From: Shigella phage Sf25
Sequence record: MF327009
Length of the DNA stretch: 64,000 nucleotides
Reading direction: 5' to 3' (one strand)
The notes below the pieces were generated by a model. The model did no database searches. It saw only the letters and a list, made by a program, of their open reading frames with translations, and was not told the origin of the DNA. The position numbers and the translations under genes were made by a program. This document shows positions 1 to 64,000 of the stretch, one piece after another (within the stretch, counting starts at the first letter, position 1; every line of letters starts with the position of its first letter).

Positions 1-332
1 CATGTAGCAACCCATGTATCAAGGCTTGGATCTGAAATTAATGACATAAGTACAGCAGACGGTGCACGACCCTGAATGCTATCCAAAAGTGATTGATACT
101 TCAGGTTATTAGTAAAAATATCTTGCTGATATTGAGGAAGCTTGTTAAATTGTGCAGCATCCATCATCAAGTTTACTTCTTCAGGACGCCAGAAAAATGA
201 CAATTGCTTTTCGGTTAAATCTTCAAAAACTTTATGGCGTTGAATATCATAACGCGCAATACCAAGACCTGAACCGAAGAACATAGGTTCTTTTAAAACA
301 TCAACTGGATTTGTATTAAAAACTGTGCTCAT
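1..332 (-). CDS. nrdB: Ribonucleotide reductase small subunit NrdB, N-terminal fragment (continues beyond window start)
   Basis: Minus-strand ATG at 330-332; hand translation MSTVFNTNPVDVLKEPMFFGSGLGIARYDIQRHKVFE...; lies immediately downstream of nrdA as in T-even phages. Confidence 0.8.
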   Translation of the reverse strand, partial: MSTVFNTNPVDVLKEPMFFGSGLGIARYDIQRHKVFEDLTEKQLSFFWRPEEVNLMMDAAQFNKLPQYQQDIFTNNLKYQSLLDSIQGRAPSAVLMSLISDPSLDTWVAT

Positions 333-383
333 AAATTTTCCGCTTAGTTAATAGATAGTGACTCGTCCGTGAGTCAAATTATA

Positions 384-2897
384 TCATAATTTACAGGATG
401 AACAATCTTCAGCTTTTGGAGTTTCTATTTCATAATCATCAGTACCAGAACCGTCACGGGTATTATGATAATAGAAATTTTTTCCGCCAAAATACCAAAA
501 ATATAAAAGGTCATCAATCATTATTGACATTGGAACCTTTCCTTTTGGAAAAATCTGCGGGTCATAATATGTATTAGCTGAAGCTGATTGACATACCCAT
601 TTCAGCATAATAGCTACTTGCGTAAGATAAGGTTTATTGCCTTTCTTAGCTAATTTCCACGTATAATCATAGAGGTCTATGTTATGCTCAATATTGGGCA
701 CGACTTGATTAAAGGAACCCTCTTTTGATTCTTTAACAGAGACTGGTCCACGTGGAGGCTCGATACCGTTTGTACTGTTAGAAACTTGGGAAGATGACTC
801 ACATGGCATAAGTGCTGATAATGTGCTATTACGGATGCCAAAGAGCTTAAGGTCTTCCCGCAGCGACGACCAGTCACAAACGTATTTTGGAGCTGCGATT
901 TGGTCAATCTTTTTATTGTACCAGTCGATAGGTAATTCGCCTCGAGACCAACGAGTGTCTGAATAATATTCGCAAGGTCCTTTTTCTTTGGCGAGCTTAA
1001 TGGATGCTTTAATGAGTCCATACTGTAATCTCTCAAATAGTTCATGTGTTAAATCGTTAGCATCTTCATAAGAAGCAAAATTACTTGCCAGCCAAGCTGC
1101 ATAGTTAGTAACACCTACACCAAGATTTCGACGCTTTTTAGCTTTTTCTGCTTCAGGAACTGGATATCCTTGGTAATCCAAAAGATTATCAAGAGCACGA
1201 ACTTGGACTTCTGCCAATTCATTAATTTTATCTTGGTCTTGCCAATCAAAGTTATCTAACACAAATGCAGATAACGTACACAATCCAATTTCAGCATCAG
1301 GACTATTCACATCATTTGTTGGAATAGCAATTTCACAGCACAAGTTGCTCTGACGAATAGGTGCCTTTTCACGAATAAACGGAGTATAGTTATTCGTATT
1401 ATCTATGAACTGTACATAAATCCTTGCTGTTCCTGAGCGTTCAGTCATGAGCAATTCAAATAGTTCACGGGCTTTAATACGCTTTTTACGAATATTAGGG
1501 TCTTTTTCTGCTGCTTCGTATAATTCACGGAAACGGTCTTGGTCTTTAAAATAAGAATAATAAAGCTCGCCACCCATTTCATGCGGACTGAACAAAGTAA
1601 TGTAATCGTTCTTTCCGAATCGTTCCATCATCAAATCATTCAGCTGAACACCATAATCCATATGACGGATACGGTTTTCTTCTACACCTTTGTTATTTTT
1701 CAAAACGAGAAGATTTTCAACTTCCAAATGCCAAATAGGATAATAAGCAGTAGCAGCGCCGCCACGAATTCCACCCTGTGAGCATGATTTAACAGCAGTC
1801 TGAAAATGTTTCCAAAAAGGAATAACACCAGTATGGCGTACTTCACCTGTGCCAATCTTAGAACCTTCGGCACGAATCATACCAACGTTAATACCAATTC
1901 CATAATCCATATGACGGATACGGTTTTCTTCTACACCTTTGTTATTTTTCAAAACGAGAAGATTTTCAACTTCCAAATGCCAAATAGGATAATAAGCAGT
2001 AGCAGCGCCGCCACGAATTCCACCCTGTGAGCATGATTTAACAGCAGTCTGAAAATGTTTCCAAAAAGGAATAACACCAGTATGGCGTACTTCACCTGTG
2101 CCAATCTTAGAACCTTCGGCACGAATCATACCAACGTTAATACCAATTCCAGCGCGTTTGGAGATATATTCAACAATTGAAGCAGAAGCCTTATTGATAG
2201 ACTTTAATGAATCACCTGCTTCAATAACAACGCATGAACTAAACTGCCGAGTTGGAGTACGGCAACCAGCCATAATAGGAGTTGGCAGTGAAATCTGTCG
2301 AGTAGATACTGCTTCATAAAAACGGATAACGTGTTTTAATCTATCAACAGGTTCATCTTGATGCAATGCCATTCCAATAGTCATAAATGCAAACTGTGGA
2401 GTTTCATAAATTTGACCAGTGGTTTTATCTTTAACTAGATATTTTTCTTTTAATTGCATCGCCCCGGAATAAGTAAATTCCATATCCCGCTCGTGCTTAA
2501 TTTTTGATTCTAAAAATGTAATTTCTTCGGCAGAATATTTTGACAACAATTCAGGGTCATATTTACCTTCATTTACACAGTAAGAAATGTGGTCAATAAA
2601 TGAACGTGGTTCATACTGCCCATAAACATGCTTACGAAGAGCGAACATTAAACAGCGTGCAGCTACATATTGATAATCAGGCTCTTCAACTGAAATAGAA
2701 TTCGCAGCAGCCTTAATTACAATGGTTTGAATGTCATCAGTTGTCATTCCATCACGGAGATATGATTTAATATTTTCATATAATTCATAAGGATCTACAG
2801 ATGTTCCTTCAGCTGCCCAAGATAAAACTTTAATAATTTTTTGCGGGTCAAAGCTCTGAGAAACACCACTACTTTTGATAACATTAATTAATTGCAT
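384..2897 (-). CDS. nrdA: Aerobic ribonucleotide reductase large subunit NrdA; 837 aa including an 83-aa in-frame internal tandem duplication
   Basis: ORF track 837 aa; class I RNR alpha sequence; peptide GIGINVGMIRAEGSKIGTGEVRHTGVIPFWKHF...ENRIRHMDY occurs twice in tandem. Confidence 0.9.
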   Translation of the reverse strand: MQLINVIKSSGVSQSFDPQKIIKVLSWAAEGTSVDPYELYENIKSYLRDGMTTDDIQTIVIKAAANSISVEEPDYQYVAARCLMFALRKHVYGQYEPRSFIDHISYCVNEGKYDPELLSKYSAEEITFLESKIKHERDMEFTYSGAMQLKEKYLVKDKTTGQIYETPQFAFMTIGMALHQDEPVDRLKHVIRFYEAVSTRQISLPTPIMAGCRTPTRQFSSCVVIEAGDSLKSINKASASIVEYISKRAGIGINVGMIRAEGSKIGTGEVRHTGVIPFWKHFQTAVKSCSQGGIRGGAATAYYPIWHLEVENLLVLKNNKGVEENRIRHMDYGIGINVGMIRAEGSKIGTGEVRHTGVIPFWKHFQTAVKSCSQGGIRGGAATAYYPIWHLEVENLLVLKNNKGVEENRIRHMDYGVQLNDLMMERFGKNDYITLFSPHEMGGELYYSYFKDQDRFRELYEAAEKDPNIRKKRIKARELFELLMTERSGTARIYVQFIDNTNNYTPFIREKAPIRQSNLCCEIAIPTNDVNSPDAEIGLCTLSAFVLDNFDWQDQDKINELAEVQVRALDNLLDYQGYPVPEAEKAKKRRNLGVGVTNYAAWLASNFASYEDANDLTHELFERLQYGLIKASIKLAKEKGPCEYYSDTRWSRGELPIDWYNKKIDQIAAPKYVCDWSSLREDLKLFGIRNSTLSALMPCESSSQVSNSTNGIEPPRGPVSVKESKEGSFNQVVPNIEHNIDLYDYTWKLAKKGNKPYLTQVAIMLKWVCQSASANTYYDPQIFPKGKVPMSIMIDDLLYFWYFGGKNFYYHNTRDGSGTDDYEIETPKAEDCSSCKL
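1651..2148. repeat. Exact direct tandem duplication, 2 x 249 bp, inside nrdA (boundaries ambiguous by about 3 nt)
   Basis: Sequence beginning cataatccatatgacggatacggttttcttc recurs at 1652 and 1901 with no mismatch seen by eye. Confidence 0.9.
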
Positions 2898-2915
2898 AAG
2901 TCCTCAACTTGAAAA

Positions 2916-3271
2916 TCGTCTTTAAACAATCGGTTAACTATATGAGCTATTATATCACCATGACACGGCTTTGGTTTACATGTGCATCCTAGCCTCATTC
3001 CACGTAAAGGCTCTAAATGTGCTTTAGTTATTTCTCCGGATTTAATTCGACGTATAAAATCTTTTTTGAATAATTCAATGGCAGCCTCCCGGCTCGTCTT
3101 TAAACAATCGGTTAACTATATGAGCTATTATATCACCATGACACGGCTTTGGTTTACATGTGCATCCTAGCCTCATTCCACGTAAAGGCTCTAAATGTGC
3201 TTTAGTTATTTCTCCGGATTTAATTCGACGTATAAAATCTTTTTTGAATAATTCAATGGCAGCCTCCCGGC
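2916..3271. repeat. Exact direct tandem duplication, 2 x 178 bp, spanning the 3' end of a small ORF just upstream of the nrdA start
   Basis: cgtctttaaacaatcggttaactatatgagc... recurs at 2917 and 3095. Confidence 0.9.
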
Positions 3272-3392
3272 TGCCAGCATCTTTACCGACGTAATTTCCC
3301 CAAAATGTACCACGGTGAATATTAACATCAAAGTCGGATTTATATTTATTCACTACCCGGCATAGACGGCCCGCGCGGTTGTAGGTGTTCAT
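3075..3392 (-). CDS. Hypothetical protein (Cys/His-containing); C-terminus altered by the 178-bp duplication
   Basis: ORF track 105 aa; in the duplicated copy the frame ends ...[11 protein letters not shown], while a single-copy reading would give ...RLFKDDFQVEDLCN overlapping the nrdA ATG. Confidence 0.5.
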
Positions 3393-3609
3393 ATTGTTCT
3401 TCCGTTAAAACAGTAATATCGTAGTAACAGTCAGAAGAAGTTTTAACTGTGGAAATTTTATTATCAAAATACTCACGAGTCATTTTATGAGTATAGTATT
3501 TTTTACCATAAATGGTAATAGGCTGTTCTGGTCCTGGAACTTCTAACTCGCTTGGGTTAGGAAGTGTAAAAAGAACGGCACCAGAAGTATCTTTAAATCG
3601 TAAAATCAT
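3346..3609 (-). CDS. Hypothetical protein
   Basis: ORF track 87 aa; stop overlaps neighbouring ORF; start overlaps td stop (ATGA-type coupling). Confidence 0.5.
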
Positions 3610-4466
3610 ATTGCCATTTTCCCTTTAATTGCTGGATGCGATTCATAATTTTCAAGGATAAAATCTTTCGGTTTCATGTATTCAGTTAACCAGTAAAGCT
3701 GTGTTTCGGTGTCACAATTTCCAAACTCTATAGGCCAATCAATTTTAAGTTCACACAGTTCTTTAGGCTCACGACGTAAAATTTCTTTACATTGCTCAGT
3801 ATGATTCATATAGATGTGAGTATTACCACCAGAAAATATCAAATCTCCTGGGATAAGATTACACATCTTAGCCACAATATGCGTCAAGGCAGCGTACGAG
3901 GCAATGTTGAATGGCAAGCCCAAGAAAACATCTACACTTCTTTGGTACCATTGTAAATCAAGATAACCATTACGCACATTAAACTGATAGAACATATGAC
4001 AGGGCGGTAATGCCATTTGATTGATTTCAGCTGGATTCCATGCTGAAACGATTTGACGTCGATCAGTTGGTAATTTTTTAATACGATCAATAGTTTCAAC
4101 TAATTGATCCACACCACCGAAATCACGCCATTGTTTACCGTATATAGGACCAAGTTCACCACTATGATATCCTAGGTCTTTAGCTTGGTTTTCATAATTG
4201 TCATCCCAGATAGTTTTACCTTGAATAAGACTACCGTGAGTAAGAAGACGTAAATCATTAACATTGGTAGAACCGGAAATAAACCATAAAAGCTCAGCAA
4301 TGCATGCATTCCAGGCGAGCTTCTTAGTTGTTACTGCAGGAAAACCTTTGGTTAAATCCCATCGTAATTTAGTACCGAACAAAGCAATTGTTCCTGTGCC
4401 CGTTCGGTCATCGGTTTCATAGCCATTTTCAAAAATGTCTTTAATTAAATCTTGGTATTGTTTCAT
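3606..4466 (-). CDS. td: Thymidylate synthase, uninterrupted (no group I intron)
   Basis: 286 aa; ThyA motifs including the PPCH catalytic-Cys region; contiguous ORF. Confidence 0.93.
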
Positions 4467-4511
4467 TTAGTACCTTATATAAATTATAATACATTTTATG
4501 AAGCTAAATAA

Positions 4512-4859
4512 TCAATACGGTTTAGCATCAAATTTTCTCTCAATTTCAGGTGTGAAATATAATTCTTTACCGCGTTTGGAAAAGCGACCAATAATATGAT
4601 AATTATTCTCATCAAACGTGATATTACCAATATCCATAGCTTTCAACCAAATATCGATATTTCTATCCAGCTTTATATCAAAATTCCAATACGGAGAACT
4701 ATTACCGAAAATACTACAAGCGGATTCAGTGAAACAGCTACTATAAATCTTGTCTTTAGGAACTACTAATTGATAGACACCTTTAATAAACTGAGGACCT
4801 TGCCATTTTGGCTGTTTCTCGTCTTTTTCTAACAGAATAGGGTAATAATTAAAATTCAT
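4512..4859 (-). CDS. Hypothetical protein located between frd and td
   Basis: ORF track 115 aa; no recognisable domain. Confidence 0.5.
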   Translation of the reverse strand: MNFNYYPILLEKDEKQPKWQGPQFIKGVYQLVVPKDKIYSSCFTESACSIFGNSSPYWNFDIKLDRNIDIWLKAMDIGNITFDENNYHIIGRFSKRGKELYFTPEIERKFDAKPY

Positions 4860-4878
4860 ATTTCCGCCACGCGTTATT

Positions 4879-5705
<827 letters not shown>

Positions 5706-5716
5706 ATTATCTCCTA

Positions 5717-6049
5717 TTAAAAAGGATCAGGAACATATCCGCTAGCTTTAATCATTTTAATTAACGTTAACATTCCTTTGTTAACTGCTCGGGAGATTTC
5801 ATCAAAAACTTCATCACTAAAAAGTTCTAACACGCCCTTCTGAACTTTTAATTTACAGCCAACAATTTCTTCATCGCCTATAGTAAATTCATTACCACCA
5901 ATTCCACCGAAAAACTTAATTACACCAGTTAACTGTCTTCCACGAGAATATGGGTCGTGTGATAAAGTAATATGAGTCACCCCGGGTACAGTTTTAAATT
6001 GGCAGCGAATATTTACTTGTGAAATTCCAGTTACATGAATGTCAGACAT
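5717..6049 (-). CDS. Hypothetical protein
   Basis: ORF track 110 aa. Confidence 0.5.
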   Translation of the reverse strand: MSDIHVTGISQVNIRCQFKTVPGVTHITLSHDPYSRGRQLTGVIKFFGGIGGNEFTIGDEEIVGCKLKVQKGVLELFSDEVFDEISRAVNKGMLTLIKMIKASGYVPDPF

Positions 6050-6059
6050 AATATTTTCC

Positions 6060-6302
6060 TCAAATAGACTTTTTCACAATTTTCCAATCAGCTTTAAACT
6101 GATCGACGTCAGAGTGATAAATCCAGAATCCTGCGCTTTCACCGTCTTCATAAAGCGGACACCCATCACATTCATCTTCCCATCCCATGCCACGTAAAAG
6201 GTGTTCAGCTTTTTCAACAAGTTCAGAATCTTTACCGATGATATTAAAATACCATTTACCTCTAACTTCTGAATCTTTGATGCTCTGGCGTTGTAATCTC
6301 AT
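6060..6302 (-). CDS. Hypothetical protein
   Basis: ORF track 80 aa. Confidence 0.5.
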   Translation of the reverse strand: MRLQRQSIKDSEVRGKWYFNIIGKDSELVEKAEHLLRGMGWEDECDGCPLYEDGESAGFWIYHSDVDQFKADWKIVKKSI

Positions 6303-6412
6303 TTTATTCTCCTTAGCAAGCTTTAATCAAAAGATATAAACAGACCAACATAACTGCTGCCATAATATAAGGTGCGAACATTTTCTTTTCTCCATTAGTT
6401 TTGATAGGGTAA

Positions 6413-6441
6413 TAGTATCACACTACTACCCTTCTGTAAAC
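6413..6441 (-). promoter_or_regulatory. Putative sigma70-type early promoter (GTTTACA -35 / TACTAT -10, 17-bp spacer)
   Basis: Reverse complement reads GTTTACA...TACTAT upstream of ORF 6060..6302. Confidence 0.35.
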
Positions 6442-6887
6442 TACTTTTTGAAAGTTTTTCGCAAAAGTTCAATGATTTCATCTACATTGTTTTCGTCAAC
6501 AATGCAGTGAATTTTTGTTACGCCAGAAACCTTGTCTATGACTTCATCTACATTGTTTTCGTCAACAATGCAGTGAATTTTTGTTACGCCAGAAACCTTG
6601 TCTTTGACTTCATCTTCTTCAGAAGTCGGTTCTTTATACTCACGAAAACAATGAAATTCATCTTCGCAAATTTCTAAAAGTCTATCTTTGAGGTAAAAAT
6701 GCTTTCCATTTGCGCATTCAATGTGTTTTACTGCTTTATATCCATTAGCGACGGAAACTTCTTTAACTTCAAACCATCCGCCATTATCTCGAATAGCTTT
6801 AACGATTGATGAATTAGAACGTGGGCTATAATTAATAAATGTATCAATAAGTCTTGGAACAAGTTCATACTTTTTGCCAATATACAT
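6441..6887 (-). CDS. Hypothetical protein carrying an in-frame 22-aa tandem repeat
   Basis: ORF track 148 aa; DKVSGVTKIHCIVDENNVDE repeated. Confidence 0.55.
   Translation of the reverse strand: MYIGKKYELVPRLIDTFINYSPRSNSSIVKAIRDNGGWFEVKEVSVANGYKAVKHIECANGKHFYLKDRLLEICEDEFHCFREYKEPTSEEDEVKDKVSGVTKIHCIVDENNVDEVIDKVSGVTKIHCIVDENNVDEIIELLRKTFKK
6477..6608. repeat. Near-exact direct tandem duplication, 2 x 66 bp
   Basis: ttcatctacattgttttcgtcaacaatgcagtgaatttttgttacgccagaaaccttgtct occurs at 6477 and 6543. Confidence 0.85.
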
Positions 6888-6930
6888 TACGTTTCCTCAT
6901 TTTGATAGGGGCTTGATAGCCCCTTGATAA

Positions 6931-7158
6931 TTATTGTTCAATCAGTCCCATGTAAAATTCTGCGTCTTCGGCATCCATGCCATCACAATATTCATTAGCC
7001 ATAAAGCGGGTGAGGTCTTCAAGAGGACCTTCAACAACAATTTGAATACTCCAAAATTTAGAATCTTGCACACTTGTGATACTAAGTTCAGGATAACGAT
7101 TACGAATAATCTCTTCAATATATTCAAAATCAACAATGTCAATATCAACTTTAGCCAT
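6931..7158 (-). CDS. Hypothetical acidic protein
   Basis: Probable start MAKVDIDIV (75 aa) with RBS AAAGAGGAAAA; the longer ORF-track start lies inside the upstream promoter. Confidence 0.5.
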
Positions 7159-7201
7159 ATTATTTTCCTCTTTAATCATCAGCAGTATTGCCGATAGTTG
7201 T

Positions 7202-7231
7202 ATAGTACCATGGAAGGACAAGGATGTAAAC
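7202..7231 (-). promoter_or_regulatory. Putative early promoter (GTTTAC-N18-TACTAT) with A/T-rich upstream element
   Basis: Reverse complement GTTTACATCCTTGTCCTTCCATGGTACTAT; upstream AAAAATTTTTTTCAC. Confidence 0.5.
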
Positions 7232-7249
7232 CGTTTTGTGAAAAAAATT

Positions 7250-7281
7250 TTTGAAATAAAAAGGGGACCTCTAGGGTCCCC
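7250..7281 (-). terminator. Intrinsic terminator downstream of gene 32
   Basis: Minus-strand GGGGACC-loop-GGTCCCC hairpin followed by TTTTTTATTTC. Confidence 0.7.
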
Positions 7282-7303
7282 AATTAATTAGTAATATAAT
7301 CTA

Positions 7304-8212
7304 TTAAAGGTCATTCAAAAGGTCATCCAGGTCCGTGTCATCAGCACTAGATGAACTGCCAGAGCTTGAGCTCATAAAATCATCTTCAGTTTTTGTATTG
7401 AAGTCATCAACATTGAATGCATCCAAATCATCAGCAACTTTATCAGCTTTCTTAGCGGCAGTTGCTGCGGCACCGCCCATCACAGCAGTTCCCATAACTT
7501 GACCGAATTTAGTGCTCAGTTCTTCAAACGATTTGAATTTATCTTTAGAAGTCATTTCAGAAAGGTCAACCATTTGTTCGAACAGTTCTTTCTGGAAAGA
7601 TTCATCATCAATGTTTGGAATCGCAGATTGATTCAGGAATTTAGATTCATCGTAGTTACTAAATCCAGAAACCTGTTTAACTTTCAGTACAAAGTTAGCA
7701 CCTTCCCACGGACAAGTTACATCAACCGGAGTTTCACCCATTTCAACATCAACCGCAATCATCGCGTTGATTTTATCCCAGATTTTCTTACCGAAACGAT
7801 ATTTAAATACTTTACCTTCATTTTCTGGAGCAGCTGGGTCTTTTACAACAAGAATATTAGCCCAGTAAGAAGTTTTACGTTTAACAAGACTGTACTCTTT
7901 ATTGTCAGTGTTATACAGATCATTTTTACTAATGTATTGACATACTGGGCAAGAATCGTAATCACCGTGGGTAGATGAACAATTTTCGATATACCATTTA
8001 CCATTTTTCTTGAAACCGTGATTTACAAGAATTGCGAATGGTGCTTGTTCATCATTTTTAGACGGAAGAAAACGAATTACTGCTTGACCGTTACCCGCAT
8101 TGTCGAGTTTCAGTTTCCACTCGCCTTTATCTTCAGAAGAAAAACCACCTTTATTTCCAGCCAGTTTAGCCATTTGTGCAGCGAGTTCAGCAGTAGATTT
8201 ACGTTTAAACAT
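7304..8212 (-). CDS. 32: Single-stranded DNA-binding protein gp32
   Basis: 302 aa; gp32 sequence with Zn-binding Cys/His and acidic C-terminal tail. Confidence 0.93.
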
Positions 8213-8310
8213 TTTTATTTCCTTTTTAATTTAATTAACAGTTGGTGCTATGACGATGTATGACCTCATAGCTGGTCAGTGAGATAATTATAATCTATTT
8301 ATAATAAGCA
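8213..8310 (-). promoter_or_regulatory. Gene 32 5' control region: A/U-rich leader (candidate autoregulatory operator) plus overlapping late (TATAAATA, 8296-8303) and MotA-box-like middle promoter elements
   Basis: Minus strand reads TTGCTTATTATAAATAGATTATAAT ... AATTAAATTAAAAAGGAAATAAAAATG. Confidence 0.5.
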
Positions 8311-8311
8311 A

Positions 8312-9136
8312 TTAATACTTGCAAGATTTCACAGTTTCAATAAAAACTTTTTTAGCTTCCTGTGAATCAATATTTAAAATTTTTCTATAAGCCTTTAACT
8401 TTATAGAATAATTATTCCAAACTAAATTATCAGTTTGTTGATCATGTTTATCAATTATATTTAAAAACGAATCAAGCAAGATAAACGTCTCAAACGAAAT
8501 TATGTTCGATTGCAGAAGTTTAAAAATATAACTTGACTGAACTTTTGGATTATACTCAAAAATTTCTTTAAAAGCAGAAACTTCAACTTTTTTACTAAAA
8601 TAATAAATGTTGCGAATATCTTCTTCAAACTTAAATTTAATTTGCTTTAAGCGTCCGATATATTCACGATAAAACACAAGTGCATCAGCGTCAGAGATGT
8701 CACCAATCCAAGCATCTTGGTTAGCAACCAAATTGCTTATAAAGATTAAAGCAAGTTCCTTTAATTTATATTTTTCTGATAACTTCTGGAAAAAATACTT
8801 ATCCCTTCGATTAGTTTTTTCACAACGAACAACAGAAGGACGTAAAAGATTTTCGTCGATAGCTTCTGACTGAATTTTTTCAATTATACCCGAAGGAATA
8901 AATTTAGCAAATTGAGTTTCAGGAATAGAATTTTCTTCTAAGAACGCTGTTGTAGCTTCAAGATAACTCATTCCAAACTCTTCTACCATTTTTTCAATAA
9001 TAAATCCATTTTCTTGGCGGTCAAGAAGCTTTGCTATTTCATCCTTTTCTTTCTTAATTGAAAGTTCTTTTTCTGAAAGACCGGTCTCATCGACCGGACG
9101 AATATCATTTAGAGAAAACTGTGTCATAAAGTTCAA
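8312..9136 (-). CDS. Apparent in-frame fusion ORF: acidic N-terminal part (gp33-like late transcription factor) joined to basic C-terminal part (gp59-like helicase loader)
   Basis: 274 aa; junction near 8806-8812 (...RCEKTN/RRDKYFFQ...); only one ORF between dsbA and gene 32 where T4 has two genes. Confidence 0.55.
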   Translation of the reverse strand: MNFMTQFSLNDIRPVDETGLSEKELSIKKEKDEIAKLLDRQENGFIIEKMVEEFGMSYLEATTAFLEENSIPETQFAKFIPSGIIEKIQSEAIDENLLRPSVVRCEKTNRRDKYFFQKLSEKYKLKELALIFISNLVANQDAWIGDISDADALVFYREYIGRLKQIKFKFEEDIRNIYYFSKKVEVSAFKEIFEYNPKVQSSYIFKLLQSNIISFETFILLDSFLNIIDKHDQQTDNLVWNNYSIKLKAYRKILNIDSQEAKKVFIETVKSCKY

Positions 9137-9374
9137 CTACCTCTTCAGTTTCAGCTTCAAACACATCACGGTTATCTTTATGATACAAAGCTAACAGACG
9201 ATTAAACATCTTACCATCAACGCCAAGTTCATCTTTGGCACGAATTCGAATATCTTTAATCAATTCATTATAACCAGAAATTTTCAGTTTATGATCAGAT
9301 GCTTCTTTAATAAATTTAGCTAAGTCTTCGCCATGGATAGCTTCATCAAATTCAACCATTTCTTTTTTAGCCAT
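9105..9374 (-). CDS. dsbA: dsDNA-binding protein DsbA (late transcription enhancer)
   Basis: 89 aa; position between rnh and gene 33. Confidence 0.75.
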   Translation of the reverse strand: MAKKEMVEFDEAIHGEDLAKFIKEASDHKLKISGYNELIKDIRIRAKDELGVDGKMFNRLLALYHKDNRDVFEAETEEVVELYDTVFSK

Positions 9375-9382
9375 TATTCACC

Positions 9383-10300
9383 TCAAAATTCATTAATGCT
9401 ATTAGTTAATTTAGAAAGACCCGCTTTTACAAAATATGAATAAATTTTGCCACGCGGTGGTAATTTATATGAATTATAGTAATTCACAATGTTTGAAGCA
9501 ATATTATCAGGAATATAATCAAAATCAATTAGAACTAAATTTTCTTTATAACGATTATATTCAGATTCAGTGAGAAGCACCTTAGCTTGCTCACGGTCAT
9601 TAGCAATAGCTTCAACAATAGAGGTTTTCATTGAAGGAGTTCGTTCACCTTCAACTCTAGTAAACCAAAAGTCAGACCGTACTTTAACTGAAGCAACGTT
9701 ATCCTTTTTGTCACCTTTAAGGATTTTAGTCATACAGTCAATTTCAGCAGAACCGCTTTTAATTTTAACCCATTTCTTGTGCATCGGTGACCATTGCTTA
9801 ACATTTGGGTATTTATGAAGTTGAGTAAAGTCACCATCCGATGAAATGATTAAAATCTTGTGTCCTTCTAAAGAGAACTTTTTAACAAGAACAGCAATAT
9901 GGTCATCTGCTTCATACTTATCAATATCCATAACAATGTATGGCATATAAGCTTTCAATTCATCTATAACTTTATGACTGGATTCAAAATAACCTTCCCA
10001 GTCCCAAGTAGATTCTTCTCGTGCTTTTCCACGGTTTTTCTTATAATAATAAGCAAAATCACGACGCCAATATCCAGATTTCGCGTTATCAATACACAAT
10101 ACAATTTTAGTGTATCCAAGAGCTTTTGCTTTTTTGACATTAAACTTAATTGAGTTCAATATCAAATGACGAACCATTGATAAATTAATTTTTTCTTTAT
10201 CTGGAAAGTTTACCAAAGCAGTTGAAAGCGCAATTTGACTAAAGTCAATTAAGCAGATTCCTTCTTTGTAATCTTCATCCAGCATCATTTCTAAATCCAT
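9383..10300 (-). CDS. rnh: RNase H (5'-3' exonuclease / flap endonuclease)
   Basis: FEN-family sequence; probable start MDLEMML at 10300 (305 aa) with GAGG RBS. Confidence 0.9.
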   Translation of the reverse strand: MDLEMMLDEDYKEGICLIDFSQIALSTALVNFPDKEKINLSMVRHLILNSIKFNVKKAKALGYTKIVLCIDNAKSGYWRRDFAYYYKKNRGKAREESTWDWEGYFESSHKVIDELKAYMPYIVMDIDKYEADDHIAVLVKKFSLEGHKILIISSDGDFTQLHKYPNVKQWSPMHKKWVKIKSGSAEIDCMTKILKGDKKDNVASVKVRSDFWFTRVEGERTPSMKTSIVEAIANDREQAKVLLTESEYNRYKENLVLIDFDYIPDNIASNIVNYYNSYKLPPRGKIYSYFVKAGLSKLTNSINEF

Positions 10301-10329
10301 ATGAACCTCGTTCAATTAGTGAGATTTCT

Positions 10330-10359
10330 ATTATATACCATCCGAATCTTAAAGTAAAC
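10330..10359 (-). promoter_or_regulatory. Putative early promoter for rnh (GTTTAC-N18-TATAAT)
   Basis: Reverse complement GTTTACTTTAAGATTCGGATGGTATATAAT. Confidence 0.5.
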
Positions 10360-10362
10360 AAG

Positions 10363-10370
10363 TATAAATA
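10363..10370 (+). promoter_or_regulatory. Late promoter TATAAATA for gene 34
   Basis: Exact TATAAATA about 35 nt upstream of the gene 34 ATG. Confidence 0.65.
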
Positions 10371-10404
10371 CTTATTATTGAAAACACAATAGGAGCCCGG
10401 GAGA

Positions 10405-13400
10405 ATGGCCGAGATTAAAAGAAAGTTCAGAGCAGAAGATGGTCTGGACGCAGGTGGTGATAAAATAATCAACGTAGCTTTAGCTGATCGTACCGTAGGA
10501 ACTGACGGTGTTAACGTTGATTACTTAATTCAAGAAAACACAGTTCAACAATATGATCCAACTCGTGGATATTTAAAAGATTTTGTAATCATTTATGATA
10601 ACCGCTTTTGGGCTGCTATAAATGATATTCCAAAACCGGCAGGAGCTTTTAATAGCGGACGCTGGAGAGCATTACGTACCGATGCTAACTGGATTACAGT
10701 CTCATCTGGTTCATATCAATTAAAATCTGGTGAAGCTATTTCGGTTAACACTGCAGCTGGTAATGATATTACATTTACTTTACCATCTACTCCAATTGAC
10801 GGTGATACTATCGTTCTCCAAGATATTGGAGGAAAACCTGGAGTTAACCAAGTTTTAATTGTAGCTCCAGTACAAAGTATTGTAAACTTTAGAGGTGAAC
10901 AGGTACGTTCAGTACTAATGACTCATCCAAAGTCACAGCTAGTTTTAATTTTTAGTAATCGTCTGTGGCAAATGTATGTTGCTGATTATAGTAGAGAAGC
11001 TATAGTTGTAACACCAGCAAGTCTCTATCAGGCGCAATCTAATGATTTTATCGTACGTAGATTTACTTCTGCTGCACCAATTAATGTTAAACTTCCAAGA
11101 TTTGCTAATCATGGCGATATTATTAATTTCGTTGATTTAGATAAACTGAATCCACTTTATCATACAATTGTTACTACATACGATGAAACGACTTCAGTAC
11201 AAGAAGTTGGAACTCATTCCATTGAAGGCCGTACATCGATTGACGGTTTCTTGATGTTTGATGATAATGAGAAATTGTGGAGATTGTTTGACGGGGATAG
11301 TAAAGCACGTTTACGTATCATAACGACTAATTCAAATATTCGTCCAAACGAAGAAGTTATGGTATTTGGTGCAAATAACGGAACAACTCAAACGATTGAG
11401 CTTCAGCTTCCAACTAATATTTCTGTTGGTGATACTGTTAAAATTTCCATGAATTACATGAGAAAAGGACAAACAGTTAAAATCAAAGCTGCAGGTGAAG
11501 ATAAAATTGCTTCTTCAGTTCAATTGCTGCAATTCCCAAAACGTTCAGAATATCCGCCTGAAGCTGAGTGGGTTACAGTTCAAGAATTAGTTTTTAACGG
11601 TGAAACTAATTATGTTCCAGTTTTACAGCTTGCTTATATAGAAGATTCTGATGGAAAATACTGGGTTGTACAGCAAAATGTTCCAACCGTAGAAAGAGTA
11701 GATTCTTTAAATGATTCTACTAGAGCAAGATTAGGCGTGATTGCTTTAGCTACACAAGCGCAAGCTAATGTCGATTTAGAAAATTCTCCGCAAAAAGAAT
11801 TAGCAATTACTCCAGAAACATTAGCTAACCGTACTGCTACAGAAACTCGTAGAGGTATCGCAAGAATAGCAACTACTGCTCAAGTGAATCAGAACACCAC
11901 ATTCTCTTTTGCTGATGATATTATCATTACTCCTAAAAAGCTGAATGAAAGAACTGCTACAGAAACTCGTAGAGGTGTTGCTGAAATTGCTACGCAACAG
12001 GAAACTAATGCAGGTACTGATGATACTACAATCATCACTCCTAAAAAGCTTCAAGCTCGACAAGGTTCTGAATCATTATCAGGTATTGTAACCTTTGTAT
12101 CTACCGCGGGAGCTACTCCAGCTTCTAGTCGTGAATTAAATGGTACAAACGTTTATAATAAAAACACTAATAATTTAGTTGTTTCGCCTAAAGCTCTAGA
12201 TCAGTATAAAGCTACTCCAACGCAGCAAGGTGCAGTAATTTTAGCAGTTGAAAGTGAAGTAATTGCTGGACAGAGCCAAGAAGGATGGGCAAATGCGGTT
12301 GTAACGCCAGAAACGTTACATAAAAAGACATCAACTGATGGAAGAATTGGATTAATTGAAATTGCTACACAGTCTGAAGTTAATACAGGAACTGATTATA
12401 CTCGTGCAGTCACTCCTAAAACTTTAAATGATCGTAAAGCAACTGAAAGTTTAAGTGGTATAGCAGAAATAGCAACACAAGTTGAATTCGACGCAGGCGT
12501 CGACGATACTCGTATCTCTACACCATTAAAAATTAAAACCAGATTTAATAGTACTGATCGTACTTCTGTTGTTGCTCTATCTGGATTAGTTGAATCAGGA
12601 ACTCTCTGGGACCATTATACCCTTAATATTCTTGAAGCAAATGAGACACAGCGTGGTACACTTCGTGTGGCTACACAAGTTGAAGCTGCTGCAGGAACAT
12701 TAGATAATGTTTTAATAACTCCTAAAAAGCTTTTAGGTACTAAATCTACCGAATCGCAGGAAGGTGTTATTAAAGTTGCAACACAAACTGAAACTGTTGC
12801 TGGTACATCATCTAATACTGCTGTATCTCCAAAGAATTTAAAATGGATCGTGCAGAGCGAACCTACTTGGGCAGCTACAACGGCTATAAGAGGATTTGTT
12901 AAAACTTCTTCTGGTTCTATTACTTTCGTTGGTAATGATACTGTTGGTTCAACACAACCTTTAGAATCATATGAAAAAAATAGCTATGCTATATCTCCAT
13001 ATGAATTAAACAGAGTATTAGCTAACTATTTACCATTAAAAGCCAAAGCAGTTGATAGTAATTTACTCGATGGTCTAGATTCACTCCAGTTCATTCGTAG
13101 GGACATCGCCCAGACAGTTAATGGATCACTAACCTTAACGCAACAAACGAATCTGAGTGCCCCTCTTGTATCATCTAGTACTGCTACGTTTGGTGGATCA
13201 GTTTCTGCTAATAGTACATTGACTATTTCTAACACAGGAACAGCTACTCGACTGATTTTTGAAAAAGGACCTCAGACTGGAACAAATCCGGCTCAAACGA
13301 TGACTATCAGAGTTTGGGGAAATGAGTTTGGAGGTGGTTCTGATACATCACGTTCAACTGTATTTGAAGTTGGTGATGAAACGTCTAATCACTTCTATTC

Positions 13401-14274
13401 GCAACGTAATAAAGCTGGTAATATTGTTTTCAGTATTAATGGTACTGTAATGCCAATAAATGTGAATGCTTCGGGTTCATTGAATGCTAATGGTGTTGCA
13501 ACATTTGGTAGTTCTGTTACTGCTAATGGTGAATTCATCAGTAAATCAGCAAATGCTTTTAGAGCAATAAATGGTGATTACGGATTCTTCATTCGTAATG
13601 ATGGTGGAAACACCTATTTCATGTTAACTGCTTCTGGTGATCAAACTGGTGGATTTAATGGATTAAGACCTTTAGCAATAAACAATACATCAGGTCAAGT
13701 TACAATCGGTGAAGGATTAATTGCAGCAAAAGGTGTTACGATAAATTCTGGTGGTTTGACTGTTAACTCGAGAATTCGTTCTCAAGGTTCTAAAACTGCT
13801 GATTTATATACTCGTGCTCCTACTGCTGATACAGTCGGATTCTGGTCAATTGACATTAATGATTCAGCTACATACAACCAATTCCCTGGTTATTTTAAAA
13901 TGGTTGAAAAAACTAATGAAGTGACTGGGCTTCCATACTTAGAACGTGGTGAAGAAGTTAAATCTCCTGGTACTTTGACTCAGTTTGGTAATACTCTTGA
14001 TTCACTTTACCAAGATTGGATTACTTATCCAATAACTCCTGAAGCACGTACAACCCGTTGGACACGTACTTGGCAGAAGAATAAAAATTCATGGTCAAGT
14101 TTTGTCCAAGTATTTGATGGTGGAAACCCTCCTCAACCTTCTGATATTGGTGCTTTACCTTCTGATAATGCAATAATCGGAAACTTGACAATAAGAGATT
14201 TCTTAAGGATTGGTAACGTCCGCATTATTCCAGATCCTGTGACTAAATCAGTTAAATTCGAGTGGATTGAATAA
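10405..14274 (+). CDS. 34: Long tail fibre proximal subunit gp34
   Basis: 1289 aa; internal imperfect TATETRRG repeats typical of the fibre shaft. Confidence 0.93.
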   Translation: MAEIKRKFRAEDGLDAGGDKIINVALADRTVGTDGVNVDYLIQENTVQQYDPTRGYLKDFVIIYDNRFWAAINDIPKPAGAFNSGRWRALRTDANWITVSSGSYQLKSGEAISVNTAAGNDITFTLPSTPIDGDTIVLQDIGGKPGVNQVLIVAPVQSIVNFRGEQVRSVLMTHPKSQLVLIFSNRLWQMYVADYSREAIVVTPASLYQAQSNDFIVRRFTSAAPINVKLPRFANHGDIINFVDLDKLNPLYHTIVTTYDETTSVQEVGTHSIEGRTSIDGFLMFDDNEKLWRLFDGDSKARLRIITTNSNIRPNEEVMVFGANNGTTQTIELQLPTNISVGDTVKISMNYMRKGQTVKIKAAGEDKIASSVQLLQFPKRSEYPPEAEWVTVQELVFNGETNYVPVLQLAYIEDSDGKYWVVQQNVPTVERVDSLNDSTRARLGVIALATQAQANVDLENSPQKELAITPETLANRTATETRRGIARIATTAQVNQNTTFSFADDIIITPKKLNERTATETRRGVAEIATQQETNAGTDDTTIITPKKLQARQGSESLSGIVTFVSTAGATPASSRELNGTNVYNKNTNNLVVSPKALDQYKATPTQQGAVILAVESEVIAGQSQEGWANAVVTPETLHKKTSTDGRIGLIEIATQSEVNTGTDYTRAVTPKTLNDRKATESLSGIAEIATQVEFDAGVDDTRISTPLKIKTRFNSTDRTSVVALSGLVESGTLWDHYTLNILEANETQRGTLRVATQVEAAAGTLDNVLITPKKLLGTKSTESQEGVIKVATQTETVAGTSSNTAVSPKNLKWIVQSEPTWAATTAIRGFVKTSSGSITFVGNDTVGSTQPLESYEKNSYAISPYELNRVLANYLPLKAKAVDSNLLDGLDSLQFIRRDIAQTVNGSLTLTQQTNLSAPLVSSSTATFGGSVSANSTLTISNTGTATRLIFEKGPQTGTNPAQTMTIRVWGNEFGGGSDTSRSTVFEVGDETSNHFYSQRNKAGNIVFSINGTVMPINVNASGSLNANGVATFGSSVTANGEFISKSANAFRAINGDYGFFIRNDGGNTYFMLTASGDQTGGFNGLRPLAINNTSGQVTIGEGLIAAKGVTINSGGLTVNSRIRSQGSKTADLYTRAPTADTVGFWSIDINDSATYNQFPGYFKMVEKTNEVTGLPYLERGEEVKSPGTLTQFGNTLDSLYQDWITYPITPEARTTRWTRTWQKNKNSWSSFVQVFDGGNPPQPSDIGALPSDNAIIGNLTIRDFLRIGNVRIIPDPVTKSVKFEWIE

Positions 14275-14282
14275 GAGGTATT

Positions 14283-15398
14283 ATGGAAAAATTTATGGCA
14301 GAGTTTGGACAAGGATATGTCCAAACTCCATTTTTATCGGAAAGCAATTCAGTAAGATATAAAATAAGTATAGCGGGTTCTTGCCCGCTTTCTACTGCAG
14401 GGCCTTATGTTAAATTTCAAGATAATCCTATTGGAAGTCAAACATTTAATGCAGGTCTTCATTTGAGAGTTTTTGATCCTACATCAGGGGCGTTAGTCGA
14501 TAGTAAATCATATGCATTTTCATCATCTAACGATACGACATCAGCTGCTTTTATTGATTTTATGAATTCAATTTCATCTAATAGAATAGTTGCTATATTA
14601 ACAAGTGGAAAAGTTAATTTCCCTCCTGAAGTAGTTTCTTGGTTAAGAACAGCAGGAACATCTGCTTTTCCATCTGATGCTATATTATCTAGATTTGATG
14701 TTTCATACGCAGCTTTTTACACTTCAGTAAAACGGGCAATCGCGTTAGAACACGTTAAATTAAGTAATAGAAAAAGCACAGATGATTATCAAACTATACT
14801 AGATGTAGTATTTGATAGCATAGAAGATGTTGGAGCAACAGGTTTTCCAAAAAGAACTTATGAAAGCGTTGAACAATTTATGTCAGCAGTTGGTGGAACA
14901 AATAATGAAATAGCGCGTTTACCTACTTCAGCCGCAATAAGTAAACTTTCTGACTACAATTTAATTCCTGGCGATGTTCTTTATCTTAAAGCACAGTTAT
15001 ATGCTGACGCAGATTTATTAGCATTAGGAACTACTAATATTTCAATTCGTTTTTATAACTCATCAAACGGATATATTTCTTCAACCCAAGCTGAATTTAC
15101 AGGACAGGCTGGATCTTGGGAATTAAAAGAGGATTATGTGGTTGTTCCAGAAAATGCAGTTGGATTTACGATATATGCACAGAGAACTGCTCAAGCAGGA
15201 CAAGGCGGCATGCGAAATTTAAGCTTTTCTGAAGTATCAAGAAATGGTGGAATTTCAAAACCCGCCGAGTTTGGTGTTAATGGTATTAGAGTTAATTATG
15301 TCTGTGAATCTGCTTCACCTCCTGATATAATGGTACTTCCAACACAATCGTCTACAAATACTGGAAAAGTTTTTGGACAAGAATTTAGAGAAGTTTAA
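14283..15398 (+). CDS. 35: Long tail fibre hinge (knee) protein gp35
   Basis: 371 aa; position and size. Confidence 0.85.
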   Translation: MEKFMAEFGQGYVQTPFLSESNSVRYKISIAGSCPLSTAGPYVKFQDNPIGSQTFNAGLHLRVFDPTSGALVDSKSYAFSSSNDTTSAAFIDFMNSISSNRIVAILTSGKVNFPPEVVSWLRTAGTSAFPSDAILSRFDVSYAAFYTSVKRAIALEHVKLSNRKSTDDYQTILDVVFDSIEDVGATGFPKRTYESVEQFMSAVGGTNNEIARLPTSAAISKLSDYNLIPGDVLYLKAQLYADADLLALGTTNISIRFYNSSNGYISSTQAEFTGQAGSWELKEDYVVVPENAVGFTIYAQRTAQAGQGGMRNLSFSEVSRNGGISKPAEFGVNGIRVNYVCESASPPDIMVLPTQSSTNTGKVFGQEFREV

Positions 15399-15403
15399 AC
15401 TGA

Positions 15404-15430
15404 GGGAGCCTTCGGGTTCCCTTTTTCTTT
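15404..15430 (+). terminator. Intrinsic terminator or processing hairpin with UUCG tetraloop between 35 and 36
   Basis: GGGAGCC-TTCG-GGTTCCC followed by TTTTTCTTT. Confidence 0.6.
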
Positions 15431-15437
15431 ATAAATA
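15430..15437 (+). promoter_or_regulatory. Late promoter TATAAATA for gene 36
   Basis: Exact TATAAATA 24 nt upstream of the gene 36 ATG. Confidence 0.65.
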
Positions 15438-15460
15438 CTATTAAAATAAAGGGGCATACA

Positions 15461-16126
15461 ATGGCTGATTTAAAAGTAGGTTCAACAACTGGAGGCTCTG
15501 TCATTTGGCATCAAGGAAATTTTCCATTGAATCCAGCCGGTGACGATGTACTCTATAAATCATTTAAAATATATACAGAATATAATAAACCACAAGCAGC
15601 TGATAACGATTTCGTTTCTAAAGCTAATGGTGGTACTTACGCTTCAAAGGTAACATTTAACGGTGGCGTGCAAATACCATATGCTATAAACAATACAAAC
15701 CAAAGCGGTATTTTTCCTGGTAATGGTGATGCTGCTACTTTTGCTACAGCAAATATTGATATTGTTTCATGGTATGGCATTGGTTTTAAATCATCACAAG
15801 GATCTGCAGGTAGAACTGTAGTAATTAATGCACGTAATGGCGATATTAGCACAAAAGGCGTTGTATCTGCTTCAGGACAAGTAAGAAGCGATATGACTGC
15901 TCCAGTTGCAGCAAATGATCTCACAAGAAAAGATTATGTTGATGGAGCAATAAATATTGTTACGGATAACGCAAATTCACGTGTATTGCGTAGAGGCGAT
16001 ACTATGACTGGAAATTTAACAGCTCCAAACTTTTTCTCACAGAATCCAGCGTCTCAACCTTCACATGTTCCACGATTTGATCAAATTGTTATTAAGGATT
16101 CTGTTCAAGATTTCGGCTATTATTAA
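15461..16126 (+). CDS. 36: Long tail fibre distal connector gp36
   Basis: 221 aa. Confidence 0.88.
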   Translation: MADLKVGSTTGGSVIWHQGNFPLNPAGDDVLYKSFKIYTEYNKPQAADNDFVSKANGGTYASKVTFNGGVQIPYAINNTNQSGIFPGNGDAATFATANIDIVSWYGIGFKSSQGSAGRTVVINARNGDISTKGVVSASGQVRSDMTAPVAANDLTRKDYVDGAINIVTDNANSRVLRRGDTMTGNLTAPNFFSQNPASQPSHVPRFDQIVIKDSVQDFGYY

Positions 16127-16134
16127 GAGGACTT

Positions 16135-19100
16135 ATGGCTACTTTAAAACAAATACAATTTAAAAGAAGCAAAACTGCAGGTCAACGTCCTGCTGCTTCA
16201 GTATTAGCCGAAGGTGAATTGGCTATAAACTTAAAAGACCGTACTCTTTTTACTAAAGATGACTCGGGAAATATTATTGATTTAAGCATTTCTGCCGGTG
16301 GTAACATTAGTGGAAATATCACTCAAAATGGTGATTATTTACAAAACGGCACGTATAATCTTAATGGAAATCAGTTTGTTTATGCAGGAAAGTATATTGA
16401 ATTCTTGCCAAAAACTGCTGGAAATGGTGCTTGGGCAAATCAGCACACAAATAAAGCTCCAATTTTCACCGATTTGAGTTCAACTACTTCAACTTCTGAA
16501 TATCATCCGCTAATTAAACAACGTTATAAAGATGGAACGTTTTCATTAGGGACTTTAGTTTCTGAAGGCTCAATGAAGATACACTATATCGATGAAACTG
16601 GCACTTCAAAATATTGGACTTTCCGACGTGATGGTGGTTTTGTTGTTGATAGTGGTAGTTTAACTGTTACTGCTGGAAACATATCTGCTTCAGGCAATAT
16701 TAATTCGGCATCAGGGGTTGTTTCAGCTCCTCAAATTAATACAAAAACCATTGTTTTAGATACAAAAGCATTTGGACAATATGATTCGCAGTCATTAGTT
16801 CAGTATGTTTATCCTGGCACTGGCGAAACAAACGGTATAAACTATCTTCGTAAAGTTCGCGCAAAATCAGGTGGTACAATTTATCATGAAATAGCTTCAG
16901 CTCAAAGTGGAAAAAGCGATGAAATTTCGTGGTGGACTGGAAATACAGCCGTTAATAAACAAATGGGTCTTCGTAATGATGGTGCAATGGTATTACGTCG
17001 TTCACTTGCTATTGGCACAATTACTACAGATGAAAACGTAAATAACTATGGATCTGCTGGAGCAATGGGAGAAAAATACATTGTTCTTGGAGATGCGTCA
17101 ACTGGACTAGCTTATAAAAAGACAGGAGTTTATGACTTAGTTGGTAGTGGTTTATCTGTTGCTTCTATCACTCCCGACAGTTTTCGTAGTACCCGTAAAG
17201 CAATTTTTGGACGTTCTGAAGACCAAGGCGGTACATGGCTTCTTCCTGGTCAAAACGCTGCTCTTCTTTCAGTTCGTACAGATATTGATCAAAATAATAA
17301 CGGTGATGGTCAAACTCATATTGGATATAATAGTAACAGCAAGTTTTATCATTATTTTAGAGGCAGAGGCCGAATGGCTGTTGGAATGGCTGAAGGTCTT
17401 ATTGTTGAGCCTGGAATTTTAGATATTAAAACTGGTTCAAATACTGTTTCTATTAGAGCTGATGGCGGAATTTCATCTACTCAGCGTCTTTCATTGCAGA
17501 ATGGTATATTTTTATCTTCTGACGGAAATAACAACGGTATATCGTTTAAAGCTTCTAGCAGTATAGATGGAACTAAAACTCTTAATTGGGATGCTGGTAC
17601 TCGTGCAGGTCAAAACAAAAATACAGTAATTTTAAAAGCATGGGGAAATTCATTTAATACAAGTGGTGGAACTGATAGACATACTGTATTTGAAGTTTCT
17701 GATTCGCAAGGATACTACTTTTATGCTCAACGTACTACCCCTGCATCCGGTCAAACAGTAGGTCCTATTAATTTTAAATTTAATGGTACTGTAGAAACCG
17801 GTCATATCAATGGATTAGGTAATATTACTTTATCTGGGGCAGTTATAGCAGATTCTGCTAATATTAAAGGACCGCTAAAAATATCTAATGCTAATACAGC
17901 TGATGCTTTTAGAATATGGAACGCTGAATATGGAGCCATTTTCCGTCGTTCAGAAACATCATTGCATATTATTCCTACACTTAAAGATGCAGGGGAAAAT
18001 GGTGGAATAAGTAATCTTCGCCCATTAAGTATTGATCTTTCAAACGGATTTGTGCAAATGCATCATTCTCTTTCTGTGGGGAATACAGTAAGAACGAATG
18101 GATTGTTTGCTGTGGATACTTCAGCTGCTCTTGTTGCAATTAACAGATGTTCCTATTGTGAAACAAAGATACGTTCAAGGGAATAGCACCTATTCATTAG
18201 GTACTTTAATTAATGGTGGTGATTTCCGTTTACATTACCATGAAGGCGGTGACAGTTCTTCAACAGGTGCAGTTATAAAAGATATTTCCTGGGAATTTAA
18301 ACGTAATGGTGATTTCTATTCGCCAGGTCGTTTACGTACAGGAAATATCTATATTGGAACTGATGGTAATATCACGGGTGGTTCTGGTAACTTTGCTAAC
18401 TTGAATACAACTTTAAACCGTAAAGTTAATTCTGGTTTTATTACTTATGGAGCAACTGCAGGTTGGTACAAGTTTGCAACAGTAACAATGCCTCAAGCTA
18501 CATCAACCGTTTCAATTACAGTCACTGGCGGAAATGGATTTAATTCTGGATCATTTAATCAGTGTGCAATTTCTGAAATTGTTCTTCGTACAGGAAACAA
18601 TAATCCTCTGGTGATACATATGACATTTATGTTAATATGGGAACATATGCTAATCAGTTGATATTTAACTATAGTTCTGTTGATAATGCCACAGTTCAAA
18701 TTATTGGCGCATTCAGTTCAGCTCAAAATCCTGTTGATGCATTGCCAGAAACATATGTTAAAGGTCAGGTAGCAGATGTATTGACTAACTTAGTTGATTC
18801 TGGAAAAACGAAGCGTTTTGTTGCTGAATCTGAAATAGCTATTAATAATCAAACTGGATTACGTATTACGAGTAATGGTGATAAATCTGGTTCAAATTCA
18901 GTATTATTCAGAAATGATGGATCAGCGTTTTATATTCTTTTAACAGATAAAAACGCAGCAGATGGAAATACGACTGCCACAGAAGGAGATTGGAATGGTA
19001 AACGTCCTTTCCAAATTAATATGACTTCTGGTGAAGTAACATTCGGAAATAATATTAATATTTCTGGAAACGGAAGCATTACTTGGACAAAAGCCGGAGC

Positions 19101-19770
19101 AAACCCTAGAAATATGAGAATATTTCATGCAGGTGATGCTTCTCGTGGTAACCGTATTGAAATCGCAGATGATACTAATTATATTGCTTACTTTGAAAAA
19201 ACTCCAGGTGGAGCTAACCGCTTTGTAGTTAATGGTGCTACTGTAGCTGGTGTTAATCAAATGAATTCATTTGGTATTAACATCAATAACGCGCTTGGTG
19301 GAAATAGTATAGCATTTGGTGATAATGACACGGGTATTAAGCAAAACGGCGATGGATTATTAGACATTTATGCGAATGGTGTGCAAACGTTCCGTTTCCA
19401 AAACGGTGATTTGTACTCATATAAAAATATAAATGCCCCAAACGTTTATATTCGTTCTGATATTCGCTTAAAATCTAATTTCAAACCTATCGAAAATGCA
19501 CTTGATAAAGTTGAAAAACTCAATGGTGTCATTTATGATAAAGCTGAATATATCGGTGGAGAGGCAATTGAAACTGAAGCGGGTATTGTGGCTCAAACGT
19601 TACAAGACGTTTTACCAGAAGCCGTCCGTGAAACAGAAGACAGCAAGGGTAATAAAATACTCACTGTTTCTTCTCAAGCCCAGATTGCTCTTCTGGTTGA
19701 AGCTGTGAAAACGCTTTCTTCTCGTGTAAAAGAACTTGAATCTAAACTTCTTGAATCTAAACTTATGTAA
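16135..19770 (+). pseudogene. 37: Long tail fibre distal subunit gp37 (T2-type with C-terminal intramolecular chaperone domain), interrupted by two frame changes (frame 1, +1, frame 1)
   Basis: Three ORF-track pieces 16135..18186, 18098..18661, 18637..19770, each with fibre-like sequence; C-terminus ...IRSDIRLKSNFKPIENALDKVEKLNGVIYDK. Confidence 0.6.
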
Positions 19771-19773
19771 AAG

Positions 19774-19791
19774 AGGGCTTCGGCCCTCTAA
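19774..19791 (+). other. UUCG-tetraloop RNA hairpin between genes 37 and 38
   Basis: AGAGGGC-TTCG-GCCCTCT, followed by AAGGA RBS. Confidence 0.5.
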
Positions 19792-19800
19792 GGATTTTTA

Positions 19801-20498
19801 ATGGCAATTGTAGGTGTTCCTGGCTGGATTGGTGAATCTGCCGTGAATGAAACAGGACAGCGTTGGATGGATGCTGCAATGAGAGCAGTCCGTGTTTCAG
19901 TTCCCGGTTGGATGAGCTCAATGGCCGGACAATCTAAAGAAGTATATTATAGCATTGGTGCTAGTAATTCTTATAATAAAGATACATTAATAAACTGAAT
20001 GCATACGTGACACTTAATATCAATTCAGGCGTGCATGTTTGGGGCCGTGGCGGGAATGGCGGAAATAACTCTGCCGGTGGAGCAGGAGGAACTGCAATAA
20101 ATAATGGAATTGGAACTAGATTGCGTATTAACAACAATGGTGTTATCGCAGGAGGCGGTGGCGGCGGTGGAGGCGGATATTATTCTCCTTTTTCACAAAT
20201 GAAATTGACTTTTGGCGGTGGCGGCGGTCGTCCATTTGGTGCTGCTGGCGGGTCTGCTAATATGGAACAGGGCGCTACTGCTGGTACTATTTCTGCACCT
20301 GGTAAAGGGTCTGTCAATGGTATCTATAATGGCGGGAATGGCGGTGATGCTGGTGCCGCAGGTGGTAAATGTAATATTCGTGGGCAAGGATCAGAATATA
20401 ACGGCGGTGCGGCCGGTAAAGCTGTTACTGGTAATGCTCCAACTTGGACTAAGGTTGGTACAATATATGGCCCTCTGATATTCTATTTGGTGTTCTAG
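19801..20498 (+). pseudogene. 38: Receptor-recognising adhesin gp38 (T2-type, glycine-rich motifs), split into two reading frames
   Basis: N-terminal 65-aa ORF (MAIVGVPGWIG...) ends at a stop at 19996-19998; the glycine-rich part (GGGGGGGGYY...) follows in another frame from 20007. Confidence 0.55.
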
Positions 20499-20503
20499 AT
20501 CGC

Positions 20504-21100
20504 TTGTTCAAAGATAACGCTACCGGGAAAGTTCTTGCTTCCCGGGTAGCTGTCGTAATTCTTTTATTTATGATGGCGATTGTTTGGTATAGGGGAGATA
20601 GTTTCTTTGAGTACTATAAGCAATCAAAGTATGAAACATACAGTGAAATTATTGAAAAGGAAAGAAATGCACGCTTTGAATCTGTCGCCCTGGAACAACT
20701 CCAGATAGTTCATATATCATCTGAGGCAGACTTTAGTGCGGTGTATTCTTTCCGCCCTAAAAACTTAAACTATTTTGTTGATATTATAGCATACGAAGGA
20801 AGATTACCTTCAACAATAACTGAAAAATCACTTGGAGGATATCCTGTTGATAAAACTATGGATGAATATATAGTTCATTTAAATGGACGTCATTATTATT
20901 CTGACTCAAAATTTGCTTTTTTACCAACTAAAAAGCCTACTCCCGAAATAAACTACATGTACAGTTGTCCATATTTTAATTTGGATAATATCTATGCTGG
21001 AACGATAACCATGTACTGGTATAGAAATGATCATATAAGTAATGACCGCCTTGAATCAATATGTGCTCAGGCGGCCAGAATATTAGGAAGGGCTAAATAA
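20504..21100 (+). CDS. t: Holin T, lacking the conserved N-terminal residues
   Basis: 198 aa from an internal Met (MFKDNATGKVLASRVAVVILLF...); SDILFGVLDRL is encoded upstream in frame but has no start codon and is preceded by an in-frame TAA. Confidence 0.8.
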   Translation: MFKDNATGKVLASRVAVVILLFMMAIVWYRGDSFFEYYKQSKYETYSEIIEKERNARFESVALEQLQIVHISSEADFSAVYSFRPKNLNYFVDIIAYEGRLPSTITEKSLGGYPVDKTMDEYIVHLNGRHYYSDSKFAFLPTKKPTPEINYMYSCPYFNLDNIYAGTITMYWYRNDHISNDRLESICAQAARILGRAK

Positions 21101-21373
21101 TTATTTGTTTGTATACATCTCTAGATATCGATATACACCCTCAAAACCCTCGTTGAATTCGTCGATGAGGGTTTTCTTATCTTCTTGAGTTAATTCAGAA
21201 ACAATTTTACGGAATGAATTCTGATTTAATTTTCTACCTTCATGCGTTACTCCAATCTCATTCAAAAATGCAATAAAATTAGCACGATTTTCAACAATAT
21301 CTTCTCTGGAAAATTTAATCAAAATAGACGCAACAGTAATAATTTCACGAACTGTATCAATGTTTTTATTCAT
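21101..21373 (-). CDS. asiA: Anti-sigma70 factor AsiA
   Basis: 90 aa MNKNIDTVREIITVASILIKFSRED... Confidence 0.9.
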   Translation of the reverse strand: MNKNIDTVREIITVASILIKFSREDIVENRANFIAFLNEIGVTHEGRKLNQNSFRKIVSELTQEDKKTLIDEFNEGFEGVYRYLEMYTNK

Positions 21374-21534
21374 TAACTATACCACTCAATTAGTTGACTT
21401 TGTTATAATATCATCAGACGCTTGATTTGTAAACTGGTCTGTGTTATTTTCTTCAAAAATTTTTTCTACGAATTCCTTGAACGACTCGCGTTCCTGAGCT
21501 ACATTATGCTCGATTACCTTTTCAAGATTATGAC

Positions 21535-21813
21535 TCATTCGAAATAATCTTCAATTTCGTAATCATGGACGTAAATCATTATAGTTTTTAATACATCATC
21601 AATACTTTTTCCTGGAGCTGGAATTACGTAAAAATATCCTGCTTTTGAGAGGTCTTTATAAGTTCCAATCAAGAAATCATTATTCTCAAGATGTAGTTCT
21701 TCAACTAATTCATTAACAATTGAGTGGTATAAATTTGGTAGAAACTTATATAGCTTTTCTAGAATATCAATTTTGATTGTATATTGAACCACGGACTGAG
21801 AATCAATAATCAT
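21535..21813 (-). CDS. arn: Putative anti-restriction protein Arn
   Basis: 92 aa; position between asiA and motA. Confidence 0.5.
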   Translation of the reverse strand: MIIDSQSVVQYTIKIDILEKLYKFLPNLYHSIVNELVEELHLENNDFLIGTYKDLSKAGYFYVIPAPGKSIDDVLKTIMIYVHDYEIEDYFE

Positions 21814-21896
21814 AGACCTTCCCCTTATGTTTCTGTTTGCGATTAGATTCTTTAAACGCTTTCTTCTTATCTTTATGAACAGAAGCTTTATTAAAA

Positions 21897-22115
21897 TTAT
21901 GTTTTGCGACTAAATTGTTCATAGTGCTGAATTACCTCTCTTAAACATTTGCATGTGAATGAAAACTTTTTAGCTACACCACATTCAAATATATGTTCTC
22001 TTAAATCGCGTGTATCGGTATATCCCATCTCAACAATAAAGTGCCTTATCAGATTTTTATCTTTATCATTCAGAGAGTTAAAATAATCAGATTTTGAATT
22101 AATTTCCCTGGCCAA
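21897..22115 (-). CDS. Hypothetical protein
   Basis: ORF track 72 aa. Confidence 0.45.
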   Translation of the reverse strand: MAREINSKSDYFNSLNDKDKNLIRHFIVEMGYTDTRDLREHIFECGVAKKFSFTCKCLREVIQHYEQFSRKT

Positions 22116-22395
22116 ATTGAATCACCTTCAGTTGACGTTTTAATTCTTTTATCATTTCTTCGTTCATCGCAATATAAAGATCGCGTAAAGCAGGTTTTAG
22201 CATGTCATTTATTATAGAACTAAATGGACACACATAATCTTTTCCTACAAGCTTTTTGGTGAATTCCATATCACAGAACTTAAATCCCGGCTCATTGGCA
22301 TAAATTCCCCAATTAGTTGACATCATTTTATTAGCATATTCCAGTGCCTGGATTTGATTCATAATTCCATCAATTTGAAACTTTTTAATATTCAT
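22099..22395 (-). CDS. Hypothetical protein
   Basis: ORF track 98 aa. Confidence 0.5.
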   Translation of the reverse strand: MNIKKFQIDGIMNQIQALEYANKMMSTNWGIYANEPGFKFCDMEFTKKLVGKDYVCPFSSIINDMLKPALRDLYIAMNEEMIKELKRQLKVIQFGQGN

Positions 22396-22856
22396 TAGTA
22401 AAGGTCCTCAGAGTAAAGTTCTTTTTCACTACCACCACGTTCAATACGTACTTGTCCAGCGTAAGTTGCAATAATCATTGCTTCTTCACGTGTCCAATAA
22501 TTACTATATTGGTCAATAAACCCTTGGTCATCATCACAAACTTGTTGAGTAACTAATTGAGGTTTAACTACATCTAAAACTTCTGCCATATCTTTAGAAT
22601 AATGACGAGCACCTGGAATAATAAGAGTTCGTCCATCTTTTAATTTAAAACGGTTGGCTGCACAGACAATTCGTCGTTGATACTTTTGGTTTTCATCCCA
22701 ATATGCAGGCTGCCAACAGATTTCAGGAACTTCTTTCAGAATATCTTCTTCTGTGCATTTATAACCATGCGCTTTAAATTTTTCAACAAGACTTTCTGGA
22801 GTTTCACGAGATAAAGGAACATTCAGCATTTTTAAACGATTAATAAATGGGTTCAT
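22395..22856 (-). CDS. Hypothetical protein
   Basis: ORF track 153 aa. Confidence 0.5.
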
Positions 22857-23182
22857 TTAAACCATCCTTTAATACGTTGCCACAAAGTTTTCTGCTGAGC
22901 TTTGTTAACACCAATTGAACGAATAACCGGTTGAGATTCCTGGAATTCTTTATAATCGGCAAGGTAAATTTCGTAAGCTGCATCCGTAAATGAACTTATC
23001 GCTGCCATAAAATTATTGCGAATACCTACTGGAGCATCTTTACTTTCACGAATAATCATGTATTTACCAGTCTTAATCTTTACGATAGTTCCAAGATAAG
23101 CTCCGTGGTACCAAATATCCCAACCCTCTTGAGTAGGTTCTGCGCAACGACGAAGTTCATTAACAATTTCTAACTTGTTCAT
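22853..23182 (-). CDS. Hypothetical protein
   Basis: ORF track 109 aa. Confidence 0.5.
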
Positions 23183-23192
23183 TATTTATTCC

Positions 23193-23828
23193 TCACAGTT
23201 CAGATGCTACAGTGATTACAGCTTCAATGTTTTCTGCCGAGCGTTTAATGTCAAGATACACATTACCGTTTTTAGCGATTTTACATGACATTCCGATGTC
23301 AGTAAATTTCTGAATATGATGTTCCATCATTTTGTATCCAAAAATTCGCATGTTTCCATTGTTGTTAATTTCAAAATTGCGAATTCCGTGAGTGCGTTTT
23401 TCTAAAATAGCGAGATAGTTACTGCGATAAGTTTCAACCTTTTTAAGAACAAATCCATTTTCATCTAAAAGTTTTAACATGAGGTCTTTATCTTCTTCCA
23501 TATCGGAAGTAATCTCGCGAGCTTTACGAGTTGCTCGTTTTTTCAGTAGTTCCGGAGCATTTTCTTGTGCGTATAAAGTTGCTGCATTTGAAATAATATC
23601 CTGAGCTTCACCAGTAATGATTAATCCATCACCAGATTTCTCCACCAGGCCTTTTTTAATCAATACCCCAATATTACTATTAACTACTGCGTTACCTAAA
23701 TCTGGATGCACCTCACGAACTTCTGCGGCTGTAATGAAATCTTTCTTAGCAATAGTAATTAAAATCGCAGCTGTTTTTTCATTCAGAACATCGTTAGAAG
23801 CTTTGATGATGTAAGTTACTTTAGACAT
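23193..23828 (-). CDS. motA: Middle transcription activator MotA
   Basis: 211 aa MSKVTYIIKASNDVLNEKTAAILITIAKKDF... Confidence 0.9.
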   Translation of the reverse strand: MSKVTYIIKASNDVLNEKTAAILITIAKKDFITAAEVREVHPDLGNAVVNSNIGVLIKKGLVEKSGDGLIITGEAQDIISNAATLYAQENAPELLKKRATRKAREITSDMEEDKDLMLKLLDENGFVLKKVETYRSNYLAILEKRTHGIRNFEINNNGNMRIFGYKMMEHHIQKFTDIGMSCKIAKNGNVYLDIKRSAENIEAVITVASEL

Positions 23829-23869
23829 TTTCTAATCTCCGTAATTCTGTATCAGTAGTTGATAGTTGT

Positions 23870-23899
23870 ATAGTACCACAGTATGCTTTGGTTGTAAAC
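23870..23899 (-). promoter_or_regulatory. Putative early promoter for motA (GTTTAC-N18-TACTAT)
   Basis: Reverse complement GTTTACAACCAAAGCATACTGTGGTACTAT with A/T-rich upstream tract. Confidence 0.5.
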
Positions 23900-23919
23900 C
23901 GTTTTGTGAAAAAATTTTT

Positions 23920-23950
23920 GAAATAAAAAAGGGAGAGCCGAGGCTCTCCC
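23920..23950 (-). terminator. Intrinsic terminator
   Basis: Minus-strand GGGAGAGC-loop-GCTCTCCC hairpin followed by TTTTTTATTTC. Confidence 0.65.
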
Positions 23951-23955
23951 TAAAA

Positions 23956-24105
23956 TTACTGCTCAAACACGATAACTATCATGATAACACGTTGAATTCC
24001 GAACGCAAGAAGACCTCCTGCTACGGCTGGAACAACACCTAAACCAGCCAGTAAAATGCTACCGGATACTAATGCAGCGCTTGTAATACCTATGAATGGA
24101 CTCAT
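23956..24105 (-). CDS. Small hydrophobic membrane peptide (49 aa), translationally coupled to gene 52
   Basis: Hand translation MSPFIGITSAALVSGSILLAGLGVVPAVAGGLLAFGIQRVIMIVIVFEQ; its ATG overlaps the gene 52 stop (ATGA). Confidence 0.5.
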   Translation of the reverse strand: MSPFIGITSAALVSGSILLAGLGVVPAVAGGLLAFGIQRVIMIVIVFEQ

Positions 24106-25430
24106 TTGATTTCCTCTAAATCTTTGGTGTATTCTGTAACTACATCAGTAGTTTTCCAATATTCGTTTTCTTCTTTTTTAGCTTTAGCTTCTTCAGCAAG
24201 TTTCTTTGCTTCATCAGAAGTCATATGAAAAATATTCATACCAACTAGTTTATCAACATAAGAAGAATACATATCAATTTTAGAAAGTTCTTCTGTCAGT
24301 TCTTTACGAGTTTTACCTTGTACAACAATTTCACCTGAAATTACTTTCTTAATGAAATGTGCCTTGGCAAAGGCTAAACGAAATGCTGATTCAGTTTCTT
24401 TGATTTTGTTATCAATTCGTTTTTGGACATAAGTTTTACGAATTTCAACAAAGTCTTTAATTAAATCGACTACGTTATCGTAAACTTGTAGTTTTCCTTT
24501 CTCATTAATAACCGTAATATTCTGAGAACGACGCTCAATCAACCCGAAGTCTTTCATAATTTTTGCATGGCGTTCTTCTTCATTATCGCTCAAAGAATAT
24601 TCTTTACGGAATTTAACTTTAAAGCCAAAACCATGCTCACCACAAGCATCATCCCATGTAATGAAGCCTTTATCTTCAAGTGGGTCTAAGATTTTACTCA
24701 CATAAGTTTCACGATCATACTTATACGGAATCTCAGTGATATGCATTTGAGTTCGTGAAGTAAACTTATATGTTCCACGAATTTCATATTGCCCATCAAT
24801 TTCAACGACTTCACCACGAAATTCTGGGAATTCTACCTTCGGTTTAGTTACTTTCTTTCCTTGAAGAGCTTGTAGTACAGCTTTCTTGACAGAAGAAACG
24901 CTATGAGGAAGAATGTAAGTTGCATAACCAGTTGCAATACCGGAAACGCCATTAAGAAGAACAGTAGGAATAATAGGCAAATAGAAAGCAGGCGGAATGT
25001 GTTCTTTATCTTGATGTACCGGAGCATATTCAGTATCTTTATATACGTTATAGAAATTTTTACTTACACGAGCAAAAATATAACGACTTGCTGCTGCTTT
25101 TTGGACGGTACGAGAACCAAAGTTTCCTTGACCATCTAACAGAGGAAAGTTATTATTCCAAGTATTAGCCATCAAAGCACCTGCGTCTTGTGCAGAGTTT
25201 TCACCATGATGATATCCAAGGTCTGCTACACCACCTGCAATAGAAGCGAGTTTGTGAAACTTATCTTTATTTCCTCGTGCCAAATCAAGAGCTCGAGAAA
25301 TAACAAATCGTTGAACTGGCTTAAATCCATCAATCATATTTGGGATAGCACGATTTTCAACCGTGTACATAGCATAAGCCAATGCTTCATTATCAATGAT
25401 ACTTTTTAAATCGCGATTATTCAGTTGCAT
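24102..25430 (-). CDS. 52: DNA topoisomerase II medium subunit gp52 (GyrA-like)
   Basis: 442 aa; breakage-reunion domain sequence. Confidence 0.92.
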   Translation of the reverse strand: MQLNNRDLKSIIDNEALAYAMYTVENRAIPNMIDGFKPVQRFVISRALDLARGNKDKFHKLASIAGGVADLGYHHGENSAQDAGALMANTWNNNFPLLDGQGNFGSRTVQKAAASRYIFARVSKNFYNVYKDTEYAPVHQDKEHIPPAFYLPIIPTVLLNGVSGIATGYATYILPHSVSSVKKAVLQALQGKKVTKPKVEFPEFRGEVVEIDGQYEIRGTYKFTSRTQMHITEIPYKYDRETYVSKILDPLEDKGFITWDDACGEHGFGFKVKFRKEYSLSDNEEERHAKIMKDFGLIERRSQNITVINEKGKLQVYDNVVDLIKDFVEIRKTYVQKRIDNKIKETESAFRLAFAKAHFIKKVISGEIVVQGKTRKELTEELSKIDMYSSYVDKLVGMNIFHMTSDEAKKLAEEAKAKKEENEYWKTTDVVTEYTKDLEEIK

Positions 25431-25434
25431 AAAT

Positions 25435-25575
25435 TTACCATACTAGTGAATGTAGTGCCATAATAACATCAGAAATGAAAAGCACGACTTGAATTAATCC
25501 GAACATTACTCCATAATATAGTGCTACCAATAAAGTAGCAAGGGCTAATGAATAGCCCAAGATTTTCTTAATCAT
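25435..25575 (-). CDS. Small hydrophobic membrane peptide (46 aa) immediately upstream of gene 52
   Basis: Hand translation MIKKILGYSLALATLLVALYYGVMFGLIQVVLFISDVIMALHSLVW. Confidence 0.4.
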   Translation of the reverse strand: MIKKILGYSLALATLLVALYYGVMFGLIQVVLFISDVIMALHSLVW

Positions 25576-25679
25576 TAGTAGATAACAACACAAATGTTAA
25601 ATATGCACACATACCCTGGGCTAAAGCTTGAAATTATTACGATAGAACTGCATCACATGTTCGTTATGGAAATTACTCA

Positions 25680-26138
25680 TTAATATGCCTGCAAAACAAA
25701 TTTAAAGTTATCAGCCAACATACGGTTCATTTCTTCAAGTGTTTGATACTCAGAATGATGATTACGAGTAAACGCTAAAGCTAACTGTCCTTTTCCAAAT
25801 CCCGTCGTCAGAGGTTTCATCTTAGAAGCAGGCAGATAAAATACTGTGTATACCATATTGTTATTTGCAATAGTACGTGCAAGCTGAGACCGACGTTGAC
25901 GAATATGACTTAGAACTGCACTGAATCCTTGCTTAGAACGCTGATTACCTACATAAAATCGTGCAGACACACATGGATTACTAAATGGACGACCATCTAA
26001 TTTACTTACTAAAAAGTAAAATCCAGGTTTAGATAAAATATCTTTATGCGGAGTTCCCAAAAACCACTCACCACCCTTGATTGTACCAATAACAGTTGCG
26101 CCTGCATTATTCAGATCAGTAACAGTCATATATTTCAT
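25680..26138 (-). CDS. ndd: Nucleoid disruption protein Ndd
   Basis: Start [13 protein letters not shown] with GAGGA RBS; about 152 aa. Confidence 0.8.
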
Positions 26139-26198
26139 ATTAATTTCCTCTAAATTATTTTCTACTCCAAGGCCGCATGAATACACGCGGCCATTAAA

Positions 26199-26414
26199 TT
26201 AATCGTCGCAGTCGACGCTCAATTCCCAAAACTCTTCTACGGTATAAGTTTCAGTATCATTTTCAATACAAAAACGTTCATTACTGTTATTTGCTAAAGT
26301 AGCATTAACTGTCGGTTTCTCGCTAGTGCTCTTAAGAGGTGAAATGCGAATTAACTGATCACCGTTATCTAAACAGAAAATTTCACCAACTTTTACATCT
26401 TTAAAACTTTTCAT
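26199..26414 (-). CDS. Hypothetical protein
   Basis: ORF track 71 aa. Confidence 0.45.
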   Translation of the reverse strand: MKSFKDVKVGEIFCLDNGDQLIRISPLKSTSEKPTVNATLANNSNERFCIENDTETYTVEEFWELSVDCDD

Positions 26415-26529
26415 AATTCACCTCAAGGAGTATAAAATCCAAATGCAGTTGTTGACCATCCCATCCAATATGGAAAATTTGCACCAATGTAAAACATAAG
26501 AATATAAAACCAAATGTTTAGTAAATTCA

Positions 26530-26718
26530 TTATTTTACACCATTCCAAATTGTTTCAACTACAGATTTTAAGCCATTTTGATGAATGTCCATTCCGACTA
26601 CCGCCATCAAATAGATTCCAACTACGTTTAACATATCAATCATTAAAACGATTGGGAATATACTCAAAACTACTAGTATTATAACTACATTCCATATAGC
26701 TTTAATAATCTTTTTCAT
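26530..26718 (-). CDS. Small membrane protein
   Basis: Start MKKIIKAIWNVVIILVVLSIFPIVL with GGAGG RBS; 62 aa. Confidence 0.5.
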   Translation of the reverse strand: MKKIIKAIWNVVIILVVLSIFPIVLMIDMLNVVGIYLMAVVGMDIHQNGLKSVVETIWNGVK

Positions 26719-26746
26719 TTTCTGTTCCTCCGTAGTTGATAGGGTA

Positions 26747-26776
26747 ATAATACCACAGAGGAACAGTCTTGTAAAC
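26747..26776 (-). promoter_or_regulatory. Putative early promoter (GTTTAC-N18-TATTAT)
   Basis: Reverse complement GTTTACAAGACTGTTCCTCTGTGGTATTAT. Confidence 0.45.
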
Positions 26777-26961
26777 AACTTTTTTAAAAATATTCGTAAT
26801 AAATGTGAATACCAACTACTACTGCTGAAACTTGCACAACCCACCACGCACAAGCAATAAGCACAGAATTCAAAATTTTCATAATAACCTCATCACAAAA
26901 GTAAATGTTAAACAAATTAATGGAATACTAATTAACCAAACGAAACACCACCATAATGAAC

Positions 26962-27225
26962 TCATAGTTCAATCTCAGCGATTTCCAAGTGTTTTTGTTT
27001 TATTGCCTTTTTAACACAATCATGGACTAAATATGACCATGAATCATTATATTCTCCATTAACTAATCGTTGGAGATCTTCACGTGATGATAAGTAAGGT
27101 TGATCTGATTCCCATTTTGATAAAAATACTGCAGTAAAAATATCTCCTTCATCTGTAGTTGAAGTCGTAAATGCAATAAATTCACCGGTAATTTTATGTT
27201 TAGCGTAATAAAATTTAAATTTCAT
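26962..27225 (-). CDS. Hypothetical protein
   Basis: ORF track 87 aa; GGAGGAG RBS. Confidence 0.5.
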   Translation of the reverse strand: MKFKFYYAKHKITGEFIAFTTSTTDEGDIFTAVFLSKWESDQPYLSSREDLQRLVNGEYNDSWSYLVHDCVKKAIKQKHLEIAEIEL

Positions 27226-27251
27226 TTTCCGCTCCTCCGTAGTTGATAGTT

Positions 27252-27281
27252 ATATAGTACCACGGTCCTTGTGGTATGTAA
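27252..27281 (-). promoter_or_regulatory. Putative early promoter (GTTTAC-N18-TACTAT)
   Basis: Reverse complement GTTTACATACCACAAGGACCGTGGTACTAT. Confidence 0.45.
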
Positions 27282-27299
27282 ACCGTTTTGTGAAAATTT

Positions 27300-27857
27300 T
27301 TAAATGGAAAGATACCATCCGTTGTAGTTGCTTTTTCTTACAACCTTACGAAGGTCTTCTCTATCACCGATGAACTTCGGAGTGTACTGGATGACACCTG
27401 GGTGAATTTCTTTAGTGTTGAATATAATTATACAGTCAGCGACCTGATGATTCAGAATGGGCCCTAGATTTATTCCAGAACCATATGGATACTCTCCGCT
27501 GCATCCTGTTGTTACAGAAATCCAACGTGAGTCAGTTTGATGTGTCTTAACTTCTACACGAAGCCCGCAGTATCTTGGATGCGCCAATACATCCCATGCG
27601 TATGTATACGGGTCATTAACATCCTCTTGGCCTTTGTTAACATATCCGCTTAGCCAATCTGCTACAAAAAACTCTGCGTACACCGCGATACGACATCTTT
27701 CAATAACTTCTGCTTTATCCTGATTTGGATTTTGTTTTAAAGAGTATCTTGCTGTATCAGCAATTTTGACCTTCATTTCACTAGTCAAGTCATTGTTCGA
27801 TAGGGTAAATGTCGGAATCTGAAATAGTCTCTGTAAACCCGGATTCGTTTTCTGCAT
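27300..27857 (-). CDS. denB: Endonuclease IV DenB
   Basis: 185 aa MQKTNPGLQRLFQIPTFTLSNNDL... Confidence 0.8.
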   Translation of the reverse strand: MQKTNPGLQRLFQIPTFTLSNNDLTSEMKVKIADTARYSLKQNPNQDKAEVIERCRIAVYAEFFVADWLSGYVNKGQEDVNDPYTYAWDVLAHPRYCGLRVEVKTHQTDSRWISVTTGCSGEYPYGSGINLGPILNHQVADCIIIFNTKEIHPGVIQYTPKFIGDREDLRKVVRKSNYNGWYLSI

Positions 27858-28119
27858 TTAGACTTTCCTTTTTACCGCTGAGATAAGCGTTATACACTTT
27901 AAGAGTACCGTAGTAAATTCGGTCATTTTCATCTAAAGACACACGGTCAAGTTCATCAAGTTCCTTTTTATCCATGACTATAACATCATTGCAATAAAGA
28001 AACCCAAGTTTTTCGTGACCAAACTCAAATTTATTACAGTACACAATATTAGCGTGATGATTTCCGTGCAGTTTAATCTCTTTTATGTCGGAATCACCGA
28101 TATTCATACAATAAATCAT
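27790..28119 (-). CDS. Hypothetical protein (overlaps denB start by about 68 nt)
   Basis: ORF track 109 aa. Confidence 0.45.
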   Translation of the reverse strand: MIYCMNIGDSDIKEIKLHGNHHANIVYCNKFEFGHEKLGFLYCNDVIVMDKKELDELDRVSLDENDRIYYGTLKVYNAYLSGKKESLNAENESGFTETISDSDIYPIEQ

Positions 28120-28144
28120 AATTTTTCCTTAAAACAAAAGGGCC
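28120..28144 (-). terminator. Intrinsic terminator with UUCG tetraloop
   Basis: Minus strand AAGGGC-UUCG-GCCCTT followed by TTTTGTTTT. Confidence 0.65.
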
Positions 28145-28157
28145 GAAGCCCTTTATT

Positions 28158-28352
28158 TTACTTGAATTGTGCAATTCTTTTCTCTAGACATTCAGCATAA
28201 GATTTCATTGAGATGAACTGTGAAAGCAGCAGTTCTTGCTCAACTGCACTAACCGTTAGAAACTTTGTGCTTTCTAAAAATTTGCTCAGTGCATTAATTT
28301 TGAGCATTAATTGATCGTATTCTTCTTTTACTCGTGCTTGATAACCTAACAT
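28158..28352 (-). CDS. Hypothetical protein
   Basis: ORF track 64 aa; AAGGAAA RBS. Confidence 0.5.
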   Translation of the reverse strand: MLGYQARVKEEYDQLMLKINALSKFLESTKFLTVSAVEQELLLSQFISMKSYAECLEKRIAQFK

Positions 28353-28380
28353 AATTTTCCTTAGTTAAGGGCCGAAGCCC

Positions 28381-29319
28381 TTATTTAAATTGCTCAGTAA
28401 CGTCTTCAACTACTTCGTATTGGCAAGTACGCATTTTAGCATCGTTGTAATCAATCGGAATTGATACTACATCACGCGGATGTACTTTAACTTTTACAAC
28501 TCGGCTAGTTGAACTACCAAAGTGACGAATATAAGATTTAGAACACACATGCAGACCACGAGAACAAGTTTGTGTATCATCGTCGTTCACACGAGTACGT
28601 GGCATTTTAACTACTTTACCAGGACTGTTATCAAAGGTATTTGAGTGACAATCAAAGTAATTGCTACGAACTACTTTCCAAGCATAGAAGTAACCATCTT
28701 CTGTAATTTCAATATCGTTTGCTACCAAGAAATCAAAGAGTCGAGATACCGCTTTTTGGCTTGGGTTTTCCAGCAGATTTTCCAAGAACGGAAAATAAAA
28801 TTCAAAGTTTTCACCTTTTTCCATCGAATCGAGAATACGATCAACTAAACCAGACCGTAATTCGATATTTTGATAGAACAAGCTTCCGCCTTCAATTCGA
28901 ACATCGCCGGAAATATATTTTTCAACAGCGCGACGAACATTAATTTTTTGTGCAGCTTCTTCCAGCTTATCCGCTACAAGCAGATTAAGAATTTCCTGGA
29001 AGTTTGAATGAGTATTAGGTGTTGCGTTATAAGTTACACCGTCGACAGTAATTGAAATGAATTTTTTAGATGCATTCCAAATAATGTCAGATTTAGCAAC
29101 TGGAGCAATAACTGCATCGCTATTAACTTTAACTGTAATATCACCGCTAATAGTAACTTTAGGGCGTTTAGCTTCTTCAGCATTTTTCAAAACACGACGG
29201 ATTGTATCAACCGATACATCCTTCCAATAAGCCAATTCCTGTTGGGTGTAATTACCGCTTGAATACAGTTTAACAATTTCAGCTTGTTCGTTTTTGGTCA
29301 GGCATTTAATATTGTACAT
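28381..29319 (-). CDS. rIIB: rIIB protein
   Basis: 312 aa MYNIKCLTKNEQAEIVKLYSSGNYTQQELAYWKDV... Confidence 0.92.
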   Translation of the reverse strand: MYNIKCLTKNEQAEIVKLYSSGNYTQQELAYWKDVSVDTIRRVLKNAEEAKRPKVTISGDITVKVNSDAVIAPVAKSDIIWNASKKFISITVDGVTYNATPNTHSNFQEILNLLVADKLEEAAQKINVRRAVEKYISGDVRIEGGSLFYQNIELRSGLVDRILDSMEKGENFEFYFPFLENLLENPSQKAVSRLFDFLVANDIEITEDGYFYAWKVVRSNYFDCHSNTFDNSPGKVVKMPRTRVNDDDTQTCSRGLHVCSKSYIRHFGSSTSRVVKVKVHPRDVVSIPIDYNDAKMRTCQYEVVEDVTEQFK

Positions 29320-29330
29320 AATTTTCCTTA

Positions 29331-31757
29331 TTAGGCCGCAAGGGCCTTCATAGTTTTAGCGATTTGAGAAACTTCATCATCACTTAAAGAGTTGCGATAA
29401 CCGATGAAGTCGGAAACAATACGGAATTTCTTGGTAAACTCAGCAACCATTTTATCACTGTTTTTTGAAGCATTATTTGATAATACATCAAAAAGATTAG
29501 TTACTGTCCAGATGTCATGACCGATGGTACCTTTTCCACCGTTGAAATATACGCCCCGCAATGAACTAACTATATTAGCGAGTCGTGTATATTCTTCAGA
29601 AACTTCATCTGTACTGAAGTACTTCATCATAAAATCTAGTTCAGGATACTTGATAATTTTATCAATATATCGTTGAGCTGAACTTGAATAACCTACGTAC
29701 TTATCATAATCTACATCATCAAAAGCATCTACATATAAATCACGCAGAGTTTCAAAAATACATTGGCACTGACCGAGTTCTTTTACCTTTTTCTGCAAAA
29801 GCGGACGAATAACATAAAATTCATTAATGCCAATAAGATTAGCCATACGAATCAAAATATTCATAGATGGATGACAAAGAGATGTAGTACCATCCATAGA
29901 GAAAATATCAGAACGATGCATATACGCTACATAACCAGTAATTTCATCTGCTTCTGATGTGAGCGTAAACAGTTCCTCTTTTTCCCATCGCCCATCTTTA
30001 ATTTCAAACTTAAATGCTGTAGCAGCTTTAGGACGAGGAGCTTTACTTTTAACTACCTTTGGAATATAGCTTTTAACTAAAGCTTCAATTTCTGACAAAT
30101 AATGAATGTTAACTTCATCACTTTCAAACATCGCCATAATATCAGGAAGTAAATCAATCTGCGATTCTACTTCTGGATTAATAAACAGAAGACGCTCATT
30201 GTGATGAATATTCAAAGTGTTATTAAATTCACTATCATCTAACGCATGTGCTAATCCACGAACAATATTAACACGATTTTTAATATTATCAATAACGATA
30301 TTAATTTTTGTTGTATTAATACCAAACAGACGATAACTTGATGCAACGGCTGAAGTTTCATGACTTTGCTTAATGCGTTTCAGTCGAGGGTCAAGATTTA
30401 CTTCATACACAACTCCTGCATTGCATAACTTACTGTCAGGTTCAAACATGCTCTGCATCTTTTTATATGACAGATTTTTAGTCGTGAATTTGACTGAATT
30501 ACTAATCATATAATCTCGAGCAGAATATCCCATCTTCATCAATTCACGATATGTGTGACGAGGAGATGTAGATTCTTTAAATCGTTTTACATCTTCATTG
30601 AATGCCTTCTCACTAAGCTCTTTAACACGCTCAATAATATTTTTACGAGTACGATCATCTAGTGAAAGAGCTTCGCGTGATGGAGCAATATCAAGTGAAC
30701 CCATTGGAAACTTAATGTAATTCACTTCATTGCGAATGCTTAGCCAGTTACGGTCTCTAATAACACCATCGATAGGATAAACAATACCGCCATAGATAGC
30801 ATATAATCCACCACGATCAGGCCAGTATCTTTCTGGATTTACACCATAATAATCATCAAAATCAGGAAAATAATCAATTTCAATAATATTTTTACGAGTA
30901 CGATCATCTAGTGAAAGAGCTTCGCGTGATGGAGCAATATCAAGTGAACCCATTGGAAACTTAATGTAATTCACTTCATTGCGAATGCTTAGCCAGTTAC
31001 GGTCTCTAATAACACCATCGATAGGATAAACAATACCGCCATAGATAGCATATAATCCACCACGATCAGGCCAGTATCTTTCTGGATTTACACCATAATA
31101 ATCATCAAAATCAGGAAAATAATCAATTTCGCGGTCAAGACCATTAATGATAGCCAAATCTTTGAACGGTCGCATGATATAAGAAACTTCATAAGCAAAG
31201 TTTCTAAAGTCTTTTTCTTCAACTGGAACTACGATTTCAATACCAGTTTTATCATCTGGACCCATTTCTTTTACGAATGTAGGTTTAATCTGTGGGCCAT
31301 CACCATCCATGTAAGCTACATAACCACGAATTTCACCTTTATGATACGAAGTAATACTAAACGTATCAGTATAACTAAACGGAGATTTAGAACCTAAACC
31401 AAATCCGCCAATAAAGTCATTAGATTCAGCCTTAGATGAACTGAAGTATGAATTATACAGCCCAGGAGAATTATCATCACCCTGAATATCAAAATCACTC
31501 ATACCCGGACCAAAATCTCGACAAACAAATCGTGGATCTAATCGTCCTGGAACTTGAATGATAAATTTTTCAGGATTTCCATTAAGTGCATGAGCATCAA
31601 TCATGTTAGTAATCAATTCACGGACTACTGCGCGAATCTTGTTTGTATACAAATCAGATGACAGAATTTTAAATACTTTAGGATTTGCTGCGATGCTAAA
31701 TGCTTTTGATTTAGAACCATTGCCAAGAATTGTTTCTTTTTCAGTGGTGATAATCAT
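29331..31757 (-). CDS. rIIA: rIIA protein; 808 aa including an 83-aa in-frame tandem duplication
   Basis: N-terminal GHKL-like ATPase sequence; peptide [25 protein letters not shown]...RTRKNII occurs twice. Confidence 0.9.
30632..31129. repeat. Exact direct tandem duplication, 2 x 249 bp, inside rIIA
   Basis: caataatatttttacgagtacgatcatctagtgaaagagc... begins at 30632 and 30881. Confidence 0.9.
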
Positions 31758-31767
31758 AATTTCCTCA

Positions 31768-31971
31768 TTAATTCATATTACGCTTAATAACTTCAGCAAC
31801 TTCTAGTAGTTCATCTTTAGTTGCAGTGTCGGATTGAATTTTATCTCTAATATCTTTAAAGCGGTTTTTAAATTCTTCGGCTTCTCCCATATCGAAAAAG
31901 CGTTGAATGATTCTATATTCTCGATGAACTGCTTTATCAAAAAGTTCTAAATTTACTTTATATGATTTCAT
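31768..31971 (-). CDS. Hypothetical protein
   Basis: ORF track 67 aa; GAGGA RBS. Confidence 0.5.
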
Positions 31972-31996
31972 TTCAATATCCTCATTTGCCCAATTA

Positions 31997-32026
31997 ATTA
32001 TACCACATCCTTGTGGTAAAGTAAAC
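31997..32026 (-). promoter_or_regulatory. Putative early promoter (GTTTAC-N18-TATAAT) overlapping the 3' end of gene 39
   Basis: Reverse complement GTTTACTTTACCACAAGGATGTGGTATAAT. Confidence 0.5.
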
Positions 32027-33846
32027 TACTGGCTCATCCATTCTTTACGAAGGTCAGCATTATCTCCCATGAGCATTTCAAAAAGCTCTTTCCAGTTCTC
32101 AGGAAGTTTAACAACATCATATACTGGGTTTTGAATCATCTCACGATATTCAGATTTTTCCAAAGAGCCAAGTCCCTTAATATAACGGATGCTATGTTTA
32201 GGTAGAGCATCTTTGGCACTCTCATATTCAGCAACTGTATAAAACCATTCTTGTTTTTTACCGACCTGAGCGATGATTACAGGAGTTTTGACGAAGCGAA
32301 TTCTTCCTTGTTCAAACAGTTCTGGCCAATTACTAAAAAATCCGAGCAGAGAAGGATAAATGCTTCCTAGACCATCATGGTCAGCGTCAGTCATAATGGC
32401 AATATTATGATAATTTAAGTTTTCAGCCTTTTCACCAAGAACTAATCCAGTGATTGCGCAAATATCAAACAGTTCTTTATTTTTAAGCATATCAGCATAT
32501 GACATACCCCAACTGTTGAGAACTTTACCACGTAATGGATAACCACCATGAAGTTCTTTATCACGAACATCAATAAGATATCCGATAGCAGAATCACCCT
32601 CAGTCAAGAAAAGAGTCGTGTCAGCATCTTTACCACAAAGATTCGCTTTAATATGTTTATGAACCTTAGCTTTAGAAGCCTTTTTAGCTGCTTTAGTTTC
32701 TGCTGCTTTTTCTGCCGCCAATTTACGAGCCAAGGCAGCTTCAATAATTGGCATTAAAATTGCTTCATTATTTAAAATAGCACGTGAAATCTTTTTAGCA
32801 TCAAGCTGAATATGACTACGGATTTCACCAAATGGAGAAGTCAGACGCTCTTTAGTTTGAGAATCAAATCGCATGTTTTTCATATCGCGAACAAACATAA
32901 CGATAGTCAAACATTCTTTAACACGTGCTTTAGTTACGTCAATTTTAAATTTACGTTTGATTTGTGGAATAAGGTCTTCACAAATATCATCCATAACACA
33001 GTCAATATGATGACCACCATTCTTAGTATGAATGTTATTGACGTATGTTAATTGACGAAAACCATCCGGTGAACGACCAACCGCAATAGAACAATTTTCT
33101 TGTTCTTGAACAATAGCATGTTCATCATATTGGCGTGCATATTTCTTAAAATTGCCCTGAACCTTTTTACCATTAAAGGTAAATTGAATATCAGGATAAA
33201 CAACAGCAAGTGTCTGGAGACGATCTAATGTAATGTCAAGATAAACTTGGGACAGCTCATTAGTTTCAAATGACATAAAATCAGGAATGAAAGTAACACG
33301 AGTTCCTTTCCATTTTCCAGGAATATCTTCCCATGATTTATTTTCCATGCCATTTGAACAACGAACTACAATATTATTTTGACCGTCGCCAGTTTCACCG
33401 ACAAACATAACAGAAAAAATGTTAGTTAAACTAGAGCCAACACCGTTCATACCGCCAGTGACGCGTTCTTTATCATCGCCGAAGTTACCACCTGCTTTTG
33501 GAATAGTCCAGGCGGCAACAGGACCAGGAATTTCTTCACCAGTAGGTGTTTTAACCATCGCTTGTGGAATACCACGACCGTTATCTTCAACTGTTACTTG
33601 ATTGTTTTTAATAGTAACGTTAATTTTATTTGCGAATTTAAACTTAGTACGAATACCTTCATCTACTGAGTTATCGATAATTTCATCAATAAGCTTAACA
33701 AGACCAGGTACATACTGAACACTTTCCCATTTACCAAACAGAAAGCGCTCATGCATTTCATTAGCTGAAGAGCCAATGTACATGCCGCTACGCTTTTTGA
33801 TATGTTCAATATCGCTCAGAATTTTAATTTCATTCTTAATCATCAC
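32026..33846 (-). CDS. 39: DNA topoisomerase II large subunit gp39 (GyrB-like ATPase), unsplit form that includes the gp60-equivalent C-terminal region
   Basis: 606 aa; GHKL motif IIDNSVDEGIRT; C-terminus ...MTDADHDGLGSIYPSLLGFFSNWPELF... contiguous. Confidence 0.9.
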   Translation of the reverse strand: MMIKNEIKILSDIEHIKKRSGMYIGSSANEMHERFLFGKWESVQYVPGLVKLIDEIIDNSVDEGIRTKFKFANKINVTIKNNQVTVEDNGRGIPQAMVKTPTGEEIPGPVAAWTIPKAGGNFGDDKERVTGGMNGVGSSLTNIFSVMFVGETGDGQNNIVVRCSNGMENKSWEDIPGKWKGTRVTFIPDFMSFETNELSQVYLDITLDRLQTLAVVYPDIQFTFNGKKVQGNFKKYARQYDEHAIVQEQENCSIAVGRSPDGFRQLTYVNNIHTKNGGHHIDCVMDDICEDLIPQIKRKFKIDVTKARVKECLTIVMFVRDMKNMRFDSQTKERLTSPFGEIRSHIQLDAKKISRAILNNEAILMPIIEAALARKLAAEKAAETKAAKKASKAKVHKHIKANLCGKDADTTLFLTEGDSAIGYLIDVRDKELHGGYPLRGKVLNSWGMSYADMLKNKELFDICAITGLVLGEKAENLNYHNIAIMTDADHDGLGSIYPSLLGFFSNWPELFEQGRIRFVKTPVIIAQVGKKQEWFYTVAEYESAKDALPKHSIRYIKGLGSLEKSEYREMIQNPVYDVVKLPENWKELFEMLMGDNADLRKEWMSQ

Positions 33847-33870
33847 TTATCCTCGTTTGGTTTCGGGAAT

Positions 33871-33895
33871 ATTATACTCCGGTAATCATAAAGCT
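33871..33895 (-). promoter_or_regulatory. Candidate MotA-dependent middle promoter for gene 39
   Basis: Minus strand AGCTTTA - 12 nt - TATAAT; weak call. Confidence 0.3.
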
Positions 33896-33912
33896 AAAGG
33901 CCCGAAGGCCTT

Positions 33913-34182
33913 TTATTTAAAACGAATAGTTGAATCCTTAAAGAACAGCCCAGAACATACTGTTCCTTCTACTTTCTGCCCGGTAGGTCCAATAGCACGA
34001 AATCCAGTGTGTTGGAAATCATTTTCAGAGCAACCGAACCAATTGTATCCAGTGATTTCAATATTAGTAAAACCACTTGATGATAAAATTTTAGTTGCAT
34101 TATCAGCATCAGTACATCCTACTAAAGATACTGCTAATACTAATGCTGCGATAGAACGATTAATATATTTCATAATTTTCAC
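33913..34182 (-). CDS. Putative lipoprotein
   Basis: 89 aa; N-terminal signal sequence with lipobox LVGC (MKIMKYINRSIAALVLAVSLVGCTD). Confidence 0.55.
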   Translation of the reverse strand: MKIMKYINRSIAALVLAVSLVGCTDADNATKILSSSGFTNIEITGYNWFGCSENDFQHTGFRAIGPTGQKVEGTVCSGLFFKDSTIRFK

Positions 34183-34550
34183 TTAAATTTAATGGCTTGA
34201 AGAAGACTAATAATTCTCAAACGGCTTCTTTCATCTTTAACTGTAAAAGAAAGAGGGTCGCCAGATTTCATGGTAATAGTGCATTCAAAATCAAAATCTT
34301 CTGTGACTTCTTCGAAGAAGTCAAATTCTTCATCATAAATTAGAACACTACTTTGCAGACTGTGAAGAGTTTTTCCAGCATTTCCAGATGCTGTACCAAT
34401 CATTGTAACATTATGACCTTTCATATCTTCAACGATAAATTCACTAGTCAATATTACAGCATTAATAGAACTATTCCTATTACTAGCAGAAAGTAGAAAT
34501 TTCTGTTCTTCACCTTCGCGAATACGATATTTCTTACCCATTTTAAACAT
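34179..34550 (-). CDS. Hypothetical protein
   Basis: ORF track 123 aa. Confidence 0.5.
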   Translation of the reverse strand: MFKMGKKYRIREGEEQKFLLSASNRNSSINAVILTSEFIVEDMKGHNVTMIGTASGNAGKTLHSLQSSVLIYDEEFDFFEEVTEDFDFECTITMKSGDPLSFTVKDERSRLRIISLLQAIKFK

Positions 34551-34552
34551 AA

Positions 34553-34729
34553 TTATCCCTTAAGTAAGTCGTAAAATCCGCCATTCACATGCTTAGGAGC
34601 AGAAGGCCGACGAGTAGACAAACGATGACATTTAGGGCAAACATCATTTTCTCGTTCAGAAATCTTTTTAATTTTTTCATATTCATGCCCGCAATCTTCG
34701 GATTGGCATTTATAATCATACATCGGCAT
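34553..34729 (-). CDS. Small zinc-ribbon protein (CxxC...CxxC), 58 aa
   Basis: Hand translation MPMYDYKCQSEDCGHEYEKIKKISERENDVCPKCHRLSTRRPSAPKHVNGGFYDLLKG; AAGGA RBS; below the ORF-track length cutoff. Confidence 0.5.
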   Translation of the reverse strand: MPMYDYKCQSEDCGHEYEKIKKISERENDVCPKCHRLSTRRPSAPKHVNGGFYDLLKG

Positions 34730-34731
34730 AA

Positions 34732-35145
34732 TTATTCCTTAAAATGTGCTTTCAGCATTTGATACAAGGACCATGCCTGTTCATTACTTTCAATAGTAAC
34801 TTTCATTATCGGGAATTCTGTAAAATCTTCTATCTGTTCCTGCTCTTCCTGCTCTTCGGCTGCCTGGTATGGATTTTCCACTTCATCAAAGAACTCAGCT
34901 TCGCTCGTTGAAAGCCAGATAAAATCTTCATCCAAAATATCTTTACCAGAAGATAATGCCAATTTTCCACTAGATGTCACAAGTTTAGTAGGACGACCAA
35001 GATAGTCAATATCTGTAACTCTAAAAGGTTCCATACCAAGACGTCGTGCATAAATTCCGTTTTCAGTATGGTCCTTGATAAAATCTTCTTGAGCTTGTTT
35101 ATTTTTAAATTGATACCATTTATTAACTTCAAATTTAATAGCCAT
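34732..35145 (-). CDS. Hypothetical acidic protein
   Basis: ORF track 137 aa. Confidence 0.5.
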
Positions 35146-35393
35146 TAATAAATTTCCTTCCAGTAAGTTGTACCGTCTTCAGTGATTTCGCGAAATACAC
35201 CGTAAATTGGTTGTTTATCACCGACTTTTTCATACACATAAACCGAAGTCAAGTGAGTGAACTTGTTGGTATGCTCTTTTTGAACTACTACCAAATTTGG
35301 GTCGAATAATACATCTTCAAATTCGTCATTAGTGCAATTCTGAACAATTTTACGTTTCATTACAATTTCCTCATTAATTGAACAGCGGAGCAA
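35145..35393 (-). CDS. Hypothetical protein
   Basis: ORF track 82 aa. Confidence 0.5.
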
Positions 35394-35643
35394 TACGTTT
35401 CAGAAGAGTAGCAGCACCTTTAGCGAATTTTACATCATGGAAAACGGTTTCTTCTTCTGTAACAACTCGAGCTTTAATATTTTCACAATCAAAGTGTTTG
35501 CGAACAATCTTCAAAAGCTGTAATAAATCTTTACATTCAGCAATATCAATAACATATCCACGGGAATCTTCCATTATCGCACGATAACCGTAAGCCATAC
35601 CATAATCGTTGAAAGATTGCTCGATGATAATTAAATTTTCCAT
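35374..35643 (-). CDS. Hypothetical protein
   Basis: Probable start MENLIIIEQ with GGAG RBS; 89 aa. Confidence 0.5.
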   Translation of the reverse strand: MENLIIIEQSFNDYGMAYGYRAIMEDSRGYVIDIAECKDLLQLLKIVRKHFDCENIKARVVTEEETVFHDVKFAKGAATLLKRIAPLFN

Positions 35644-35666
35644 TTTATTCTCCAAGTTTTTCTGTA

Positions 35667-35709
35667 TCAGTAGTTGATATTGATATAGTACCATAATCAA
35701 CTACTGATG
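35667..35709. repeat. Perfect 13-bp inverted repeat (ATCAGTAGTTGAT / ATCAACTACTGAT) with 17-bp spacer, bracketing a promoter-like -10 element
   Basis: Arms at 35667-35679 and 35697-35709 are exact reverse complements. Confidence 0.7.
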
Positions 35710-35747
35710 TATATAGTTTTATGAAAAATTTTAAACTTTATGCAAAT

Positions 35748-36167
35748 TTATGCTAAAGCTGCTTCGCACCATTTTTTAATTTGGAATTCAGGAACTACCA
35801 TGAACTGGCCTGCAAAAACAATATTGTAGAGCTTGACACCATCTTCTACCCAACGGTCAGAAATAAAACCAGCGACTTGATTCGTTGTCCATGGAGTTCC
35901 ATCTGTTGCTGCCGCAATTGTGAATTTATGGTCTTTTACAACTAAAACTGAAGAACAAAGTTTCCATTTAAATGCGCTTTCTTCTGGCTCAATGAATTGG
36001 CTTGAGACGTAACCAATGTTACCATCGGCGTCACGAACTTTAACCTCGTTACGACCAAAAACTGGATCACTTACAGAAAGAACTTCAACCAGCTTTCCTG
36101 CAACTTTAGAACGAGAAGCAACGGATACATATACGTAATCACCAATAGAGAGATTTACAATATTCAT
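35748..36167 (-). CDS. Hypothetical protein, member 1 of a tandem paralogous triplet
   Basis: 139 aa; C-terminal motif GFISDRWVEDGVKLYNIVFAGQFMVVPE shared with the next two ORFs. Confidence 0.55.
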   Translation of the reverse strand: MNIVNLSIGDYVYVSVASRSKVAGKLVEVLSVSDPVFGRNEVKVRDADGNIGYVSSQFIEPEESAFKWKLCSSVLVVKDHKFTIAAATDGTPWTTNQVAGFISDRWVEDGVKLYNIVFAGQFMVVPEFQIKKWCEAALA

Positions 36168-36176
36168 AATAATTCC

Positions 36177-36650
36177 TTAAGCTTTACGAGGAGAAACATA
36201 ACGAGTGATTTCAGATTCTTCAACAACTCGGAAGTCACCTAAAAATACAATATTGTATAGCTTTTTACCGTCTTCAATCCATTGGTCTGTGATGAAGCCA
36301 CACATCCTATCAGTTTTACTTGGACCAGCGAAATCATCAATATAATCAAATTCTTCATCAGTTACAAATTCAACGCCTTTACACAACGCCCATTTAAATT
36401 GTGCATTAGACTCAGTGGATTCAACTTCTTCAACAGAAGCAAAATGAGCGCTAACATGAGTTTCCAAAAATTTAGGACTTACGTAAGCGTACTGAGTTTC
36501 AGTTTTTCCAGAACTAGGAATGATTCGAACTTTAACTTCTTTAACACGACCAGTACCATTAGTACGAAGTCCTACCACTTCAACTAGACGACCTGCAGCT
36601 TTAGAACGAGATGCAGACGATACACGCTTAATTTCACCAATAGTAATCAT
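36177..36650 (-). CDS. Hypothetical protein, member 2 of the paralogous triplet
   Basis: Probable start MITIGEIKRV (157 aa); C-terminal GFITDQWIEDGKKLYNIVFLGDFRVVEE. Confidence 0.55.
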   Translation of the reverse strand: MITIGEIKRVSSASRSKAAGRLVEVVGLRTNGTGRVKEVKVRIIPSSGKTETQYAYVSPKFLETHVSAHFASVEEVESTESNAQFKWALCKGVEFVTDEEFDYIDDFAGPSKTDRMCGFITDQWIEDGKKLYNIVFLGDFRVVEESEITRYVSPRKA

Positions 36651-36693
36651 AATTTTTCTCTCTTTGTTGTTAAGATTTATACTCCACAGGACC

Positions 36694-36723
36694 ATTATAC
36701 TCTGGTCCCAAGAGTTTGTAAAC
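36694..36723 (-). promoter_or_regulatory. Putative early promoter (GTTTAC-N18-TATAAT)
   Basis: Reverse complement GTTTACAAACTCTTGGGACCAGAGTATAAT. Confidence 0.45.
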
Positions 36724-37223
36724 TAGTTTACATGAACATTAATCATTGCGCTGCGAGGAACTACGGAATACTCTCCAGCATGAACTACGTTCAGAAGTTC
36801 AACACCATTTTCAATCCATTGGTCAGTTACCCATCCATTTACTGGACCAGCGAATGGGCGTCGAATTGAAACATATTTACACAGCAGATCTGTAGGATCT
36901 GGAATTTTTTCAACTGGTGTTACATACATAGAAACTAAATCCATATCAATATGGGATTTTTCCTGTTCTTCTTTTTCAATTTCTGTCAATAAATTAAAAT
37001 CTTCTTCATAGATGATTAATGATGATACCTTTCCATAATAGTTTCTAATTTCCATGTACATCATACCAATGAGAATTCCATTATTAACACTAATAACAGT
37101 AAAAGGATATCCGCCAGTTGTACTAAGAAGTTCCCAAAACTTGCTATCAGTCGTATTCGACGTTGTCTGGAAATCAATTTCAGACGGTTTTTTCATTTGA
37201 TACGCAGCATTAATTTTAATCAT
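36723..37223 (-). CDS. Hypothetical protein, member 3 of the paralogous triplet
   Basis: 166 aa; C-terminal GWVTDQWIENGVELLNVVHAGEYSVVPR. Confidence 0.55.
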   Translation of the reverse strand: MIKINAAYQMKKPSEIDFQTTSNTTDSKFWELLSTTGGYPFTVISVNNGILIGMMYMEIRNYYGKVSSLIIYEEDFNLLTEIEKEEQEKSHIDMDLVSMYVTPVEKIPDPTDLLCKYVSIRRPFAGPVNGWVTDQWIENGVELLNVVHAGEYSVVPRSAMINVHVN

Positions 37224-37232
37224 ATTTTTCCC

Positions 37233-37736
37233 TTAATCTAAGGTAATAAAGCCTTTTAATTCGGCATGGGATTTACGGAACATTACTTGATGCCCACCAA
37301 TGATAACTTTATCTTCAGGAACTTCATATATAGCGAGATAAAATCCTTTAGAAGATAATTCTTCACGCTCTTCTCGTGTGAACCATCTCATCATATCATA
37401 TTCACTAGCAAAAGCAAAATGATAAAGAGCTATAAACCATCCTGGAATATAGTGATCTACGCCTACATATTCTTCTTTCTCAAAATTAGTATTAATTGCT
37501 ATATTAGCATTTTTAACTAATAATTTGTCTTCACGCGGAACAGGAATTCTTTTATTATCATTACTATGGTGCATAAAATTAGGCCTGTCATAACCTACAC
37601 GTAATAACCACTCTTCACTCCATGAATCTATTATACTCCTGTACGGAGTTATTTGAACACAAAGATCTCGACGTATTGTTATAGCATCTTCATAATTAAG
37701 AATACTAAATGATGATTCAACACGATAAATTTTCAT
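37233..37736 (-). CDS. Hypothetical protein
   Basis: Probable start MKIYRVESS with GAGGA RBS; 167 aa. Confidence 0.5.
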   Translation of the reverse strand: MKIYRVESSFSILNYEDAITIRRDLCVQITPYRSIIDSWSEEWLLRVGYDRPNFMHHSNDNKRIPVPREDKLLVKNANIAINTNFEKEEYVGVDHYIPGWFIALYHFAFASEYDMMRWFTREEREELSSKGFYLAIYEVPEDKVIIGGHQVMFRKSHAELKGFITLD

Positions 37737-37763
37737 TTTATTATCCTCAGTAGCTATGGTGTT

Positions 37764-37793
37764 ATAATACCACAACTAACCGAGGAAGTAAAC
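37764..37793 (-). promoter_or_regulatory. Putative early promoter (GTTTAC-N18-TATTAT)
   Basis: Reverse complement GTTTACTTCCTCGGTTAGTTGTGGTATTAT. Confidence 0.45.
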
Positions 37794-37799
37794 AACTTT

Positions 37800-38483
37800 T
37801 TATCGTTTAGTTGGAAGAGATAGAGGATCGCATTCTTCCTCTGATGGAGCGTCTTCTAGACCCATAGCATAGCGCAAAGCATACTTCATCATCAGGATGT
37901 CTTTCGCACAGTCATGAATAGAATCATGTGCAACGAATCCATCTAAAGTTCCCTTTGGAAGAGGACACGTGGTCATATCACGAACAAGCAGAAGTGCTTC
38001 AATTCTAGTACGAATGTCGCGTTGATTCCAGAATTTACAAGGTTCTAACTTAAATGTATCAAGTTCATTTTCAGAAACACCGTTGAAGCGCTGAATATCA
38101 CGAATAAGATCAACTAAAATTGGAAAATCAAATGACATTCCACGACACCAACCCTGAGATTTCCAAGGATCGATATTATGTGCATTGATGTAATCATTGA
38201 ATTTTGCAATACCATCAACGGTGCTTACATCTTCATCTGATGGTGCAATATTTTTTCTAGCTTCAGGCGATTGATTTTTCCACCATTCAATAGTGCTTTT
38301 AGTAAAAAGACGGTGTCCTTTTTGACTTTTTAAGTCAAATTTAATTTTAATGCCACGTGAAACTAGTTCATCGAATGTTTCAACAACTTCCGGGTTAGGG
38401 TCAAAAGCAATTACAGCCAAATCAATAACAGCTGCTTTTTCACCACTTCCCATCGTTTCAAAATCTATAATAAAATCAAACAT
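37800..38483 (-). CDS. dexA: Exonuclease A (DnaQ-like 3'-5' exonuclease)
   Basis: 227 aa MFDFIIDFETMGSGEKAAVIDLAVIAF... (DEDD exonuclease motif). Confidence 0.85.
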   Translation of the reverse strand: MFDFIIDFETMGSGEKAAVIDLAVIAFDPNPEVVETFDELVSRGIKIKFDLKSQKGHRLFTKSTIEWWKNQSPEARKNIAPSDEDVSTVDGIAKFNDYINAHNIDPWKSQGWCRGMSFDFPILVDLIRDIQRFNGVSENELDTFKLEPCKFWNQRDIRTRIEALLLVRDMTTCPLPKGTLDGFVAHDSIHDCAKDILMMKYALRYAMGLEDAPSEEECDPLSLPTKR

Positions 38484-38758
38484 TAAATTTTCCTCGCTAA
38501 ATCGCGAATTTGACCTACAGTATAATCTTGGATATAAACTTTATTAATAGGCTCATCAATAAATTTTGCCATAGATTCAATATCTTTTTGTATCTCTTCA
38601 AGACTGTATACTATCTTTGAAGCTTTTTCGCGAATAGTAACATTATCAGGTCCTGGATTTTCTTGAATGACAGCTTTAACATTTGCCATAAGAGATTTAA
38701 ATTGGTACAAACTTAATTCAATCATTAATAACCGCCTTATAAAGATGGCTAATTTCAC
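38483..38758 (-). CDS. Hypothetical protein (weak paralog of the next ORF)
   Basis: 91 aa; motif LEEIQKDIES...DYTVGQI. Confidence 0.45.
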   Translation of the reverse strand: MKLAIFIRRLLMIELSLYQFKSLMANVKAVIQENPGPDNVTIREKASKIVYSLEEIQKDIESMAKFIDEPINKVYIQDYTVGQIRDLARKI

Positions 38759-38978
38759 CTAAAACATAATCACTGATTGTAACAGTTTTCACTTCGCCAC
38801 AAAAGAATTCTAACGCAATTAAATCTCGTTCAATTTCTTCTAATTGAAGCATTAACTTGCCTGATTCAATTTTCACGTTTTTGCGATTTTTACTATAAGC
38901 TAATTCATAAATTTCACTTACTTTATCTTGAAGAAGATAAAATTGATCTTTAGTTATTTCCACGAATAGCTTCCTCAA
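38718..38978 (-). CDS. Hypothetical protein
   Basis: 86 aa; motif LEEIERDLIA...DYVLGEI. Confidence 0.45.
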   Translation of the reverse strand: MRKLFVEITKDQFYLLQDKVSEIYELAYSKNRKNVKIESGKLMLQLEEIERDLIALEFFCGEVKTVTISDYVLGEISHLYKAVIND

Positions 38979-39210
38979 ATTTGATTAGTAATTTACAGAT
39001 ACTTTCATCTAATGAAATCGACGTATCCGTATTACTATGATAAGACTGTTTTTCAATTCGTTTAATTGCAAGTATAGTATCACTTATAAGATTAAGCTTA
39101 TAAAGGAGCTCAGCTCCTGTTACCATAACATCGAGATTATCTTGCTTATCGGTGTGCATCTTTATACCATCGATTAAGCGATTTAAATATTTTAAATTGA
39201 TGTTAATCAT
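38950..39210 (-). CDS. Hypothetical protein
   Basis: ORF track 86 aa. Confidence 0.45.
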   Translation of the reverse strand: MININLKYLNRLIDGIKMHTDKQDNLDVMVTGAELLYKLNLISDTILAIKRIEKQSYHSNTDTSISLDESICKLLIKFEEAIRGNN

Positions 39211-39216
39211 ATATCC

Positions 39217-40536
39217 TCACACATAAAATACATCATAACGACCACGAGTTACACCAACATAAAGAAGCTGCTGAGCTAGTTCAGCGTCTGCATAATGAAT
39301 GCAAGGCGTATAAATGAAAGCACGATCTACAGACATACCCTGAGCTTTATGAAATGTTGATGCAGGAAGTGCTTTCACTTTACTAAACTGTGATTTAGCA
39401 TCCCAAAAATCGCTCCAAGGTGCTTTTCCGCCTTTGTTCCAATTTTTATAAGTTTCTGCTGTTTTACCTAAAAATAGGTTAAACTTATACAATTCTTCAT
39501 CAGATGAAATTATTTTAATCTTTTCACGATAATATTCATCATCACCATAAGTTTCTACTGTTAAATCCCAATGACGAATTAGATATTCTCCAGGAACACC
39601 ACGAGCTTTAACAAACGTTGATGTATACTCTGCTTCTATAATACGAACTAACTGTCCATTGTTAAAAATAATTTCTGATACCGGTTTTCCGTCAATTTTA
39701 TATGTTTTAATTAACGGTTCTTGCATTACAATAATTTCACCAACAATAAAATCTTTATCAGTTTCAAAAATCTTTTTACGAATAATGCTATTTAACTTGT
39801 CAACGGATTTATTCGTAAATGCCATTACGCGATTTTCAAACAAATCATCTAGTGATTTAACGATTGAAAAATAATTTACCATAAAATCACGTAAAGCGGT
39901 ATCACCTGTAAATCCGCGTACTCCATGACCATCAATGATTTTATCATAAATCCATTTGCCATTACGAACATCAGTAGCTACATCAATAATAGGAGCATTA
40001 CTACGTTTAACTTCAGTAAGTTCACATTGATAAAAATCTTTATGCGTAAAGAATGGACTGATATAAGCAGTATTTTCTCCTGGATCAACAGGCCTAATTT
40101 GCTTATTATCGCCTATTCCAATTATAGTACACCACGGTGGGATAGTTGAAAGCAAAATTTTGAAGAGCTTTCTATCATACATTGATACTTCGTCACAGAT
40201 TAAAACTCGACATTTAGCTAAATCTGGTACTTCTTTTTGTTCAAAAAGAACGTTTTCTTCATACGTAACTGGGTTAATTTTAAGAATACTGTGAATAGTA
40301 CTCGCTTCTTTCCCTGACAGTTTTGAAAGAATCTTTTTAGCTGCATGAGTAGGAGCTGCTAAAATAATACCAGTTTCGCCTGTAGATATTAAAGCTTCAA
40401 TGATGAATTTTGTAAGAGTAGTCTTACCAGTACCAGCAGGTCCATTAATAGTTACATGATGTTTCTTTTCTTTAATAGCCCTCATAACGATGTTAAAGGC
40501 ATTTTTCTGGCCTTCTGTCAAATCATCAAATGTCAT
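39217..40536 (-). CDS. dda: DNA helicase Dda (SF1B)
   Basis: 439 aa; Walker A GPAGTGKTT. Confidence 0.92.
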   Translation of the reverse strand: MTFDDLTEGQKNAFNIVMRAIKEKKHHVTINGPAGTGKTTLTKFIIEALISTGETGIILAAPTHAAKKILSKLSGKEASTIHSILKINPVTYEENVLFEQKEVPDLAKCRVLICDEVSMYDRKLFKILLSTIPPWCTIIGIGDNKQIRPVDPGENTAYISPFFTHKDFYQCELTEVKRSNAPIIDVATDVRNGKWIYDKIIDGHGVRGFTGDTALRDFMVNYFSIVKSLDDLFENRVMAFTNKSVDKLNSIIRKKIFETDKDFIVGEIIVMQEPLIKTYKIDGKPVSEIIFNNGQLVRIIEAEYTSTFVKARGVPGEYLIRHWDLTVETYGDDEYYREKIKIISSDEELYKFNLFLGKTAETYKNWNKGGKAPWSDFWDAKSQFSKVKALPASTFHKAQGMSVDRAFIYTPCIHYADAELAQQLLYVGVTRGRYDVFYV

Positions 40537-40844
40537 CGGAAAGTCCCTGCAATTGGAATACTAACAATACGCCCAGTATCTAAAATTCGCTGATATAATC
40601 TTTGTGTGTCTACGTCAGGCTTAACATGTTTAACTTCTATTTTATTAAACCAAAACTTGCGTGGAGTCTCAACTAGTCTTGGAATTCCCATACCTAAAGC
40701 TAGTTTATATTGGTCTTTGAGAGTAGTAAAAACTCTATCAGCAATCTCTCTTTCAAAAAACACAGCAGGACGATGTTCATCAAGTGGAACTGGCGCCGTA
40801 AATCCGTCTTTGTCTCGGTAAACTATCGCATATACATAAACCAT
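40533..40844 (-). CDS. Hypothetical protein
   Basis: ORF track 103 aa; ATGA-type overlap with dda. Confidence 0.5.
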   Translation of the reverse strand: MVYVYAIVYRDKDGFTAPVPLDEHRPAVFFEREIADRVFTTLKDQYKLALGMGIPRLVETPRKFWFNKIEVKHVKPDVDTQRLYQRILDTGRIVSIPIAGTFR

Positions 40845-40845
40845 A

Positions 40846-41592
40846 TTATCCTCGGATAAGTTTAAAAATTGAACAATTTAGCGGGTATCCTCTTTTCAGT
40901 TTAAGTTTATCAATAAAAGACAAGTTTTGATACCGCTCTACACCTTGAATAATTTTATCACACATATCATATTGCATTTCTGCTTCTGACAACTTTTTCA
41001 CAATTTTCCAATCCGAGCCTTTAAGAAGAACGTTCAGTTTAACAACTTCTGCGCCTTCTGCTATGCGAGAACCATCAATACGAGCTTTAAGTGCTATAAT
41101 CCTTAGCTTAATGTCAGAGGTCTGTTTTGATTTAGAAAGCTGAGAAATGTGTTCAATTCGATTTTCACGCTTTTTCTGTATAGCTTTAATTTGATTATAA
41201 GTCTTTTTGATTTTAGCCCATTTCTTTTCATCTAAATTTAGTTTATGAACTTTTTTCGCAGATGAACGACCAATTCGCAAAGCAAATAAATCCCGTTTTT
41301 CAATCAACTCTTCTAAAGTATAATCAGAACGAAATGTATTATACTTTTTCTTAACAGGGATAACATTTCCTTTAATATATCCAATGTCATTATTAAAACG
41401 TTCTAATGATAATTTCTCTCCTTCAATACGATTATCAAAAGGTTCTCCTGAATAGGCACAAACTTTTTGATCTAAAATGTTCTTAATGTAATTGAAGTCT
41501 AAGTTAAAATCTTTAGAACGTCTTTTTGCAGATGCCTGAGTGTGCTCTAAACGACGTTTAATTTTACGAATTTGGTTATTAGACAGTTTCAT
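40846..41592 (-). CDS. Hypothetical basic protein, possibly Srd
   Basis: 248 aa; position between dda and modA/modB. Confidence 0.5.
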   Translation of the reverse strand: MKLSNNQIRKIKRRLEHTQASAKRRSKDFNLDFNYIKNILDQKVCAYSGEPFDNRIEGEKLSLERFNNDIGYIKGNVIPVKKKYNTFRSDYTLEELIEKRDLFALRIGRSSAKKVHKLNLDEKKWAKIKKTYNQIKAIQKKRENRIEHISQLSKSKQTSDIKLRIIALKARIDGSRIAEGAEVVKLNVLLKGSDWKIVKKLSEAEMQYDMCDKIIQGVERYQNLSFIDKLKLKRGYPLNCSIFKLIRG

Positions 41593-41630
41593 ATTTTTCT
41601 CACATCTTACGGACGATTTAATACTTTATT

Positions 41631-41660
41631 ACTATAACATTTTTACTTCAGATTGTAAAC
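41631..41660 (-). promoter_or_regulatory. Putative early promoter (GTTTAC-N18-TATAGT)
   Basis: Reverse complement GTTTACAATCTGAAGTAAAAATGTTATAGT. Confidence 0.45.
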
Positions 41661-41716
41661 AACTTTATGCAAAATGCTTTAAAACTTTCATGGTATAATG
41701 AATCTAAGTCCTTCCA

Positions 41717-42163
41717 TTATAGATTAAATCCTTCAAAATCAAGAGTATAGATAGTATATGTTGAATACTTTTTGTACTCATATCTATCTGCAATTCTAAA
41801 TACACTTCCAGCTGGTATCATTACTTCTTGTTCATCTGAAACTAATTCCATATTACGATAACGATGACTATCCGGAAACTTAAAGTTTGGATTGTATTCT
41901 TTACAGCGTAGAGCTTTTATAGCATACTCCTGGAAATTGAATACCATAGGAGCTTTGAATTCAAAAATAACTTGTGTGTTATACTCTAAAATTTCATTTA
42001 ACCAAGTATGGTCATCTGGTTTATTAGTAATACAATGAATTAAAAGTTCAATTTCAGATAAATTAAACCCTTCAGAAAGTAATTCTTCACGAATAGAAGC
42101 ACGCACCGATGCATCCATTGATTTTATTTTAAAATCTTTTAGTTGCATTACTGAGTATTTCAT
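41717..42163 (-). CDS. modA: ADP-ribosyltransferase paralog (ModA-like), shorter than expected
   Basis: 148 aa; catalytic E-x-E region SDEQEVMIPAG paralogous to the upstream ORF; start overlaps the modB stop (ATGA). Confidence 0.5.
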   Translation of the reverse strand: MKYSVMQLKDFKIKSMDASVRASIREELLSEGFNLSEIELLIHCITNKPDDHTWLNEILEYNTQVIFEFKAPMVFNFQEYAIKALRCKEYNPNFKFPDSHRYRNMELVSDEQEVMIPAGSVFRIADRYEYKKYSTYTIYTLDFEGFNL

Positions 42164-42783
42164 TCAACTACCTCAATATCATAAACTTTAAATGTTCCAA
42201 ATGAATCGTGTAATTTTTCTTTTGAAATAGAAGTTATTCTATACTTTCCAATTGGAATCATCCATTCTTGTTCACGCACAATCATCATTAAGTTATCAGT
42301 ACGCTCTGAATCTAGCCCATCAGTATCTTCATACGTGTACTTAAACTCAGTATTAGGAGAAGAAAGTATAATATCGCTGATATGGTCAGAATAATTAAAA
42401 GCTTTATCAGTTTTTAAGCGAAATATTATTTCAGTGAAATACTCAACATAAGAAAAACCACATGCTGTGTGCAAACTAGTAGTAAATGAATCTACCCTAT
42501 TCGTTGAAAACACTTCTCCAACTTGTAAATCTTTAATGAGTTCTTTTGTCGATTTTGATATACCACGATATAACTGATAAGGTGATTTAGTTAAATGCTT
42601 TTTAACGATTTTATTCAACTGCCGATGAAGAGCTTCATTCTTTTTAGCTTCCATACATTGCCAAAGAACAGACTGCTCAAAGTCAGTAAATTTTTCACAG
42701 ACTTTTTTATACATATCATATTGAAAATCGACACTTTCAGCTTTTATAGATAACTGTTCAACATCTGCAAGATTAATAATCAT
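42160..42783 (-). CDS. modB: ADP-ribosyltransferase ModB
   Basis: 207 aa; YRG...STN...EQEWMIP motif arrangement. Confidence 0.7.
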   Translation of the reverse strand: MIINLADVEQLSIKAESVDFQYDMYKKVCEKFTDFEQSVLWQCMEAKKNEALHRQLNKIVKKHLTKSPYQLYRGISKSTKELIKDLQVGEVFSTNRVDSFTTSLHTACGFSYVEYFTEIIFRLKTDKAFNYSDHISDIILSSPNTEFKYTYEDTDGLDSERTDNLMMIVREQEWMIPIGKYRITSISKEKLHDSFGTFKVYDIEVVE

Positions 42784-42809
42784 GATAGCCTCCGTATACT
42801 TCAGAAGCT

Positions 42810-42839
42810 ATCATATCATCGTTAGAAAGGAAAGTAAAC
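42810..42839 (-). promoter_or_regulatory. Putative early promoter for modB (GTTTAC-N18-TATGAT); part of it is re-created in the adjacent duplication
   Basis: Reverse complement GTTTACTTTCCTTTCTAACGATGATATGAT, then GGAGG RBS. Confidence 0.5.
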
Positions 42840-43228
42840 AACTTTTTGAATTATTTTGCCCAGGGAGCCCAAGGCGGAGGGTCAAGATGGTATGAAGCTA
42901 GTTCTTCTAGAAGAGCATCTGGGGCTTCAATTCCATAATTCTGTAATACTATACGGTACTCTTTCTTATAATCACTAGAATCATTCTGGTTATTCGTAGA
43001 ATGATTATCTTCTAACATTCATATCATCGTTAGAAAGGAAAGTAAACAACTTTTTGAATTATTTTGCCCAGGGAGCCCAAGGCGGAGGGTCAAGATGGTA
43101 TGAAGCTAGTTCTTCTAGAAGAGCATCTGGGGCTTCAATTCCATAATTCTGTAATACTATACGGTACTCTTTCTTATAATCACTAGAATCATTCTGGTTA
43201 TTCGTAGAATGATTATCTTCTAACATCT
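42813..43228. repeat. Exact direct tandem duplication, 2 x 208 bp, covering a promoter/intergenic region and most of a small ORF
   Basis: atatcatcgttagaaaggaaagtaaacaactttttgaattattttgcccagggagccc... begins at 42813 and 43021. Confidence 0.9.
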
Positions 43229-43241
43229 CAAATAAATCCAT
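43059..43241 (-). CDS. Hypothetical small acidic protein
   Basis: ORF track 60 aa; intact copy lies in the second repeat unit. Confidence 0.45.
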   Translation of the reverse strand: MDLFEMLEDNHSTNNQNDSSDYKKEYRIVLQNYGIEAPDALLEELASYHLDPPPWAPWAK

Positions 43242-43249
43242 ATTAATTC

Positions 43250-43732
43250 CTAGCGATAAAAACCAAATTGACGATTAGCTTCAATAATCTTTCTTTCTTC
43301 TTCGGACATTCTCCAGCGTAGTCCAACATCAAAATGAGCCCAGACCATCTTAACAAATGCATTTATATCTTTAATATCTTCAATAATGAATGTTTTACTT
43401 TTAGAAGGTTGACCTGCTAAATTAAGTGCTAATTTAACTTTATCGTCTTCAAACAGGGCAAAAAGACCATATTCATGAGCTCTTTTATAGCCTTTAATAG
43501 TTAAAGCTTCAGAAGAAGAAAACGGTGAATCAGTATTCTGTAAAATATCTTCAGTATGCTTTATAATTAGAATAACATTTTCTGGATATTTTCTTTCTTT
43601 TATATCTTTAATTAAAATATCCGGATTTTCTGCTAAAGGAATAATTAATGAGCACTTTTTATCAAGTGTATTTACCGATTTACCTTCTTTAGACATAAAT
43701 TCTATTGAATAATGTTTTGCTACTTCAATCAT
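43250..43732 (-). CDS. Hypothetical protein
   Basis: ORF track 160 aa. Confidence 0.5.
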
Positions 43733-43885
43733 GTGATTTCCTCTTGCCTACTAATGGGCCGTCAGGAATTTTGTTTTCCTGGATATATTTCTCATTTTCT
43801 TCCATCATTTTACTGCCAATTTTAAGAAGCAAATCCAATGCTTCATTTGCTTTAGCCTTGGCCTCTTCTAGCGTCATATCTCTGT

Positions 43886-44089
43886 TCACGATTTATCCCC
43901 ATAGATGTCTCTCATCAATTTAAGCGCTGAGCGTTCTAATTTCTTTTCTTTCTCAACGCTAATCATTGATTTCATCCATTCTTCTGATTCGTTCTGCATT
44001 TCTTTATTTGCTTGTTCAACCCAACCATCATCAATGTACATTGAGTTTGGTCTATTGAACCATTCAAACATTTTCTTCAGAACTTTCAT
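43886..44089 (-). CDS. Hypothetical protein
   Basis: ORF track 67 aa. Confidence 0.4.
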
Positions 44090-44549
44090 TTGTTTTACCT
44101 AAAACAACAGTAGGAGCATCATCAAATTCATGAATTTTTAGCAAATTTGGATGTAAACTATTCCATACAGAAGAAATAAAGTATGATAAAGCATCTTCAC
44201 TCACAATTATAAATTTATTTCCTTTATCTATTTTCCAACTATATACTGAATCATACGAATAGAAAGATAAAGGTTTATCATTATAATGTTCTGTGCTAAC
44301 ATTAATGTATTCAGATTTAGTAAATGCTTCAATTGCTCTAAACGGAATATTTGGTACAGTTTCAATAATACCAATCTTTTTAAGTTTTATTTCAGCATCT
44401 TCTGGAACTGGCATTGAAACAAAATTTTCTACGAGATACATTGGGTCACAATAACCCTTATCAATCATTACTGCTACGGTAATTGGAACGTCTTTAGCAA
44501 ACGACATGCTATTACTGCTAATATACATTTCAAACAAAATCGCTTCCAT
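44064..44549 (-). CDS. Hypothetical protein
   Basis: Probable start MEAILFEMY with GAGGA RBS; 161 aa. Confidence 0.5.
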
Positions 44550-44557
44550 ATTTTTCC

Positions 44558-44899
44558 TCAATCGCAAGATGTAGATGAACAACTAGAATCGCAAGAACTT
44601 CCACACGAATCGCCCGTCCATACATGAACAGGAACATTAGTGTCATATGAATCAGAACTAGACTGTGTATTCTGCGTATTAGATGATGTAGTAGGTGTTG
44701 ACCAGCGCCAAGGATTTTTATAATATTCTTGGGCTTCTTCATAAGTCATAGTAACTGCTTCTACTGTTCCATCTCCCATATAAACATATTCAACTACAGT
44801 TAAAGGAAGGTAGTCATTTGAAATAGGAACTACACCTTCCCCAGGAGTCGTAGAGAAAAAATCCGTAAAGAAACTTTTAAACCAATTAAAGATAAACAT
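44558..44899 (-). CDS. Hypothetical protein with Ser/Cys-rich C-terminus
   Basis: 113 aa ending ...[18 protein letters not shown]. Confidence 0.45.
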
Positions 44900-45105
44900 T
44901 ACAAAAAGCCTCTTTTGAATTCAACTTGTTTATCGCCATAATCATATCGAATCTCTGCATTAAATTCAACAGAACCATCTGCGTACATCATAAATGAATG
45001 CACAACAACTTCTGTGGACCATGGCTGTAGTTCATATTTCTTCATTACATGTCGTGAAATGATAATATCTAAATCTTCATTTGGTTTAATCCAGCGATTT
45101 AACAT
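44899..45105 (-). CDS. Hypothetical protein
   Basis: ORF track 68 aa; GGAG RBS. Confidence 0.5.
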   Translation of the reverse strand: MLNRWIKPNEDLDIIISRHVMKKYELQPWSTEVVVHSFMMYADGSVEFNAEIRYDYGDKQVEFKRGFL

Positions 45106-45131
45106 AGTGCTCTCCTCTATAAGATAATTCT

Positions 45132-45161
45132 ATTATACCATACTCATTTTGGAAAGTAAAC
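45132..45161 (-). promoter_or_regulatory. Putative early promoter (GTTTAC-N18-TATAAT)
   Basis: Reverse complement GTTTACTTTCCAAAATGAGTATGGTATAAT. Confidence 0.5.
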
Positions 45162-45170
45162 CATTTAAAT

Positions 45171-45198
45171 GAAAAAAGGACTCCCGAAGGAGTCCTTG
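45171..45198 (-). terminator. Intrinsic terminator with UUCG tetraloop downstream of soc
   Basis: Minus strand AAGGACTCC-UUCG-GGAGTCCTT followed by TTTTTT. Confidence 0.7.
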
Positions 45199-45201
45199 AA
45201 T

Positions 45202-45447
45202 TTATTCACCAGTTACTTTCCACAAATCTTCATTTGCAGCAATCCATTCAGTACGTTGATTTTCTTCATATACTGTAGAATATGCTGCTTTTTCTGAAGG
45301 GAATATCTGGTAATGAGCGCCAGAAATTTTATGAACGTCAGAATAAAGAGGGAAAGCTACAGAAATTTCCTTTCCTTCAATTTTCTTATTTCCATCTAAT
45401 TTTTGCTCAAATGTTTTAATATTAACATAACCGCGAGTACTAGCCAT
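45202..45447 (-). CDS. soc: Small outer capsid protein Soc
   Basis: 81 aa MASTRGYVNIKTFEQKLDGNKKIEGKEISVAFPLY... Confidence 0.9.
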   Translation of the reverse strand: MASTRGYVNIKTFEQKLDGNKKIEGKEISVAFPLYSDVHKISGAHYQIFPSEKAAYSTVYEENQRTEWIAANEDLWKVTGE

Positions 45448-45467
45448 GTAATTCTCCTTTTATTTAA

Positions 45468-45475
45468 ATTACATG
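45468..45475 (-). promoter_or_regulatory. Late promoter TATAAATA for soc
   Basis: Minus-strand TATAAATA about 20 nt upstream of the soc ATG. Confidence 0.6.
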
Positions 45476-45530
45476 ATTATTTATAATAAATTCTCGCGGC
45501 TTTTAAGTCGTCGTTTATTTAAATGAGCTA

Positions 45531-46293
45531 TTAATAGCCTCGATCTTGACGAGCGAAGTTTTCAGCATTTTTCAGATAATAAAGTTTAAAGATTTCCTCA
45601 GCTGACATTCCAAGAGCAATGAATTTATTCATGAAAAAGTGAAATTGGTCAATCAGTTCAAATTTAATTTCAAGCTGATCTTCAGGAGATAAGTCTTGAA
45701 TTTTCTTGGATTGCATTTCAGAATAACGTTTCTTCCAAGGTTTCCATACAGCAGAAGCTTCTTTTTCACCATTACTCATACCACCAAGAGAAGTATATAG
45801 CTCGCGAGTTTCATCTGCGATATAATCGTCTTGGTTTCGCAACCAAGCAAGAACTTCTCCTGCAGTTTCAAGTGAATCAGGATGACGATTTGTTTCTGGT
45901 TTATCATTAGCCAAACGAATCTGTAAATGCCGCTGCATGTCAAATTTTCTTGGATTGCATTTCAGAATAACGTTTCTTCCAAGGTTTCCATACAGCAGAA
46001 GCTTCTTTTTCACCATTACTCATACCACCAAGAGAAGTATATAGCTCGCGAGTTTCATCTGCGATATAATCGTCTTGGTTTCGCAACCAAGCAAGAACTT
46101 CTCCTGCAGTTTCAAGTGAATCAGGATGACGATTTGTTTCTGGTTTATCATTAGCCAAACGAATCTGTAAATGCCGCTGCATGTCAAGCATAACCTGCAA
46201 TGGGTCAATACTGTGCATAATATACTCAGCATATGCACGATTTGCTTTATCAACACCTTCGATCAAATGAGCACATTCATTAAAGTGAGCCAT
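45531..46293 (-). pseudogene. 56: dCTPase/dUTPase gp56 (MazG-like) disrupted by a frameshifting 244-bp tandem duplication
   Basis: N-terminal frame MAHFNECAHLIEGVDK... (AAGGAAA RBS) terminates at the repeat junction near 45940; C-terminal part ...ALGMSAEEIFKLYYLKNAENFARQDRGY is in another frame. Confidence 0.6.
45700..46187. repeat. Exact direct tandem duplication, 2 x 244 bp (not a multiple of 3), inside gene 56
   Basis: attttcttggattgcatttcagaataacgtttcttcc... begins at 45700 and 45944. Confidence 0.9.
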
Positions 46294-46353
46294 TATTTTT
46301 CCTTTCAATTCATTAATAAGTTAAATAATTATATCATTTGAGTATGTAAGCAA

Positions 46354-47693
<1,340 letters not shown>

Positions 47694-47718
47694 TATATCA
47701 TCCTCAGCAATTTGTTTT

Positions 47719-47748
47719 ATAATACCATAACAAGCTGAGAAAGTAAAC
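47719..47748 (-). promoter_or_regulatory. Putative early promoter (GTTTAC-N18-TATTAT)
   Basis: Reverse complement TTGTTTACTTTCTCAGCTTGTTATGGTATTAT. Confidence 0.5.
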
Positions 47749-47786
47749 AAATTTATGATAAATATTAATTTAAAGGAGGACGACGC

Positions 47787-47987
47787 ATGGTACAAAAATT
47801 AATGGCACTTGTTAATGCCATCAAAGGTAATAAAAAACGTATAGCTTTTACTATTTCTGCTATGGTAGGAATTTTACTCTGGAACTTTATTTTATCACCT
47901 GTTGCAATTGCACATGGTATTAATATTCCAGTAGTTACTCTTGATACATTCGTAGATTTAGCATTTGCTTTAGTTGGGTTAATTTAA
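47787..47987 (+). CDS. Small hydrophobic membrane protein encoded on the plus strand
   Basis: 66 aa; strong RBS AAGGAGGA 7 nt upstream of the ATG; two predicted TM segments. Confidence 0.5.
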   Translation: MVQKLMALVNAIKGNKKRIAFTISAMVGILLWNFILSPVAIAHGINIPVVTLDTFVDLAFALVGLI

Positions 47988-49012
47988 ATCTTAGCATATT
48001 TAGATAACCTCATTTTAGCCATCAACCCCTGGGCAATATTATTTTTCATATATTCCATAATTTGTTCAGGGGTTGCACCTTCCTTTCTAATCATATCATT
48101 AACATCTTTTGATTTCCAGGGAGATTTATCCCAAAACATAACTCTTTCTCCTGCATCAACTAATTTAGTCATTCGTTTGATAGTGTCAGGGTGACGAGGT
48201 TCATTATCTAAAACCCACACTCGTCTATCTTTAAATGGAACAACTTCTAGGTCTAATTGACCACCCGTAATAGCTATACCATTTTCAATAAAAAGTGAAT
48301 CTATAGGTCCTTCTAGAACATATACATCACCATCTTTAACTCGTTCAACACCGTAAATTTTTGTTGCCTCAGGATAAGCTTTGATGGTGATATACTTTTG
48401 TGGAGCATCTTTCTTTAATGCACGACCTTGAAAAGACTCAGCTTTTCCGTTAGCATTATAAATTGGAATAACAAGACGAGGCTCAGAAATTTCCTTTTTG
48501 TATGTTCCCGGTGCTATGCTATTAACTAATTTAGGCCATTCGGTTGTAAACCAAAGATATTTCCATTTATCCTTTGGAATACAACGAGCTTTTACATATT
48601 TTATAATTGGATGGTCTTCCGCCAGTTTATCTAATCTAACGCATGACGGAAGAGATTTAATTATTTTCTTCTCAGGCTGTTTAGGAAGTTCTTTAGGTTT
48701 TTCTACTGGACGACTTTTACCTTTTTCTTTTCTTATTTCAAAGATATACTCACGATATAAATCAGGTTCAAACTCCTTTAAATATATTCCGATTGGTGCA
48801 TGATAGTTACAGTTATAACAATGAATATTTCCTTCATTATTATCACCATAATACCATCCACGGGCTTTATTTTGGTCGGTTTTTGAATCTCCACAAACAG
48901 GGCATCTAAACCGCAACTTAAAGGTTGAACTATTATTTACTTGTGTAAATTTAGGTAAATGAGCTAATGCACGGTATGCAAACTCATTATCAATCCAAGG
49001 TATTGATGACAT
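47984..49012 (-). CDS. 61: DNA primase gp61
   Basis: 342 aa; zinc-ribbon CPVCGDSK...CYNC and TOPRIM region. Confidence 0.92.
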   Translation of the reverse strand: MSSIPWIDNEFAYRALAHLPKFTQVNNSSTFKLRFRCPVCGDSKTDQNKARGWYYGDNNEGNIHCYNCNYHAPIGIYLKEFEPDLYREYIFEIRKEKGKSRPVEKPKELPKQPEKKIIKSLPSCVRLDKLAEDHPIIKYVKARCIPKDKWKYLWFTTEWPKLVNSIAPGTYKKEISEPRLVIPIYNANGKAESFQGRALKKDAPQKYITIKAYPEATKIYGVERVKDGDVYVLEGPIDSLFIENGIAITGGQLDLEVVPFKDRRVWVLDNEPRHPDTIKRMTKLVDAGERVMFWDKSPWKSKDVNDMIRKEGATPEQIMEYMKNNIAQGLMAKMRLSKYAKI

Positions 49013-49180
49013 TTTTACTCTTCTTTTTCTTTAGATTCCTCTTTCTTCTTTTTAGGAATCTGTTCAGGACCTTTATTTACTACAGCACCTGACGTTGTTC
49101 CAGTAGAGATATTTTCAGGATTACCACCTGAATCTCCAGCGACCATATCTTCTTTAATAAATTCTTTATATGTTTTCATA

Positions 49181-49807
49181 TTAACCTCTATTCATAAAAG
49201 CATTAAAAATTTGGTCATCAATAGAAACATTTACTTTAGACTGTTTTTCTGATGGTAATTCATATCCACATATCACAATTTTATGATCAATATCAAAATA
49301 CACAGAAGCAATATGATTAATGATATTTTCAGTGAAGTCTAAATCGACATCAATATCTTTTTGACCAAAGCCCAAAGGATAAATAATGCGAGTAATTCGA
49401 TTATCTTTAACAAAGATTCCACCGACATACTCTGTACTGCGTTTAAAGTCTACACGCCGACGAAATGAAAAATATTCAGGCTCTTTATGAGCTCGGCTCA
49501 TAGGACACAACGAATAACTAGAATAAGAGATGTCAAATCCTACGCCTTCAATATGAGCCAAAGTGTCATGATTAAACCAATTATAATCGTACGCCAAATC
49601 CATTAGATTATAATATGTAAAAGGCACCGGATTAACATCATTAGTCACAAGCATGTAATTAGCAACTGCTATAATTTCATTGTTTTTAACGAATACAAAC
49701 CGTGATTGATGCGAATGACCTGGACCCGCGTTTTCACGATTAATGATATAACACTGGGCACCTTTATATTTGTATGTATCTTTGCACTTGTGCATTTGAT
49801 AGAGCAT
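49181..49807 (-). CDS. Hypothetical protein
   Basis: ORF track 208 aa. Confidence 0.5.
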   Translation of the reverse strand: MLYQMHKCKDTYKYKGAQCYIINRENAGPGHSHQSRFVFVKNNEIIAVANYMLVTNDVNPVPFTYYNLMDLAYDYNWFNHDTLAHIEGVGFDISYSSYSLCPMSRAHKEPEYFSFRRRVDFKRSTEYVGGIFVKDNRITRIIYPLGFGQKDIDVDLDFTENIINHIASVYFDIDHKIVICGYELPSEKQSKVNVSIDDQIFNAFMNRG

Positions 49808-50100
49808 TATTCACCTACCACTTCAGCGATGATATTTTTGTTATTAAAGTTTTTATCGCAATACAGAACATAATTATACTGCATTACACCACCAGACTTA
49901 AGCTGTTTTTGCACTTCAGCTTTCATTTCAGGACGATCGCGCTCAACAATATTCATAATATCCGCTTCAATTTGAGTTTCAACCTCAGTCTGATCAGCAG
50001 TCATAGACCATTCGCACAAATCTTTATCATAACCTGCCATAGCAGGCTGAGCAGCACAAGAAGCTAAAGCAAAAATTGTAGCAAAGATAAATTTTTTCAT
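49807..50100 (-). CDS. sp: Secreted/periplasmic protein, probable spackle-like superinfection exclusion factor
   Basis: 97 aa; signal peptide MKKFIFATIFALASCAAQPAMA; GAGGAG RBS. Confidence 0.55.
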   Translation of the reverse strand: MKKFIFATIFALASCAAQPAMAGYDKDLCEWSMTADQTEVETQIEADIMNIVERDRPEMKAEVQKQLKSGGVMQYNYVLYCDKNFNNKNIIAEVVGE

Positions 50101-50128
50101 GATAATCTCCTCAGTAGTTTATGTTTAT

Positions 50129-50158
50129 ATAGTATCTCAATTTCCAACAAAAGTAAAC
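50129..50158 (-). promoter_or_regulatory. Putative early promoter (GTTTAC-N18-TACTAT)
   Basis: Reverse complement GTTTACTTTTGTTGGAAATTGAGATACTAT. Confidence 0.5.
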
Positions 50159-50160
50159 AG

Positions 50161-50460
50161 TTATTTTAAAACTTCTGTGTAATCACATGTTACAAACTGT
50201 TTCTCTAGCTTGACGATTTTACGAAAGTATCTTTTACATTGACGAATCTGTCGCTTAGTAGGGCGCACAGCAAACTTAATAAATTCCACTCGACCAAATG
50301 GAGGGCTTTCTTCTGATGGAATATCTAACACCAATTCCCATGTATCTGCAATAAGTGCTTTGAATTGAGTATTTTTCCTAACGTTATACGGAGTAGGTTT
50401 AAATAAAACAATATGCATATTATCCTCGGCAATCCACTTCACATACTTTCTTGTCATCAA
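50161..50460 (-). CDS. Hypothetical basic protein
   Basis: ORF track 99 aa. Confidence 0.5.
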   Translation of the reverse strand: MMTRKYVKWIAEDNMHIVLFKPTPYNVRKNTQFKALIADTWELVLDIPSEESPPFGRVEFIKFAVRPTKRQIRQCKRYFRKIVKLEKQFVTCDYTEVLK

Positions 50461-50602
50461 TGAAAGCTTTAACTAATGCTTTATTAACTTCAGCATACTG
50501 AGTAGTAGCCCATTGAACGTCATCTTTCATCATTGTGGTTTCTTTAGTAAACATGCTTTCATTCTTAAACCACCCCATAAAAACTACCTTTACCAATTCC
50601 AT
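50420..50602 (-). CDS. Hypothetical protein
   Basis: ORF track 60 aa; GAGGAG RBS. Confidence 0.45.
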   Translation of the reverse strand: MELVKVVFMGWFKNESMFTKETTMMKDDVQWATTQYAEVNKALVKAFIDDKKVCEVDCRG

Positions 50603-50631
50603 AACAATCTCCTCATTTAACCAACAAGATT

Positions 50632-50661
50632 ACTATACCATAGTCTTGTCAGCTTGTAAAC
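50632..50661 (-). promoter_or_regulatory. Putative early promoter (GTTTAC-N18-TATAGT) overlapping the gene 41 stop
   Basis: Reverse complement GTTTACAAGCTGACAAGACTATGGTATAGT. Confidence 0.45.
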
Positions 50662-52088
50662 TAAAATTTTAATTCATTTGCCAAAGCATCTAACTGAGCT
50701 CGAGTAGATTCATTTCTTTGATAGCGATTCTGCTCAGCCTGAATCTGTTGTGAACCTGCTACTTCGTTCACTTCAGTTGGAGTAGAATCTTGTTCAATTT
50801 CTACCCATTTCTGATTTCCTTTTTGAACACCCATCAAAAACTTATTCCATTTATTCTTATCGCCATATCGTGATTTGATTTGCTTAATGAGTTGTTGTTC
50901 AGCAGCTGCTAGCTCCTCGGTTTCAATGACCGCAAGCATAAAATCAGCTGTTGCTGGAAGACCAGCAGATTCTGCAATATCGCTCATGTTAACATCGGAA
51001 GAGTCCCAAGCTTGTTTACCAACCTGCGCTGCGGTCCAAAGAACAGTTTCGGTTTCAACAGCAAGAGCACGCAATTCCTCTGCAATAGCTTTAACAGTTG
51101 TGTAACTATTTTCTGAATAAACTCTAATGCGGCAAGATTTACAAATACCTAGATAGTCGACAATAATGATTGTTGGAACAAAATTCTTCTTGAGCTTCAA
51201 TTCATTCAAGAGAGACCTGAATGTATTAGCGTCTGCTCCACCAGTAGGATATTGCTTAACGATTAAACGACCGAGAGTAGATTTCTCACGCCATTTTTCC
51301 ATTTTTCCTTTATATTCGGCGTAAGAAATATGTCCATCATCAATATCGTCAAGAGAAACATCGAGCATGTTAGCATCAATACGTTTAGCACAGACTTCTT
51401 CTGCCATTTCCATGGAGATATAAAGAACGTTATGACCAAGCTGCAAATAATCTGCTGCTAATGAGCAAAGTCCTAATGATTTACCAACGTTAACGCCAGC
51501 CATTAAAACGTTCAGTGTTCCTGTTTCAGCTCCGCCTTTTGTAATTTTATTCAAAATACGAAGTTTAAATGGAACCTTACGAGCTTTATTCATATAAGAT
51601 AGCCAGCGTGCTTCGTAGTCATCCATCCAATCATGACCAACGTAGCTATCAAATGAAATTGATAATGCTTGGCGCATGATGTCAGGAATAGCACCTACAT
51701 CTGGCATTTTCTTATTTCGTTTTTCCGGAGGAAGCTCAGCATTAGTTTGAATTTCGATTATTTTAGACGTAGCATTAAACATCGCCCTTTGCTGAACATA
51801 TTTTTCTGTTTCTTTTACTAACCAACTATGGTCTTCCGGAGAATCAGCTAGTTTTGAAATAAGTGTTTTTACACCAGAATATTCTGTTTCAGTAAATGAA
51901 CTATTTTCTAATGCAACATTTAACGCATTAATAGATGGAACGCTATGATACTCATTAACATGAGATTTAATTAATTTGAATGTATTTTTAGCTGGACCAC
52001 TTTCAAAATATTCTGAATCCATATATGGCCAAACTTTTGAAAAATAAGCTTGATCAAATATGAGATGAGAAAGAATAATTTCTACCAC
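50661..52088 (-). CDS. 41: Replicative DNA helicase gp41 (DnaB-like)
   Basis: 475 aa; Walker A GVNVGKS. Confidence 0.92.
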   Translation of the reverse strand: MVEIILSHLIFDQAYFSKVWPYMDSEYFESGPAKNTFKLIKSHVNEYHSVPSINALNVALENSSFTETEYSGVKTLISKLADSPEDHSWLVKETEKYVQQRAMFNATSKIIEIQTNAELPPEKRNKKMPDVGAIPDIMRQALSISFDSYVGHDWMDDYEARWLSYMNKARKVPFKLRILNKITKGGAETGTLNVLMAGVNVGKSLGLCSLAADYLQLGHNVLYISMEMAEEVCAKRIDANMLDVSLDDIDDGHISYAEYKGKMEKWREKSTLGRLIVKQYPTGGADANTFRSLLNELKLKKNFVPTIIIVDYLGICKSCRIRVYSENSYTTVKAIAEELRALAVETETVLWTAAQVGKQAWDSSDVNMSDIAESAGLPATADFMLAVIETEELAAAEQQLIKQIKSRYGDKNKWNKFLMGVQKGNQKWVEIEQDSTPTEVNEVAGSQQIQAEQNRYQRNESTRAQLDALANELKF

Positions 52089-52097
52089 ACTTACTCC

Positions 52098-52436
52098 TTA
52101 AAAGAATTTAAATTTTTTCTTTGACCTTTTATTAAATGCATCTTGCAGTTGCATTGTAATACATTTTTCTACATGAGGAGCTAACTCAGCTTTTCTTTCT
52201 TGGTCAAGAACAGCAAAGTCCATTACAACCTTTCCATCAACCCAATCCAGTTTAGTTACATACACTATATGTGTAGAACCATCTTCTAGTTTAATGACAA
52301 TCTCCTGGATAACATTTTCCATAGCGGATTTAATTATCTTAAGAGACTCATTAAAAAGACGTTCTTTTCTTTCTTTTTCCCCCTCCGAAGAGGGGGATTC
52401 ATCGATAATTTCTAAATCTAAATCATCTTTACTCAT
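52098..52436 (-). CDS. 40: Hypothetical acidic protein at the gene 40 position
   Basis: Probable start MSKDDLDLEII with GGAAGAA RBS; position between 41 and uvsX. Confidence 0.5.
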   Translation of the reverse strand: MSKDDLDLEIIDESPSSEGEKERKERLFNESLKIIKSAMENVIQEIVIKLEDGSTHIVYVTKLDWVDGKVVMDFAVLDQERKAELAPHVEKCITMQLQDAFNKRSKKKFKFF

Positions 52437-53610
52437 TAAATTCTTCCATATCACTTAACTGCTCGAGGTCAGTTTCTAAATCAGCTGCTGATTTACTTTT
52501 ACTTTCTGGAGATTTAAATTTTTCAACCTTTGAGTTAATCAATTCATCAACTTCAGCTTCAACAATTTCATTACTATCAATAGCACCTAACTGATAAGCA
52601 CGTTTAATAGCATCTCGGAATGGCTGATGCTTAAATAAAGGACCCCAGAATGTAGTGCAGTTGGTATCTTTTGCACGCCAAGATTTTTCTTCGCGAATCA
52701 TCTCACCGGTTTCTTCGTCAAGAAATTCACGAGCATACCAGCCATTTTTAGGTTTTACCACAAATCCTAATTCAAGAGCCATATCTAACAATCCAGAATA
52801 AGGATCGATGCCACCGTCAAATTTAACATCAATAAAGAATTTACTTTTTTCTTTAACGGTACGAGATTTTTCTACATTTAGAACAAATTGATACCCCTGA
52901 AGATCAGAACCATCTTTAATCTGGCGCTTACCGATAATGAATACAGTATCAGCCGAATACATTACGCCTGTACCACCTGTCATCACGGTTTTACTAAACA
53001 TTTCAATTGTTTCAATTGTATGGTTAACCGCAACACATGGAATATTTTTAATGCTAAAGTAAGGAGTAACAATACGGAATAATGACTTCAGTGATTTAGC
53101 ACGAGTCATATCTGCCACAGATTTTTCATTCAAGGCATCTTCAGTTTCTTTCTTAGAAGCCATATTACCGATTGAGTCGATGAATACAATAACTTTTTCA
53201 CCGCGCTCAATAGCTTCAAGCTGATTCACCATATCAATTTTTAGCTGTTCAACTGACTGAATCGGCGTATGAATTACTCGTTCTGGGTCAACCCCCATGG
53301 ATCGCAAATAAGCTGGAGTAATACCAAATTCGCTATCATAGAATAGACAAACCGCGTCAGGATATTTGTTCAAATATGCCGCAACCATAGTCAAAGACAT
53401 ATTTGATTTAAAGTGTTTAGAAGGCCCTGCGAAAATAGTTAAACCAGACTGCATACCGCCATCAATCGCACCAGAAATAGCAATATTAAGCATTGGAATT
53501 TTTGTACGAATTACATCCTTTTCATTAAAGAATTTAGATGTAGTCAGTTCAGCAGTCATTTTAGAAGTGGAAGCTTTAATCAAACGGGATTTTAAATCTG
53601 CAATAGACAT
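52429..53610 (-). CDS. uvsX: Recombinase UvsX (RecA-like)
   Basis: 393 aa; RecA-fold sequence with Walker A GPSKHFKS. Confidence 0.92.
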   Translation of the reverse strand: MSIADLKSRLIKASTSKMTAELTTSKFFNEKDVIRTKIPMLNIAISGAIDGGMQSGLTIFAGPSKHFKSNMSLTMVAAYLNKYPDAVCLFYDSEFGITPAYLRSMGVDPERVIHTPIQSVEQLKIDMVNQLEAIERGEKVIVFIDSIGNMASKKETEDALNEKSVADMTRAKSLKSLFRIVTPYFSIKNIPCVAVNHTIETIEMFSKTVMTGGTGVMYSADTVFIIGKRQIKDGSDLQGYQFVLNVEKSRTVKEKSKFFIDVKFDGGIDPYSGLLDMALELGFVVKPKNGWYAREFLDEETGEMIREEKSWRAKDTNCTTFWGPLFKHQPFRDAIKRAYQLGAIDSNEIVEAEVDELINSKVEKFKSPESKSKSAADLETDLEQLSDMEEFNE

Positions 53611-53687
53611 TCATTTTTTCCATAGGCATCATTATATTTTCCTCACTGGTTAAAGATAGAGTAATTATAACACAATAAATTTAGGCA

Positions 53688-54536
53688 TTAATCAACTGCT
53701 ATTGGATGAATAGCATTAAACTTATGAAATGCTTCTGATTTTTCTTTACGTGAAACGCACATGCGAAGAACCTTTAATGGTTCGTCTTCTTCACCCAACG
53801 ATTTTCGTTTTTCAATATTAGAAGTTTTCCAACGAGCTTGCTCTGGAAACTCTCTATTGATTTGCTCAAGCGCTCTATTATGTTTAGAATTACTACGAAT
53901 TGAACTGCACCCGCCAGGAGCTTGTGCTTTTCCAGATACAACCAGATATTTGAACAAGGCCAAATGCGGATAACCTTGATTAATTAAATTGAGAAATGCA
54001 TACATATCTTCGCACAAATCAATTTTTCCATACCCAATTTGTTCTGTCGTAAGTTTTCCAAGGTCATACCATGTATTCGTGAATCCATATGAATTTTCAC
54101 GATAATTACCCCAAGATGAAGTAATTTTAAAAATTGGTAGGCGAGCATGACCATGATAATACCCGCAATCCATGGCATCCTCAACGTATTGAATCAATTC
54201 ATAGAACTGTTCACGGGTTAATTGATTGACTTTATCTACACAACGACGGTCATCTCTTTTTCGCATTGAACTCATACGAATAGTAGTATCATCGTCAATC
54301 ATCCAGATTCGTTGACCTGCATACATATCAGTAATTGCTTTACGAGTACCGGCAATTCCGTTTACATCATCAGGAATAGTTATAATTTTAGCTCTAGACC
54401 CATAAGCGTCATAATAAGCTTTTTCTTCATGTTCACGCACTACAATATGGGGTTCATAATCAGTCGGAAACATATCAAGGGCAGAAACTGCCCCGACACG
54501 CTGATAACTTGGAATTACGAATTGAATCATTTCCAC
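53688..54536 (-). CDS. Putative GT-A-fold glycosyltransferase at the beta-gt locus (T2/T6-type beta-alpha-glucosyltransferase-like)
   Basis: 282 aa; DxD-type motif IDDDTT; position between uvsX and gene 42. Confidence 0.55.
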   Translation of the reverse strand: MEMIQFVIPSYQRVGAVSALDMFPTDYEPHIVVREHEEKAYYDAYGSRAKIITIPDDVNGIAGTRKAITDMYAGQRIWMIDDDTTIRMSSMRKRDDRRCVDKVNQLTREQFYELIQYVEDAMDCGYYHGHARLPIFKITSSWGNYRENSYGFTNTWYDLGKLTTEQIGYGKIDLCEDMYAFLNLINQGYPHLALFKYLVVSGKAQAPGGCSSIRSNSKHNRALEQINREFPEQARWKTSNIEKRKSLGEEDEPLKVLRMCVSRKEKSEAFHKFNAIHPIAVD

Positions 54537-55381
54537 TCACCGTTATAATCTTTTTTCACAATATGAGTTTCGCCAGTATTCCACCAATGATCAACCAAGT
54601 AAAAATGACGAGAATATACATGAAGACTTCCAACATTCCATATAATAGAACCTGCTTTATACTGACGAGTTGAATCGCCGGCATTCAAATCAGATACTAA
54701 TTTATCTAATACGTATTTTTGCCATGCATAATCATTACGGAATCCGAAGACCACGTCATTTGAGCGCATGCTTACTACTGCATTGACTTTCTTATCACGA
54801 ATCAGGTACTGTACTGTATTAGTACACATGAAATCTGACATACCATCTTTATTGTAGTCAAATTGCATGGATGGACGAGTCATGCTTACTACTGCATTGA
54901 CTTTCTTATCACGAATCAGGTACTGTACTGTATTAGTACACATGAAATCTGACATACCATCTTTATTGTAGTCAAATTGCATGGATGGACGAGTATAAAT
55001 CATGATACCACGTCGAGAATCAGGATTTTGACCAAGTTCAGCTAAACACATATCATACTGGGCATAGTTATCTTCTGACCAAATAGCCCAACCATAATTC
55101 GAGTTAATTTCGCCTTTAGAAGATGCTACCTGCTGCCAAATCTTTGGTGTTTCGCCTGGAATATCTTTGACAAACAGACTTTGAGACTTGTACCATTCAA
55201 GTTCACGCTGAATGTATTCATCATTAAGAGCGCCAAAAATAAAGGGTTCATCTGCTACAAATGATGCGCCAATAATTTCAATAGTTTTAACACCGGTTTT
55301 ATCAACTACGAAATCTTTTTCTTTTAATGCAAGCCCCAAATGAAGACGGATTTCTTCAACTGTCATAAAGTCACTAATCAT
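54527..55381 (-). CDS. 42: dCMP hydroxymethylase gp42; 284 aa including a 38-aa in-frame tandem duplication
   Basis: ThyA-like fold sequence; peptide TRPSMQFDYNKDGMSDFMCTNTVQYLIRDKKVNAVVSM occurs twice. Confidence 0.9.
   Translation of the reverse strand: MISDFMTVEEIRLHLGLALKEKDFVVDKTGVKTIEIIGASFVADEPFIFGALNDEYIQRELEWYKSQSLFVKDIPGETPKIWQQVASSKGEINSNYGWAIWSEDNYAQYDMCLAELGQNPDSRRGIMIYTRPSMQFDYNKDGMSDFMCTNTVQYLIRDKKVNAVVSMTRPSMQFDYNKDGMSDFMCTNTVQYLIRDKKVNAVVSMRSNDVVFGFRNDYAWQKYVLDKLVSDLNAGDSTRQYKAGSIIWNVGSLHVYSRHFYLVDHWWNTGETHIVKKDYNGEWK
54767..54994. repeat. Exact direct tandem duplication, 2 x 114 bp, inside gene 42
   Basis: catgcttactactgcattgactttcttatcacgaatcagg... begins at 54767 and 54881. 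Confidence 0.9.
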
Positions 55382-55388
55382 TTAAACC

Positions 55389-55538
55389 TCAATTGATACA
55401 TTCATATTTAACTTGTAACAGTAATAAGCTCCAACCTAAAATAATAGTCGGAATCATAAGAGGAACCGTTACACTATAGTATATACTTATTATAATCATC
55501 AAGATTAAAAGCAACACTGTTATAATTTTGCTTTTCAT
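55389..55538 (-). CDS. Small hydrophobic membrane peptide (49 aa)
   Basis: Hand translation MKSKIITVLLLILMIIISIYYSVTVPLMIPTIILGWSLLLLQVKYECIN; ATG overlaps the imm stop (ATGA). Confidence 0.45.
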   Translation of the reverse strand: MKSKIITVLLLILMIIISIYYSVTVPLMIPTIILGWSLLLLQVKYECIN

Positions 55539-55786
55539 TCTTTCTCTCTGATGATAATTACCTGATTTGGCTGTGCAGACTTTTTAGTTTCACCAGCAAT
55601 TGACCAAATAAATGTAATAAACCAACCAATAATTGACCAGTTAAACAGTAAAGATGTGAAAAAGATTCCTACTGTCGATTTTGACCCACGCATCAAGGCG
55701 ATAAACCATGGAAGCATGTATATAATAATAGCCAACACACCTGAAACTAAAACCATAAAAATTGAACCTGCTACTAAAGTTTCCAT
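55535..55786 (-). CDS. imm: Immunity to superinfection membrane protein Imm
   Basis: 83 aa; two hydrophobic segments. Confidence 0.75.
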   Translation of the reverse strand: METLVAGSIFMVLVSGVLAIIIYMLPWFIALMRGSKSTVGIFFTSLLFNWSIIGWFITFIWSIAGETKKSAQPNQVIIIREKE

Positions 55787-55793
55787 GTTTTCC

Positions 55794-56174
55794 TCACTTA
55801 GTCAAATTTTTTACGCATGAATTATAAGAATTCACTACATACTCCATCGGAGCATTTTTACCAGTACGCCATTGGTAATTATTAGCCCAATTAGCCCAAA
55901 GCTCGGCGCAGTAGTTTTCAATTTTTTCTTCGCGTGTAATTACATCAGAATTACGATATGCTTGAGCAGATTCATTTGGACGAATAGCTTCGTCAAAATT
56001 CGCCTGCATTTGTTCTACTGTTTGCTTTGGAGCTTCTTTATAACACTTGACATTAGGATTATAAAATTTGCTTGAACAGTTTACAATTTTTCCTACATCA
56101 GACTGATTTATTACCGGTCCTTGAGCTACACAACCAGTAAGACCTAATGCAATAACCAAAATAGCGATTTTCAT
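55794..56174 (-). CDS. Putative lipoprotein
   Basis: 126 aa; signal sequence with lipobox LTGC (MKIAILVIALGLTGCVAQ). Confidence 0.55.
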   Translation of the reverse strand: MKIAILVIALGLTGCVAQGPVINQSDVGKIVNCSSKFYNPNVKCYKEAPKQTVEQMQANFDEAIRPNESAQAYRNSDVITREEKIENYCAELWANWANNYQWRTGKNAPMEYVVNSYNSCVKNLTK

Positions 56175-56184
56175 AATAATTTCC

Positions 56185-56433
56185 TCAAATGCAAGTAGTA
56201 ATTACTCCAGTAGTGCTTATGCAGGTATTACCCATTTGCACACCTAAAGATCCATTTGTATTCACATGAAGATTATCATCAATTTTAACTGATATTTTAC
56301 CATTAGTGTGAATAACGGTGCTAGATTCAATCACAGGTTGAGTATCATTTTCAACACTAACAAATGGAACTGCTGCTAATGCAACTAAACAAACTGCTAA
56401 GCATCCCATAACAATTTTCATTTTATTCTCCAA
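56185..56433 (-). CDS. Small secreted or membrane protein
   Basis: 82 aa; hydrophobic N-terminus MKIVMGCLAVCLVALAAVPFVSV. Confidence 0.5.
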   Translation of the reverse strand: MENKMKIVMGCLAVCLVALAAVPFVSVENDTQPVIESSTVIHTNGKISVKIDDNLHVNTNGSLGVQMGNTCISTTGVITTCI

Positions 56434-56455
56434 ATCCGTATTAGTTGATAGTTGT

Positions 56456-56485
56456 ATAGTACCATGGAAGAACAGTCTTGTAAAC
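56456..56485 (-). promoter_or_regulatory. Putative early promoter (GTTTAC-N18-TACTAT)
   Basis: Reverse complement GTTTACAAGACTGTTCTTCCATGGTACTAT. Confidence 0.5.
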
Positions 56486-56564
56486 AGTTTTGTGAAAATT
56501 TTTTAGGGAATTCTAAAGGTCCAGAATCATCTGTTTTTCATAAGTATAGATTTATATTACTTGT

Positions 56565-56589
56565 ATGAAAAAGGGACCCGGAGGTCCCT
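56565..56589 (-). terminator. Intrinsic terminator downstream of gene 43
   Basis: Minus strand GGGACC-UCCG-GGTCCC followed by TTTTTCATAC. Confidence 0.7.
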
Positions 56590-56601
56590 AGATTTATTCT
56601 A

Positions 56602-59445
56602 TCAGCCAAACAGGAAGTCTAACGAAGCTTTTTCTTCATAGTCCATACCAGCCGATTCACACATGCCTGCAAGCGGTTTAACAAACGATTTTTGGAACAA
56701 AGTTGAGTAGTCAATCCAAGACAGTACGTCAGAACGAATTTCTTTTGGAAGTTCTGTACCCGACGGCCAAGCAATGCATTTGTCACCAAATGGATTTCCT
56801 TCACGCAATGGAAGAACCATTACTTTATTTCCATCCAAAATTGGAGCTACACCTAAACCGCTAACAGCTCGACGATAAGTTAGCACACCACGAATATGGA
56901 ACGGACATTTAAATCCTGGCCAACCTTTATCATCATATTTCGCTATATCGTTCGCAGTTTTTACTTCAGCAATAACTTTATAGTCAAGTTGACGATATTC
57001 TTTCTCGAAGTTCTTGTAATATTCTTGGACAGACTCTTCACCTTCCTGAAGAATACGACGAATACTTTCTTCGAGAGCTTCTTGGACCGCTTTAGGCGTT
57101 GAACTCTGCTGAGTTTCCATACCCATGATTTTTAGATGCGGTTCAGCAAATCGCTTATCTTCCATATCATATACGTTCAGAGCATAACGCTTTTTCGCTT
57201 TCCAAAATCCGCCAACGCCCTTTGAACCAAGTGGAGGGCAAGAAATAGCTTCACGGTCCATATGCATCAGATGCTCGCGGTTATTCATATAATCACATAA
57301 CTCACGATATGCAACATCAATCATAGGTTCCATCTTTTTCTTACCGAACTGATTCATGAATTCAACTAAATCGTTCTGCTCTTTGAATCGGTCAAGACCA
57401 ACTTTTTCAATAACTTTATCTACACAAACATATACCGAATCAGTATCACCTGCTGCAATGAAATCTTCGCCATTAGTTCCGCATACTTTATTCAGATATT
57501 CATTAATTTTACGAGCAATCCACTGAATACCAACTTGGCCGAAAATTGTGATAGCAGTAGCATTTCGCAAATCATAGTAACGGAAATGAATATTACCAAG
57601 AGCACCATAAAGACTGTTAATAAGAATTTTACGGTTCAGCTGATTTGTGTTAGCAAGTGTAGCTGCTTTTTCACACTCTTCGATCAAACTATTAAGAACA
57701 GATTCGGTGTAATTCGATAGTTCATTTAAGAAATCATCACTGAACTTAACATATCGTTCAACTTCTGGTTTAGTTGAGCAAGACCCTGCGCCTTTCATAA
57801 TAATCTTTTTAATAGCTTCGGCATTCATTTCTTCAGCGAACATTTTCTTTTTCCAATCTTTACGCTGGAAAAATACTTTAGCGATTTCCTTTGGAATGAT
57901 ACCTTCTTGATGCTTATCATACATCCATCCATTCGGAGAACAAGAATATTCATCACTCGGTTTAGGAGCTGTTCCTGCGATATATTCATGAATTGGATGA
58001 ACTTTAAACTGACCACGAATAGTCTCAGGACTAATGTTAACCTGACGAATAATGCTCGGATACAGAGACGTCAAGTCAAAACTCATAATATATCGACGAG
58101 CAATTGGTTTAGGTTCAAACACAAATGCACCCGGAAAACTCTGTTTAACGTGCGAACCTTGTTGAGGAATAACCTTATGTTCACCTTTCAATGAGTTAAA
58201 AATAATAGCATCCCAAGTTTTAATAGGACTCATTACACCGGAAAAAGGCATTTTAGCGTAATAAGACATACTTAAAACTAGATCGATAAACCCGCGAATT
58301 TTATCAATTGCTTGAACTGATTCTACGTCAATGATGTTATAACTAATGTATCGTTGATGATTAGTCTCACGAAGTTTATTAATAGGACCGTCGTATGGTA
58401 ATTTACCTTTTTTGGTTTCATGTTGAGCAACTGATTCCAAAGAGAATGACGGCAAATTAGTAAAAGCGAATTTCTTGTACAAATCTAAATAATCAAGAAT
58501 AGATACGCCATCAATAGAATAAATTTCTTTGCTGCCGTACATATTTTGAATTAGTTTGGATTTTACCCGACCGATTGGAGAGAAACGTTTCATACTGCGT
58601 TCGCCTAGAATCATTTTAACACGATTCATGATATATGGAACGTCAAACCCCTCAATATTCCAACCGGTAAAAATAGCAGGTCGTTTCTGTTCCCAGAGAT
58701 TGATATATTCCATGAGCATATCACGCTCATTATCGAATGGCATATAAATTACTCGGTCAAGAATTTCTTGAGGAACTTCATCACCACCTTCACAGTCAAG
58801 CTTAGCAGCTAACTTTGCATCCCATTTTGATACTGAACCGTACATTGAATTCAAAAGGTCGAAAACATAAAAACGATCGTCAATTGAATCGTAATGAGTG
58901 ATAGCATCAATTTCATATTCAGCTTTCATTGGGTCAGGAAATTTATCACCAGTAACCTCAATGTCACAGTTAGCTACACGAACACCGTACATTGAATTCA
59001 AAAGGTCGAAAACATAAAAACGATCGTCAATTGAATCGTAATGAGTGATAGCATCAATTTCATATTCAGCTTTCATTGGGTCAGGAAATTTATCACCAGT
59101 AACCTCAATGTCACAGTTAGCTACACGAACAAATTTTCGGTCATAAACAATTTCTGAACCATATGTATCACTGATATAAGCGAGTTTAAAATCGTTCATA
59201 CCGAGAGCTTCGAGACCGATGTCTTCCATTCGCTTCATCCAATCTCGAGCATCTTTCATTGATGGAAATTTTTGAGGAGCGCAGTTTTTACCATAGATGT
59301 CTTTGTACTTTGACTCTTCCTTACAATGCCTAAACATAGTTGGAAGATATTCTACTTCACGAGTACGTTCCTTTCCATTTTCATCAATATAACGTTCAAC
59401 AATATTATTTCCGACTGTTTCAATAGAGATATAAAATTCTTTCAT
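56602..59445 (-). CDS. 43: DNA polymerase gp43 (family B); 947 aa including a 49-aa in-frame tandem duplication in the N-terminal/exonuclease region
   Basis: Pol B motifs (DxxSLYPS-like FDLTSLYPSII, YGDTDS-like GDTDSVY); peptide VRVANCDIEVTGDKFPDPMKAEYEIDAITHYDSIDDRFYVFDLLNSMYG occurs twice. Confidence 0.92.
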   Translation of the reverse strand: MKEFYISIETVGNNIVERYIDENGKERTREVEYLPTMFRHCKEESKYKDIYGKNCAPQKFPSMKDARDWMKRMEDIGLEALGMNDFKLAYISDTYGSEIVYDRKFVRVANCDIEVTGDKFPDPMKAEYEIDAITHYDSIDDRFYVFDLLNSMYGVRVANCDIEVTGDKFPDPMKAEYEIDAITHYDSIDDRFYVFDLLNSMYGSVSKWDAKLAAKLDCEGGDEVPQEILDRVIYMPFDNERDMLMEYINLWEQKRPAIFTGWNIEGFDVPYIMNRVKMILGERSMKRFSPIGRVKSKLIQNMYGSKEIYSIDGVSILDYLDLYKKFAFTNLPSFSLESVAQHETKKGKLPYDGPINKLRETNHQRYISYNIIDVESVQAIDKIRGFIDLVLSMSYYAKMPFSGVMSPIKTWDAIIFNSLKGEHKVIPQQGSHVKQSFPGAFVFEPKPIARRYIMSFDLTSLYPSIIRQVNISPETIRGQFKVHPIHEYIAGTAPKPSDEYSCSPNGWMYDKHQEGIIPKEIAKVFFQRKDWKKKMFAEEMNAEAIKKIIMKGAGSCSTKPEVERYVKFSDDFLNELSNYTESVLNSLIEECEKAATLANTNQLNRKILINSLYGALGNIHFRYYDLRNATAITIFGQVGIQWIARKINEYLNKVCGTNGEDFIAAGDTDSVYVCVDKVIEKVGLDRFKEQNDLVEFMNQFGKKKMEPMIDVAYRELCDYMNNREHLMHMDREAISCPPLGSKGVGGFWKAKKRYALNVYDMEDKRFAEPHLKIMGMETQQSSTPKAVQEALEESIRRILQEGEESVQEYYKNFEKEYRQLDYKVIAEVKTANDIAKYDDKGWPGFKCPFHIRGVLTYRRAVSGLGVAPILDGNKVMVLPLREGNPFGDKCIAWPSGTELPKEIRSDVLSWIDYSTLFQKSFVKPLAGMCESAGMDYEEKASLDFLFG
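58837..59130. repeat. Exact direct tandem duplication, 2 x 147 bp, inside gene 43
   Basis: accgtacattgaattcaaaaggtcgaaaacataaaaacgatcg... begins at 58837 and 58984. Confidence 0.9.
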
Positions 59446-59500
59446 AGATATTCCTTAGTTTATAGCCCGAGTTATTAGGCTCTTGATATATTATACTCCA
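59446..59500 (-). promoter_or_regulatory. Gene 43 5' control region: candidate autogenous translational operator hairpin next to the Shine-Dalgarno, plus a -10 TATAAT element
   Basis: Minus strand GGAGTATAATATATCAAGAGCCTAATAACTCGGGCTATAAACTAAGGAATATCTATG. Confidence 0.45.
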
Positions 59501-59523
59501 AATAAGGGGCCGAAGCCCCTTGC

Positions 59524-59787
59524 TTAAATTAGTACTATTTGTCGGTGAAAAATTGTCATTCCATCTGCATTAATTGACTTAACGACTGCAGTAAAGTGTT
59601 TTTGTTCTGGATGAATTAATTTTTGAAATTCTACCTGAAATTTTAGTTGAAGGTTTTCTGGTAAATCAAAAAGTGTTTCTGTTGCAGAAAGATTATATTT
59701 TTCTTTAAGAGACGTCATGTATTCTTGTGGAGTTATAGCAGTCATATTAATTACCAATCGTATATTTAGGAACGAGTTTCCATTCAT
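59524..59787 (-). CDS. Hypothetical protein
   Basis: ORF track 87 aa; overlaps regA 3' end. Confidence 0.4.
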   Translation of the reverse strand: MNGNSFLNIRLVINMTAITPQEYMTSLKEKYNLSATETLFDLPENLQLKFQVEFQKLIHPEQKHFTAVVKSINADGMTIFHRQIVLI

Positions 59788-60115
59788 GTTTTTGTTTAAA
59801 AGAAATAACTCGGAAGTTATTAGTTAAATCTTTCATAAAAGTTCTTTGACCAGGAACGATTTCAATCAATCCCCAATCTTCTAACAACCATGCAATCGAA
59901 TCACGACGAACTTCATCTTCTTCTGCCATTTCAACTTGACGACCATCCATACGAAGCATTTCTTTAAAATGAACGATATAGTATAGTCCTTTTTTCTGAA
60001 GAATATGACAGGACTGATACAGAACTTTATCTTTATTATTAGCAATTCCCATACGAGTCAAAGTTTCTTTTACTTTCAGAAAATCTTCAGGTTTTTTAAG
60101 AGTAATTTCAATCAT
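59747..60115 (-). CDS. regA: Translational repressor RegA
   Basis: 122 aa MIEITLKKPEDFLKVKETLTRMGIANNKDK... Confidence 0.9.
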   Translation of the reverse strand: MIEITLKKPEDFLKVKETLTRMGIANNKDKVLYQSCHILQKKGLYYIVHFKEMLRMDGRQVEMAEEDEVRRDSIAWLLEDWGLIEIVPGQRTFMKDLTNNFRVISFKQKHEWKLVPKYTIGN

Positions 60116-60116
60116 T

Positions 60117-60541
60117 TTACCATTCCAATGCTAGTTTTTTGAGTTGTTTCTGTTCTTTTACGTTCTTAGTCACTTCTTTCAAAAAATCATATCTTCGACC
60201 AGTTTTGCCCATTTACCATATCTTTTACCACGAGGAACTGCAGCCATCAGATAATTAAAATGAGCTTCATCACTTAAGCCTGATCCAATTAAATTCATAG
60301 CATATACAGCTGGCATGCACTCTGGAAATTGTGATAATGCATTTTCAACCATGAATTTTGAATAATCTTTTTGAGCAATAGAGCATTTAGTTTTATTATT
60401 AATAGCTCCAATTATTTCAAAAAATTCATTTTCAGCTTTTTCTTTAAAAGAATCAGCAGCAGATTGGACAGCTGTCCAATCTTTTGAATACCAAGCAACT
60501 TGATGCTCGTTTAATTGAATATCATCTTCAAATAAGCTCAT
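60117..60541 (-). pseudogene. 62: Clamp loader small subunit gp62, disrupted by an internal frameshifting lesion
   Basis: N-terminal frame [22 protein letters not shown]... stops at 60179 (...KLVEDMIF*); downstream, out of frame, [23 protein letters not shown] ends at the regA start. Confidence 0.55.
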
Positions 60542-60542
60542 A

Positions 60543-61502
60543 TCACTTCCACTGCATTTCACATGCTAATTGAATGAAAAGATAAGCTAAATGTAATTCA
60601 GTGTTAGCTGCAATACCATGATACTGATTATTTTCACCAACAATTTCGTACATACGAATAATACTTTGCGGAGTTACACGTGAATAGATTTCTTCGGCAA
60701 GTTTACCCACGAACCACGAATAATCAGCTGCATATTTTGGTGCTAAAGCTCTGAGTTGTTTAACATCTTTATTTTTGAGAGACTCAAGAACATCATCAAT
60801 AGCACCACGATCGTTAGTAACCAGTGATAAAATACCAGCATCCAAAACACCTTTAGATGAATAACTATCGAGCTCACCAATAGTTTTACGAAAATCAGGA
60901 AAATTCTTTTTAACCAAAGCTGCTACAACTTTCATATCAGCTATAGCAATTCCTTCATGCTTGCAGATTTCAGTCAATCGACGAATCATCTGCTTCATCA
61001 TTTCAATTTTATCTTCATCGGTCGGTTGACCGAATGTAATAACTCGGCAGCGTGACTGGAGAGGTTTAATAATACCATCAATATTGTTAGCAGTAATAAT
61101 AATACTACAGTTTGAACTATAAGCTTCCATAAAGGAACGAAGATGTCGCTGAGACTCTGCTAACCCTGAGCGGTCAAATTCATCAATAACGATTACTTTT
61201 TGACGACCATCAAATGAAGCGGCGCTGGCAAAATTAGTCAAAGGACCACGAACGAAATCAATTTTACAATCTGACCCATTCACAAACATCATATCAGCAT
61301 TTACATCATGACACAATGCTTTCGCTACAGTTGTTTTACCTGTTCCTGGAGAAGGAGAATGAAGAATAATATGTGGAATTTTACCTTTACTTGTAATAGA
61401 TTTAAAGGTTTCTTTATCAAAGGCGGGAAGAATACATTCATCGATAGTAGATGGACGATATTTCTGTTCAAGAATGTGTTCTTTTTCATTTACGGTAATC
61501 AT
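60543..61502 (-). CDS. 44: Clamp loader large subunit gp44 (AAA+)
   Basis: Probable start MITVNEKEH (319 aa); Walker [11 protein letters not shown]. Confidence 0.92.
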
Positions 61503-61553
61503 AATTTCCTCATACAAGTTTTAGTGTAAATTATAAAGGGCCGAAGCCCTCTA

Positions 61554-62240
61554 TTAAAAATCGTGGGTAGAATCAGCTTCAAGAGCTACTACATAATTCG
61601 CATGTTCACCTTCAAATTTAGCAGCGCCTTGTTTACCTTTTGCCCAAAGCAGAAGTTTATAATTTCCTGGTTGCATTTTCATATTTGCCATATTGATAAT
61701 GAAATTAAATGTATTTTCACCATCATAATCACCAAGAGTCAAAGAATATTTAACACGGGTAAGAGCAGAATCTTCTACTTTATTAAAACCGTTAATTACG
61801 ATTTTACCTTCTTTTACCGTGATAGCAATTGTATCAATTTGCAGACCACGAGATACACGCAACAGCTGTTGAAGGTCTTCAGCTTTAATTTCAGTAACAA
61901 CAGATGCTACCGGGAATGGAATTGGTTTATTAGGAGCAACTACTGTACTCGGATCGGCTGCTGGCCAAAAAATTGTTGAACGAGCATCAGCAATTTTAAT
62001 ATTTCCATCTTCTGACTGGGAAATTTCTGCATCATCATTAACTAGAGACAGAATACCGAGAAAACCGTTCAAATCGTAAATTGCTACATCAAAATCAATA
62101 ACGTCAGAAATATTTGCTTCCGCATAAGTTGTACCATTAACTGCGCGAGTCATAATAAATTGACCGGATTTAAGCATAATACCGGAGTTAATAGTAGCGA
62201 AATTTTTAAGCAGAGCAGTAGTATCTTTAGACAGTTTCAT
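61554..62240 (-). CDS. 45: Sliding clamp gp45
   Basis: 228 aa MKLSKDTTALLKNFATINSGIMLKSGQFIMTRAVNG... Confidence 0.92.
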   Translation of the reverse strand: MKLSKDTTALLKNFATINSGIMLKSGQFIMTRAVNGTTYAEANISDVIDFDVAIYDLNGFLGILSLVNDDAEISQSEDGNIKIADARSTIFWPAADPSTVVAPNKPIPFPVASVVTEIKAEDLQQLLRVSRGLQIDTIAITVKEGKIVINGFNKVEDSALTRVKYSLTLGDYDGENTFNFIINMANMKMQPGNYKLLLWAKGKQGAAKFEGEHANYVVALEADSTHDF

Positions 62241-62295
62241 GTAATTTCCTTCAATTCAAATGAGATTTAATTTTATAACTAATTTAATAAAGCAA

Positions 62296-62685
62296 TTAAC
62301 GATTAAAATCAGCCGCAATTGTTTCAGCAACAATTTGAGCAGCAACAATTAGGCGTTCATCTGCATTACCGCAATATTCATCTTCTAAACGTTCACCGCA
62401 TGAAGTCATAATAAATTTAGCACCGGCGTTTAGGGATTCTGCAGTATGTTTGCGCATTAGTTCAATCCATTTATTACTTACTTCACGATCGATAGCTTCA
62501 TAATACGCATGACGAGCAGGTGCAGATTTAATTTTGTTCTGAATAACTTCCATTGCGTTATCAGAAAGAGACAAAACCCATGCGCGACGAATTTTATTTT
62601 GGTTTTGCGGATTTGAGTCAGAACGCACGTGTTTTGGCTGAATATCTTTTACATCAACAGTATAATTCACAGTAATTTTAGTCAT
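62296..62685 (-). CDS. rpbA: RNA polymerase-binding protein RpbA
   Basis: 129 aa; position between 45 and 46. Confidence 0.7.
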
Positions 62686-62694
62686 AATACACCT

Positions 62695-62883
62695 TTAGTC
62701 ATAATAATCAGTAACAGTCCAAGCTTCATTTCTATTGGACATTATTTTTGTATATTCTGCTTTAAATGCATTCCTAAGCATAGATTCAGTAACTATATGC
62801 TCTTCATTAGAAAAATTATTTCTCAGAATATATCGTTTTATTTCAGGAAAAGTTAATAGATGCTGTCCAGTTGAATATTCCAT
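62695..62883 (-). CDS. Hypothetical protein
   Basis: ORF track 62 aa. Confidence 0.45.
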   Translation of the reverse strand: MEYSTGQHLLTFPEIKRYILRNNFSNEEHIVTESMLRNAFKAEYTKIMSNRNEAWTVTDYYD

Positions 62884-62938
62884 GTTTTTCCTCCATAGAG
62901 ATTATACTCTAATAAATTAAAGCATAATCTCTTATAAA

Positions 62939-64000
62939 TTAAACCATTACAGTAAATCGACCAACTTTCTTCATTTGAAGATGCTGACCATATTCTTGCG
63001 GGTCATGGTCTTTATGCGAAATTATAAAAACATTAGTGTTTTTCATTGAATTTATAATATTAGCTACACCTTTAATACCTTCGGCATCAAATGACCCATC
63101 AAACACTTCATCGAGTATTAACGTACTAATACTAACACCAGATACAATAGAAGCAATATCACGCCAAGTAAATAAAAGAGCAATATCAATTCGTGCTTTT
63201 TCACCTTCACTAAATGAAGCATAACTAAAATCTTCACGACCACGGGATTTAATTGTCTCATTAAATTCTTCATCTAATGTAAACACATAATCCGCTTCCA
63301 TTATTTTAAGATAATGGTTAATCTGCTTATTAAATAATGGAACGTACTTTTTAATAATAGCACCTTTAATACCAGAATCTTTGAGCATATCAGTCAAAAT
63401 TCCTCGGTGGTATTTTTCCATTACTAAATTAGTTTTTGTCTTAACAATTTTATCAAGTTCTTCTTGAAGCAGTGCTATTTCATCAGCATGGTCAATAAAC
63501 TCAGAAGATGCTTTTTCTATAGCTGCTTTAACTTTTTTAGCTTTATCTACCGTCGTGATTAGAGATTGCTTTTTATTGCGAATATCATTTGCCAACGACT
63601 GCTGAGTTTTAATATTATCTCGGTATTCATCAACAAGAACTTTTAAATTATCACGGTGTGTTGAAAGCTGTTCAAACGAATGCGTACATTCAGAAACTTT
63701 ATCTTTAATTTTAGAAACAACTTTATCACCGGAACTTAATTGTGACAAACAGGTTGGACATAATCCACCTTCGTGATACATATTAATGACTTTATTATAC
63801 GAGTCAATTTTTGATTTAATTAAAACTGCTTCTTGACCGATTTTATTAAATGCATCAGTCGGGTCTTCATCCAAAACAATATTAACTAATCTTTCGTTAG
63901 CTTCTTCTATTTCCGATTTTAGCGTTCTAGCTTCTTTTGCCAAATCATCATACATATTTTGTAGACGTGTAAGGTTGTCACCCGTTAATTTTTTCTGGCG
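62939..64000 (-). CDS. 46: Recombination endonuclease subunit gp46 (SbcC/Rad50-like), C-terminal part; gene continues beyond window end
   Basis: ABC-ATPase signature and Walker B region (LILDEVFDGSFD); coiled-coil with CxxC zinc hook (CPTC); reading frame stays open to position 64000. Confidence 0.88.
   Translation of the reverse strand, partial: RQKKLTGDNLTRLQNMYDDLAKEARTLKSEIEEANERLVNIVLDEDPTDAFNKIGQEAVLIKSKIDSYNKVINMYHEGGLCPTCLSQLSSGDKVVSKIKDKVSECTHSFEQLSTHRDNLKVLVDEYRDNIKTQQSLANDIRNKKQSLITTVDKAKKVKAAIEKASSEFIDHADEIALLQEELDKIVKTKTNLVMEKYHRGILTDMLKDSGIKGAIIKKYVPLFNKQINHYLKIMEADYVFTLDEEFNETIKSRGREDFSYASFSEGEKARIDIALLFTWRDIASIVSGVSISTLILDEVFDGSFDAEGIKGVANIINSMKNTNVFIISHKDHDPQEYGQHLQMKKVGRFTVMV

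Follow-up and report, generated by a model that had tools for sequence, protein, structure and literature searches.

In genome assemblies, false duplications and unsupported gap closures have been described at contig joins (Ko et al. 2022, Genome Biol 23:205, PMC9516828). In T-even phages, recombination in T4 was found to amplify sequence in tandem and to delete other parts of the genome in compensation (Srikant et al. 2022, eLife 11:e79549, PMC9391042, which cites Kumagai 1993 and Wu 1991 as earlier work). The stretch of DNA analysed here (64,000 nucleotides, called the window) faithfully reproduces part of GenBank MF327009.1, the 168,573-bp genome of Shigella phage Sf25, a Tequatrovirus (T4 relative) closest to Sf24. 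It contains 17 lesions, comprising 8 head-to-tail duplications and 9 short deletions (70-173 bp), and the genes broken or distorted by them are nrdA, nrdA.1, frd.2, 33/59, 37 (twice), 38, t, ac, ndd.2a/ndd.4, rIIA, modA, modA.2, 56, 42, 43 and 62. The 17 breakpoints are private to Sf25, and they are very probably errors of genome assembly or finishing, in which contigs were joined end to end, and not features of the phage.

The lesions of Sf25 resemble the cases of Ko et al. (PMC9516828) in that adjacent identical copies would here too come from assembly and not from biology, at joins or gaps, and in that false gene gains, chimeric genes and broken genes result in the annotation. Those cases were found in large diploid genomes and were mostly driven by heterozygosity, whereas Sf25 is a 168-kb haploid phage, with copies of 66-249 bp lying directly head to tail and no N-gap in the record; the diagnostic evidence for them is read depth and read pairs. 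Like the T4 events (PMC9391042), those of Sf25 are head-to-tail repeats and deletions, and the genome is again that of a T-even phage. However, the T4 events had 6-10 bp of boundary microhomology, amplified the selected locus dmd-tifA and deleted 0.7-6 kb of accessory genes, whereas the joins in Sf25 are blunt, the units are below 250 bp and in exactly two copies, and the lesions are scattered over 64 kb and affect essential genes. In Sf25 no lesion falls in dmd-tifA (window 50164-50602).

Duplications, deletions and deposited proteins

The duplications were located by Tandem Repeats Finder and an exact scan, and all 17 lesions are listed in Table 1. The earlier note had claimed eight perfect duplications. 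All eight were found at the sizes it gave, and the copies were 100% identical in seven of the eight pairs, but the copies of the 66-mer differed at a single base, 5 bp away from the junction. Its further claim that the ORFs of nrdA, rIIA, 42 and 43 exceed the T4 lengths by exactly the duplicated residues was borne out, and each fusion or frameshift it reported (33/59, 37 twice, 38, t, 56 and 62) could be located and sized. The gene effects of the nrdA.1 (178 bp) and modA.2 (208 bp) duplications were not in its list of lesions, and neither were the ac, ndd.2a/ndd.4 and modA deletions.

Table 1 Lesions in the Sf25 window, in order of position, with the affected products.
Lesion	Position	Strand	Change	Loss or product in Sf25
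nrdA duplication	1651..2151	-	perfect 249 bp x2, in frame, +83 aa (837 vs 754 aa)	837-aa NrdA, AUV63363.1
nrdA.1 duplication	2916..3272	-	perfect 178 bp x2, frameshifting	
frd.2 duplication	6472..6615	-	66 bp x2 (x2.2 by Tandem Repeats Finder), in frame, +22 aa	
33::59 join	8809..8810	-	blunt, 173 bp missing	gene 33 without its last 3 codons, gene 59 without its first 52; in-frame fusion of 271 aa, AUV63375.1, Sf25 alone
gene 37 join, first	18146..18147	+	blunt, 173 bp missing, frameshift	683-aa piece, AUV63381.1
gene 37 join, second	18606..18607	+	blunt, 70 bp missing, original frame regained (173 + 70 = 243)	377-aa piece, AUV63383.1
gene 38 (T2-type adhesin) join	19997..19998	+	blunt, 103 bp missing, frameshift	N-terminal piece of 65 aa, AUV63384.1
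38/t join	20469..20470	+	blunt, 72 bp missing	gene 38 end, intergenic region, ATG and first 9 codons of holin gene t lost; holin annotated as 198 aa with TTG start, AUV63386.1 (218 aa in all relatives)
ac join	25630..25631	-	blunt, 134 bp missing	N-terminal 32 codons and sequence upstream lost
ndd.2a/ndd.4 join	26624..26625	-	blunt, 130 bp missing, ndd.2a fused to ndd.4	
rIIA duplication	30631..31130	-	perfect 249 bp x2, in frame, +83 aa (808 vs 725 aa)	808-aa RIIA, AUV63407.1
modA join	41990..41991	-	blunt, 156 bp missing, in frame, -52 aa (148 vs 200 aa)	148-aa ModA, AUV63427.1, no other record
modA.2 duplication	42811..43226	-	perfect 208 bp x2 spanning modA.2	small gene present twice
gene 56 (dCTPase) duplication	45699..46187	-	perfect 244 bp x2, frameshift, gene split	annotated as AUV63439.1 (117 aa) and AUV63438.1 (135 aa)
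gene 42 (dCMP hydroxymethylase) duplication	54767..54994	-	perfect 114 bp x2, in frame, +38 aa	284-aa gp42, AUV63453.1 (246 aa without duplication)
gene 43 (DNA polymerase) duplication	58837..59131	-	perfect 147 bp x2, in frame, +49 aa	947-aa gp43, AUV63457.1 (898 aa without duplication)
gene 62 (clamp-loader small subunit) join	60190..60191	-	blunt, 139 bp missing, frameshift, 120 vs 187 aa	120-aa gp62, AUV63460.1 alone; other listed cluster members all 187 aa (hundreds of contigs)

In gene 37 the 460-bp block between the two deletions is out of frame, and the gene is now divided into three ORFs of 683, 187 and 377 aa. The lengthened NrdA, RIIA, gp42 and gp43 gave exact full-length matches to the deposited Sf25 proteins, and the broken gp37, gp38, gp62, ModA and holin, the 33::59 fusion and the split gp56 were also identical to deposited Sf25 proteins. 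Each lesion-bearing protein was found on the Sf25 contig alone, and a search of the Logan and ENA assemblies for the exact Sf25-specific proteins returned none, which suggests that there is no public sequencing run of Sf25.

When the duplications were undone, known proteins were obtained in five cases. The de-duplicated NrdA (754 aa) matched exactly on 75 other contigs, gp43 (898 aa) on 64, gp56 (172 aa) on 55, NrdA.1 (95 aa) on 47 and gp42 (246 aa) on 1, while de-duplicated RIIA and Frd.2 had normal lengths with no exact match found. The 173-bp and 70-bp segments missing from gene 37 are kept in all same-type relatives (Sf24, PinkRuby and teqsoen). The duplications are thus of zero age, with copies that are 100% identical in seven of eight pairs and five de-duplicated proteins that are known alleles.

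Junctions, reading frames and essential genes

None of the 8 duplication junctions was present in other phage records (50,697 searched), and the same search found none of six deletion junctions (59/33, 37 twice, 38, t and 62) in those 50,697 records. The ac junction was spanned by no record, and the matches of other phages end there; the ndd and modA junctions were not seen in other phage records. As a positive control, the junction search recovered a known junction where one exists.

Microhomology at 16 of the 17 junctions was 0-3 bp, with a mean of 0.69 bp against 0.75 bp expected for random joins, and boundary repeats of the T4 type (about 2-10 bp) were no more in evidence at these 16 than chance predicts, frd.2 being the exception. 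Lesion sizes were divisible by three in 7 of 17 cases (p = 0.33), so that the reading frame was ignored and the sizes bear no mark of selection. Among the eight duplications alone, five were in frame (binomial p about 0.09), which hints faintly at selection. The disrupted genes included 33, 37, 38, t, 56 and 62: genes 37, 38, 56 and 62 are frameshifted, t has no start and 33 has no C-terminus. The essentiality of these six genes is taken from established T4 genetics and from the 62-gene essential set. These results showed that the lesions are blunt and frame-blind and, being lethal on paper, incompatible with a plaque-forming phage. It had been argued beforehand that a single viable isolate with all of these lesions is implausible, and we agree, as essential genes are destroyed although Sf25 was isolated as a plaque former.

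The frd.2 duplication differs in that its 66-bp unit is flanked by a 12-bp imperfect direct repeat. A random join would very rarely have such a repeat at its bounds; the duplication resembles real slippage and might be genuine, as the sole such candidate among the 17 lesions. At this locus other phages match across the imperfect repeat only, and none in the 50,697 phage records spans the junction. There is only a very small probability that part of the events are real, with frd.2 as a recent slippage in Sf25 and, in the extreme version, with the in-frame nrdA, rIIA, 42 and 43 duplications added. If the extreme version were true, a T-even phage would tolerate internal repeats of 38-83 residues in core enzymes of replication and nucleotide metabolism.

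Origin of the lesions

As the most likely account of lesions that are present, deposited, private, blunt and reversible, we infer a contig-joining step. Assembly would most likely have left numerous contigs, at roughly one per 3.6 kb of the window, which may then have been ordered along a related genome and strung end to end as plain strings. Neighbouring contig ends overlapping by 66-249 bp and left unmerged would give exact tandem duplications, and gaps of 70-173 bp between contigs, closed without being filled, would give apparent deletions. Since their lengths vary and have no fixed value, the overlaps are not k-mer overlaps left by a de Bruijn assembler. An assembly artefact had been put first in the earlier note, and the privacy, bluntness and frame-blindness of the lesions, together with the known intact alleles obtained by undoing the duplications, uphold that choice.

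It is very improbable that the lesions are real, that is, that the Sf25 stock had undergone many recent illegitimate-recombination events, either as a defective population kept by a helper or as a hyper-recombinogenic lineage. T4 does readily form tandem amplifications and deletions (PMC9391042), the frame is kept in five of the eight duplications and direct repeats flank the frd.2 event; however, at least six essential functions would have been lost together, the 6-10 bp of microhomology that T4 events typically show is missing from the junctions, no junction is common to any relative, and genuine T4 deletions left all genes of the 62-gene essential set of T4 untouched (PMC9391042). A helper genome would, moreover, have shown up in the assembly, and the suggestion of a defective genome maintained by complementation found no support. 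A chimera of two related, co-cultured phages, in which contigs break at strain divergence and blocks are alternately Sf24-like and more distant, is somewhat less improbable, although still unlikely. Divergence from Sf24 is 0.08-0.8% in four blocks and 1.4-11% in the others, the four breakpoints in genes 37/38 lie exactly on sharp divergence steps, and similarity to teqskov stops exactly at window position 18146. A strain chimera could still be the cause of the breaks in the tail-fibre genes. Outside 37/38, on the other hand, the divergence steps at breakpoints did not exceed those at random positions (p = 0.36), the change in divergence was hundreds of bases off the breakpoint in several cases, and the near-Sf24 blocks were 99.2-99.9% identical to Sf24 and not 100%, as natural mosaicism predicts.

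Two further explanations are extremely improbable. Structural variants might have been planted in a real genome, giving a simulated or edited window, and the sizes do resemble a draw from a range of roughly 60-250 bp, with blunt joins and random placement. Both lesion classes, however, occur in the GenBank/UniProt proteins of Sf25 under 2018-era accessions, including AUV63363.1, AUV63375.1, AUV63381.1, AUV63407.1, AUV63438.1/39.1, AUV63453.1, AUV63457.1 and AUV63460.1. The idea of an engineered or simulated sequence, also raised in the earlier note, is therefore refuted for the lesions that can be checked through annotated proteins. The lesions might instead be natural Tequatrovirus polymorphisms that differ from Sf24, and Sf25 does have five other differences of that kind, with three searched junctions common to hundreds of phages. 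Yet the 17 lesion junctions occur in no other record, while the same search recovers natural junctions and the positive control; relatives with identical duplications, which would have indicated polymorphism, were not found in the 50,697 phage records. End-to-end joining of contigs accordingly stays our preferred reading of the 17 breakpoints.

Ordinary polymorphism accounts for the five further differences from Sf24: Sf25 lacks segG, lacks gp155/gp156 at 45497, carries another 43.1 gene, and differs in mrh.1 at about 44620 and in its stp-ndd arrangement at 25676. The junctions at 25676, about 44620 and 45497 are the ones common to hundreds of phages, and they were left out of the finding because they are present in independent isolates. 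Since segG encodes a homing endonuclease and is mobile, its absence at 8275-8311 was likewise taken to be natural.

Sibling genomes from the same study

The pipeline comparison consisted of two siblings (Sf24 and Sf20, from the same study as Sf25) and two controls (TH09 and NIC06P2, unrelated Tequatrovirus genomes from other groups). Sf24 had one private perfect duplication (265 bp x2, gp121/gp122), and Sf20 also had one (74 bp x2, in an Alt-like gene, with the first 50 kb scanned); both were head-to-tail, 100% identical and with 0-1 bp microhomology. No perfect duplication was found in the 334 kb of TH09 and NIC06P2, against 7 in the 64-kb window (p = 2.8e-6). The earlier observation that tandem duplications and frame-disrupting lesions are unusually dense here is thus real and beyond chance, and all the lesions it listed are present. 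Private perfect head-to-tail copies are shared by all three genomes of the study, but Sf24 and Sf20 have one duplication per genome or per 50 kb, whereas Sf25 has eight per 64 kb. The same error class therefore recurs in the two siblings scanned and, judged by the two controls, is rare elsewhere, as a pipeline signature.

The lesions of Sf25 matter chiefly for database hygiene. Sf24 is in RefSeq with both copies of its duplication annotated as paralogous genes.

Duplications, deletions and the deposited Sf25 proteins

Tandem Repeats Finder detected eight head-to-tail duplications in the window, in agreement with the number and sizes (66-249 bp) given in an earlier note, which a model had made from the sequence alone. 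That note had described all eight as perfect. An exact scan showed this to be true of seven across both complete copies, but the 66-bp pair in frd.2 has a single mismatch, 5 bp away from the join. The lesions were then mapped by placing every Sf24 protein of the region onto the window and listing the window ORFs, which confirmed all the lesions that had been named and revealed further ones absent from that list. Compared with Sf24, the window lacks about a dozen short blocks, and Sf24 has none of the window's eight duplications.

Lesions in the window, followed by differences in gene content and alleles relative to Sf24
Window position	Feature	Gene	Effect or remark	Earlier note
	In-frame duplication	nrdA	+83 aa	
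	In-frame duplication	rIIA	+83 aa	
	In-frame duplication	42	+38 aa	
	In-frame duplication	43	+49 aa	
	In-frame duplication	frd.2	+22 aa	
	Duplication	nrdA.1	shifts frame	
	Duplication	56	shifts frame	
	208-bp duplication	modA.2	spans the gene	absent
	173-bp deletion	33/59	33 fused to 59	
18146 (first breakpoint)	Two deletions, 173 and 70 bp	37	intervening block out of frame	
	103-bp deletion	38	frameshifting	
	72-bp deletion	38/t	38 end and t start lost	
	139-bp deletion	62	frameshifting	
	134-bp deletion	ac		absent
	130-bp deletion	ndd.2a/ndd.4		absent
	156-bp deletion	modA	in frame	absent
8275-8311	Missing gene, about 35 bp instead	segG	homing-endonuclease gene, between 32 and 59 in Sf24	
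25676	Different arrangement	stp-ndd	Sf24 has gp113 here	
34735-35145	Divergent allele	goF-like	77% protein identity to Sf24; singleton cluster among a 15-billion protein collection	
36735-37220	Divergent allele	gp136-like	51% identical to Sf24 allele	
about 44620	Shorter gene	mrh.1	shorter than in Sf24	
45497	Missing genes	soc-56	Sf24 gp155/gp156 missing between soc and 56	
59524-59787	Different gene	43.1	47% identical to Sf24's	

As shown by exact-sequence look-up, the lengthened NrdA (837 aa), RIIA (808 aa), gp42 (284 aa) and gp43 (947 aa) are deposited proteins of Shigella phage Sf25 (MF327009.1), each found on one contig only, the 168,573-bp Sf25 one. The broken products likewise matched Sf25 deposits, namely the gp37 pieces (683 and 377 aa), the 33::59 fusion (271 aa), gp62 (120 aa), a gp38 piece (65 aa), ModA (148 aa) and a holin with a TTG start (198 aa), and gp56 is deposited in two parts of 117 and 135 aa. 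These results demonstrated that the window is a faithful copy of the public record, and the suggestion that the sequence had been simulated or edited was thereby refuted.

The original Sf25 publication is reportedly that of Doore et al. in 2018, with a follow-up in 2019. No remark on record quality was found in two papers citing accession MF327009.1. The genome table of PMC13015707 gives RefSeq NC_ accessions for Sf21-Sf24 and GenBank accessions only for Sf25 and Sf20, and it counts 9 tRNAs for Sf25 versus 10 for Sf24.

Breakpoints in other phage genomes

Junctions were searched as centred 100-mers, at a cut-off too strict for a match over one 50-bp half to pass, against 50,697 phage records derived from INPHARED without the Sf25 record itself. 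The eight duplication junctions were spanned by none of these records, and the sole matches covered 65 bp, reaching 12 bp into an imperfect repeat at frd.2. The six junctions in 59/33, 37, 38, 38/t and 62 were also unmatched in the 50,697 records, and those in ac, ndd and modA were seen in no other phage record. A duplication junction of Sf24 served as the positive control and recovered exactly the two Sf24 records. It follows from these searches that all 17 breakpoints, eight duplications and nine deletions, are private to Sf25. Close relatives with identical duplications, which the earlier note had named as the sign of natural polymorphism, were absent from the 50,697 records.

The duplication in Sf24 was an unexpected result of the control scan. 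It is a perfect two-copy repeat of 265 bp (NC_042078.1, 92090-92619), where the annotation gives two paralogs, gp121 and gp122. The window has one copy at this place (27977-28240), and the Sf24 junction was absent from all other phage records. In Sf20 (MF327006.1), a Krischvirus whose first 50 kb were scanned and which comes from the same study as Sf24 and Sf25, a perfect two-copy 74-bp duplication private to that record was found at 49625-49773 in an Alt-like ADP-ribosyltransferase gene. No perfect tandem duplication was detected in 334 kb of TH09 and NIC06P2, complete Tequatrovirus genomes from other groups, and the window's excess of duplications was significant (p = 2.8e-6). The private duplications of Sf24 and Sf20, set against the two outside genomes, were read as the signature of a pipeline.

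Origin of the lesions

Four properties of the lesions argue against biology. The joins had 0-3 bp of microhomology, on average 0.69 bp versus 0.75 bp expected for random joins at this base composition. Amplifications and deletions observed in T4 experiments involved 6-10 bp of microhomology and spared all 62 essential genes (PMC9391042), whereas in Sf25 the joins are blunt and essential genes are broken. Reading frame was ignored, with sizes divisible by three in 7 of 17 cases (p = 0.33). The window has inactivated versions of genes 33, 37, 38, t, 56 and 62 all at once, and by established T4 genetics their joint loss is incompatible with plaque formation, yet Sf25 was isolated as a plaque-forming phage. 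The duplicated copies were identical, giving the events no age. When one copy was removed in silico, the resulting proteins were identical along their whole length to proteins of other phage contigs (75 contigs for NrdA, 64 for gp43, 55 for gp56, 47 for NrdA.1 and 1 for gp42), and the 173-bp and 70-bp gene 37 segments missing in Sf25 were present in all relatives of the same gene 37 type. The blunt joins, ignored frame, inactivated essential genes and identical copies thus support an assembly artefact, the interpretation favored in the earlier note, and we conclude that the duplications and deletions are no real biological feature.

The 66-bp duplication in frd.2 may be an exception. It keeps the reading frame of a non-essential gene, and a 12-bp imperfect direct repeat (ATGATTTCATCT / TTGACTTCATCT) lies at its boundaries. 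A random join would rarely hit such a repeat, so the sequence is consistent with a real slippage event. The hybrid junction repeat (ATGAC...) is not produced by a simple single crossover and was found in no other phage among the 50,697 records.

Two co-cultured strains were considered as a general source of the blocks between breakpoints, whose divergence from Sf24 ranged from 0.08 to 11%. Divergence steps at breakpoints exceeded chance when the four gene 37/38 breakpoints were included (p = 0.009) but not when they were left out (p = 0.36), and mixed strains were therefore rejected as the general cause. The gene 37/38 breaks sit on the edges of hypervariable segments, and the gene 37 similarity to phage teqskov (99.7%) stops exactly at window 18146, so that the first breakpoint in gene 37 falls on a boundary where tail-fibre alleles are naturally mosaic. 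On these grounds, mixed strains or a step guided by a reference may have contributed locally in genes 37 and 38. A ceiling set by read length minus one was considered from two units of exactly 249 bp and none longer, but the 265-bp unit of Sf24 contradicted it, leaving no firm limit on length. A loss of coverage in AT-rich sequence was also rejected, as the missing segments (28.6-41.0% GC) showed no clear bias relative to the window (35.0%).

The head-to-tail repeats are exact, have two copies each and vary in length, and they are mixed with short clean omissions; from this pattern we infer a contig-joining step. Ordered contigs would have been concatenated as strings, with overlaps left unmerged becoming duplications and gaps left unfilled becoming deletions. 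The breakpoints are irregularly spaced, with a mean of about 3.6 kb. Assembly errors of this class, false duplications at joins or gaps that result in false gene gains and chimeric genes, have been documented (PMC9516828).

Consequences for the records and natural differences from Sf24

The lesions have no biological significance, and the value of the result lies in database hygiene. In the 64 kb analyzed here, MF327009.1 has no fewer than 17 structural errors, and faulty Sf25 proteins have spread into NCBI nr and UniProt/UniRef, including the 837-aa NrdA, the 947-aa DNA polymerase, the 271-aa '33::59', the 120-aa clamp-loader subunit, gp37 and gp38 in pieces, and the holin assigned a TTG start. 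The warning probably extends to gp121/gp122 of the Sf24 RefSeq record NC_042078.1, which is probably one such assembly error. The Sf25 and Sf24 records should be corrected or excluded in tail-fibre and host-range comparisons, pangenomes, protein-length statistics and training data. The result also showed that correct detection of assembly errors is possible from reading raw sequence.

The window is from a Tequatrovirus. Shigella phage Sf24 is the nearest relative of the window in the phage collection, collinear across record positions 63,017-128,233 with a mosaic identity of 88.8 to 99.9%. The junctions at stp-ndd, mrh.1 and soc-56 are common to hundreds of T-even phages, indicating that these differences are ordinary polymorphisms relative to Sf24. 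The absence of segG was read as the usual variation in whether a mobile gene is present, apart from the lesions. When window 31131-41990 was searched against the phage records for a closer relative of the divergent blocks, none exceeded about 95% identity. This stretch of Sf25 represents a natural lineage of its own and no copy of a known genome.

T4-like protein fragments (NrdA, RIIA, Dda, gp43, gp59 and holin) were also found deposited on very short contigs under bacterial assemblies of Enterococcus faecalis, Pseudomonas aeruginosa, Klebsiella pneumoniae and Bacillus cereus, which looks like T-even phage contamination of sequencing projects.

Follow-up and report, generated by a model that had tools for sequence, protein, structure and literature searches.

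A 249-nt in-frame tandem duplication in the nrdA gene of a T4-like phage sequence, very probably a scar of sequence construction

Results

The nrdA locus

The window, by which we mean the whole stretch of 64,000 nucleotides that was analysed, belongs to a Tequatrovirus whose closest relative is Shigella phage Sf24. Near its beginning lies an open reading frame for the large subunit of ribonucleotide reductase (RNR), which codes for 837 amino acids as written and for 754 with one copy of an internal repeat taken out. The features at this locus are as follows.

384..2897, minus strand: nrdA open reading frame, class Ia ribonucleotide reductase alpha subunit (ORF list, Pfam, E. coli NrdA structures)
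1900..2148, minus strand: first copy in gene orientation, NrdA residues ~250-332, 100% identical to 1651-1899 and aligned with E. coli NrdA ~253-335
1651..1899, minus strand: second copy in gene orientation, NrdA residues ~333-415 (repeat scans and translation)
1899..1900, no strand: copy-to-copy junction, the sole novel sequence made by the duplication (40-mer search)
2149..2151, no strand: 3-nt CCA extension of the repeat (exact-run scan), which fits chance

A first-pass annotation had described here a 249-nt in-frame tandem duplication that adds 83 residues and whose copies appeared identical by eye, and the repeat finders, an exact scan and the translation all bear this out. A repeat search of the window matched 1651-1899 to 1900-2148 at 100% identity, Tandem Repeats Finder placed a period of 249 with 2.0 copies and a 100% match at 1651-2151, and the exact-run scan returned a matching run of 252 nt, made up of the 249 nt and the extension CCA. 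In the protein, residues 250-332 (GIGINVGMIRAE...NRIRHMDY) recur as 333-415. An exact repeat of 249 nt in nrdA cannot have originated by chance. The CCA triplet had also been put forward as microhomology at the boundary; it is indeed present, and as a clue to mechanism it fails, since an extension of 3 nt or more occurs in about 6.5% of simulated random duplications in the window sequence. A border direct repeat longer than chance, which would mark a genuine duplication, is absent at nrdA.

The 837-aa protein matches PF03477 (ATP-cone), PF00317 (Ribonuc_red_lgN) and PF02867 (Ribonuc_red_lgC) above the Pfam cut-offs, in the class Ia order of an ATP-cone, then an all-alpha domain, then a ten-stranded barrel domain. 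The Pfam barrel domain is matched as two stretches, and the E. coli NrdA structures likewise match in two stretches (E = 2.5e-289). The motifs FSSCVV, SNLCCEI, LCTLSAF, FYYHNT and CSSCKL are found once each, aligned to the E. coli motifs that cover C225, N437/C439/E441, C462, Y730/Y731 and the C-terminal Cys pair. The loop 2 motif SQGGIRGG, on the other hand, occurs twice, at 290 and 373, and not in a single-copy loop segment. Specificity loops 1 and 2 lie within the part of the catalytic barrel that corresponds to E. coli residues 253-335, the segment that is duplicated here (PMC4728125). In the extra 249 nt neither the structure match nor Pfam gave any signature of an intron, an intein or an endonuclease.

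With one copy removed, the 754-aa protein agrees at every residue with P0001, a protein carried on 75 public contigs. All of the 120 nearest NrdA clusters have 754 aa, the typical length in T4-like phages from which the 837-aa protein departs, so the figure of 754 aa given for T4 NrdA in the first-pass annotation was right. Compared with ten genomes that encode P0001, the nrdA of the window shows 34-52 nucleotide differences, every one synonymous, and no gaps. The combination of 0 amino-acid changes with 34-52 synonymous ones indicates strong purifying selection on NrdA, with which, judged from these alignments, an 83-aa insertion would be hard to reconcile. No exact match to the 837-aa protein is on record, the 40-mer across the 1899/1900 junction is absent from viral_contigs and metagenome_contigs, and the best 15 of 580 matching phage records cover the junction only as two pieces at the ends of one 252-nt stretch.

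Six further exact duplications

The nrdA event had been taken as confined to a single gene. This view did not survive, because the window holds six further exact duplications, the next only 770 nt away. The seven two-copy tandem duplications measure 114, 147, 178, 208, 244, 249 and 249 nt, and all have 2.0 copies at 100% identity. Those outside nrdA are the following.

2916..3271, minus strand: 178 nt twice, out of frame, in an nrdA.1-like DUF4326 gene, whose product shortens from 108 to 105 aa and has a changed C-terminus (exact repeat, relatives)
30631..31128, minus strand: 249 nt twice, in frame, in rIIA, which goes from 725 to 808 aa (exact repeat, relatives)
42811..43226, minus strand: 208 nt twice, covering a modA.2-like gene of 60 aa together with the region upstream of it, with one intact gene copy left
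45699..46186, minus strand: 244 nt twice in gene 56 (dCTPase), frameshifted, with 117 native residues and then a stop
54767..54994, minus strand: 114 nt twice, in frame, in gene 42 (dCMP hydroxymethylase), which goes from 246 to 284 aa with residues 130-167, including Cys148, doubled
58837..59130, minus strand: 147 nt twice, in frame, in gene 43 (DNA polymerase), which goes from 898 to 947 aa with residues 106-154 doubled, the Exo I motif D112-I-E114 among them

Four of the seven are in frame and three out of frame (P = 0.17 for four in frame under a one-in-three chance), and the microhomology at the seven junctions is 0-3 nt, with a sum of 8 nt (P = 0.20 against simulated random placement). 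Since both the in-frame fraction and the microhomology match chance, neither a homology-driven mechanism nor selection for frame is indicated. A shared breakpoint motif, such as a restriction or primer site, is not visible in the sequences at the duplication borders. The largest size, 249 nt, occurs twice (P ~0.02 under a uniform size distribution), and this shared maximum may reflect a strict upper limit slightly below 250, for instance a read length.

Deletions in the same window

Sequence has also been lost. In the window at least six stretches of 70-173 nt have been cleanly deleted, with a possible seventh of ~335 nt; the six lie at these places.

8809..8812, minus strand: breakpoint at which 173 nt are lost, so that residues 1-106 of gp33 run into residues 54-217 of gp59; fusion ORF 8312..9136
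18146..18607, plus strand: two frameshifting deletions in gp37, of 173 nt and 70 nt, which turn gp37 into three ORFs
20470..20471, plus strand: breakpoint where 72 nt are missing, with loss of the gp38 stop, the intergenic region and the opening 21 codons of holin t (against Sf24 only)
41990..41991, minus strand: breakpoint of a clean 156-nt deletion in modA, in frame (52 aa), absent from both relatives compared
60190..60191, minus strand: breakpoint where a clean loss of 139 nt puts the clamp-loader gene 62 out of frame, a deletion absent from both relatives compared

The 173 nt missing at gp33/gp59 are carried by all 13 relatives compared, and in the fusion gp33 is without its C-terminal tail and the gp59 part is truncated at its N-terminus. 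Between the two gp37 deletions lies a 461-nt piece that is 85-91% identical to Sf24, with flanks at ~100%; none of the best 12 of 52 phage records spans the 173-nt and 70-nt deletions in one piece. Two of the deletions have the same size, 173 nt, which neither an assembler nor editing explains.

Comparison with relatives

None of the duplications and deletions of the window was found in any relative examined. Each of the seven duplicated stretches is single-copy sequence in the closest relatives, and a search of 222 kb from ten related genomes for two-copy tandem duplications with a period of 50-399 nt returned none. After removal of the seven second copies, positions 1-6500 of the window gave a gap-free alignment of 6073 nt with phage SholemSchwarzbard. 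Genomes with identical Td and gp39 proteins are 93-98% identical to the window at the DNA level. The 1289-aa gp34 of the window has no exact protein match, and a window-specific 36-mer is absent from the viral and metagenome contigs.

Viability of the genome as written

Gene 56 as written ends after 117 of its 172 residues, and denB is intact. T4 with a mutant gene 56 makes stable DNA only when denB is defective too (PMC1635256). With gene 56 cut short while denB is intact, and with gp33/gp59, gene 62, gp37 and t, likewise essential in T4, all broken, the lesions are jointly lethal and the genome as written is not viable. A genuine nrdA duplication would call for a viable carrier, and its companion lesions in the window deny it one. 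The nrdA gene is dispensable in T4, and its duplication would therefore not be lethal by itself; the argument from viability rests on the accompanying lesions together with the assumption of one shared cause.

Discussion

The nrdA duplication is very probably a scar of how the sequence was constructed, by mis-joined contigs or by equivalent editing, and not a property of phage DNA. The window shows what such an origin should leave behind: two undiverged copies that are absent from close relatives, and the same event recurring regardless of gene or frame, accompanied by joins that lose sequence. Because it is one of ~14 duplications and deletions that the phage would not survive, the nrdA repeat is almost certainly an error of sequence construction. 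The first-pass annotation had proposed either a very recent event or an artefact; the companion duplications and deletions, which the relatives examined lack, support the artefact and argue against a real recent event.

In the mechanism that we propose, the genome would have been recovered as many pieces, either contigs or gap-filling extensions, which would then have been ordered, probably along a T4-like reference, and butted together without their ends being reconciled. Where neighbouring pieces overlapped, the shared stretch would be written twice, yielding an exact two-copy tandem duplication; where neighbours failed to meet, bases would be lost, yielding a clean deletion. The nrdA event would then be one uncollapsed overlap of 249 nt. 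Overlaps of one k-mer size, the signature of de Bruijn contig ends, are not what the window holds: their lengths vary between 114 and 249 nt, which excludes simple concatenation of de Bruijn contigs, and we rejected for the same reason the fixed k-mer overlap model that fits Escherichia phage BYEP02. Overlap lengths that vary point to overlap-type joins, gap filling or in-silico editing.

BYEP02 (OR757454.1, deposited as a complete genome) is the nearest parallel. It is a member of the same phage group, and at the same locus two-copy tandem duplications recur several times within a few kilobases: the corresponding 6.8 kb contain three duplications of 77 nt, one of them inside nrdA, which the record annotates as three CDSs. 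Like those of the window, its duplications are absent from relatives. They differ in that all are 77 nt long, as a fixed k-mer overlap would give, and one is only 93% identical, whereas the duplications of the window range from 114 to 249 nt and are all 100% identical. The BYEP02 record is 154.7 kb long, compared with ~167 kb in relatives. A general search of the literature returned nothing specific on assembly-duplication artefacts in phage genomes.

Natural events of two other kinds resemble the nrdA event in part. Natural interruptions of nrd genes in T4-like phages, namely group I introns, inteins and splits by homing endonucleases, also lengthen or divide an nrd gene, but they consist of foreign sequence that is spliced out, or they leave two subunits, whereas the extra 249 nt of the window are a verbatim copy of the adjoining coding sequence. 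The relative L019 has an I-TevI intron in td, a gene neighbouring the nrdA locus. Genuine short-homology duplications of T-even phages, represented by the classical T4 rII duplications and by the one in frd.2, are head-to-tail like that of nrdA, lie within a gene and can be in frame. In frd.2, however, an imperfect direct repeat of 11-12 nt brackets the single-copy state and the copies of the 66-nt duplication differ at one base, while the nrdA event has a 3-nt extension at the level of chance and no divergence. Duplications in T4 are usually kilobases long and unstable.

Could the duplication nevertheless be real, a very recent in-frame event in a viable phage, with the other lesions either unrelated errors or real as well? 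Tandem duplications are known to arise in T4, the natural-looking 66-nt duplication of frd.2 lies in this same window, and a real duplication in nrdA would be tolerated, since the phage can do without its own RNR as long as it has the host enzyme; it is, moreover, in frame and keeps one full set of NrdA catalytic residues. Against this, the nrdA duplication is like the six others in its 2.0 copies, its 100% identity and its chance-level microhomology, and one of those six frameshifts the essential gene 56. A real event would also double residues of the catalytic barrel (E. coli 253-335) together with loops 1 and 2, in a protein held free of amino-acid change by purifying selection, and none of the 120 nearest clusters carries it. 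We regard a real duplication as highly improbable. Still less credible is that the stock carries an NrdA with residues 250-332 doubled that is nonetheless a functional or regulatorily altered RNR; if it were true, the doubled loops 1 and 2 would offer a natural experiment on RNR allostery and on the plasticity of the barrel fold. The lesions might instead be real ones of defective or minority molecules, such as recombination intermediates or non-viable genomes in a mixed lysate or metagenome, that were stitched into one consensus. The gp37 segment at 18147-18607, with its lower identity to Sf24 between nearly identical flanks, would fit a sample that contained more than one strain, but with ~14 independent lesions on one 64-kb path every rare variant would have had to prevail in the consensus. 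The duplicated segments do not significantly exceed the background in conservation (P = 0.04-0.45), the borders of the duplications do not sit at variant sites, and we give this reading very little credence. We also considered that contigs break at segments shared between the strains of a mixed sample; raw counts were suggestive, permutation against four references gave P = 0.15, 0.04, 0.45 and 0.23, and the idea was dropped as unsupported.

Within the class of construction artefacts, the duplications and deletions may have been put programmatically or deliberately into a correct natural genome, as simulated structural variants are. All seven duplications are perfect, while real contig ends often err, which slightly favours in-silico editing over an assembler; the lesion sizes fall in a narrow band of 70-337 nt, with 249 and 173 each occurring twice; placement and frame look random; and the collections searched contain no copy of the sequence, whether in its lesioned or in an intact form. 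On the other side, BYEP02 presents the same pathology in a real deposited genome, and the low-identity patch of gp37 between two deletions looks more like stitched pieces than like a simulated edit. Deliberate editing is a possibility that we hold only tentatively, and we infer the joining of pieces to be the likelier cause within the artefact class; simulated editing leaves a signature identical to that of piece-joining, and from sequence alone the two cannot be separated.

The practical value of the finding lies in quality control. The ~14 scars create false protein variants, including the 837-aa NrdA, an 808-aa rIIA, a 947-aa DNA polymerase, a 284-aa dCMP hydroxymethylase and a gp33-gp59 "fusion", and they create false pseudogenes from genes 56, 62, 37 and t. 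Annotation, protein-family lengths, the mining of domain fusions and the calling of structural variants would all be misled by such a sequence. Screening for several exact two-copy tandem repeats of 50-400 nt per genome that have no flanking homology would flag records of this kind, and at least one genome deposited in GenBank, BYEP02, has the same pathology. For the biology of the phage itself the nrdA duplication has no significance, because the NrdA of the real phage is almost certainly an ordinary one of 754 aa.

Results

The window belongs to a T4-like phage (Tequatrovirus) and is collinear with Shigella phage Sf24, at 96-99% identity, across nrdB-nrdA-td-frd, gp32, the tail fibres, rIIB/rIIA, gp39, dda, modA/B, gene 56, dam, gp61, gp41, uvsX, gene 42, gene 43 and genes 62/44/45/46. 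The td gene is unbroken (3606-4466, 286 aa); in one relative, genome L019, td has an I-TevI intron, a difference in gene content that looks natural. Sf24 has a SegG homing endonuclease between gp32 and gp59; the window lacks it (8275-8311), and this absence, like a 104-nt indel in gp38 and a 128-nt indel near ndd.2a, may be natural variation.

Within nrdA (384..2897, minus strand, 837 aa), the first-pass annotation had described a 249-bp in-frame tandem duplication, and its coordinates are right: Tandem Repeats Finder reports 1651-1899 and 1900-2148 as the same sequence, with a period of 249, 2.0 copies, a 100% match and no indels, and a separate repeat search also finds the pair 100% identical, as the annotation had judged. 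An exact-run scan follows the match for 3 nt more, into the CCA at 2149-2151 that had been remarked on as boundary microhomology. The gain of 83 residues in frame, and the peptide named, are also correct, since NrdA residues 250-332 (GIGINVGMIRAE...NRIRHMDY) recur as 333-415.

A domain search finds the ATP-cone, all-alpha and barrel domains of class Ia RNR alpha in this ORF, and structures of E. coli NrdA match it (E = 2.5e-289) in two stretches because the repeat interrupts the barrel domain. Each copy is equivalent to residues about 253-335 of E. coli NrdA and includes the stretch with specificity loop 1 (259-278) and loop 2 (292-301, with Gln294 and Arg298; PMC4728125). Those catalytic motifs that lie outside the repeat each occur once. 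A comparison with reference NrdA length, given as 754 aa for T4, had been proposed; among 5.8 billion proteins searched, the best 120 clusters were all 754 aa, the length of the window's protein minus one copy, and aligned to just 60% of the query. The 837-aa protein itself has no exact match on record. Removing one copy from the window's NrdA gives exactly the recorded protein P0001, which is encoded on 75 contigs, and de-duplicated nrdA (384-2897) shows 34-52 nt differences, no gaps and only synonymous changes against ten genomes that encode P0001 (L012-L021). Zero amino-acid change over so many differences points, by sequence comparison, to very strong purifying selection acting on the NrdA of T4-like phages. 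From its nearest relatives the gene has diverged at 1.5-2.3% of positions, synonymous only, whereas the two copies have zero divergence, which makes the duplication more recent than any evolution that can be detected. Searches of IMG/VR and the JGI metagenome contigs gave no match to the 40 nt across the junction, and the best 15 of 580 phage records match a junction-spanning query only as two pieces, which map to either end of a single 252-nt stretch.

When the whole window is scanned, seven exact two-copy tandem duplications emerge, and each corresponds to sequence that the closest relatives have only once.

Exact tandem duplications in the window
1651-2148, nrdA: 249 nt twice, 754 to 837 aa
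2916-3271, nrdA.1-like DUF4326 gene: 178 nt twice, frameshift near the gene end
30631-31128, rIIA: 249 nt twice, 725 to 808 aa
42811-43226, modA.2-like gene: 208 nt twice, one copy of the gene still intact
45699-46186, gene 56 (dCTPase): 244 nt twice, frameshift
54767-54994, gene 42: 114 nt twice, 246 to 284 aa, doubling residues 130-167 including Cys148
58837-59130, gene 43: 147 nt twice, 898 to 947 aa, doubling residues 106-154 including the Exo I motif D112-I-E114

The 178-nt duplication is not in the close relatives SholemSchwarzbard or BYEP02, and those in rIIA, the modA.2-like gene, gene 56, gene 42 and gene 43 are not in Sf24. With the seven second copies removed, the first 6 kb gives a gap-free alignment of 6073 nt to SholemSchwarzbard, with 104 mismatches. 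No exact tandem duplication with a period of 50-399 nt is present in ten related genomes, which together amount to 222 kb.

As written, gene 56 reaches a stop after 117 native residues; without copy 2 its product is 172 aa long and matches Sf24 gp56 exactly. The denB gene is whole (185 aa, matching the DenB PHROG family full-length, E = 1.8e-97). T4 gene 56 mutants make no stable DNA unless denB is defective too, and an alc mutation is additionally required for plaques (PMC1635256). On this precedent, a gene 56 frameshift together with an intact denB means that the genome as written should be incapable of replication.

Alignment of the window to Sf24 also calls clean deletions, whose breakpoints abut.

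Clean deletions in the window
8811 (8809-8812): 173 nt, joining gp33 residues 1-106 to gp59 residues 54-217
18146 and 18607: 173 nt and 70 nt in gp37 (16135-19770), leaving the 461-nt piece between them out of frame
20470: 72 nt, gp38 without its stop, holin t without its first 21 codons, and the intergenic region lost
41990/41991: 156 nt in frame, ModA short by 52 residues
45498/45499: possible deletion of about 335 nt, with loss of two small genes next to soc
60190/60191: 139 nt, clamp-loader gene 62 frameshifted

The gp33-gp59 fusion ORF (8312..9136, minus strand) has lost the C-terminal TLDFLL tail of gp33 and the N-terminus of gp59, and none of the 13 relatives compared carries its deletion. 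The distal long tail fibre gp37 is broken into ORFs of 683, 187 and 377 aa; the 461-nt piece has only 85-91% identity to Sf24 against about 100% in its flanks, and none of the best 12 of 52 phage records bridges the breakpoints in one piece. The deletions at 8811 and 18146 are both exactly 173 nt. Altogether there are about fourteen lesions in the 64 kb, and the genes struck include 33, 59, 62, 37, t and 56.

Microhomology at the seven duplication junctions is 3, 1, 2, 0, 1, 0 and 1 nt. Simulations of random duplications in the window sequence give a mean extension of 0.76 nt, and a sum of at least 8 over seven junctions has P = 0.20; four of the seven are in frame (P = 0.17 under random frame) and three are out of frame. 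Since both properties are at chance level, neither a homology-driven mechanism nor selection for reading frame is indicated.

The frd.2-like ORF (6441..6887, minus strand) has a 66-nt (22-aa) in-frame duplication at 6472-6603 whose copies differ at one base, and FRD2 is 148 aa in the window versus 120-128 aa elsewhere. The duplication was not found among the top-listed relatives. In Sf24, where the segment is single-copy, an imperfect 12-nt direct repeat (ATGATTTCATCT ... TTGACTTCATCT) flanks it, and only about 0.2% of simulated random duplications have an extension of at least 6 nt. Unlike the seven exact duplications, it looks like a genuine, older event. A simple crossover between the two Sf24 repeats would not give its junction repeat (ATGACTTCATCT), which therefore calls for an additional mutation or another ancestor.

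Discussion

The simplest source of both kinds of lesion would be pieces of sequence joined end to end with their ends unreconciled: overlaps between pieces would be written twice as exact short duplications, and gaps between them would be dropped as clean short deletions. Such joining would be blind to gene and frame, would need no flanking homology and would leave many lesions per genome. A precedent is phage BYEP02 (GenBank OR757454.1, 'complete genome', 154.7 kb), which carries, in the same 6.8 kb, three two-copy duplications of 77 nt, the 6.8 kb being the nrdB-frd region (1149-1302, 2707-2860 and 5109-5260; two at 100%, one at 93%), and an nrdA annotated as three CDSs. An unvarying length of 77 nt is characteristic of k-mer overlaps, and the record looks like concatenated k = 77 contigs. 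Duplication lengths in the window vary, however, which rules out simple concatenation of de Bruijn contigs there. Its two largest duplications, in nrdA and rIIA, share the length of 249 nt (P about 0.02 if sizes were uniformly distributed), a hint of an upper limit slightly under 250, for instance a read length. Duplications and deletions put in deliberately in silico would have the same appearance as piece joining, and under either the nrdA duplication is not biological.

That the nrdA duplication is real and tolerated by the phage we regard as very improbable, even though it keeps frame and nrdA is dispensable in T4, because it is alike in every property to six companions, one of them lethal, doubles the specificity loops within the catalytic barrel and is without counterpart in any relative compared. 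An origin of the lesions in minority or defective molecules, or at strain-collapse breakpoints, gained no support from the conservation and border analyses. Between the two origins offered by the first-pass annotation, an artefact is backed and a very recent event is not, and the evidence supports a repeat that is real in the sequence, yet an artefact and not a genuine feature. It clearly illustrates a kind of assembly scar that yields false protein variants and false pseudogenes.

Follow-up and report, generated by a model that had tools for sequence, protein, structure and literature searches.

The sequence of Shigella phage Sf25 (record MF327009) contains, in the 64,000-nucleotide stretch analysed here and referred to as the window, a perfect 178-bp tandem duplication at positions 2916-3271 that alters the C-terminus of the small gene nrdA.1 directly upstream of nrdA. 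We conclude, with a probability of about 0.9, that this repeat is an error of sequence construction and not a feature of the phage. With the same high confidence, we take the true locus to be the single-copy td – nrdA.2 – nrdA.1 – nrdA arrangement of a Tequatrovirus, encoding an NrdA.1 of 108 aa. The repeat is one of seven perfect tandem duplications in the window, and a biological reading of the whole is untenable because these seven, together with a set of clean deletions, break essential genes.

A perfect tandem repeat adjoining nrdA

The two copies (2916-3093 and 3094-3271) lie adjacent and head to tail, with a unit of 178 bp and 100% identity. Tandem Repeats Finder reports the repeat at 2916-3272 (period 178, 2.0 copies, 100% matches, no indels, score 714), a second repeat finder returns the same two copies at 100% identity, and an exact-match scan of the 178-bp repeat gives a run of 179, such that one extra base is common beyond the unit. 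The three methods agree, and they bear out the duplication described in an earlier note made from the DNA letters, which had also stated correctly that the unit length is not a multiple of 3 and that the repeat adjoins nrdA. A perfect adjacent repeat of 178 bases cannot have arisen by chance.

All of the genes at the locus are on the minus strand, and the features are as follows.

3606-4466, minus strand: td
3346-3609, minus strand: nrdA.2 (DUF5496)
3075-3392, minus strand: nrdA.1 as written, 105 aa, DUF4326; the last six residues, EPGGCH, are the product of the junction frameshift
3094-3271: copy 2 of the unit, an in-frame part of nrdA.1; junction at 3093/3094
2916-3093: copy 1 of the unit (nrdA side); its minus strand reads as an orphan 3′ part of nrdA.1 that lacks a start codon
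2888-2915, minus strand: native end of nrdA.1, codons for DFQVEDLCN followed by TAA at 2888-2890, severed from the open reading frame by the duplication
384-2897, minus strand: nrdA, 837 aa (754 aa in relatives), with ATG at 2895-2897 and Shine-Dalgarno GAGGA at 2901-2905

A search for regulatory signals gave weak sigma-70-like matches only and no terminator, and no MotA-box-like TGCTT was found by eye on the coding strand of the unit.

Consequences for nrdA.1 and nrdA

The affected gene is an ordinary NrdA.1/DUF4326 member. Pfam PF14216 (DUF4326) matches residues 11-90 of the nrdA.1 open reading frame (E=4.6e-22, 78.9 bits against a cut-off of 25), and its neighbours nrdA.2 (DUF5496) and nrdA are those expected for NrdA.1. 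Like the NrdA.1 proteins of T4-like phages (RB14 ACP30872.1; Sf24 gp80 AUV63090.1), it is encoded between nrdA.2 and nrdA and has a C-x-C-x4-C-H motif; unlike them, it has a six-residue frameshift end, and a 178-bp orphan copy lies between the gene and nrdA. DUF4326 is predicted to be rhodanese-phosphatase-like and to act on the phosphates of ADP-ribose derivatives (PMC9503650; PMC7824862), and the published statements on its function that were found are all predictions.

As written, the native last nine residues of NrdA.1 are replaced by six frameshift residues, and collapsing the repeat to one copy converts the 105-aa product ending KDEPGGCH to one of 108 aa ending KDDFQVEDLCN. The changed C-terminus proposed in the earlier note is therefore confirmed. 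Residues 15-99 of the window product are identical to those of six relatives, and across all six aligned relatives residues 15-108 are identical, including an invariant DFQVEDLCN tail.

Two details of the earlier reading require revision. The stop codon of the single-copy gene had been said to overlap the nrdA ATG; it is instead located 5 nt downstream of it, with the single-copy nrdA.1 and nrdA reading frames overlapping by 10 nt, an arrangement seen only after one copy is removed. The idea that the duplication supplies an extra copy of the nrdA leader goes too far, as neither the ATG of nrdA nor its ribosome-binding site is duplicated: the unit runs from -19 to -196 relative to the ATG, leaving both ATG and GAGGA outside, and what is duplicated is internal nrdA.1 coding sequence. 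The extended nrdA product (837 aa against 754 aa) has a different source, namely a 249-bp duplication of nrdA's own. Because the DUF4326 domain, nrdA and the nrdA ribosome-binding site are all left intact, the 178-bp event on its own would be compatible with viability.

The locus is single-copy in relatives

The window derives from a T4-like phage (Tequatrovirus), whose closest record is Shigella phage Sf24, with 98.2% identity over the first 25 kb. Among the best 30 records matching positions 2300-4000, 29 span 1523 bp relative to the 1701-bp query, which is one unit less, and alignment with RB14 and TB37 shows the 178-bp unit to be single-copy in both. An identical Td protein was found in five contigs, and each of the four that reach the locus encodes a 108-aa DUF4326 gene and a 754-aa NrdA; relatives with the identical Td allele are single-copy at 96-98% identity to the window. 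Look-ups of exact protein matches to the 105-aa product and to the intact NrdA.2 allele gave no hit. The comparison with T-even references that the earlier note had proposed as a check thus argues against a real event, with some 30 listed relatives and all of the fetched loci having one copy.

The junction itself is equally absent. A 50-nt query centred on 3093/3094, which seeds only on the junction-spanning 28-mer, has no match in 50,697 phage records, and as a positive control 496 phage records match the two halves of the same query. IMG/VR, JGI metagenomes and GTDB genomes all lack a 40-mer across the junction, and the corresponding native boundary 40-mer, again a positive control, is present in five IMG/VR contigs. 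Independent recovery of the 3093/3094 junction in other isolates is therefore nil in the collections searched.

These results bear directly on whether T-even phages have a natural and established polymorphism in the length of nrdA.1. Nothing beyond the repeat itself speaks for a polymorphism; the two copies are 100% identical, the junction occurs in no phage record, and NrdA.1 residues 15-108 are the same in six relatives. The junction search and the six-relative alignment refute it within the collections searched, and we regard its probability as next to negligible.

A genuine and very recent tandem duplication, arising by illegitimate recombination or by template switching during T4 replication, would be another biological account. 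It would swap the last nine residues of NrdA.1 for six new ones and end translation 178 nt before the nrdA start, so that translation of nrdA would no longer be coupled to that of nrdA.1. It accords with established T4 genetics, in which tandem duplications are known to form, for example in rII, with the fact that neither the DUF4326 domain nor the start signals of nrdA are affected, and with the single perfect duplications carried by deposited relatives. Against it are the absence of the junction from every collection searched and the destruction of a tail that is invariant in six relatives. The breakpoints are also not of the usual kind. In T4, short direct repeats are typically the sites of the unequal exchange that forms tandem duplications and deletions; the window repeat resembles the classical T4 duplications in being a head-to-tail repeat of a unique segment, but the short direct repeats at their endpoints are missing here, with one base common at the breakpoints.

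Six further duplications in the window

Counting the 178-bp repeat, the 64 kb of the window contain seven perfect tandem duplications with units of 114-249 bp, and all seven units are single-copy in Sf24. By comparison, only two perfect tandem repeats were found in approximately 250 kb of related loci. The other six are listed here.

1651-2151: nrdA, perfect 249-bp tandem duplication, in frame, 83 aa
30631-31130: rIIA, perfect 249-bp tandem duplication giving an 83-aa repeat (808 aa against 725 aa)
42811-43226: modA.2, perfect 208-bp tandem duplication of modA.2 and spacer, adjoining modB
45699-46187: gene 56 (dCTPase), perfect 244-bp duplication with a frameshift that splits the gene into 122-aa and 161-aa reading frames
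54767-54994: gene 42 (dCMP hydroxymethylase), perfect 114-bp duplication giving a 38-aa repeat (284 aa against 246 aa)
58837-59131: gene 43 (DNA polymerase), perfect 147-bp duplication (947 aa against 898 aa)

The gene 43 repeat is of a 49-aa N-terminal exonuclease stretch that includes ...NCDIEV.... At the seven breakpoints 0-3 bases are common, with a mean of 1.1, relative to 0.8 expected for breakpoints placed at random, and the duplication breakpoints look random.

Clean deletions

There are also five or six clean deletions of 71-173 bp, which are absent from every comparator available for the site in question.

8809/8810: approximately 170-173 bp missing; gene 33, lacking its C-terminus, is fused to gene 59, lacking its N-terminus, in a 274-aa reading frame
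18146/18147: 173 bp missing in gene 37, a probable deletion, since the sole usable comparator is Sf24 and this is divergent on the right side
20469/20470: 71 bp missing, so that gene 38 loses its end and the holin gene t its start
26624/26625: approximately 129 bp missing at ndd.2a/ndd.4
41990/41991: 156 bp missing inside modA (148 aa against 200 aa)
60190/60191: 139 bp missing, with a frameshift in gene 62 (clamp loader; 127 aa against 187 aa)

The segment missing at 8809/8810 is present in all four comparators. Ten further junctions, from six duplications and four deletions, were used as queries, and none is present in any phage record.

Gene 37 (distal long tail fibre; 16135-19770) is represented by three reading frames of 683, 187 and 377 aa, compared to a single gene of 1287 aa in Sf24. 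The first break follows the 173-bp gap at 18146/18147, and the second is located in a divergent stretch.

Viability of the sequence as written

Genes 56, 62, 33/59, t, 38 and 37 are disrupted as written, and gp43, gp42, NrdA and rIIA contain internal repeats. Established T4 genetics shows that genes 56, 62, 33, 43, 42, 37 and t are required for growth, and we infer from the disruptions seen in the sequence that a phage with all of these lesions would be unable to replicate. This weighs heavily on the proposal that the 178-bp repeat is a genuine duplication. The repeat is accompanied by some 12 events of a similar kind, which cannot all be real and of which several would be lethal, and with frameshifted genes 56 and 62, a 33-59 fusion and a truncated holin, the sequence does not read as that of a replicating genome. 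A genuine duplication of 178 bp is accordingly very unlikely.

A more elaborate biological proposal is that the 178-bp event, and perhaps others, are real, and that the phage or its population undergoes homology-independent duplications and deletions of 70-250 bp at a high rate. We consider this very improbable. If true, an aberrant topoisomerase or an end-joining activity would be a possible source, and the nrdA.1 event would be a viable example of uncoupling nrdA translation from that of nrdA.1.

Origin of the repeat

An error of sequence construction would account for the repeats and the deletions together. The copies of the 178-bp repeat are identical, the junction is absent from other genomes of the lineage in the collections searched, and errors in the same style that break conserved genes accompany it. 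Most probably, overlapping pieces were joined with the overlap left untrimmed, which would yield perfect tandem repeats with random endpoints, and if pieces separated by a gap were joined directly, clean deletions would be produced. Deliberate in-silico edits would be an alternative cause leaving the same pattern. The cause is thus likely to be either untrimmed and gapped joins or in-silico editing, for which the pattern in the sequence is alike. The maximum duplication length of 249 bp (249 bp twice and 244 bp once) would fit reads of approximately 250 nt and manual joining.

Some considerations count against an artefact. Assemblers ordinarily merge perfect overlaps of 114-249 bp, and the 178-bp event is mild when taken by itself. 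Deposited records of T-even phages also include perfect tandem duplications, of 79 bp in TB37 and of 265 bp in Sf24, so that a real 178-bp event is conceivable in principle.

Another account holds that minority molecules – from heterogeneity of the lysate or from chimeric library molecules – were taken into the consensus by the assembler. This would explain a novel junction with some read support, and a mixed sample would be compatible with the mosaic pattern of identity to Sf24 along the window. However, the event would need to have occurred about 13 times in 64 kb, and the link between breakpoints and shifts in identity is weak (P approximately 0.06), with the shifts some 250 nt away. We find this account extremely doubtful. 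The related proposal that the breakpoints are seams between the contigs of two different phages is not relied on here: the change in Sf24 identity is larger at breakpoints than at random positions, but only with this weak signal, and mismatch maps place the shifts away from the breakpoints by the distance given above. An error in joining or editing the sequence remains our preferred explanation of the 178-bp repeat.

Perfect repeats in TB37 and Sf24

In TB37 (OZ035850.1) there is a perfect 79-bp tandem duplication at 139579-139737, across the nrdA start codon, and the record annotates its product, TB37_187, as a 'hypothetical protein' of 30 aa; the 96 kb of TB37 scanned contain no second perfect repeat. 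Sf24 (MF327008.1) has a perfect 265-bp tandem duplication at approximately 92090-92619, which is annotated as the similar genes gp121 and gp122 and of which the window has one copy. Both resemble the window repeats in being perfect and head to tail, with little or no shared sequence at their ends, and in being absent from relatives. They differ in that there is one repeat each in the scanned parts of TB37 (96 kb) and Sf24 (68 kb), with no essential gene broken. One repeat per genome would be expected from an untrimmed overlap at the point of circularization, and the TB37 and Sf24 repeats may be artefacts of the same kind that have been annotated as genes.

The TB37 repeat is only 60 bp away from the position of the 178-bp repeat, and we considered whether this indicates a hotspot. 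This was rejected as ranking bias and coincidence: TB37 was ranked first because its extra copy raised the BLAST score, and with approximately 500 T-even records one such coincidence is expected in a 1.7-kb query.

Implications for annotation

The importance of these observations is mainly in quality control. Annotation of the sequence as it stands would yield false proteins, including an NrdA.1 of 105 aa with a spurious tail, an NrdA of 837 aa, a DNA polymerase of 947 aa, a dCTPase in two pieces and a fusion of genes 33 and 59, and also false 'paralogues'. The same caution applies to findings at the repeats starting at 1651, 30631, 42811, 45699, 54767 and 58837, to those at the junctions at 8810, 18147, 20470, 26625, 41991 and 60191, and to any finding in the window for which a perfect tandem repeat or an unusual gene length is the basis.

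Other variation in the window

Identity to Sf24 is uneven along the window, with blocks of 99.2-99.9% (8810-18146, 20470-25630, 45943-54200 and 60191-64000) alternating with regions of 93-97%; the block at 20470-25630 is at the lower end of the former range, with 99.2%. This alternation either is mosaicism of the kind usual in T-even phages or points to a mixed sample. A stretch free of mismatches to Sf24 begins approximately 248 nt before each of two clean deletions (8562-8809 and 20223-20469), which may be tied to read length or be due to chance.

The window lacks the segG homing-endonuclease gene that Sf24 has between genes 32 and 59 (8276-8310), and, unlike MW749000.1, it also lacks a mobE-like gene between nrdA and nrdB. 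Both absences look like normal presence/absence variation.

Finally, frd.2 (6441-6887, minus strand) contains a 66-bp in-frame tandem repeat at 6472-6615 with one mismatch (6476/6542), and the predicted Frd.2 product has 148 aa compared to 120-126 aa in relatives. The best phage records, Sf24, TB37 and four other fetched loci, MW749000.1 among them, have the unit in single copy. In contrast to the seven perfect repeats, this one is flanked by native 11/12-nt direct repeats (TGAyTTCATCT), and because it sits between these it could be a genuine product of slippage.

Follow-up and report, generated by a model that had tools for sequence, protein, structure and literature searches.

The single open reading frame that stands in place of genes 33 and 59 in the deposited genome of Shigella phage Sf25 (MF327009.1; 168,573 bp, labelled a complete genome) is, in our assessment, very probably an artefact of joining sequences in silico and not a lesion of the phage. 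Most likely, genes 33 and 59 of the actual phage are ordinary, the fusion exists only in the file, and it carries no novel biology. We analysed a 64,000-nucleotide stretch of this record (the window; all positions are counted from its first letter). The phage is T4-like (Tequatrovirus), and the affected locus is its rnh-dsbA-33-59-32 block. In the list of ORFs, rnh (9383-10300), dsbA (9105-9374) and gene 32 (7304-8212) all lie on the minus strand. A preliminary description of this DNA had reported that one ORF of 274 aa separates dsbA from gene 32, and the ORF list agrees: a program-made, minus-strand frame with a TTG start extends over 8312..9136, with the neighbours as described. The biological start of this ORF is the ATG at 9127 and not the TTG at 9136. 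Read from this ATG, the frame (8312..9127, minus strand) encodes a product of 271 aa (MTQFSLND...), which is the deposited protein AUV63375.1, annotated as 'DNA replication and recombination protein [Shigella phage Sf25]'.

Pfam searches and alignment divided this product into two parts, both encoded on the minus strand. Positions 8810..9127 encode residues 1-106 of gp33, the body that binds the RNA polymerase (RNAP) beta flap, and positions 8312..8809 encode residues 53-217 of gp59 and the stop. The Trans_coact (gp33) family matched fusion residues 36-106 (E = 1.9e-25; profile positions 1-67 of 73). T4_Gp59_N matched residues 108-163, covering no more than the distal 60% of its profile (positions 38-93 of 93), and T4_Gp59_C was complete at residues 170-273 (positions 1-109 of 109; E = 4e-51). 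The change from an acidic, gp33-like to a basic, gp59-like segment, which had been placed near 8806-8812, was borne out by a pI of 4.5 and a net charge of -9 for the gp33 part vs a pI of 9.1 and a net charge of +5 for the gp59 part, with the join at 8809/8810. The lengths of gp33 (112 aa) and gp59 (217 aa) from which a deletion had been suspected were both correct, and alignment to the reference proteins gave gp33 1-106 joined to gp59 53-217, not two full-length genes.

When the coding strand was aligned with phage JLBYU22, exactly 173 bp proved to be absent at 8809/8810, where the sequence reads ...GAA AAA ACT AAT / CGA AGG GAT AAG... (the slash marks the join). Missing from the fusion are gp33 codons 107-112 (TLDFLL) with the stop, the first 52 codons of gp59, and the ATGA in which stop and start overlap. 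The deletion suggested in the preliminary description therefore holds as far as the record is concerned, as 173 bp present in relatives, including the six codons of the gp33 tip and 52 N-terminal codons of gp59, are gone; that the phage really carries this lesion is most likely incorrect, given about 15 sharp lesions, duplications as well as deletions, that are private to this record and many of which wreck essential genes. The cut is codon-exact on both sides and keeps the reading frame, an outcome with a chance of roughly 1 in 9, and there is zero microhomology at the join. The two genes overlap and are read in different frames, so that removing 173 nt (2 mod 3) happens to bring 33 and 59 into one frame, and gene callers report a single 271-aa protein. 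That the cut preserves both the frame and whole codons might alternatively be a sign of selection or design.

The gp33 part of the fusion resembles T4 gp33 (PF16805) closely: residues 1-106 are about 98% identical to those of close relatives, the beta-flap-binding core is intact, and the gp33 chains of PDB 3TBI and 7D7D match query residues 1-109. However, the fusion lacks TLDFLL (107-112), nearly all of the sliding-clamp-binding motif, which starts at residue 106, and it carries 165 foreign residues where a free hydrophobic/acidic C-terminus is required. The gp59 part likewise resembles T4 gp59 (PF08993 and PF08994; PDB 1C1K), with residues 53-217 98% identical to relatives and a complete C-domain, but it lacks residues 1-52, and with them positions 1-37 of the 93-position N-domain profile, as well as a start codon, a ribosome-binding site (RBS), a Met and any convincing in-frame alternative start. 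Since start codon, RBS and internal Met are all absent, free gp59 could not be made. We take the HMG-like fold of gp59, as seen in the 1C1K structure, to lie in the N-domain. The clamp-binding motif of gp33 is absolutely essential for activated late transcription (PMC2988020). In the engineered gp55-gp33 fusions of the Geiduschek laboratory (PMC2988020) gp33 tolerates the covalent link and still binds the beta flap; in those constructs, however, gp33 is the C-terminal partner and its clamp-binding end is free, whereas in Sf25 the partner replaces that end. Judged by its sequence, the Sf25 fusion would by itself be crippling.

The gp33-gp59 junction is private to the Sf25 record, and the locus is intact in the relatives compared. 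Across about 500 matching Tequatrovirus records, a 101-nt junction query was always split among the matches listed, its two pieces spanning 274 nt (173 extra), and a 3.2-kb query showed the same two-piece split with 173 extra bp among the Tequatrovirus matches listed. Nine further contigs from NCBI, Logan (SRA-derived) and JGI with the closest gp59 alleles had exactly 173 nt between the flanks, and among the NCBI, Logan and JGI contigs with the closest gp59 alleles no intact haplotype was identical to both flanks. A scan of viral contigs with a junction 24-mer gave no match. Scanning metagenome and genome contigs with a junction 17-mer, a pattern too short for collections of that size, gave about 150 matches, all due to chance (at most 36 of 61 bases agreed around the core). 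Among the matches listed from 5.8 billion protein clusters, none covered more than 66% of the fusion and all were ordinary gp59, and an exact look-up for contigs encoding the fusion returned no entry.

The fusion is one of many anomalies in this stretch of the record. Self-comparison of the 64-kb window revealed seven tandem duplications with 100% identical copies, 114-249 bp in length. All seven were absent from the three relatives used for the comparison of lesions (Sf24, GiZh and FriedrichMiescher), and the joints recurred at identical window positions. Lengthened products result in nrdA (1651..2151, period 249; 837 aa instead of 754, AUV63363.1), rIIA (30631..31130, period 249; 808 aa instead of 725, AUV63407.1), gene 42, encoding dCMP hydroxymethylase (54767..54994, period 114; 284 aa instead of 246, AUV63453.1), and gene 43, encoding DNA polymerase (58837..59131, period 147; 947 aa instead of 898, AUV63457.1), and the proteins encoded by these genes contain internal repeats of 38-83 aa. 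Frameshifts result in nrdA.1 (2916..3272, period 178) and in gene 56, encoding dCTPase (45699..46187, period 244), which is split into products of 117 and 135 aa (AUV63439.1 and AUV63438.1) vs 172 aa. The remaining duplication affects the modA.2 region (42811..43226, period 208). At the gene 43 joint, the sequence was contiguous in none of the six best of 556 matching records; these six matches were all 100% identical, with the two halves sharing one overlapping stretch of 148 bp. A repeat of another kind is found in frd.2 (6469-6615, minus strand), where a 66-bp unit occurs as an imperfect tandem repeat (96% identity) and makes the product 22 aa (VSGVTKIHCIVDENNVDE...) longer than in the three relatives. 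Because its copies have diverged, unlike those of the perfect duplications, this repeat is probably genuine.

Megablast comparison of the window with Sf24 showed about 20 sharp jumps in offset, in both directions. Besides the loss at 33/59, there are at least six sharp deletions of 72-173 bp, absent from every relative comparable at the site. Gene 37, for the distal long tail fibre, has lost 173 bp at 18146..18147, with a frameshift that ends the ORF at 683 aa vs 1287 in Sf24. The extra 173 bp were present in all four records that, among the matches listed, cover both halves of this site (the GenBank and RefSeq copies of Sf24, PinkRuby and teqsoen). A deletion of about 72 bp at 20470..20471 removes the end of gene 38 with its stop, the RBS and the first nine codons of the holin gene t; this site is not comparable in GiZh, where gene 38 differs. 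Partial losses are found in the ac/stp region (25630..25633, 134 bp) and in ndd.2a/ndd.4 (26625..26626, 130 bp). Loss of 156 bp at 41990..41991 reduces the modA product to 148 aa instead of 200 (AUV63427.1), and loss of 139 bp at 60190..60191 in gene 62, encoding a clamp-loader subunit, causes a frameshift (120 aa vs 187; AUV63460.1). No microhomology was present at the deletion ends in any of the four cleanly testable junctions, a result expected by chance in about 10% of cases and thus weak evidence, and so these junctions give no pointer to repeat-mediated deletion.

Two further differences from the relatives were noted. At 45498-45499, the window lacks, at a sharp joint, about 331-337 bp that all three relatives have and that comprise two small ORFs located between soc and gene 56. 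This gap, which is longer than the other lesions, could be natural variation in gene content or another join. At 46313-47777, the window and Sf24 carry a dam methyltransferase gene and, next to it, another ORF, both absent from GiZh and FriedrichMiescher, which is ordinary accessory-gene variation.

The window has a mosaic relation to the sister phage Sf24, its closest relative in the collection searched, which is 98.2% identical to it over the first 25 kb. The blocks 8810-18146, 20471-25630, 46187-54767 and 60191-64000 are 99.2-99.9% identical to Sf24, and the remaining blocks of the window are 93.5-98.6% identical. Wherever the end of an Sf24-like block was visible it fell at an anomaly (7/7), and the step in identity to Sf24, pooled over all 15 anomalies, was marginal (Mann-Whitney p = 0.05). 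The deletions in gene 37 and at 33/59 are of equal size (173 bp) and flank the Sf24-like block 8810-18146. At the fusion itself, the gp33 side of the join matches Sf24 at 100.0% over 597 bp and has no mismatch for 1630 bp. For the 597-bp flank on the gp59 side the figures are 97-98.8%, and no record comes closer than Shfl2 (98.8%). Since the final 248 bp on the gp59 side also match Sf24 exactly, a haplotype switch at 8809/8810 would be placed only to within about 250 bp.

At 8213-8311, between genes 32 and 59, the window lacks the segG homing-endonuclease gene that Sf24 and T4 carry there. This looks like a natural, T2-type arrangement, common to JLBYU22, GiZh and FriedrichMiescher. With segG present in Sf24 and absent from the window, we considered SegG homing as the cause of a real deletion at 33/59. 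This explanation was rejected, as it leaves the other lesions unexplained and, as a second ground, SegG cleaves within gene 32 rather than at the border of 33 and 59.

The anomalies belong to the public record and not to our copy of it. The eight aberrant products of the window (AUV63375.1, AUV63363.1, AUV63457.1, AUV63453.1, AUV63407.1, AUV63460.1, AUV63439.1 and AUV63427.1) are byte-identical to proteins deposited for Sf25. Each of these aberrant proteins was found on one contig only, and the normal-length forms on dozens to hundreds of contigs. The window and MF327009 were compared at the protein level, which might leave some room for a synthetic edit or file corruption after deposit with the public record intact. 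However, because the aberrant products equal the deposited ones, the window has not been altered since deposit, and this explanation is refuted.

A genome with this content is not compatible with the phage that was isolated. The record gives genes 37, 56 and 62 with frameshifts and t without a start, genes 42 and 43 contain inserts (repeats of 38-49 aa in the products), and gp33 is without its clamp-binding motif. From the annotated functions and general T4 genetics, no plaque-forming phage could carry all these lesions together. The isolation paper reportedly describes Sf25 as having been obtained by plaque formation. It is also listed in a published table as a virulent myovirus. Because 37, t, 56, 62, 42 and 43 are damaged, a virulent, plaque-isolated Sf25 cannot have the recorded genome.

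We propose that separately assembled pieces were ordered and placed end to end, with overlaps left untrimmed and gaps left unfilled. Where neighbouring pieces overlapped, the uncollapsed overlap would appear as a perfect tandem duplication, here of 114-249 bp; the duplications never exceed about one 250-nt read, although both this read length and the assembler are guesses on our part. Where a short stretch had failed to assemble, abutting the pieces would leave a clean deletion, here of 72-173 bp. The join at 8809/8810 would be such an abutment, between a piece identical to Sf24 that carries gp33, dsbA, rnh and 34 and a piece of a different, segG-less 59-32 haplotype. The source of the pieces could be an assembly that was fragmented or mixed, or else patching with sequence like that of Sf24, and a possible root cause is fragmented or mixed assembly of DNA containing glucosyl-hmC.

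We weighed this concatenation of pieces against two explanations in which the deletion is real. One is that the 173-bp deletion was present in part of the lysate, in defective genomes complemented by intact co-infecting phage, and that the assembler followed the defective form. Deletions do arise in T4-type phages, which do not strictly require gene 59. The record also looks like two haplotypes mixed together, and the sequenced sample may thus have been heterogeneous. We nevertheless regard this as improbable, as the junction is without microhomology, the window contains 14 other lesions of the same size class, and the perfect duplications are not explained by any complementation. In addition, gp33 that has lost its clamp-binding motif continues to repress basal late transcription (PMC2988020), and because of this repression the fusion would be expected to be counter-selected even in a mixed infection.

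Less probable still, and in our view very unlikely, is a viable phage with a natural gp33(1-106)-gp59(53-217) fusion, in which the gp59 C-domain somehow substitutes for clamp binding. The fusion is in frame and codon-exact, and both the gp59 C-domain and the flap-binding core of gp33 are intact, as such a protein would need. Against this, it has lost the essential clamp-binding motif of gp33 and half of the gp59 N-domain, and no spare copy of the gp33 tail or of the gp59 N-terminus was found within the 64-kb window. Nor was the fusion found in the other genomes, metagenomes and protein clusters searched. Functional 37, t, 56 and 62 are also lacking from this record, which therefore cannot, taken as a whole, be that of a viable phage. 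If such a fusion were nevertheless real, late transcription would be possible without the clamp-binding tail of gp33, perhaps with RNA polymerase tethered to replication forks via the gp59 C-domain and its gp32/gp41 contacts. Neither the defective sub-population nor the viable fusion explains the 14 other lesions, and the joining of assembled pieces is the explanation we favour.

The value of recognising this artefact lies in database hygiene, as MF327009.1 and the proteins derived from it are unreliable, and it is of little biological import. Chimeric and internally duplicated Sf25 proteins are now in NCBI nr and UniProt. The fusion supplies the representative ID of UniRef100 cluster A0A2K9VLZ3, 'Late transcription coactivator' (n=5), and the 947-aa polymerase that of A0A2K9VME2, 'DNA-directed DNA polymerase' (n=18). 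Mining T4-like phages for domain fusions, length variation or tandem duplications would yield false positives from MF327009.1. Clustered perfect tandem duplications shorter than a read, together with microhomology-free deletions, all private to one record, can serve as a test for artefacts of this type.

A pan-genome study dropped Sf25, and also SHFML-26, for frameshifts in a number of genes (PMC8056088). SHFML-26 resembles Sf25 in that core genes are frameshifted in the 'complete genome' of a phage isolated as viable (PMC8056088), and its NrdA is also abnormal, a fragment of 397 aa. Sf25 differs from frameshift-ridden T4-like records in that its lesions are not indels of the homopolymer type but duplications with perfect copies (114-249 bp) and clean losses of 72-173 bp, and this type of lesion favours contig joins over base-calling errors. 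In the published table that lists Sf25 as virulent, it stands under a GenBank accession only, and Sf22-24 are given with RefSeq accessions.

Follow-up and report, generated by a model that had tools for sequence, protein, structure and literature searches.

The stretch of DNA analysed here, 64,000 nucleotides in all and called the window below, carries the late operon 34-35-36-37-38-t of a T4-like phage, in which gp34 (10405-14274), gp35 (14283-15398) and gp36 (15461-16126) are followed by three fibre-like open reading frames (ORFs), situated between gp36 and gp38 (Table 1). The placement of this locus is flanked by tblastn matches of the gp34, gp35, gp36, gp38 and t proteins of Shigella phage Sf24. 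Sf24 gp37 itself, searched against the window by tblastn, matches with residues 1-680 in frame 1, with residues 728-882 in frame 2 and with residues 905-1287 in frame 1 again, each of the three matches having 90-99% identity and an E value reported as 0.0. An earlier note on this DNA had claimed that gene 37 changes frame twice in a compensating manner, and that all three pieces are fibre-like; both claims are borne out by these matches. The points at which it placed the switches, about 18130 and 18637, need to be corrected, as the true switches in homology lie at 18146/18147 and 18607/18608. These are referred to below as junctions J1 and J2, and we distinguish the three ORFs, which overlap, from the three pieces of gp37 homology that meet at the junctions.

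Table 1. Coordinates of the gene 37 locus, the genes downstream of it and the structural lesions elsewhere in the window.
Feature	Position	Strand	Size	Remarks
ORF 1 of gene 37	16135-18186	+	683 aa	Frame 1
ORF 2 of gene 37	18098-18661	+	187 aa	Frame 2
ORF 3 of gene 37	18637-19770	+	377 aa	Frame 1
gp37 piece 1	16135..18146	+		Frame 1; gp37 homology stops at 18146, out-of-frame tail runs to the stop at 18186
J1, blunt deletion	18146/18147	+	173 nt	Relative to PinkRuby, Sf24 and teqsoen; 0 nt microhomology
gp37 piece 2	18147..18607	+		Frame 2; natural mosaic allele
J2, blunt deletion	18607/18608	+	70 nt	Relative to PinkRuby, Sf24, teqsoen and 236Ecol005PP; 1 nt ambiguity/microhomology
gp37 piece 3	18608..19770	+		Frame 1; C-terminal intramolecular chaperone domain and ...NVYIR/SDIRLK... 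cleavage-site motif
Perfect tandem duplication, CTTGAATCTAAACTT x2	19735..19764	+	15 nt	In frame, adds ESKLL just before the gp37 stop
gp38 adhesin, N-terminal piece	19801..19997	+		Frame 1; Pfam Gp38_N, E = 3e-19
Blunt deletion inside gp38	19997/19998	+	103 nt	Frame 1 to frame 3; relative to PinkRuby, Sf24 and teqsoen
gp38 adhesin, C-terminal glycine-rich piece	19998..20470	+		Frame 3; Pfam GP38 (PF05268), E = 1e-40
Blunt deletion, gp38/holin t junction	20470/20471	+	71-72 nt	Relative to relatives
Holin t without its first 9 codons	20471..21100	+		Pfam Phage_holin_T, E = 8e-114
Duplication	start 1651		249 nt	nrdA, +83 aa, in frame
Duplication	start 2916		178 nt	nrdA.1, frameshift
Duplication	start 30631		249 nt	rIIA, +83 aa, in frame
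Duplication	start 42811		208 nt	modA.2, duplicated
Duplication	start 45699		244 nt	gp56 dCTPase, frameshift
Duplication	start 54767		114 nt	gp42, +38 aa, in frame
Duplication	start 58837		147 nt	gp43 DNA polymerase, +49 aa, in frame
Blunt deletion	8812		173 nt	First 52 aa of gp59 and end of gp33 gone
Blunt deletion	25630		136 nt	
Blunt deletion	26607		128 nt	
Blunt deletion	41990		156 nt	modA, -52 aa
Blunt deletion	60190		139 nt	gp62 clamp loader, frameshift
Probable further deletions	25680, 44620, 45499			

Up to position 18146, the first piece of gp37 is 99.7% identical to Escherichia phage PinkRuby and 99.5% identical to Sf24 over its first 2012 nt, with no gaps, and in blastn the gap-free match to PinkRuby extends over window positions 14635-18146, also at 99.7% identity. 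The third piece is 98.4% identical to both phages, and the sole gap in its alignment is the 15 nt of the tandem duplication that precedes the stop codon. At its C-terminus lies a Pfam Peptidase_S74 domain (intramolecular chaperone, E = 8e-16). Fibres of the T2/S16 type release the chaperone domain by autocleavage and have the gp38 adhesin docked at their tip; the cleavage site is given as DVYIR^SDGRLKI (PMC7917993), which the motif in the window matches. The locus has the operon position of gene 37, homology to gp37 along its length, and Peptidase_S74 with its cleavage site followed by the gp38 adhesin (PF05268). What it lacks is a single uninterrupted ORF of ~1290 aa, the gene being divided instead among three ORFs (frames 1, 2 and 1). 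Gene 37 is here a member of the T2/T6-type gp37 family by descent, yet it is untranslatable as written, and the earlier note was right that full-length gp37 could not be made from this sequence.

A megablast comparison of positions 16135-20500 with 50,697 phage records gave matches in 701 of them, the best being PinkRuby (97.6%), Sf24 (97.3%) and phage teqsoen (93.7%). Each of these three has 99% query cover, always in four pieces, and is ~330 nt longer in the record. Gene 37 in all three is a single ORF of 3864 nt (1287 aa), followed by a gp38 of 786 nt and a t of 657 nt, and in 236Ecol005PP gp37 is also one ORF, of 1307 aa. On the strength of these alignments, we take the window to be part of a T2/T6-type Tequatrovirus genome that is a close mosaic relative of Sf24 and PinkRuby.

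Homology changes frame precisely at two deletion junctions. At J1, the reference phages PinkRuby, Sf24 and teqsoen read ...AATTAACAG / (173 nt) / ATGTTCCTATTG..., and the 173 nt are absent from the window. The suggestion that the first junction skips sequence is thereby upheld, the loss amounting to about 58 aa (Sf24 gp37 residues 671-729, SHSRVNANF...DRTDTSTY). The second junction had been taken for a 1-nt indel; it is actually a 70-nt deletion, found in the same place relative to four references, and removes about 24 residues (Sf24 gp37 residues 883-906, KGLNAVLYRRGLNSFRDIAWVNTS). Both deletions are defined against references that are 77-100% identical at the flanks, the exact uninterrupted allele not having been found. 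Alignment with T2/T6-type relatives of gene 37, which the earlier note had put forward as a check, sets a single intact ORF in the relatives against gaps of 173 and 70 nt here.

The arithmetic of the two losses accounts for the order of the frames. Since 173 mod 3 is 2, frame 1 becomes frame 2 at J1, and since 70 mod 3 is 1, frame 2 turns back into frame 1 at J2; together, 243 nt or 81 codons are lost, so that the frame is restored after J2. Pasting the 173 and 70 nt of Sf24 into the window restores a single ORF of 1292 aa that is free of internal stops. The sequence of gene 37 indicates that it was intact very recently.

The piece between the two junctions is 88% identical to Sf24 and PinkRuby, with no gaps, and no phage in the collection searched is more than 89% identical to it. 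Its divergence is concentrated in the first ~200-260 nt (18147 to about 18400), identity to Sf24 being about 77% in the first 200 nt and 99.5% in the final 200 nt. Positions 18354-18607, the left flank of J2, are 97.6% identical to 236Ecol005PP, where the same 70-nt gap is found. A protein search with the divergent part returned two partial matches only (55-75% identity), and an exact 40-mer from it had no match in IMG/VR, nor had a 29-mer in the JGI metagenomes. When the piece is read in the gp37 frame, 31 of its 54 differences from Sf24 are in third codon positions, and the differing codons comprise 20 synonymous and 15 nonsynonymous ones. As the differences are mainly at third positions, the piece has the signature of a natural allele and was recently under selection within a working gene. 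It is a moderately new mosaic allele in an otherwise ordinary T2-type long tail fibre locus.

Downstream of gene 37, the gp38 adhesin is split between two frames by a deletion whose size, given in Table 1, was set by exact string matching. The N-terminal piece is recognised by tblastn in addition to its Pfam domain, and the C-terminal piece is 99.2% identical to teqsoen. Through a further deletion at the junction between gp38 and the holin gene t, gp38 loses its last four codons and its stop, t loses its ATG and eight further codons, and the Shine-Dalgarno sequence between the two genes is lost as well. The remainder of the holin is 100% identical to that of Sf24, and its tblastn match begins at residue 10.

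These lesions are not confined to the fibre genes. When the whole window was aligned to the homologous 68 kb of PinkRuby and 69 kb of Sf24, about 20 structural lesions were found in the 64 kb. The frame changes described in the earlier note are real, but they are not a property of gene 37: blunt lesions of the same kind also break gp38, t, gp59/gp33, gp56 and gp62. Seven of the lesions in the window are perfect (100%) head-to-tail duplications of 114-249 nt, with a spacing equal to their length, as identified with Tandem Repeats Finder and a repeat finder. As a control, perfect tandem duplications were counted in the homologous regions, where PinkRuby has none and Sf24 has one (265 nt). In addition, there are at least nine blunt deletions of 70-173 nt in the window, four of them in the fibre/holin region. 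The deletions at 8812, 19997, 20470, 25630, 26607, 41990 and 60190 sit in flanks ~100% identical to Sf24, and microhomology at the lesion junctions in the window is 0-3 nt. No inversions or translocations were detected, the alignment of the window having no minus-strand HSPs. A stretch of 261 nt at 36952-37212 that remained unaligned is simply divergent.

Between the lesions, the sequence follows Sf24 closely. Blocks that align with 0 gaps measure 9337 nt (99.69% identity), 8938 nt (99.78%), 5161 nt (99.19%) and 3810 nt (99.92%), and more than 27 kb of near-identical alignment to Sf24 is free of small indels. Genes that escaped the lesions encode proteins with about 97-100% identity to those of Sf24 (100% in most cases) and contain neither nonsense mutations nor small indels. 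Long gap-free blocks together with near-identical unhit genes argue that base-level quality is high and that only the structure is wrong, and an absence of small indels and nonsense mutations from genes so well preserved rules out both old decay and sequencing noise as the source of the lesions. The genes that are frame-broken or decapitated are gp37, gp38, t, gp56, gp62 and gp59/gp33. It is well established in T4 genetics that plaque formation requires gp37, t, gp56, gp62 and gp33, and also gp38 in T2-type phages. With so many essential genes broken at once, a phage with such lesions could not grow.

We consider it very probable that the split of gene 37 is one instance of a structural artefact of the record that runs through the whole window, and does not reflect phage biology, because the lesions are collinear, consist of overlaps or gaps only, have perfect copies and blunt ends, and are blind to gene function. 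On this reading, the split gene 37 is neither a tail-fibre pseudogene nor a recoding event. Such an artefact would most likely have arisen by the butt-joining of collinear pieces, for example contigs ordered on a reference: overlapping ends left unmerged would appear as perfect tandem duplications, and gaps left unmarked would appear as blunt deletions. The ceiling on the length of the duplications (249, 249 and 244 nt) would, we infer, fit 250-nt reads bounding the unmerged overlap of contigs. Deliberate or accidental editing of a good sequence would be an alternative origin, with an identical picture. The real phage would have one intact gp37 of ~1290 aa, from which the C-terminal chaperone is removed by cleavage, together with an intact gp38 adhesin docked on the fibre tip.

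We also considered whether the breakpoints are changes of ancestry, as in strain-mixed contigs. This fits J1, where identity is 100% on the left and 77% on the right, and was rejected as a general rule; at J2, 8812, 20470, 41990 and 60190, identity to Sf24 is about 99-100% on either side.

Against an artefact, it can be noted that four of the lesions lie close together, within 2.3 kb of the hypervariable gp37/gp38 region, and that J1 abuts the divergent block, an arrangement that could alternatively be read as real recombination scars. Moreover, since the published genome of Sf24 has a perfect 265-nt tandem duplication of its own, a single event of this type is no proof of artefact.

Were the deletions genuine, the window would represent a defective T4-like genome, such as a non-viable variant that co-infecting helper phage sustain in a mixed population, or heavily rearranged DNA, and gp37, gp38 and the holin would be true pseudogenes. 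Illegitimate recombination is known to give rise to duplications and deletions in T4, and the clean junctions, the high base-level quality and the clustering of lesions in the hypervariable fibre region are compatible with such an origin. We nevertheless regard it as improbable, as it calls for ~20 independent homology-free events in 64 kb that leave the unhit genes otherwise undamaged, and for the joint loss of at least six essential functions. It also has to contend with duplications that are all 100% identical, with events of the overlap or gap type only and no inversions, and with microhomology that is at most very short. That the window is a non-autonomous 'cheater' T4-like genome, multiply deleted and duplicated and complemented by a co-infecting helper, seems to us highly improbable; if true, the fibre, adhesin and holin genes would have been inactivated by illegitimate, homology-free recombination.

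A further explanation would be natural allelic variation, with a legitimately shorter, differently organised distal fibre that is split into several proteins. The mosaic and hypervariable nature of gp37 speaks in its favour, as does the new allele in the middle piece. However, the second and third pieces have no ribosome-binding context of their own and start in the middle of domains, the breaks are out of frame, filling in from the reference restores one ORF, and cuts of this kind have destroyed gp38 and t too. Nor does the arrangement recur: neither the J1 and J2 junctions nor the three-ORF organisation is present in any of the 701 matching phage records, and 40-mers across the two junctions are absent from IMG/VR. 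Exact-product look-ups with the 683-aa ORF 1 and with gp34 likewise gave no match. A split fibre of this kind is thus scarcely plausible.

Even less weight can be given to programmed recoding, in which a +1 shift near 18146 and a return near 18607, or a bypass like that in gene 60, would produce a full-length fibre. The translational bypass of T4 gene 60 provides a precedent, and the two frame changes do compensate each other (243 nt, 81 codons). However, about 58 and 24 conserved fibre residues are absent from every frame, and frameshifting or bypassing cannot supply codons that are missing from the sequence. In agreement with the earlier note, which saw no frameshift signal, neither an X XXY YYZ heptamer nor a run of four or more identical bases occurs in the ORF overlaps (18098-18186 and 18637-18661), the second of which was scanned over 18600-18670. 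The two-frame arrangement is not conserved, as PinkRuby, Sf24, teqsoen and 236Ecol005PP each use one ORF, and lesions of the same type are found in unrelated genes. Finally, homopolymer indels are a frequent cause of frame changes in phage assemblies, but base-calling errors of 1-2 nt at both junctions have practically no chance of being the cause here and are refuted by the alignments, in which 173 and 70 bases are missing between gap-free flanks, with no homopolymers at J1 or J2 and no small indels in the >27 kb of alignment.

If the split of gene 37 is an artefact of the record, it means little biologically, as beneath the damage the long tail fibre locus is an ordinary one of the T2 type. 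The consequences are mainly for the use of the sequence. Any finding of a frameshift, gene fusion, internal duplication or missing start that is drawn from the window is suspect, and this applies to nrdA, nrdA.1, gp59/gp33, gp38, t, rIIA, modA, modA.2, gp56, gp42, gp43 and gp62. Should the sequence come from a public record, re-assembly is due before its fibre genes serve in the inference of host range.

The closest known counterparts of the locus are the gp37 genes of Sf24 (MF327008, AUV63109) and PinkRuby (PP925839, XNS39872), with which the window shares the synteny 34-35-36-37-38-t-asiA and a C-terminal Peptidase_S74 chaperone followed by a glycine-rich gp38 adhesin. It differs from them in that 173 nt and 70 nt are gone and gene 37 is spread over three ORFs (frames 1, 2 and 1), in the divergent allele from 18147 to about 18400, and in an additional tandem repeat of 15 nt ahead of the stop. 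The likeness to the gene 60 bypass of T4 and to programmed frameshifting is superficial, being limited to homology in more than one frame: the bypass skips extra RNA, whereas in the window sequence is missing and there is no slippery or take-off site. With mis-joined contig assemblies, by contrast, the window has in common perfect duplications of bounded length (with the maximum of 249 nt reached twice), blunt deletions, collinear events, high base accuracy, and a scatter of lesions that takes no account of gene function.

Perfect head-to-tail duplications recur over the window at seven sites, none of which is duplicated in the close relatives Sf24 (Shigella phage, MF327008) or PinkRuby (Escherichia phage, PP925839). 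Any "frameshift" or "internal duplication" finding in the seven genes concerned (nrdA, nrdA.1, rIIA, modA.2, gp56, gp42 and gp43) has the same artefactual origin, almost certainly a fault at the level of the record. The window also carries further blunt deletions outside the fibre region, and for those at 8812, 25630, 26607, 41990 and 60190 the flanking sequence is ~100% identical to Sf24. The deletions at 25680, 44620 and 45499 could instead be natural differences in gene content with respect to Sf24.

Perfect tandem duplications (head-to-tail, copies 100% identical; size is that of the unit) and blunt deletions outside the fibre region (size relative to Sf24)
Type	Gene	Window position	Size (nt)
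Duplication	nrdA	1651-2148	249
Duplication	nrdA.1	2916-3271	178
Duplication	rIIA	30631-31128	249
Duplication	modA.2	42811-43226	208
Duplication	gp56	45699-46186	244
Duplication	gp42	54767-54994	114
Duplication	gp43	58837-59130	147
Deletion	gp59 N-terminus and gp33 end	8812	173
Deletion		25630-25633	136
Deletion		25677-25680	~166
Deletion		26607-26625	128
Deletion	modA	41990/41991	156
Deletion	mrh.1	44620-44633	~162
Deletion		45499	337
Deletion	gp62	60190/60191	139

In the genes downstream of the fibre, a 103-nt deletion at 19997/19998 splits the gp38 adhesin, and another of 71-72 nt at 20470/20471 leaves gp38 without its stop and takes away the RBS together with codons 1-9 of holin t. At the 3' end of gp37 itself (19735-19764), shortly before the stop, there is a perfect 15-nt tandem duplication (CTTGAATCTAAACTT x2) that adds ESKLL and that neither Sf24 nor PinkRuby has. 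Natural slippage could have produced it, or it could belong, as a small event, to the same series of artefacts.

The middle gp37 piece, which lies in frame 2 between two deletions (18147-18607), is at most 89% identical over its whole length to any phage record among 50,697. Its first ~250 nt (18147-18400) are a divergent allele, of which the initial 200 nt match Sf24 at ~77% identity. This allele, a case of natural mosaicism in the shaft of the fibre upstream of its tip, is mildly new biology, and the region offers no other.

The published Sf24 genome contains one perfect tandem duplication of its own, of 265 nt (30091-30620 of the homologous Sf24 region; MF327008 92090-92619), for which the annotation gives a pair of similar genes, gp121 and gp122. 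The duplicated sequence is single copy in the window and in PinkRuby, and the duplication may be an assembly artefact of record MF327008.

Two other differences among these phages look like natural variation in gene content: the segG homing endonuclease (588 nt) of the gp32-gp59 interval is present in Sf24 and absent from the window (8275-8311) and PinkRuby, and the dam methyltransferase region of ~1.4 kb (46333-47777) is shared by the window and Sf24 and missing from PinkRuby. The window also holds a 66-nt tandem repeat of two copies (6469-6600), where both relatives have one copy only; with 97% identity between copies (2 mismatches), it is imperfect, unlike the seven perfect duplications.
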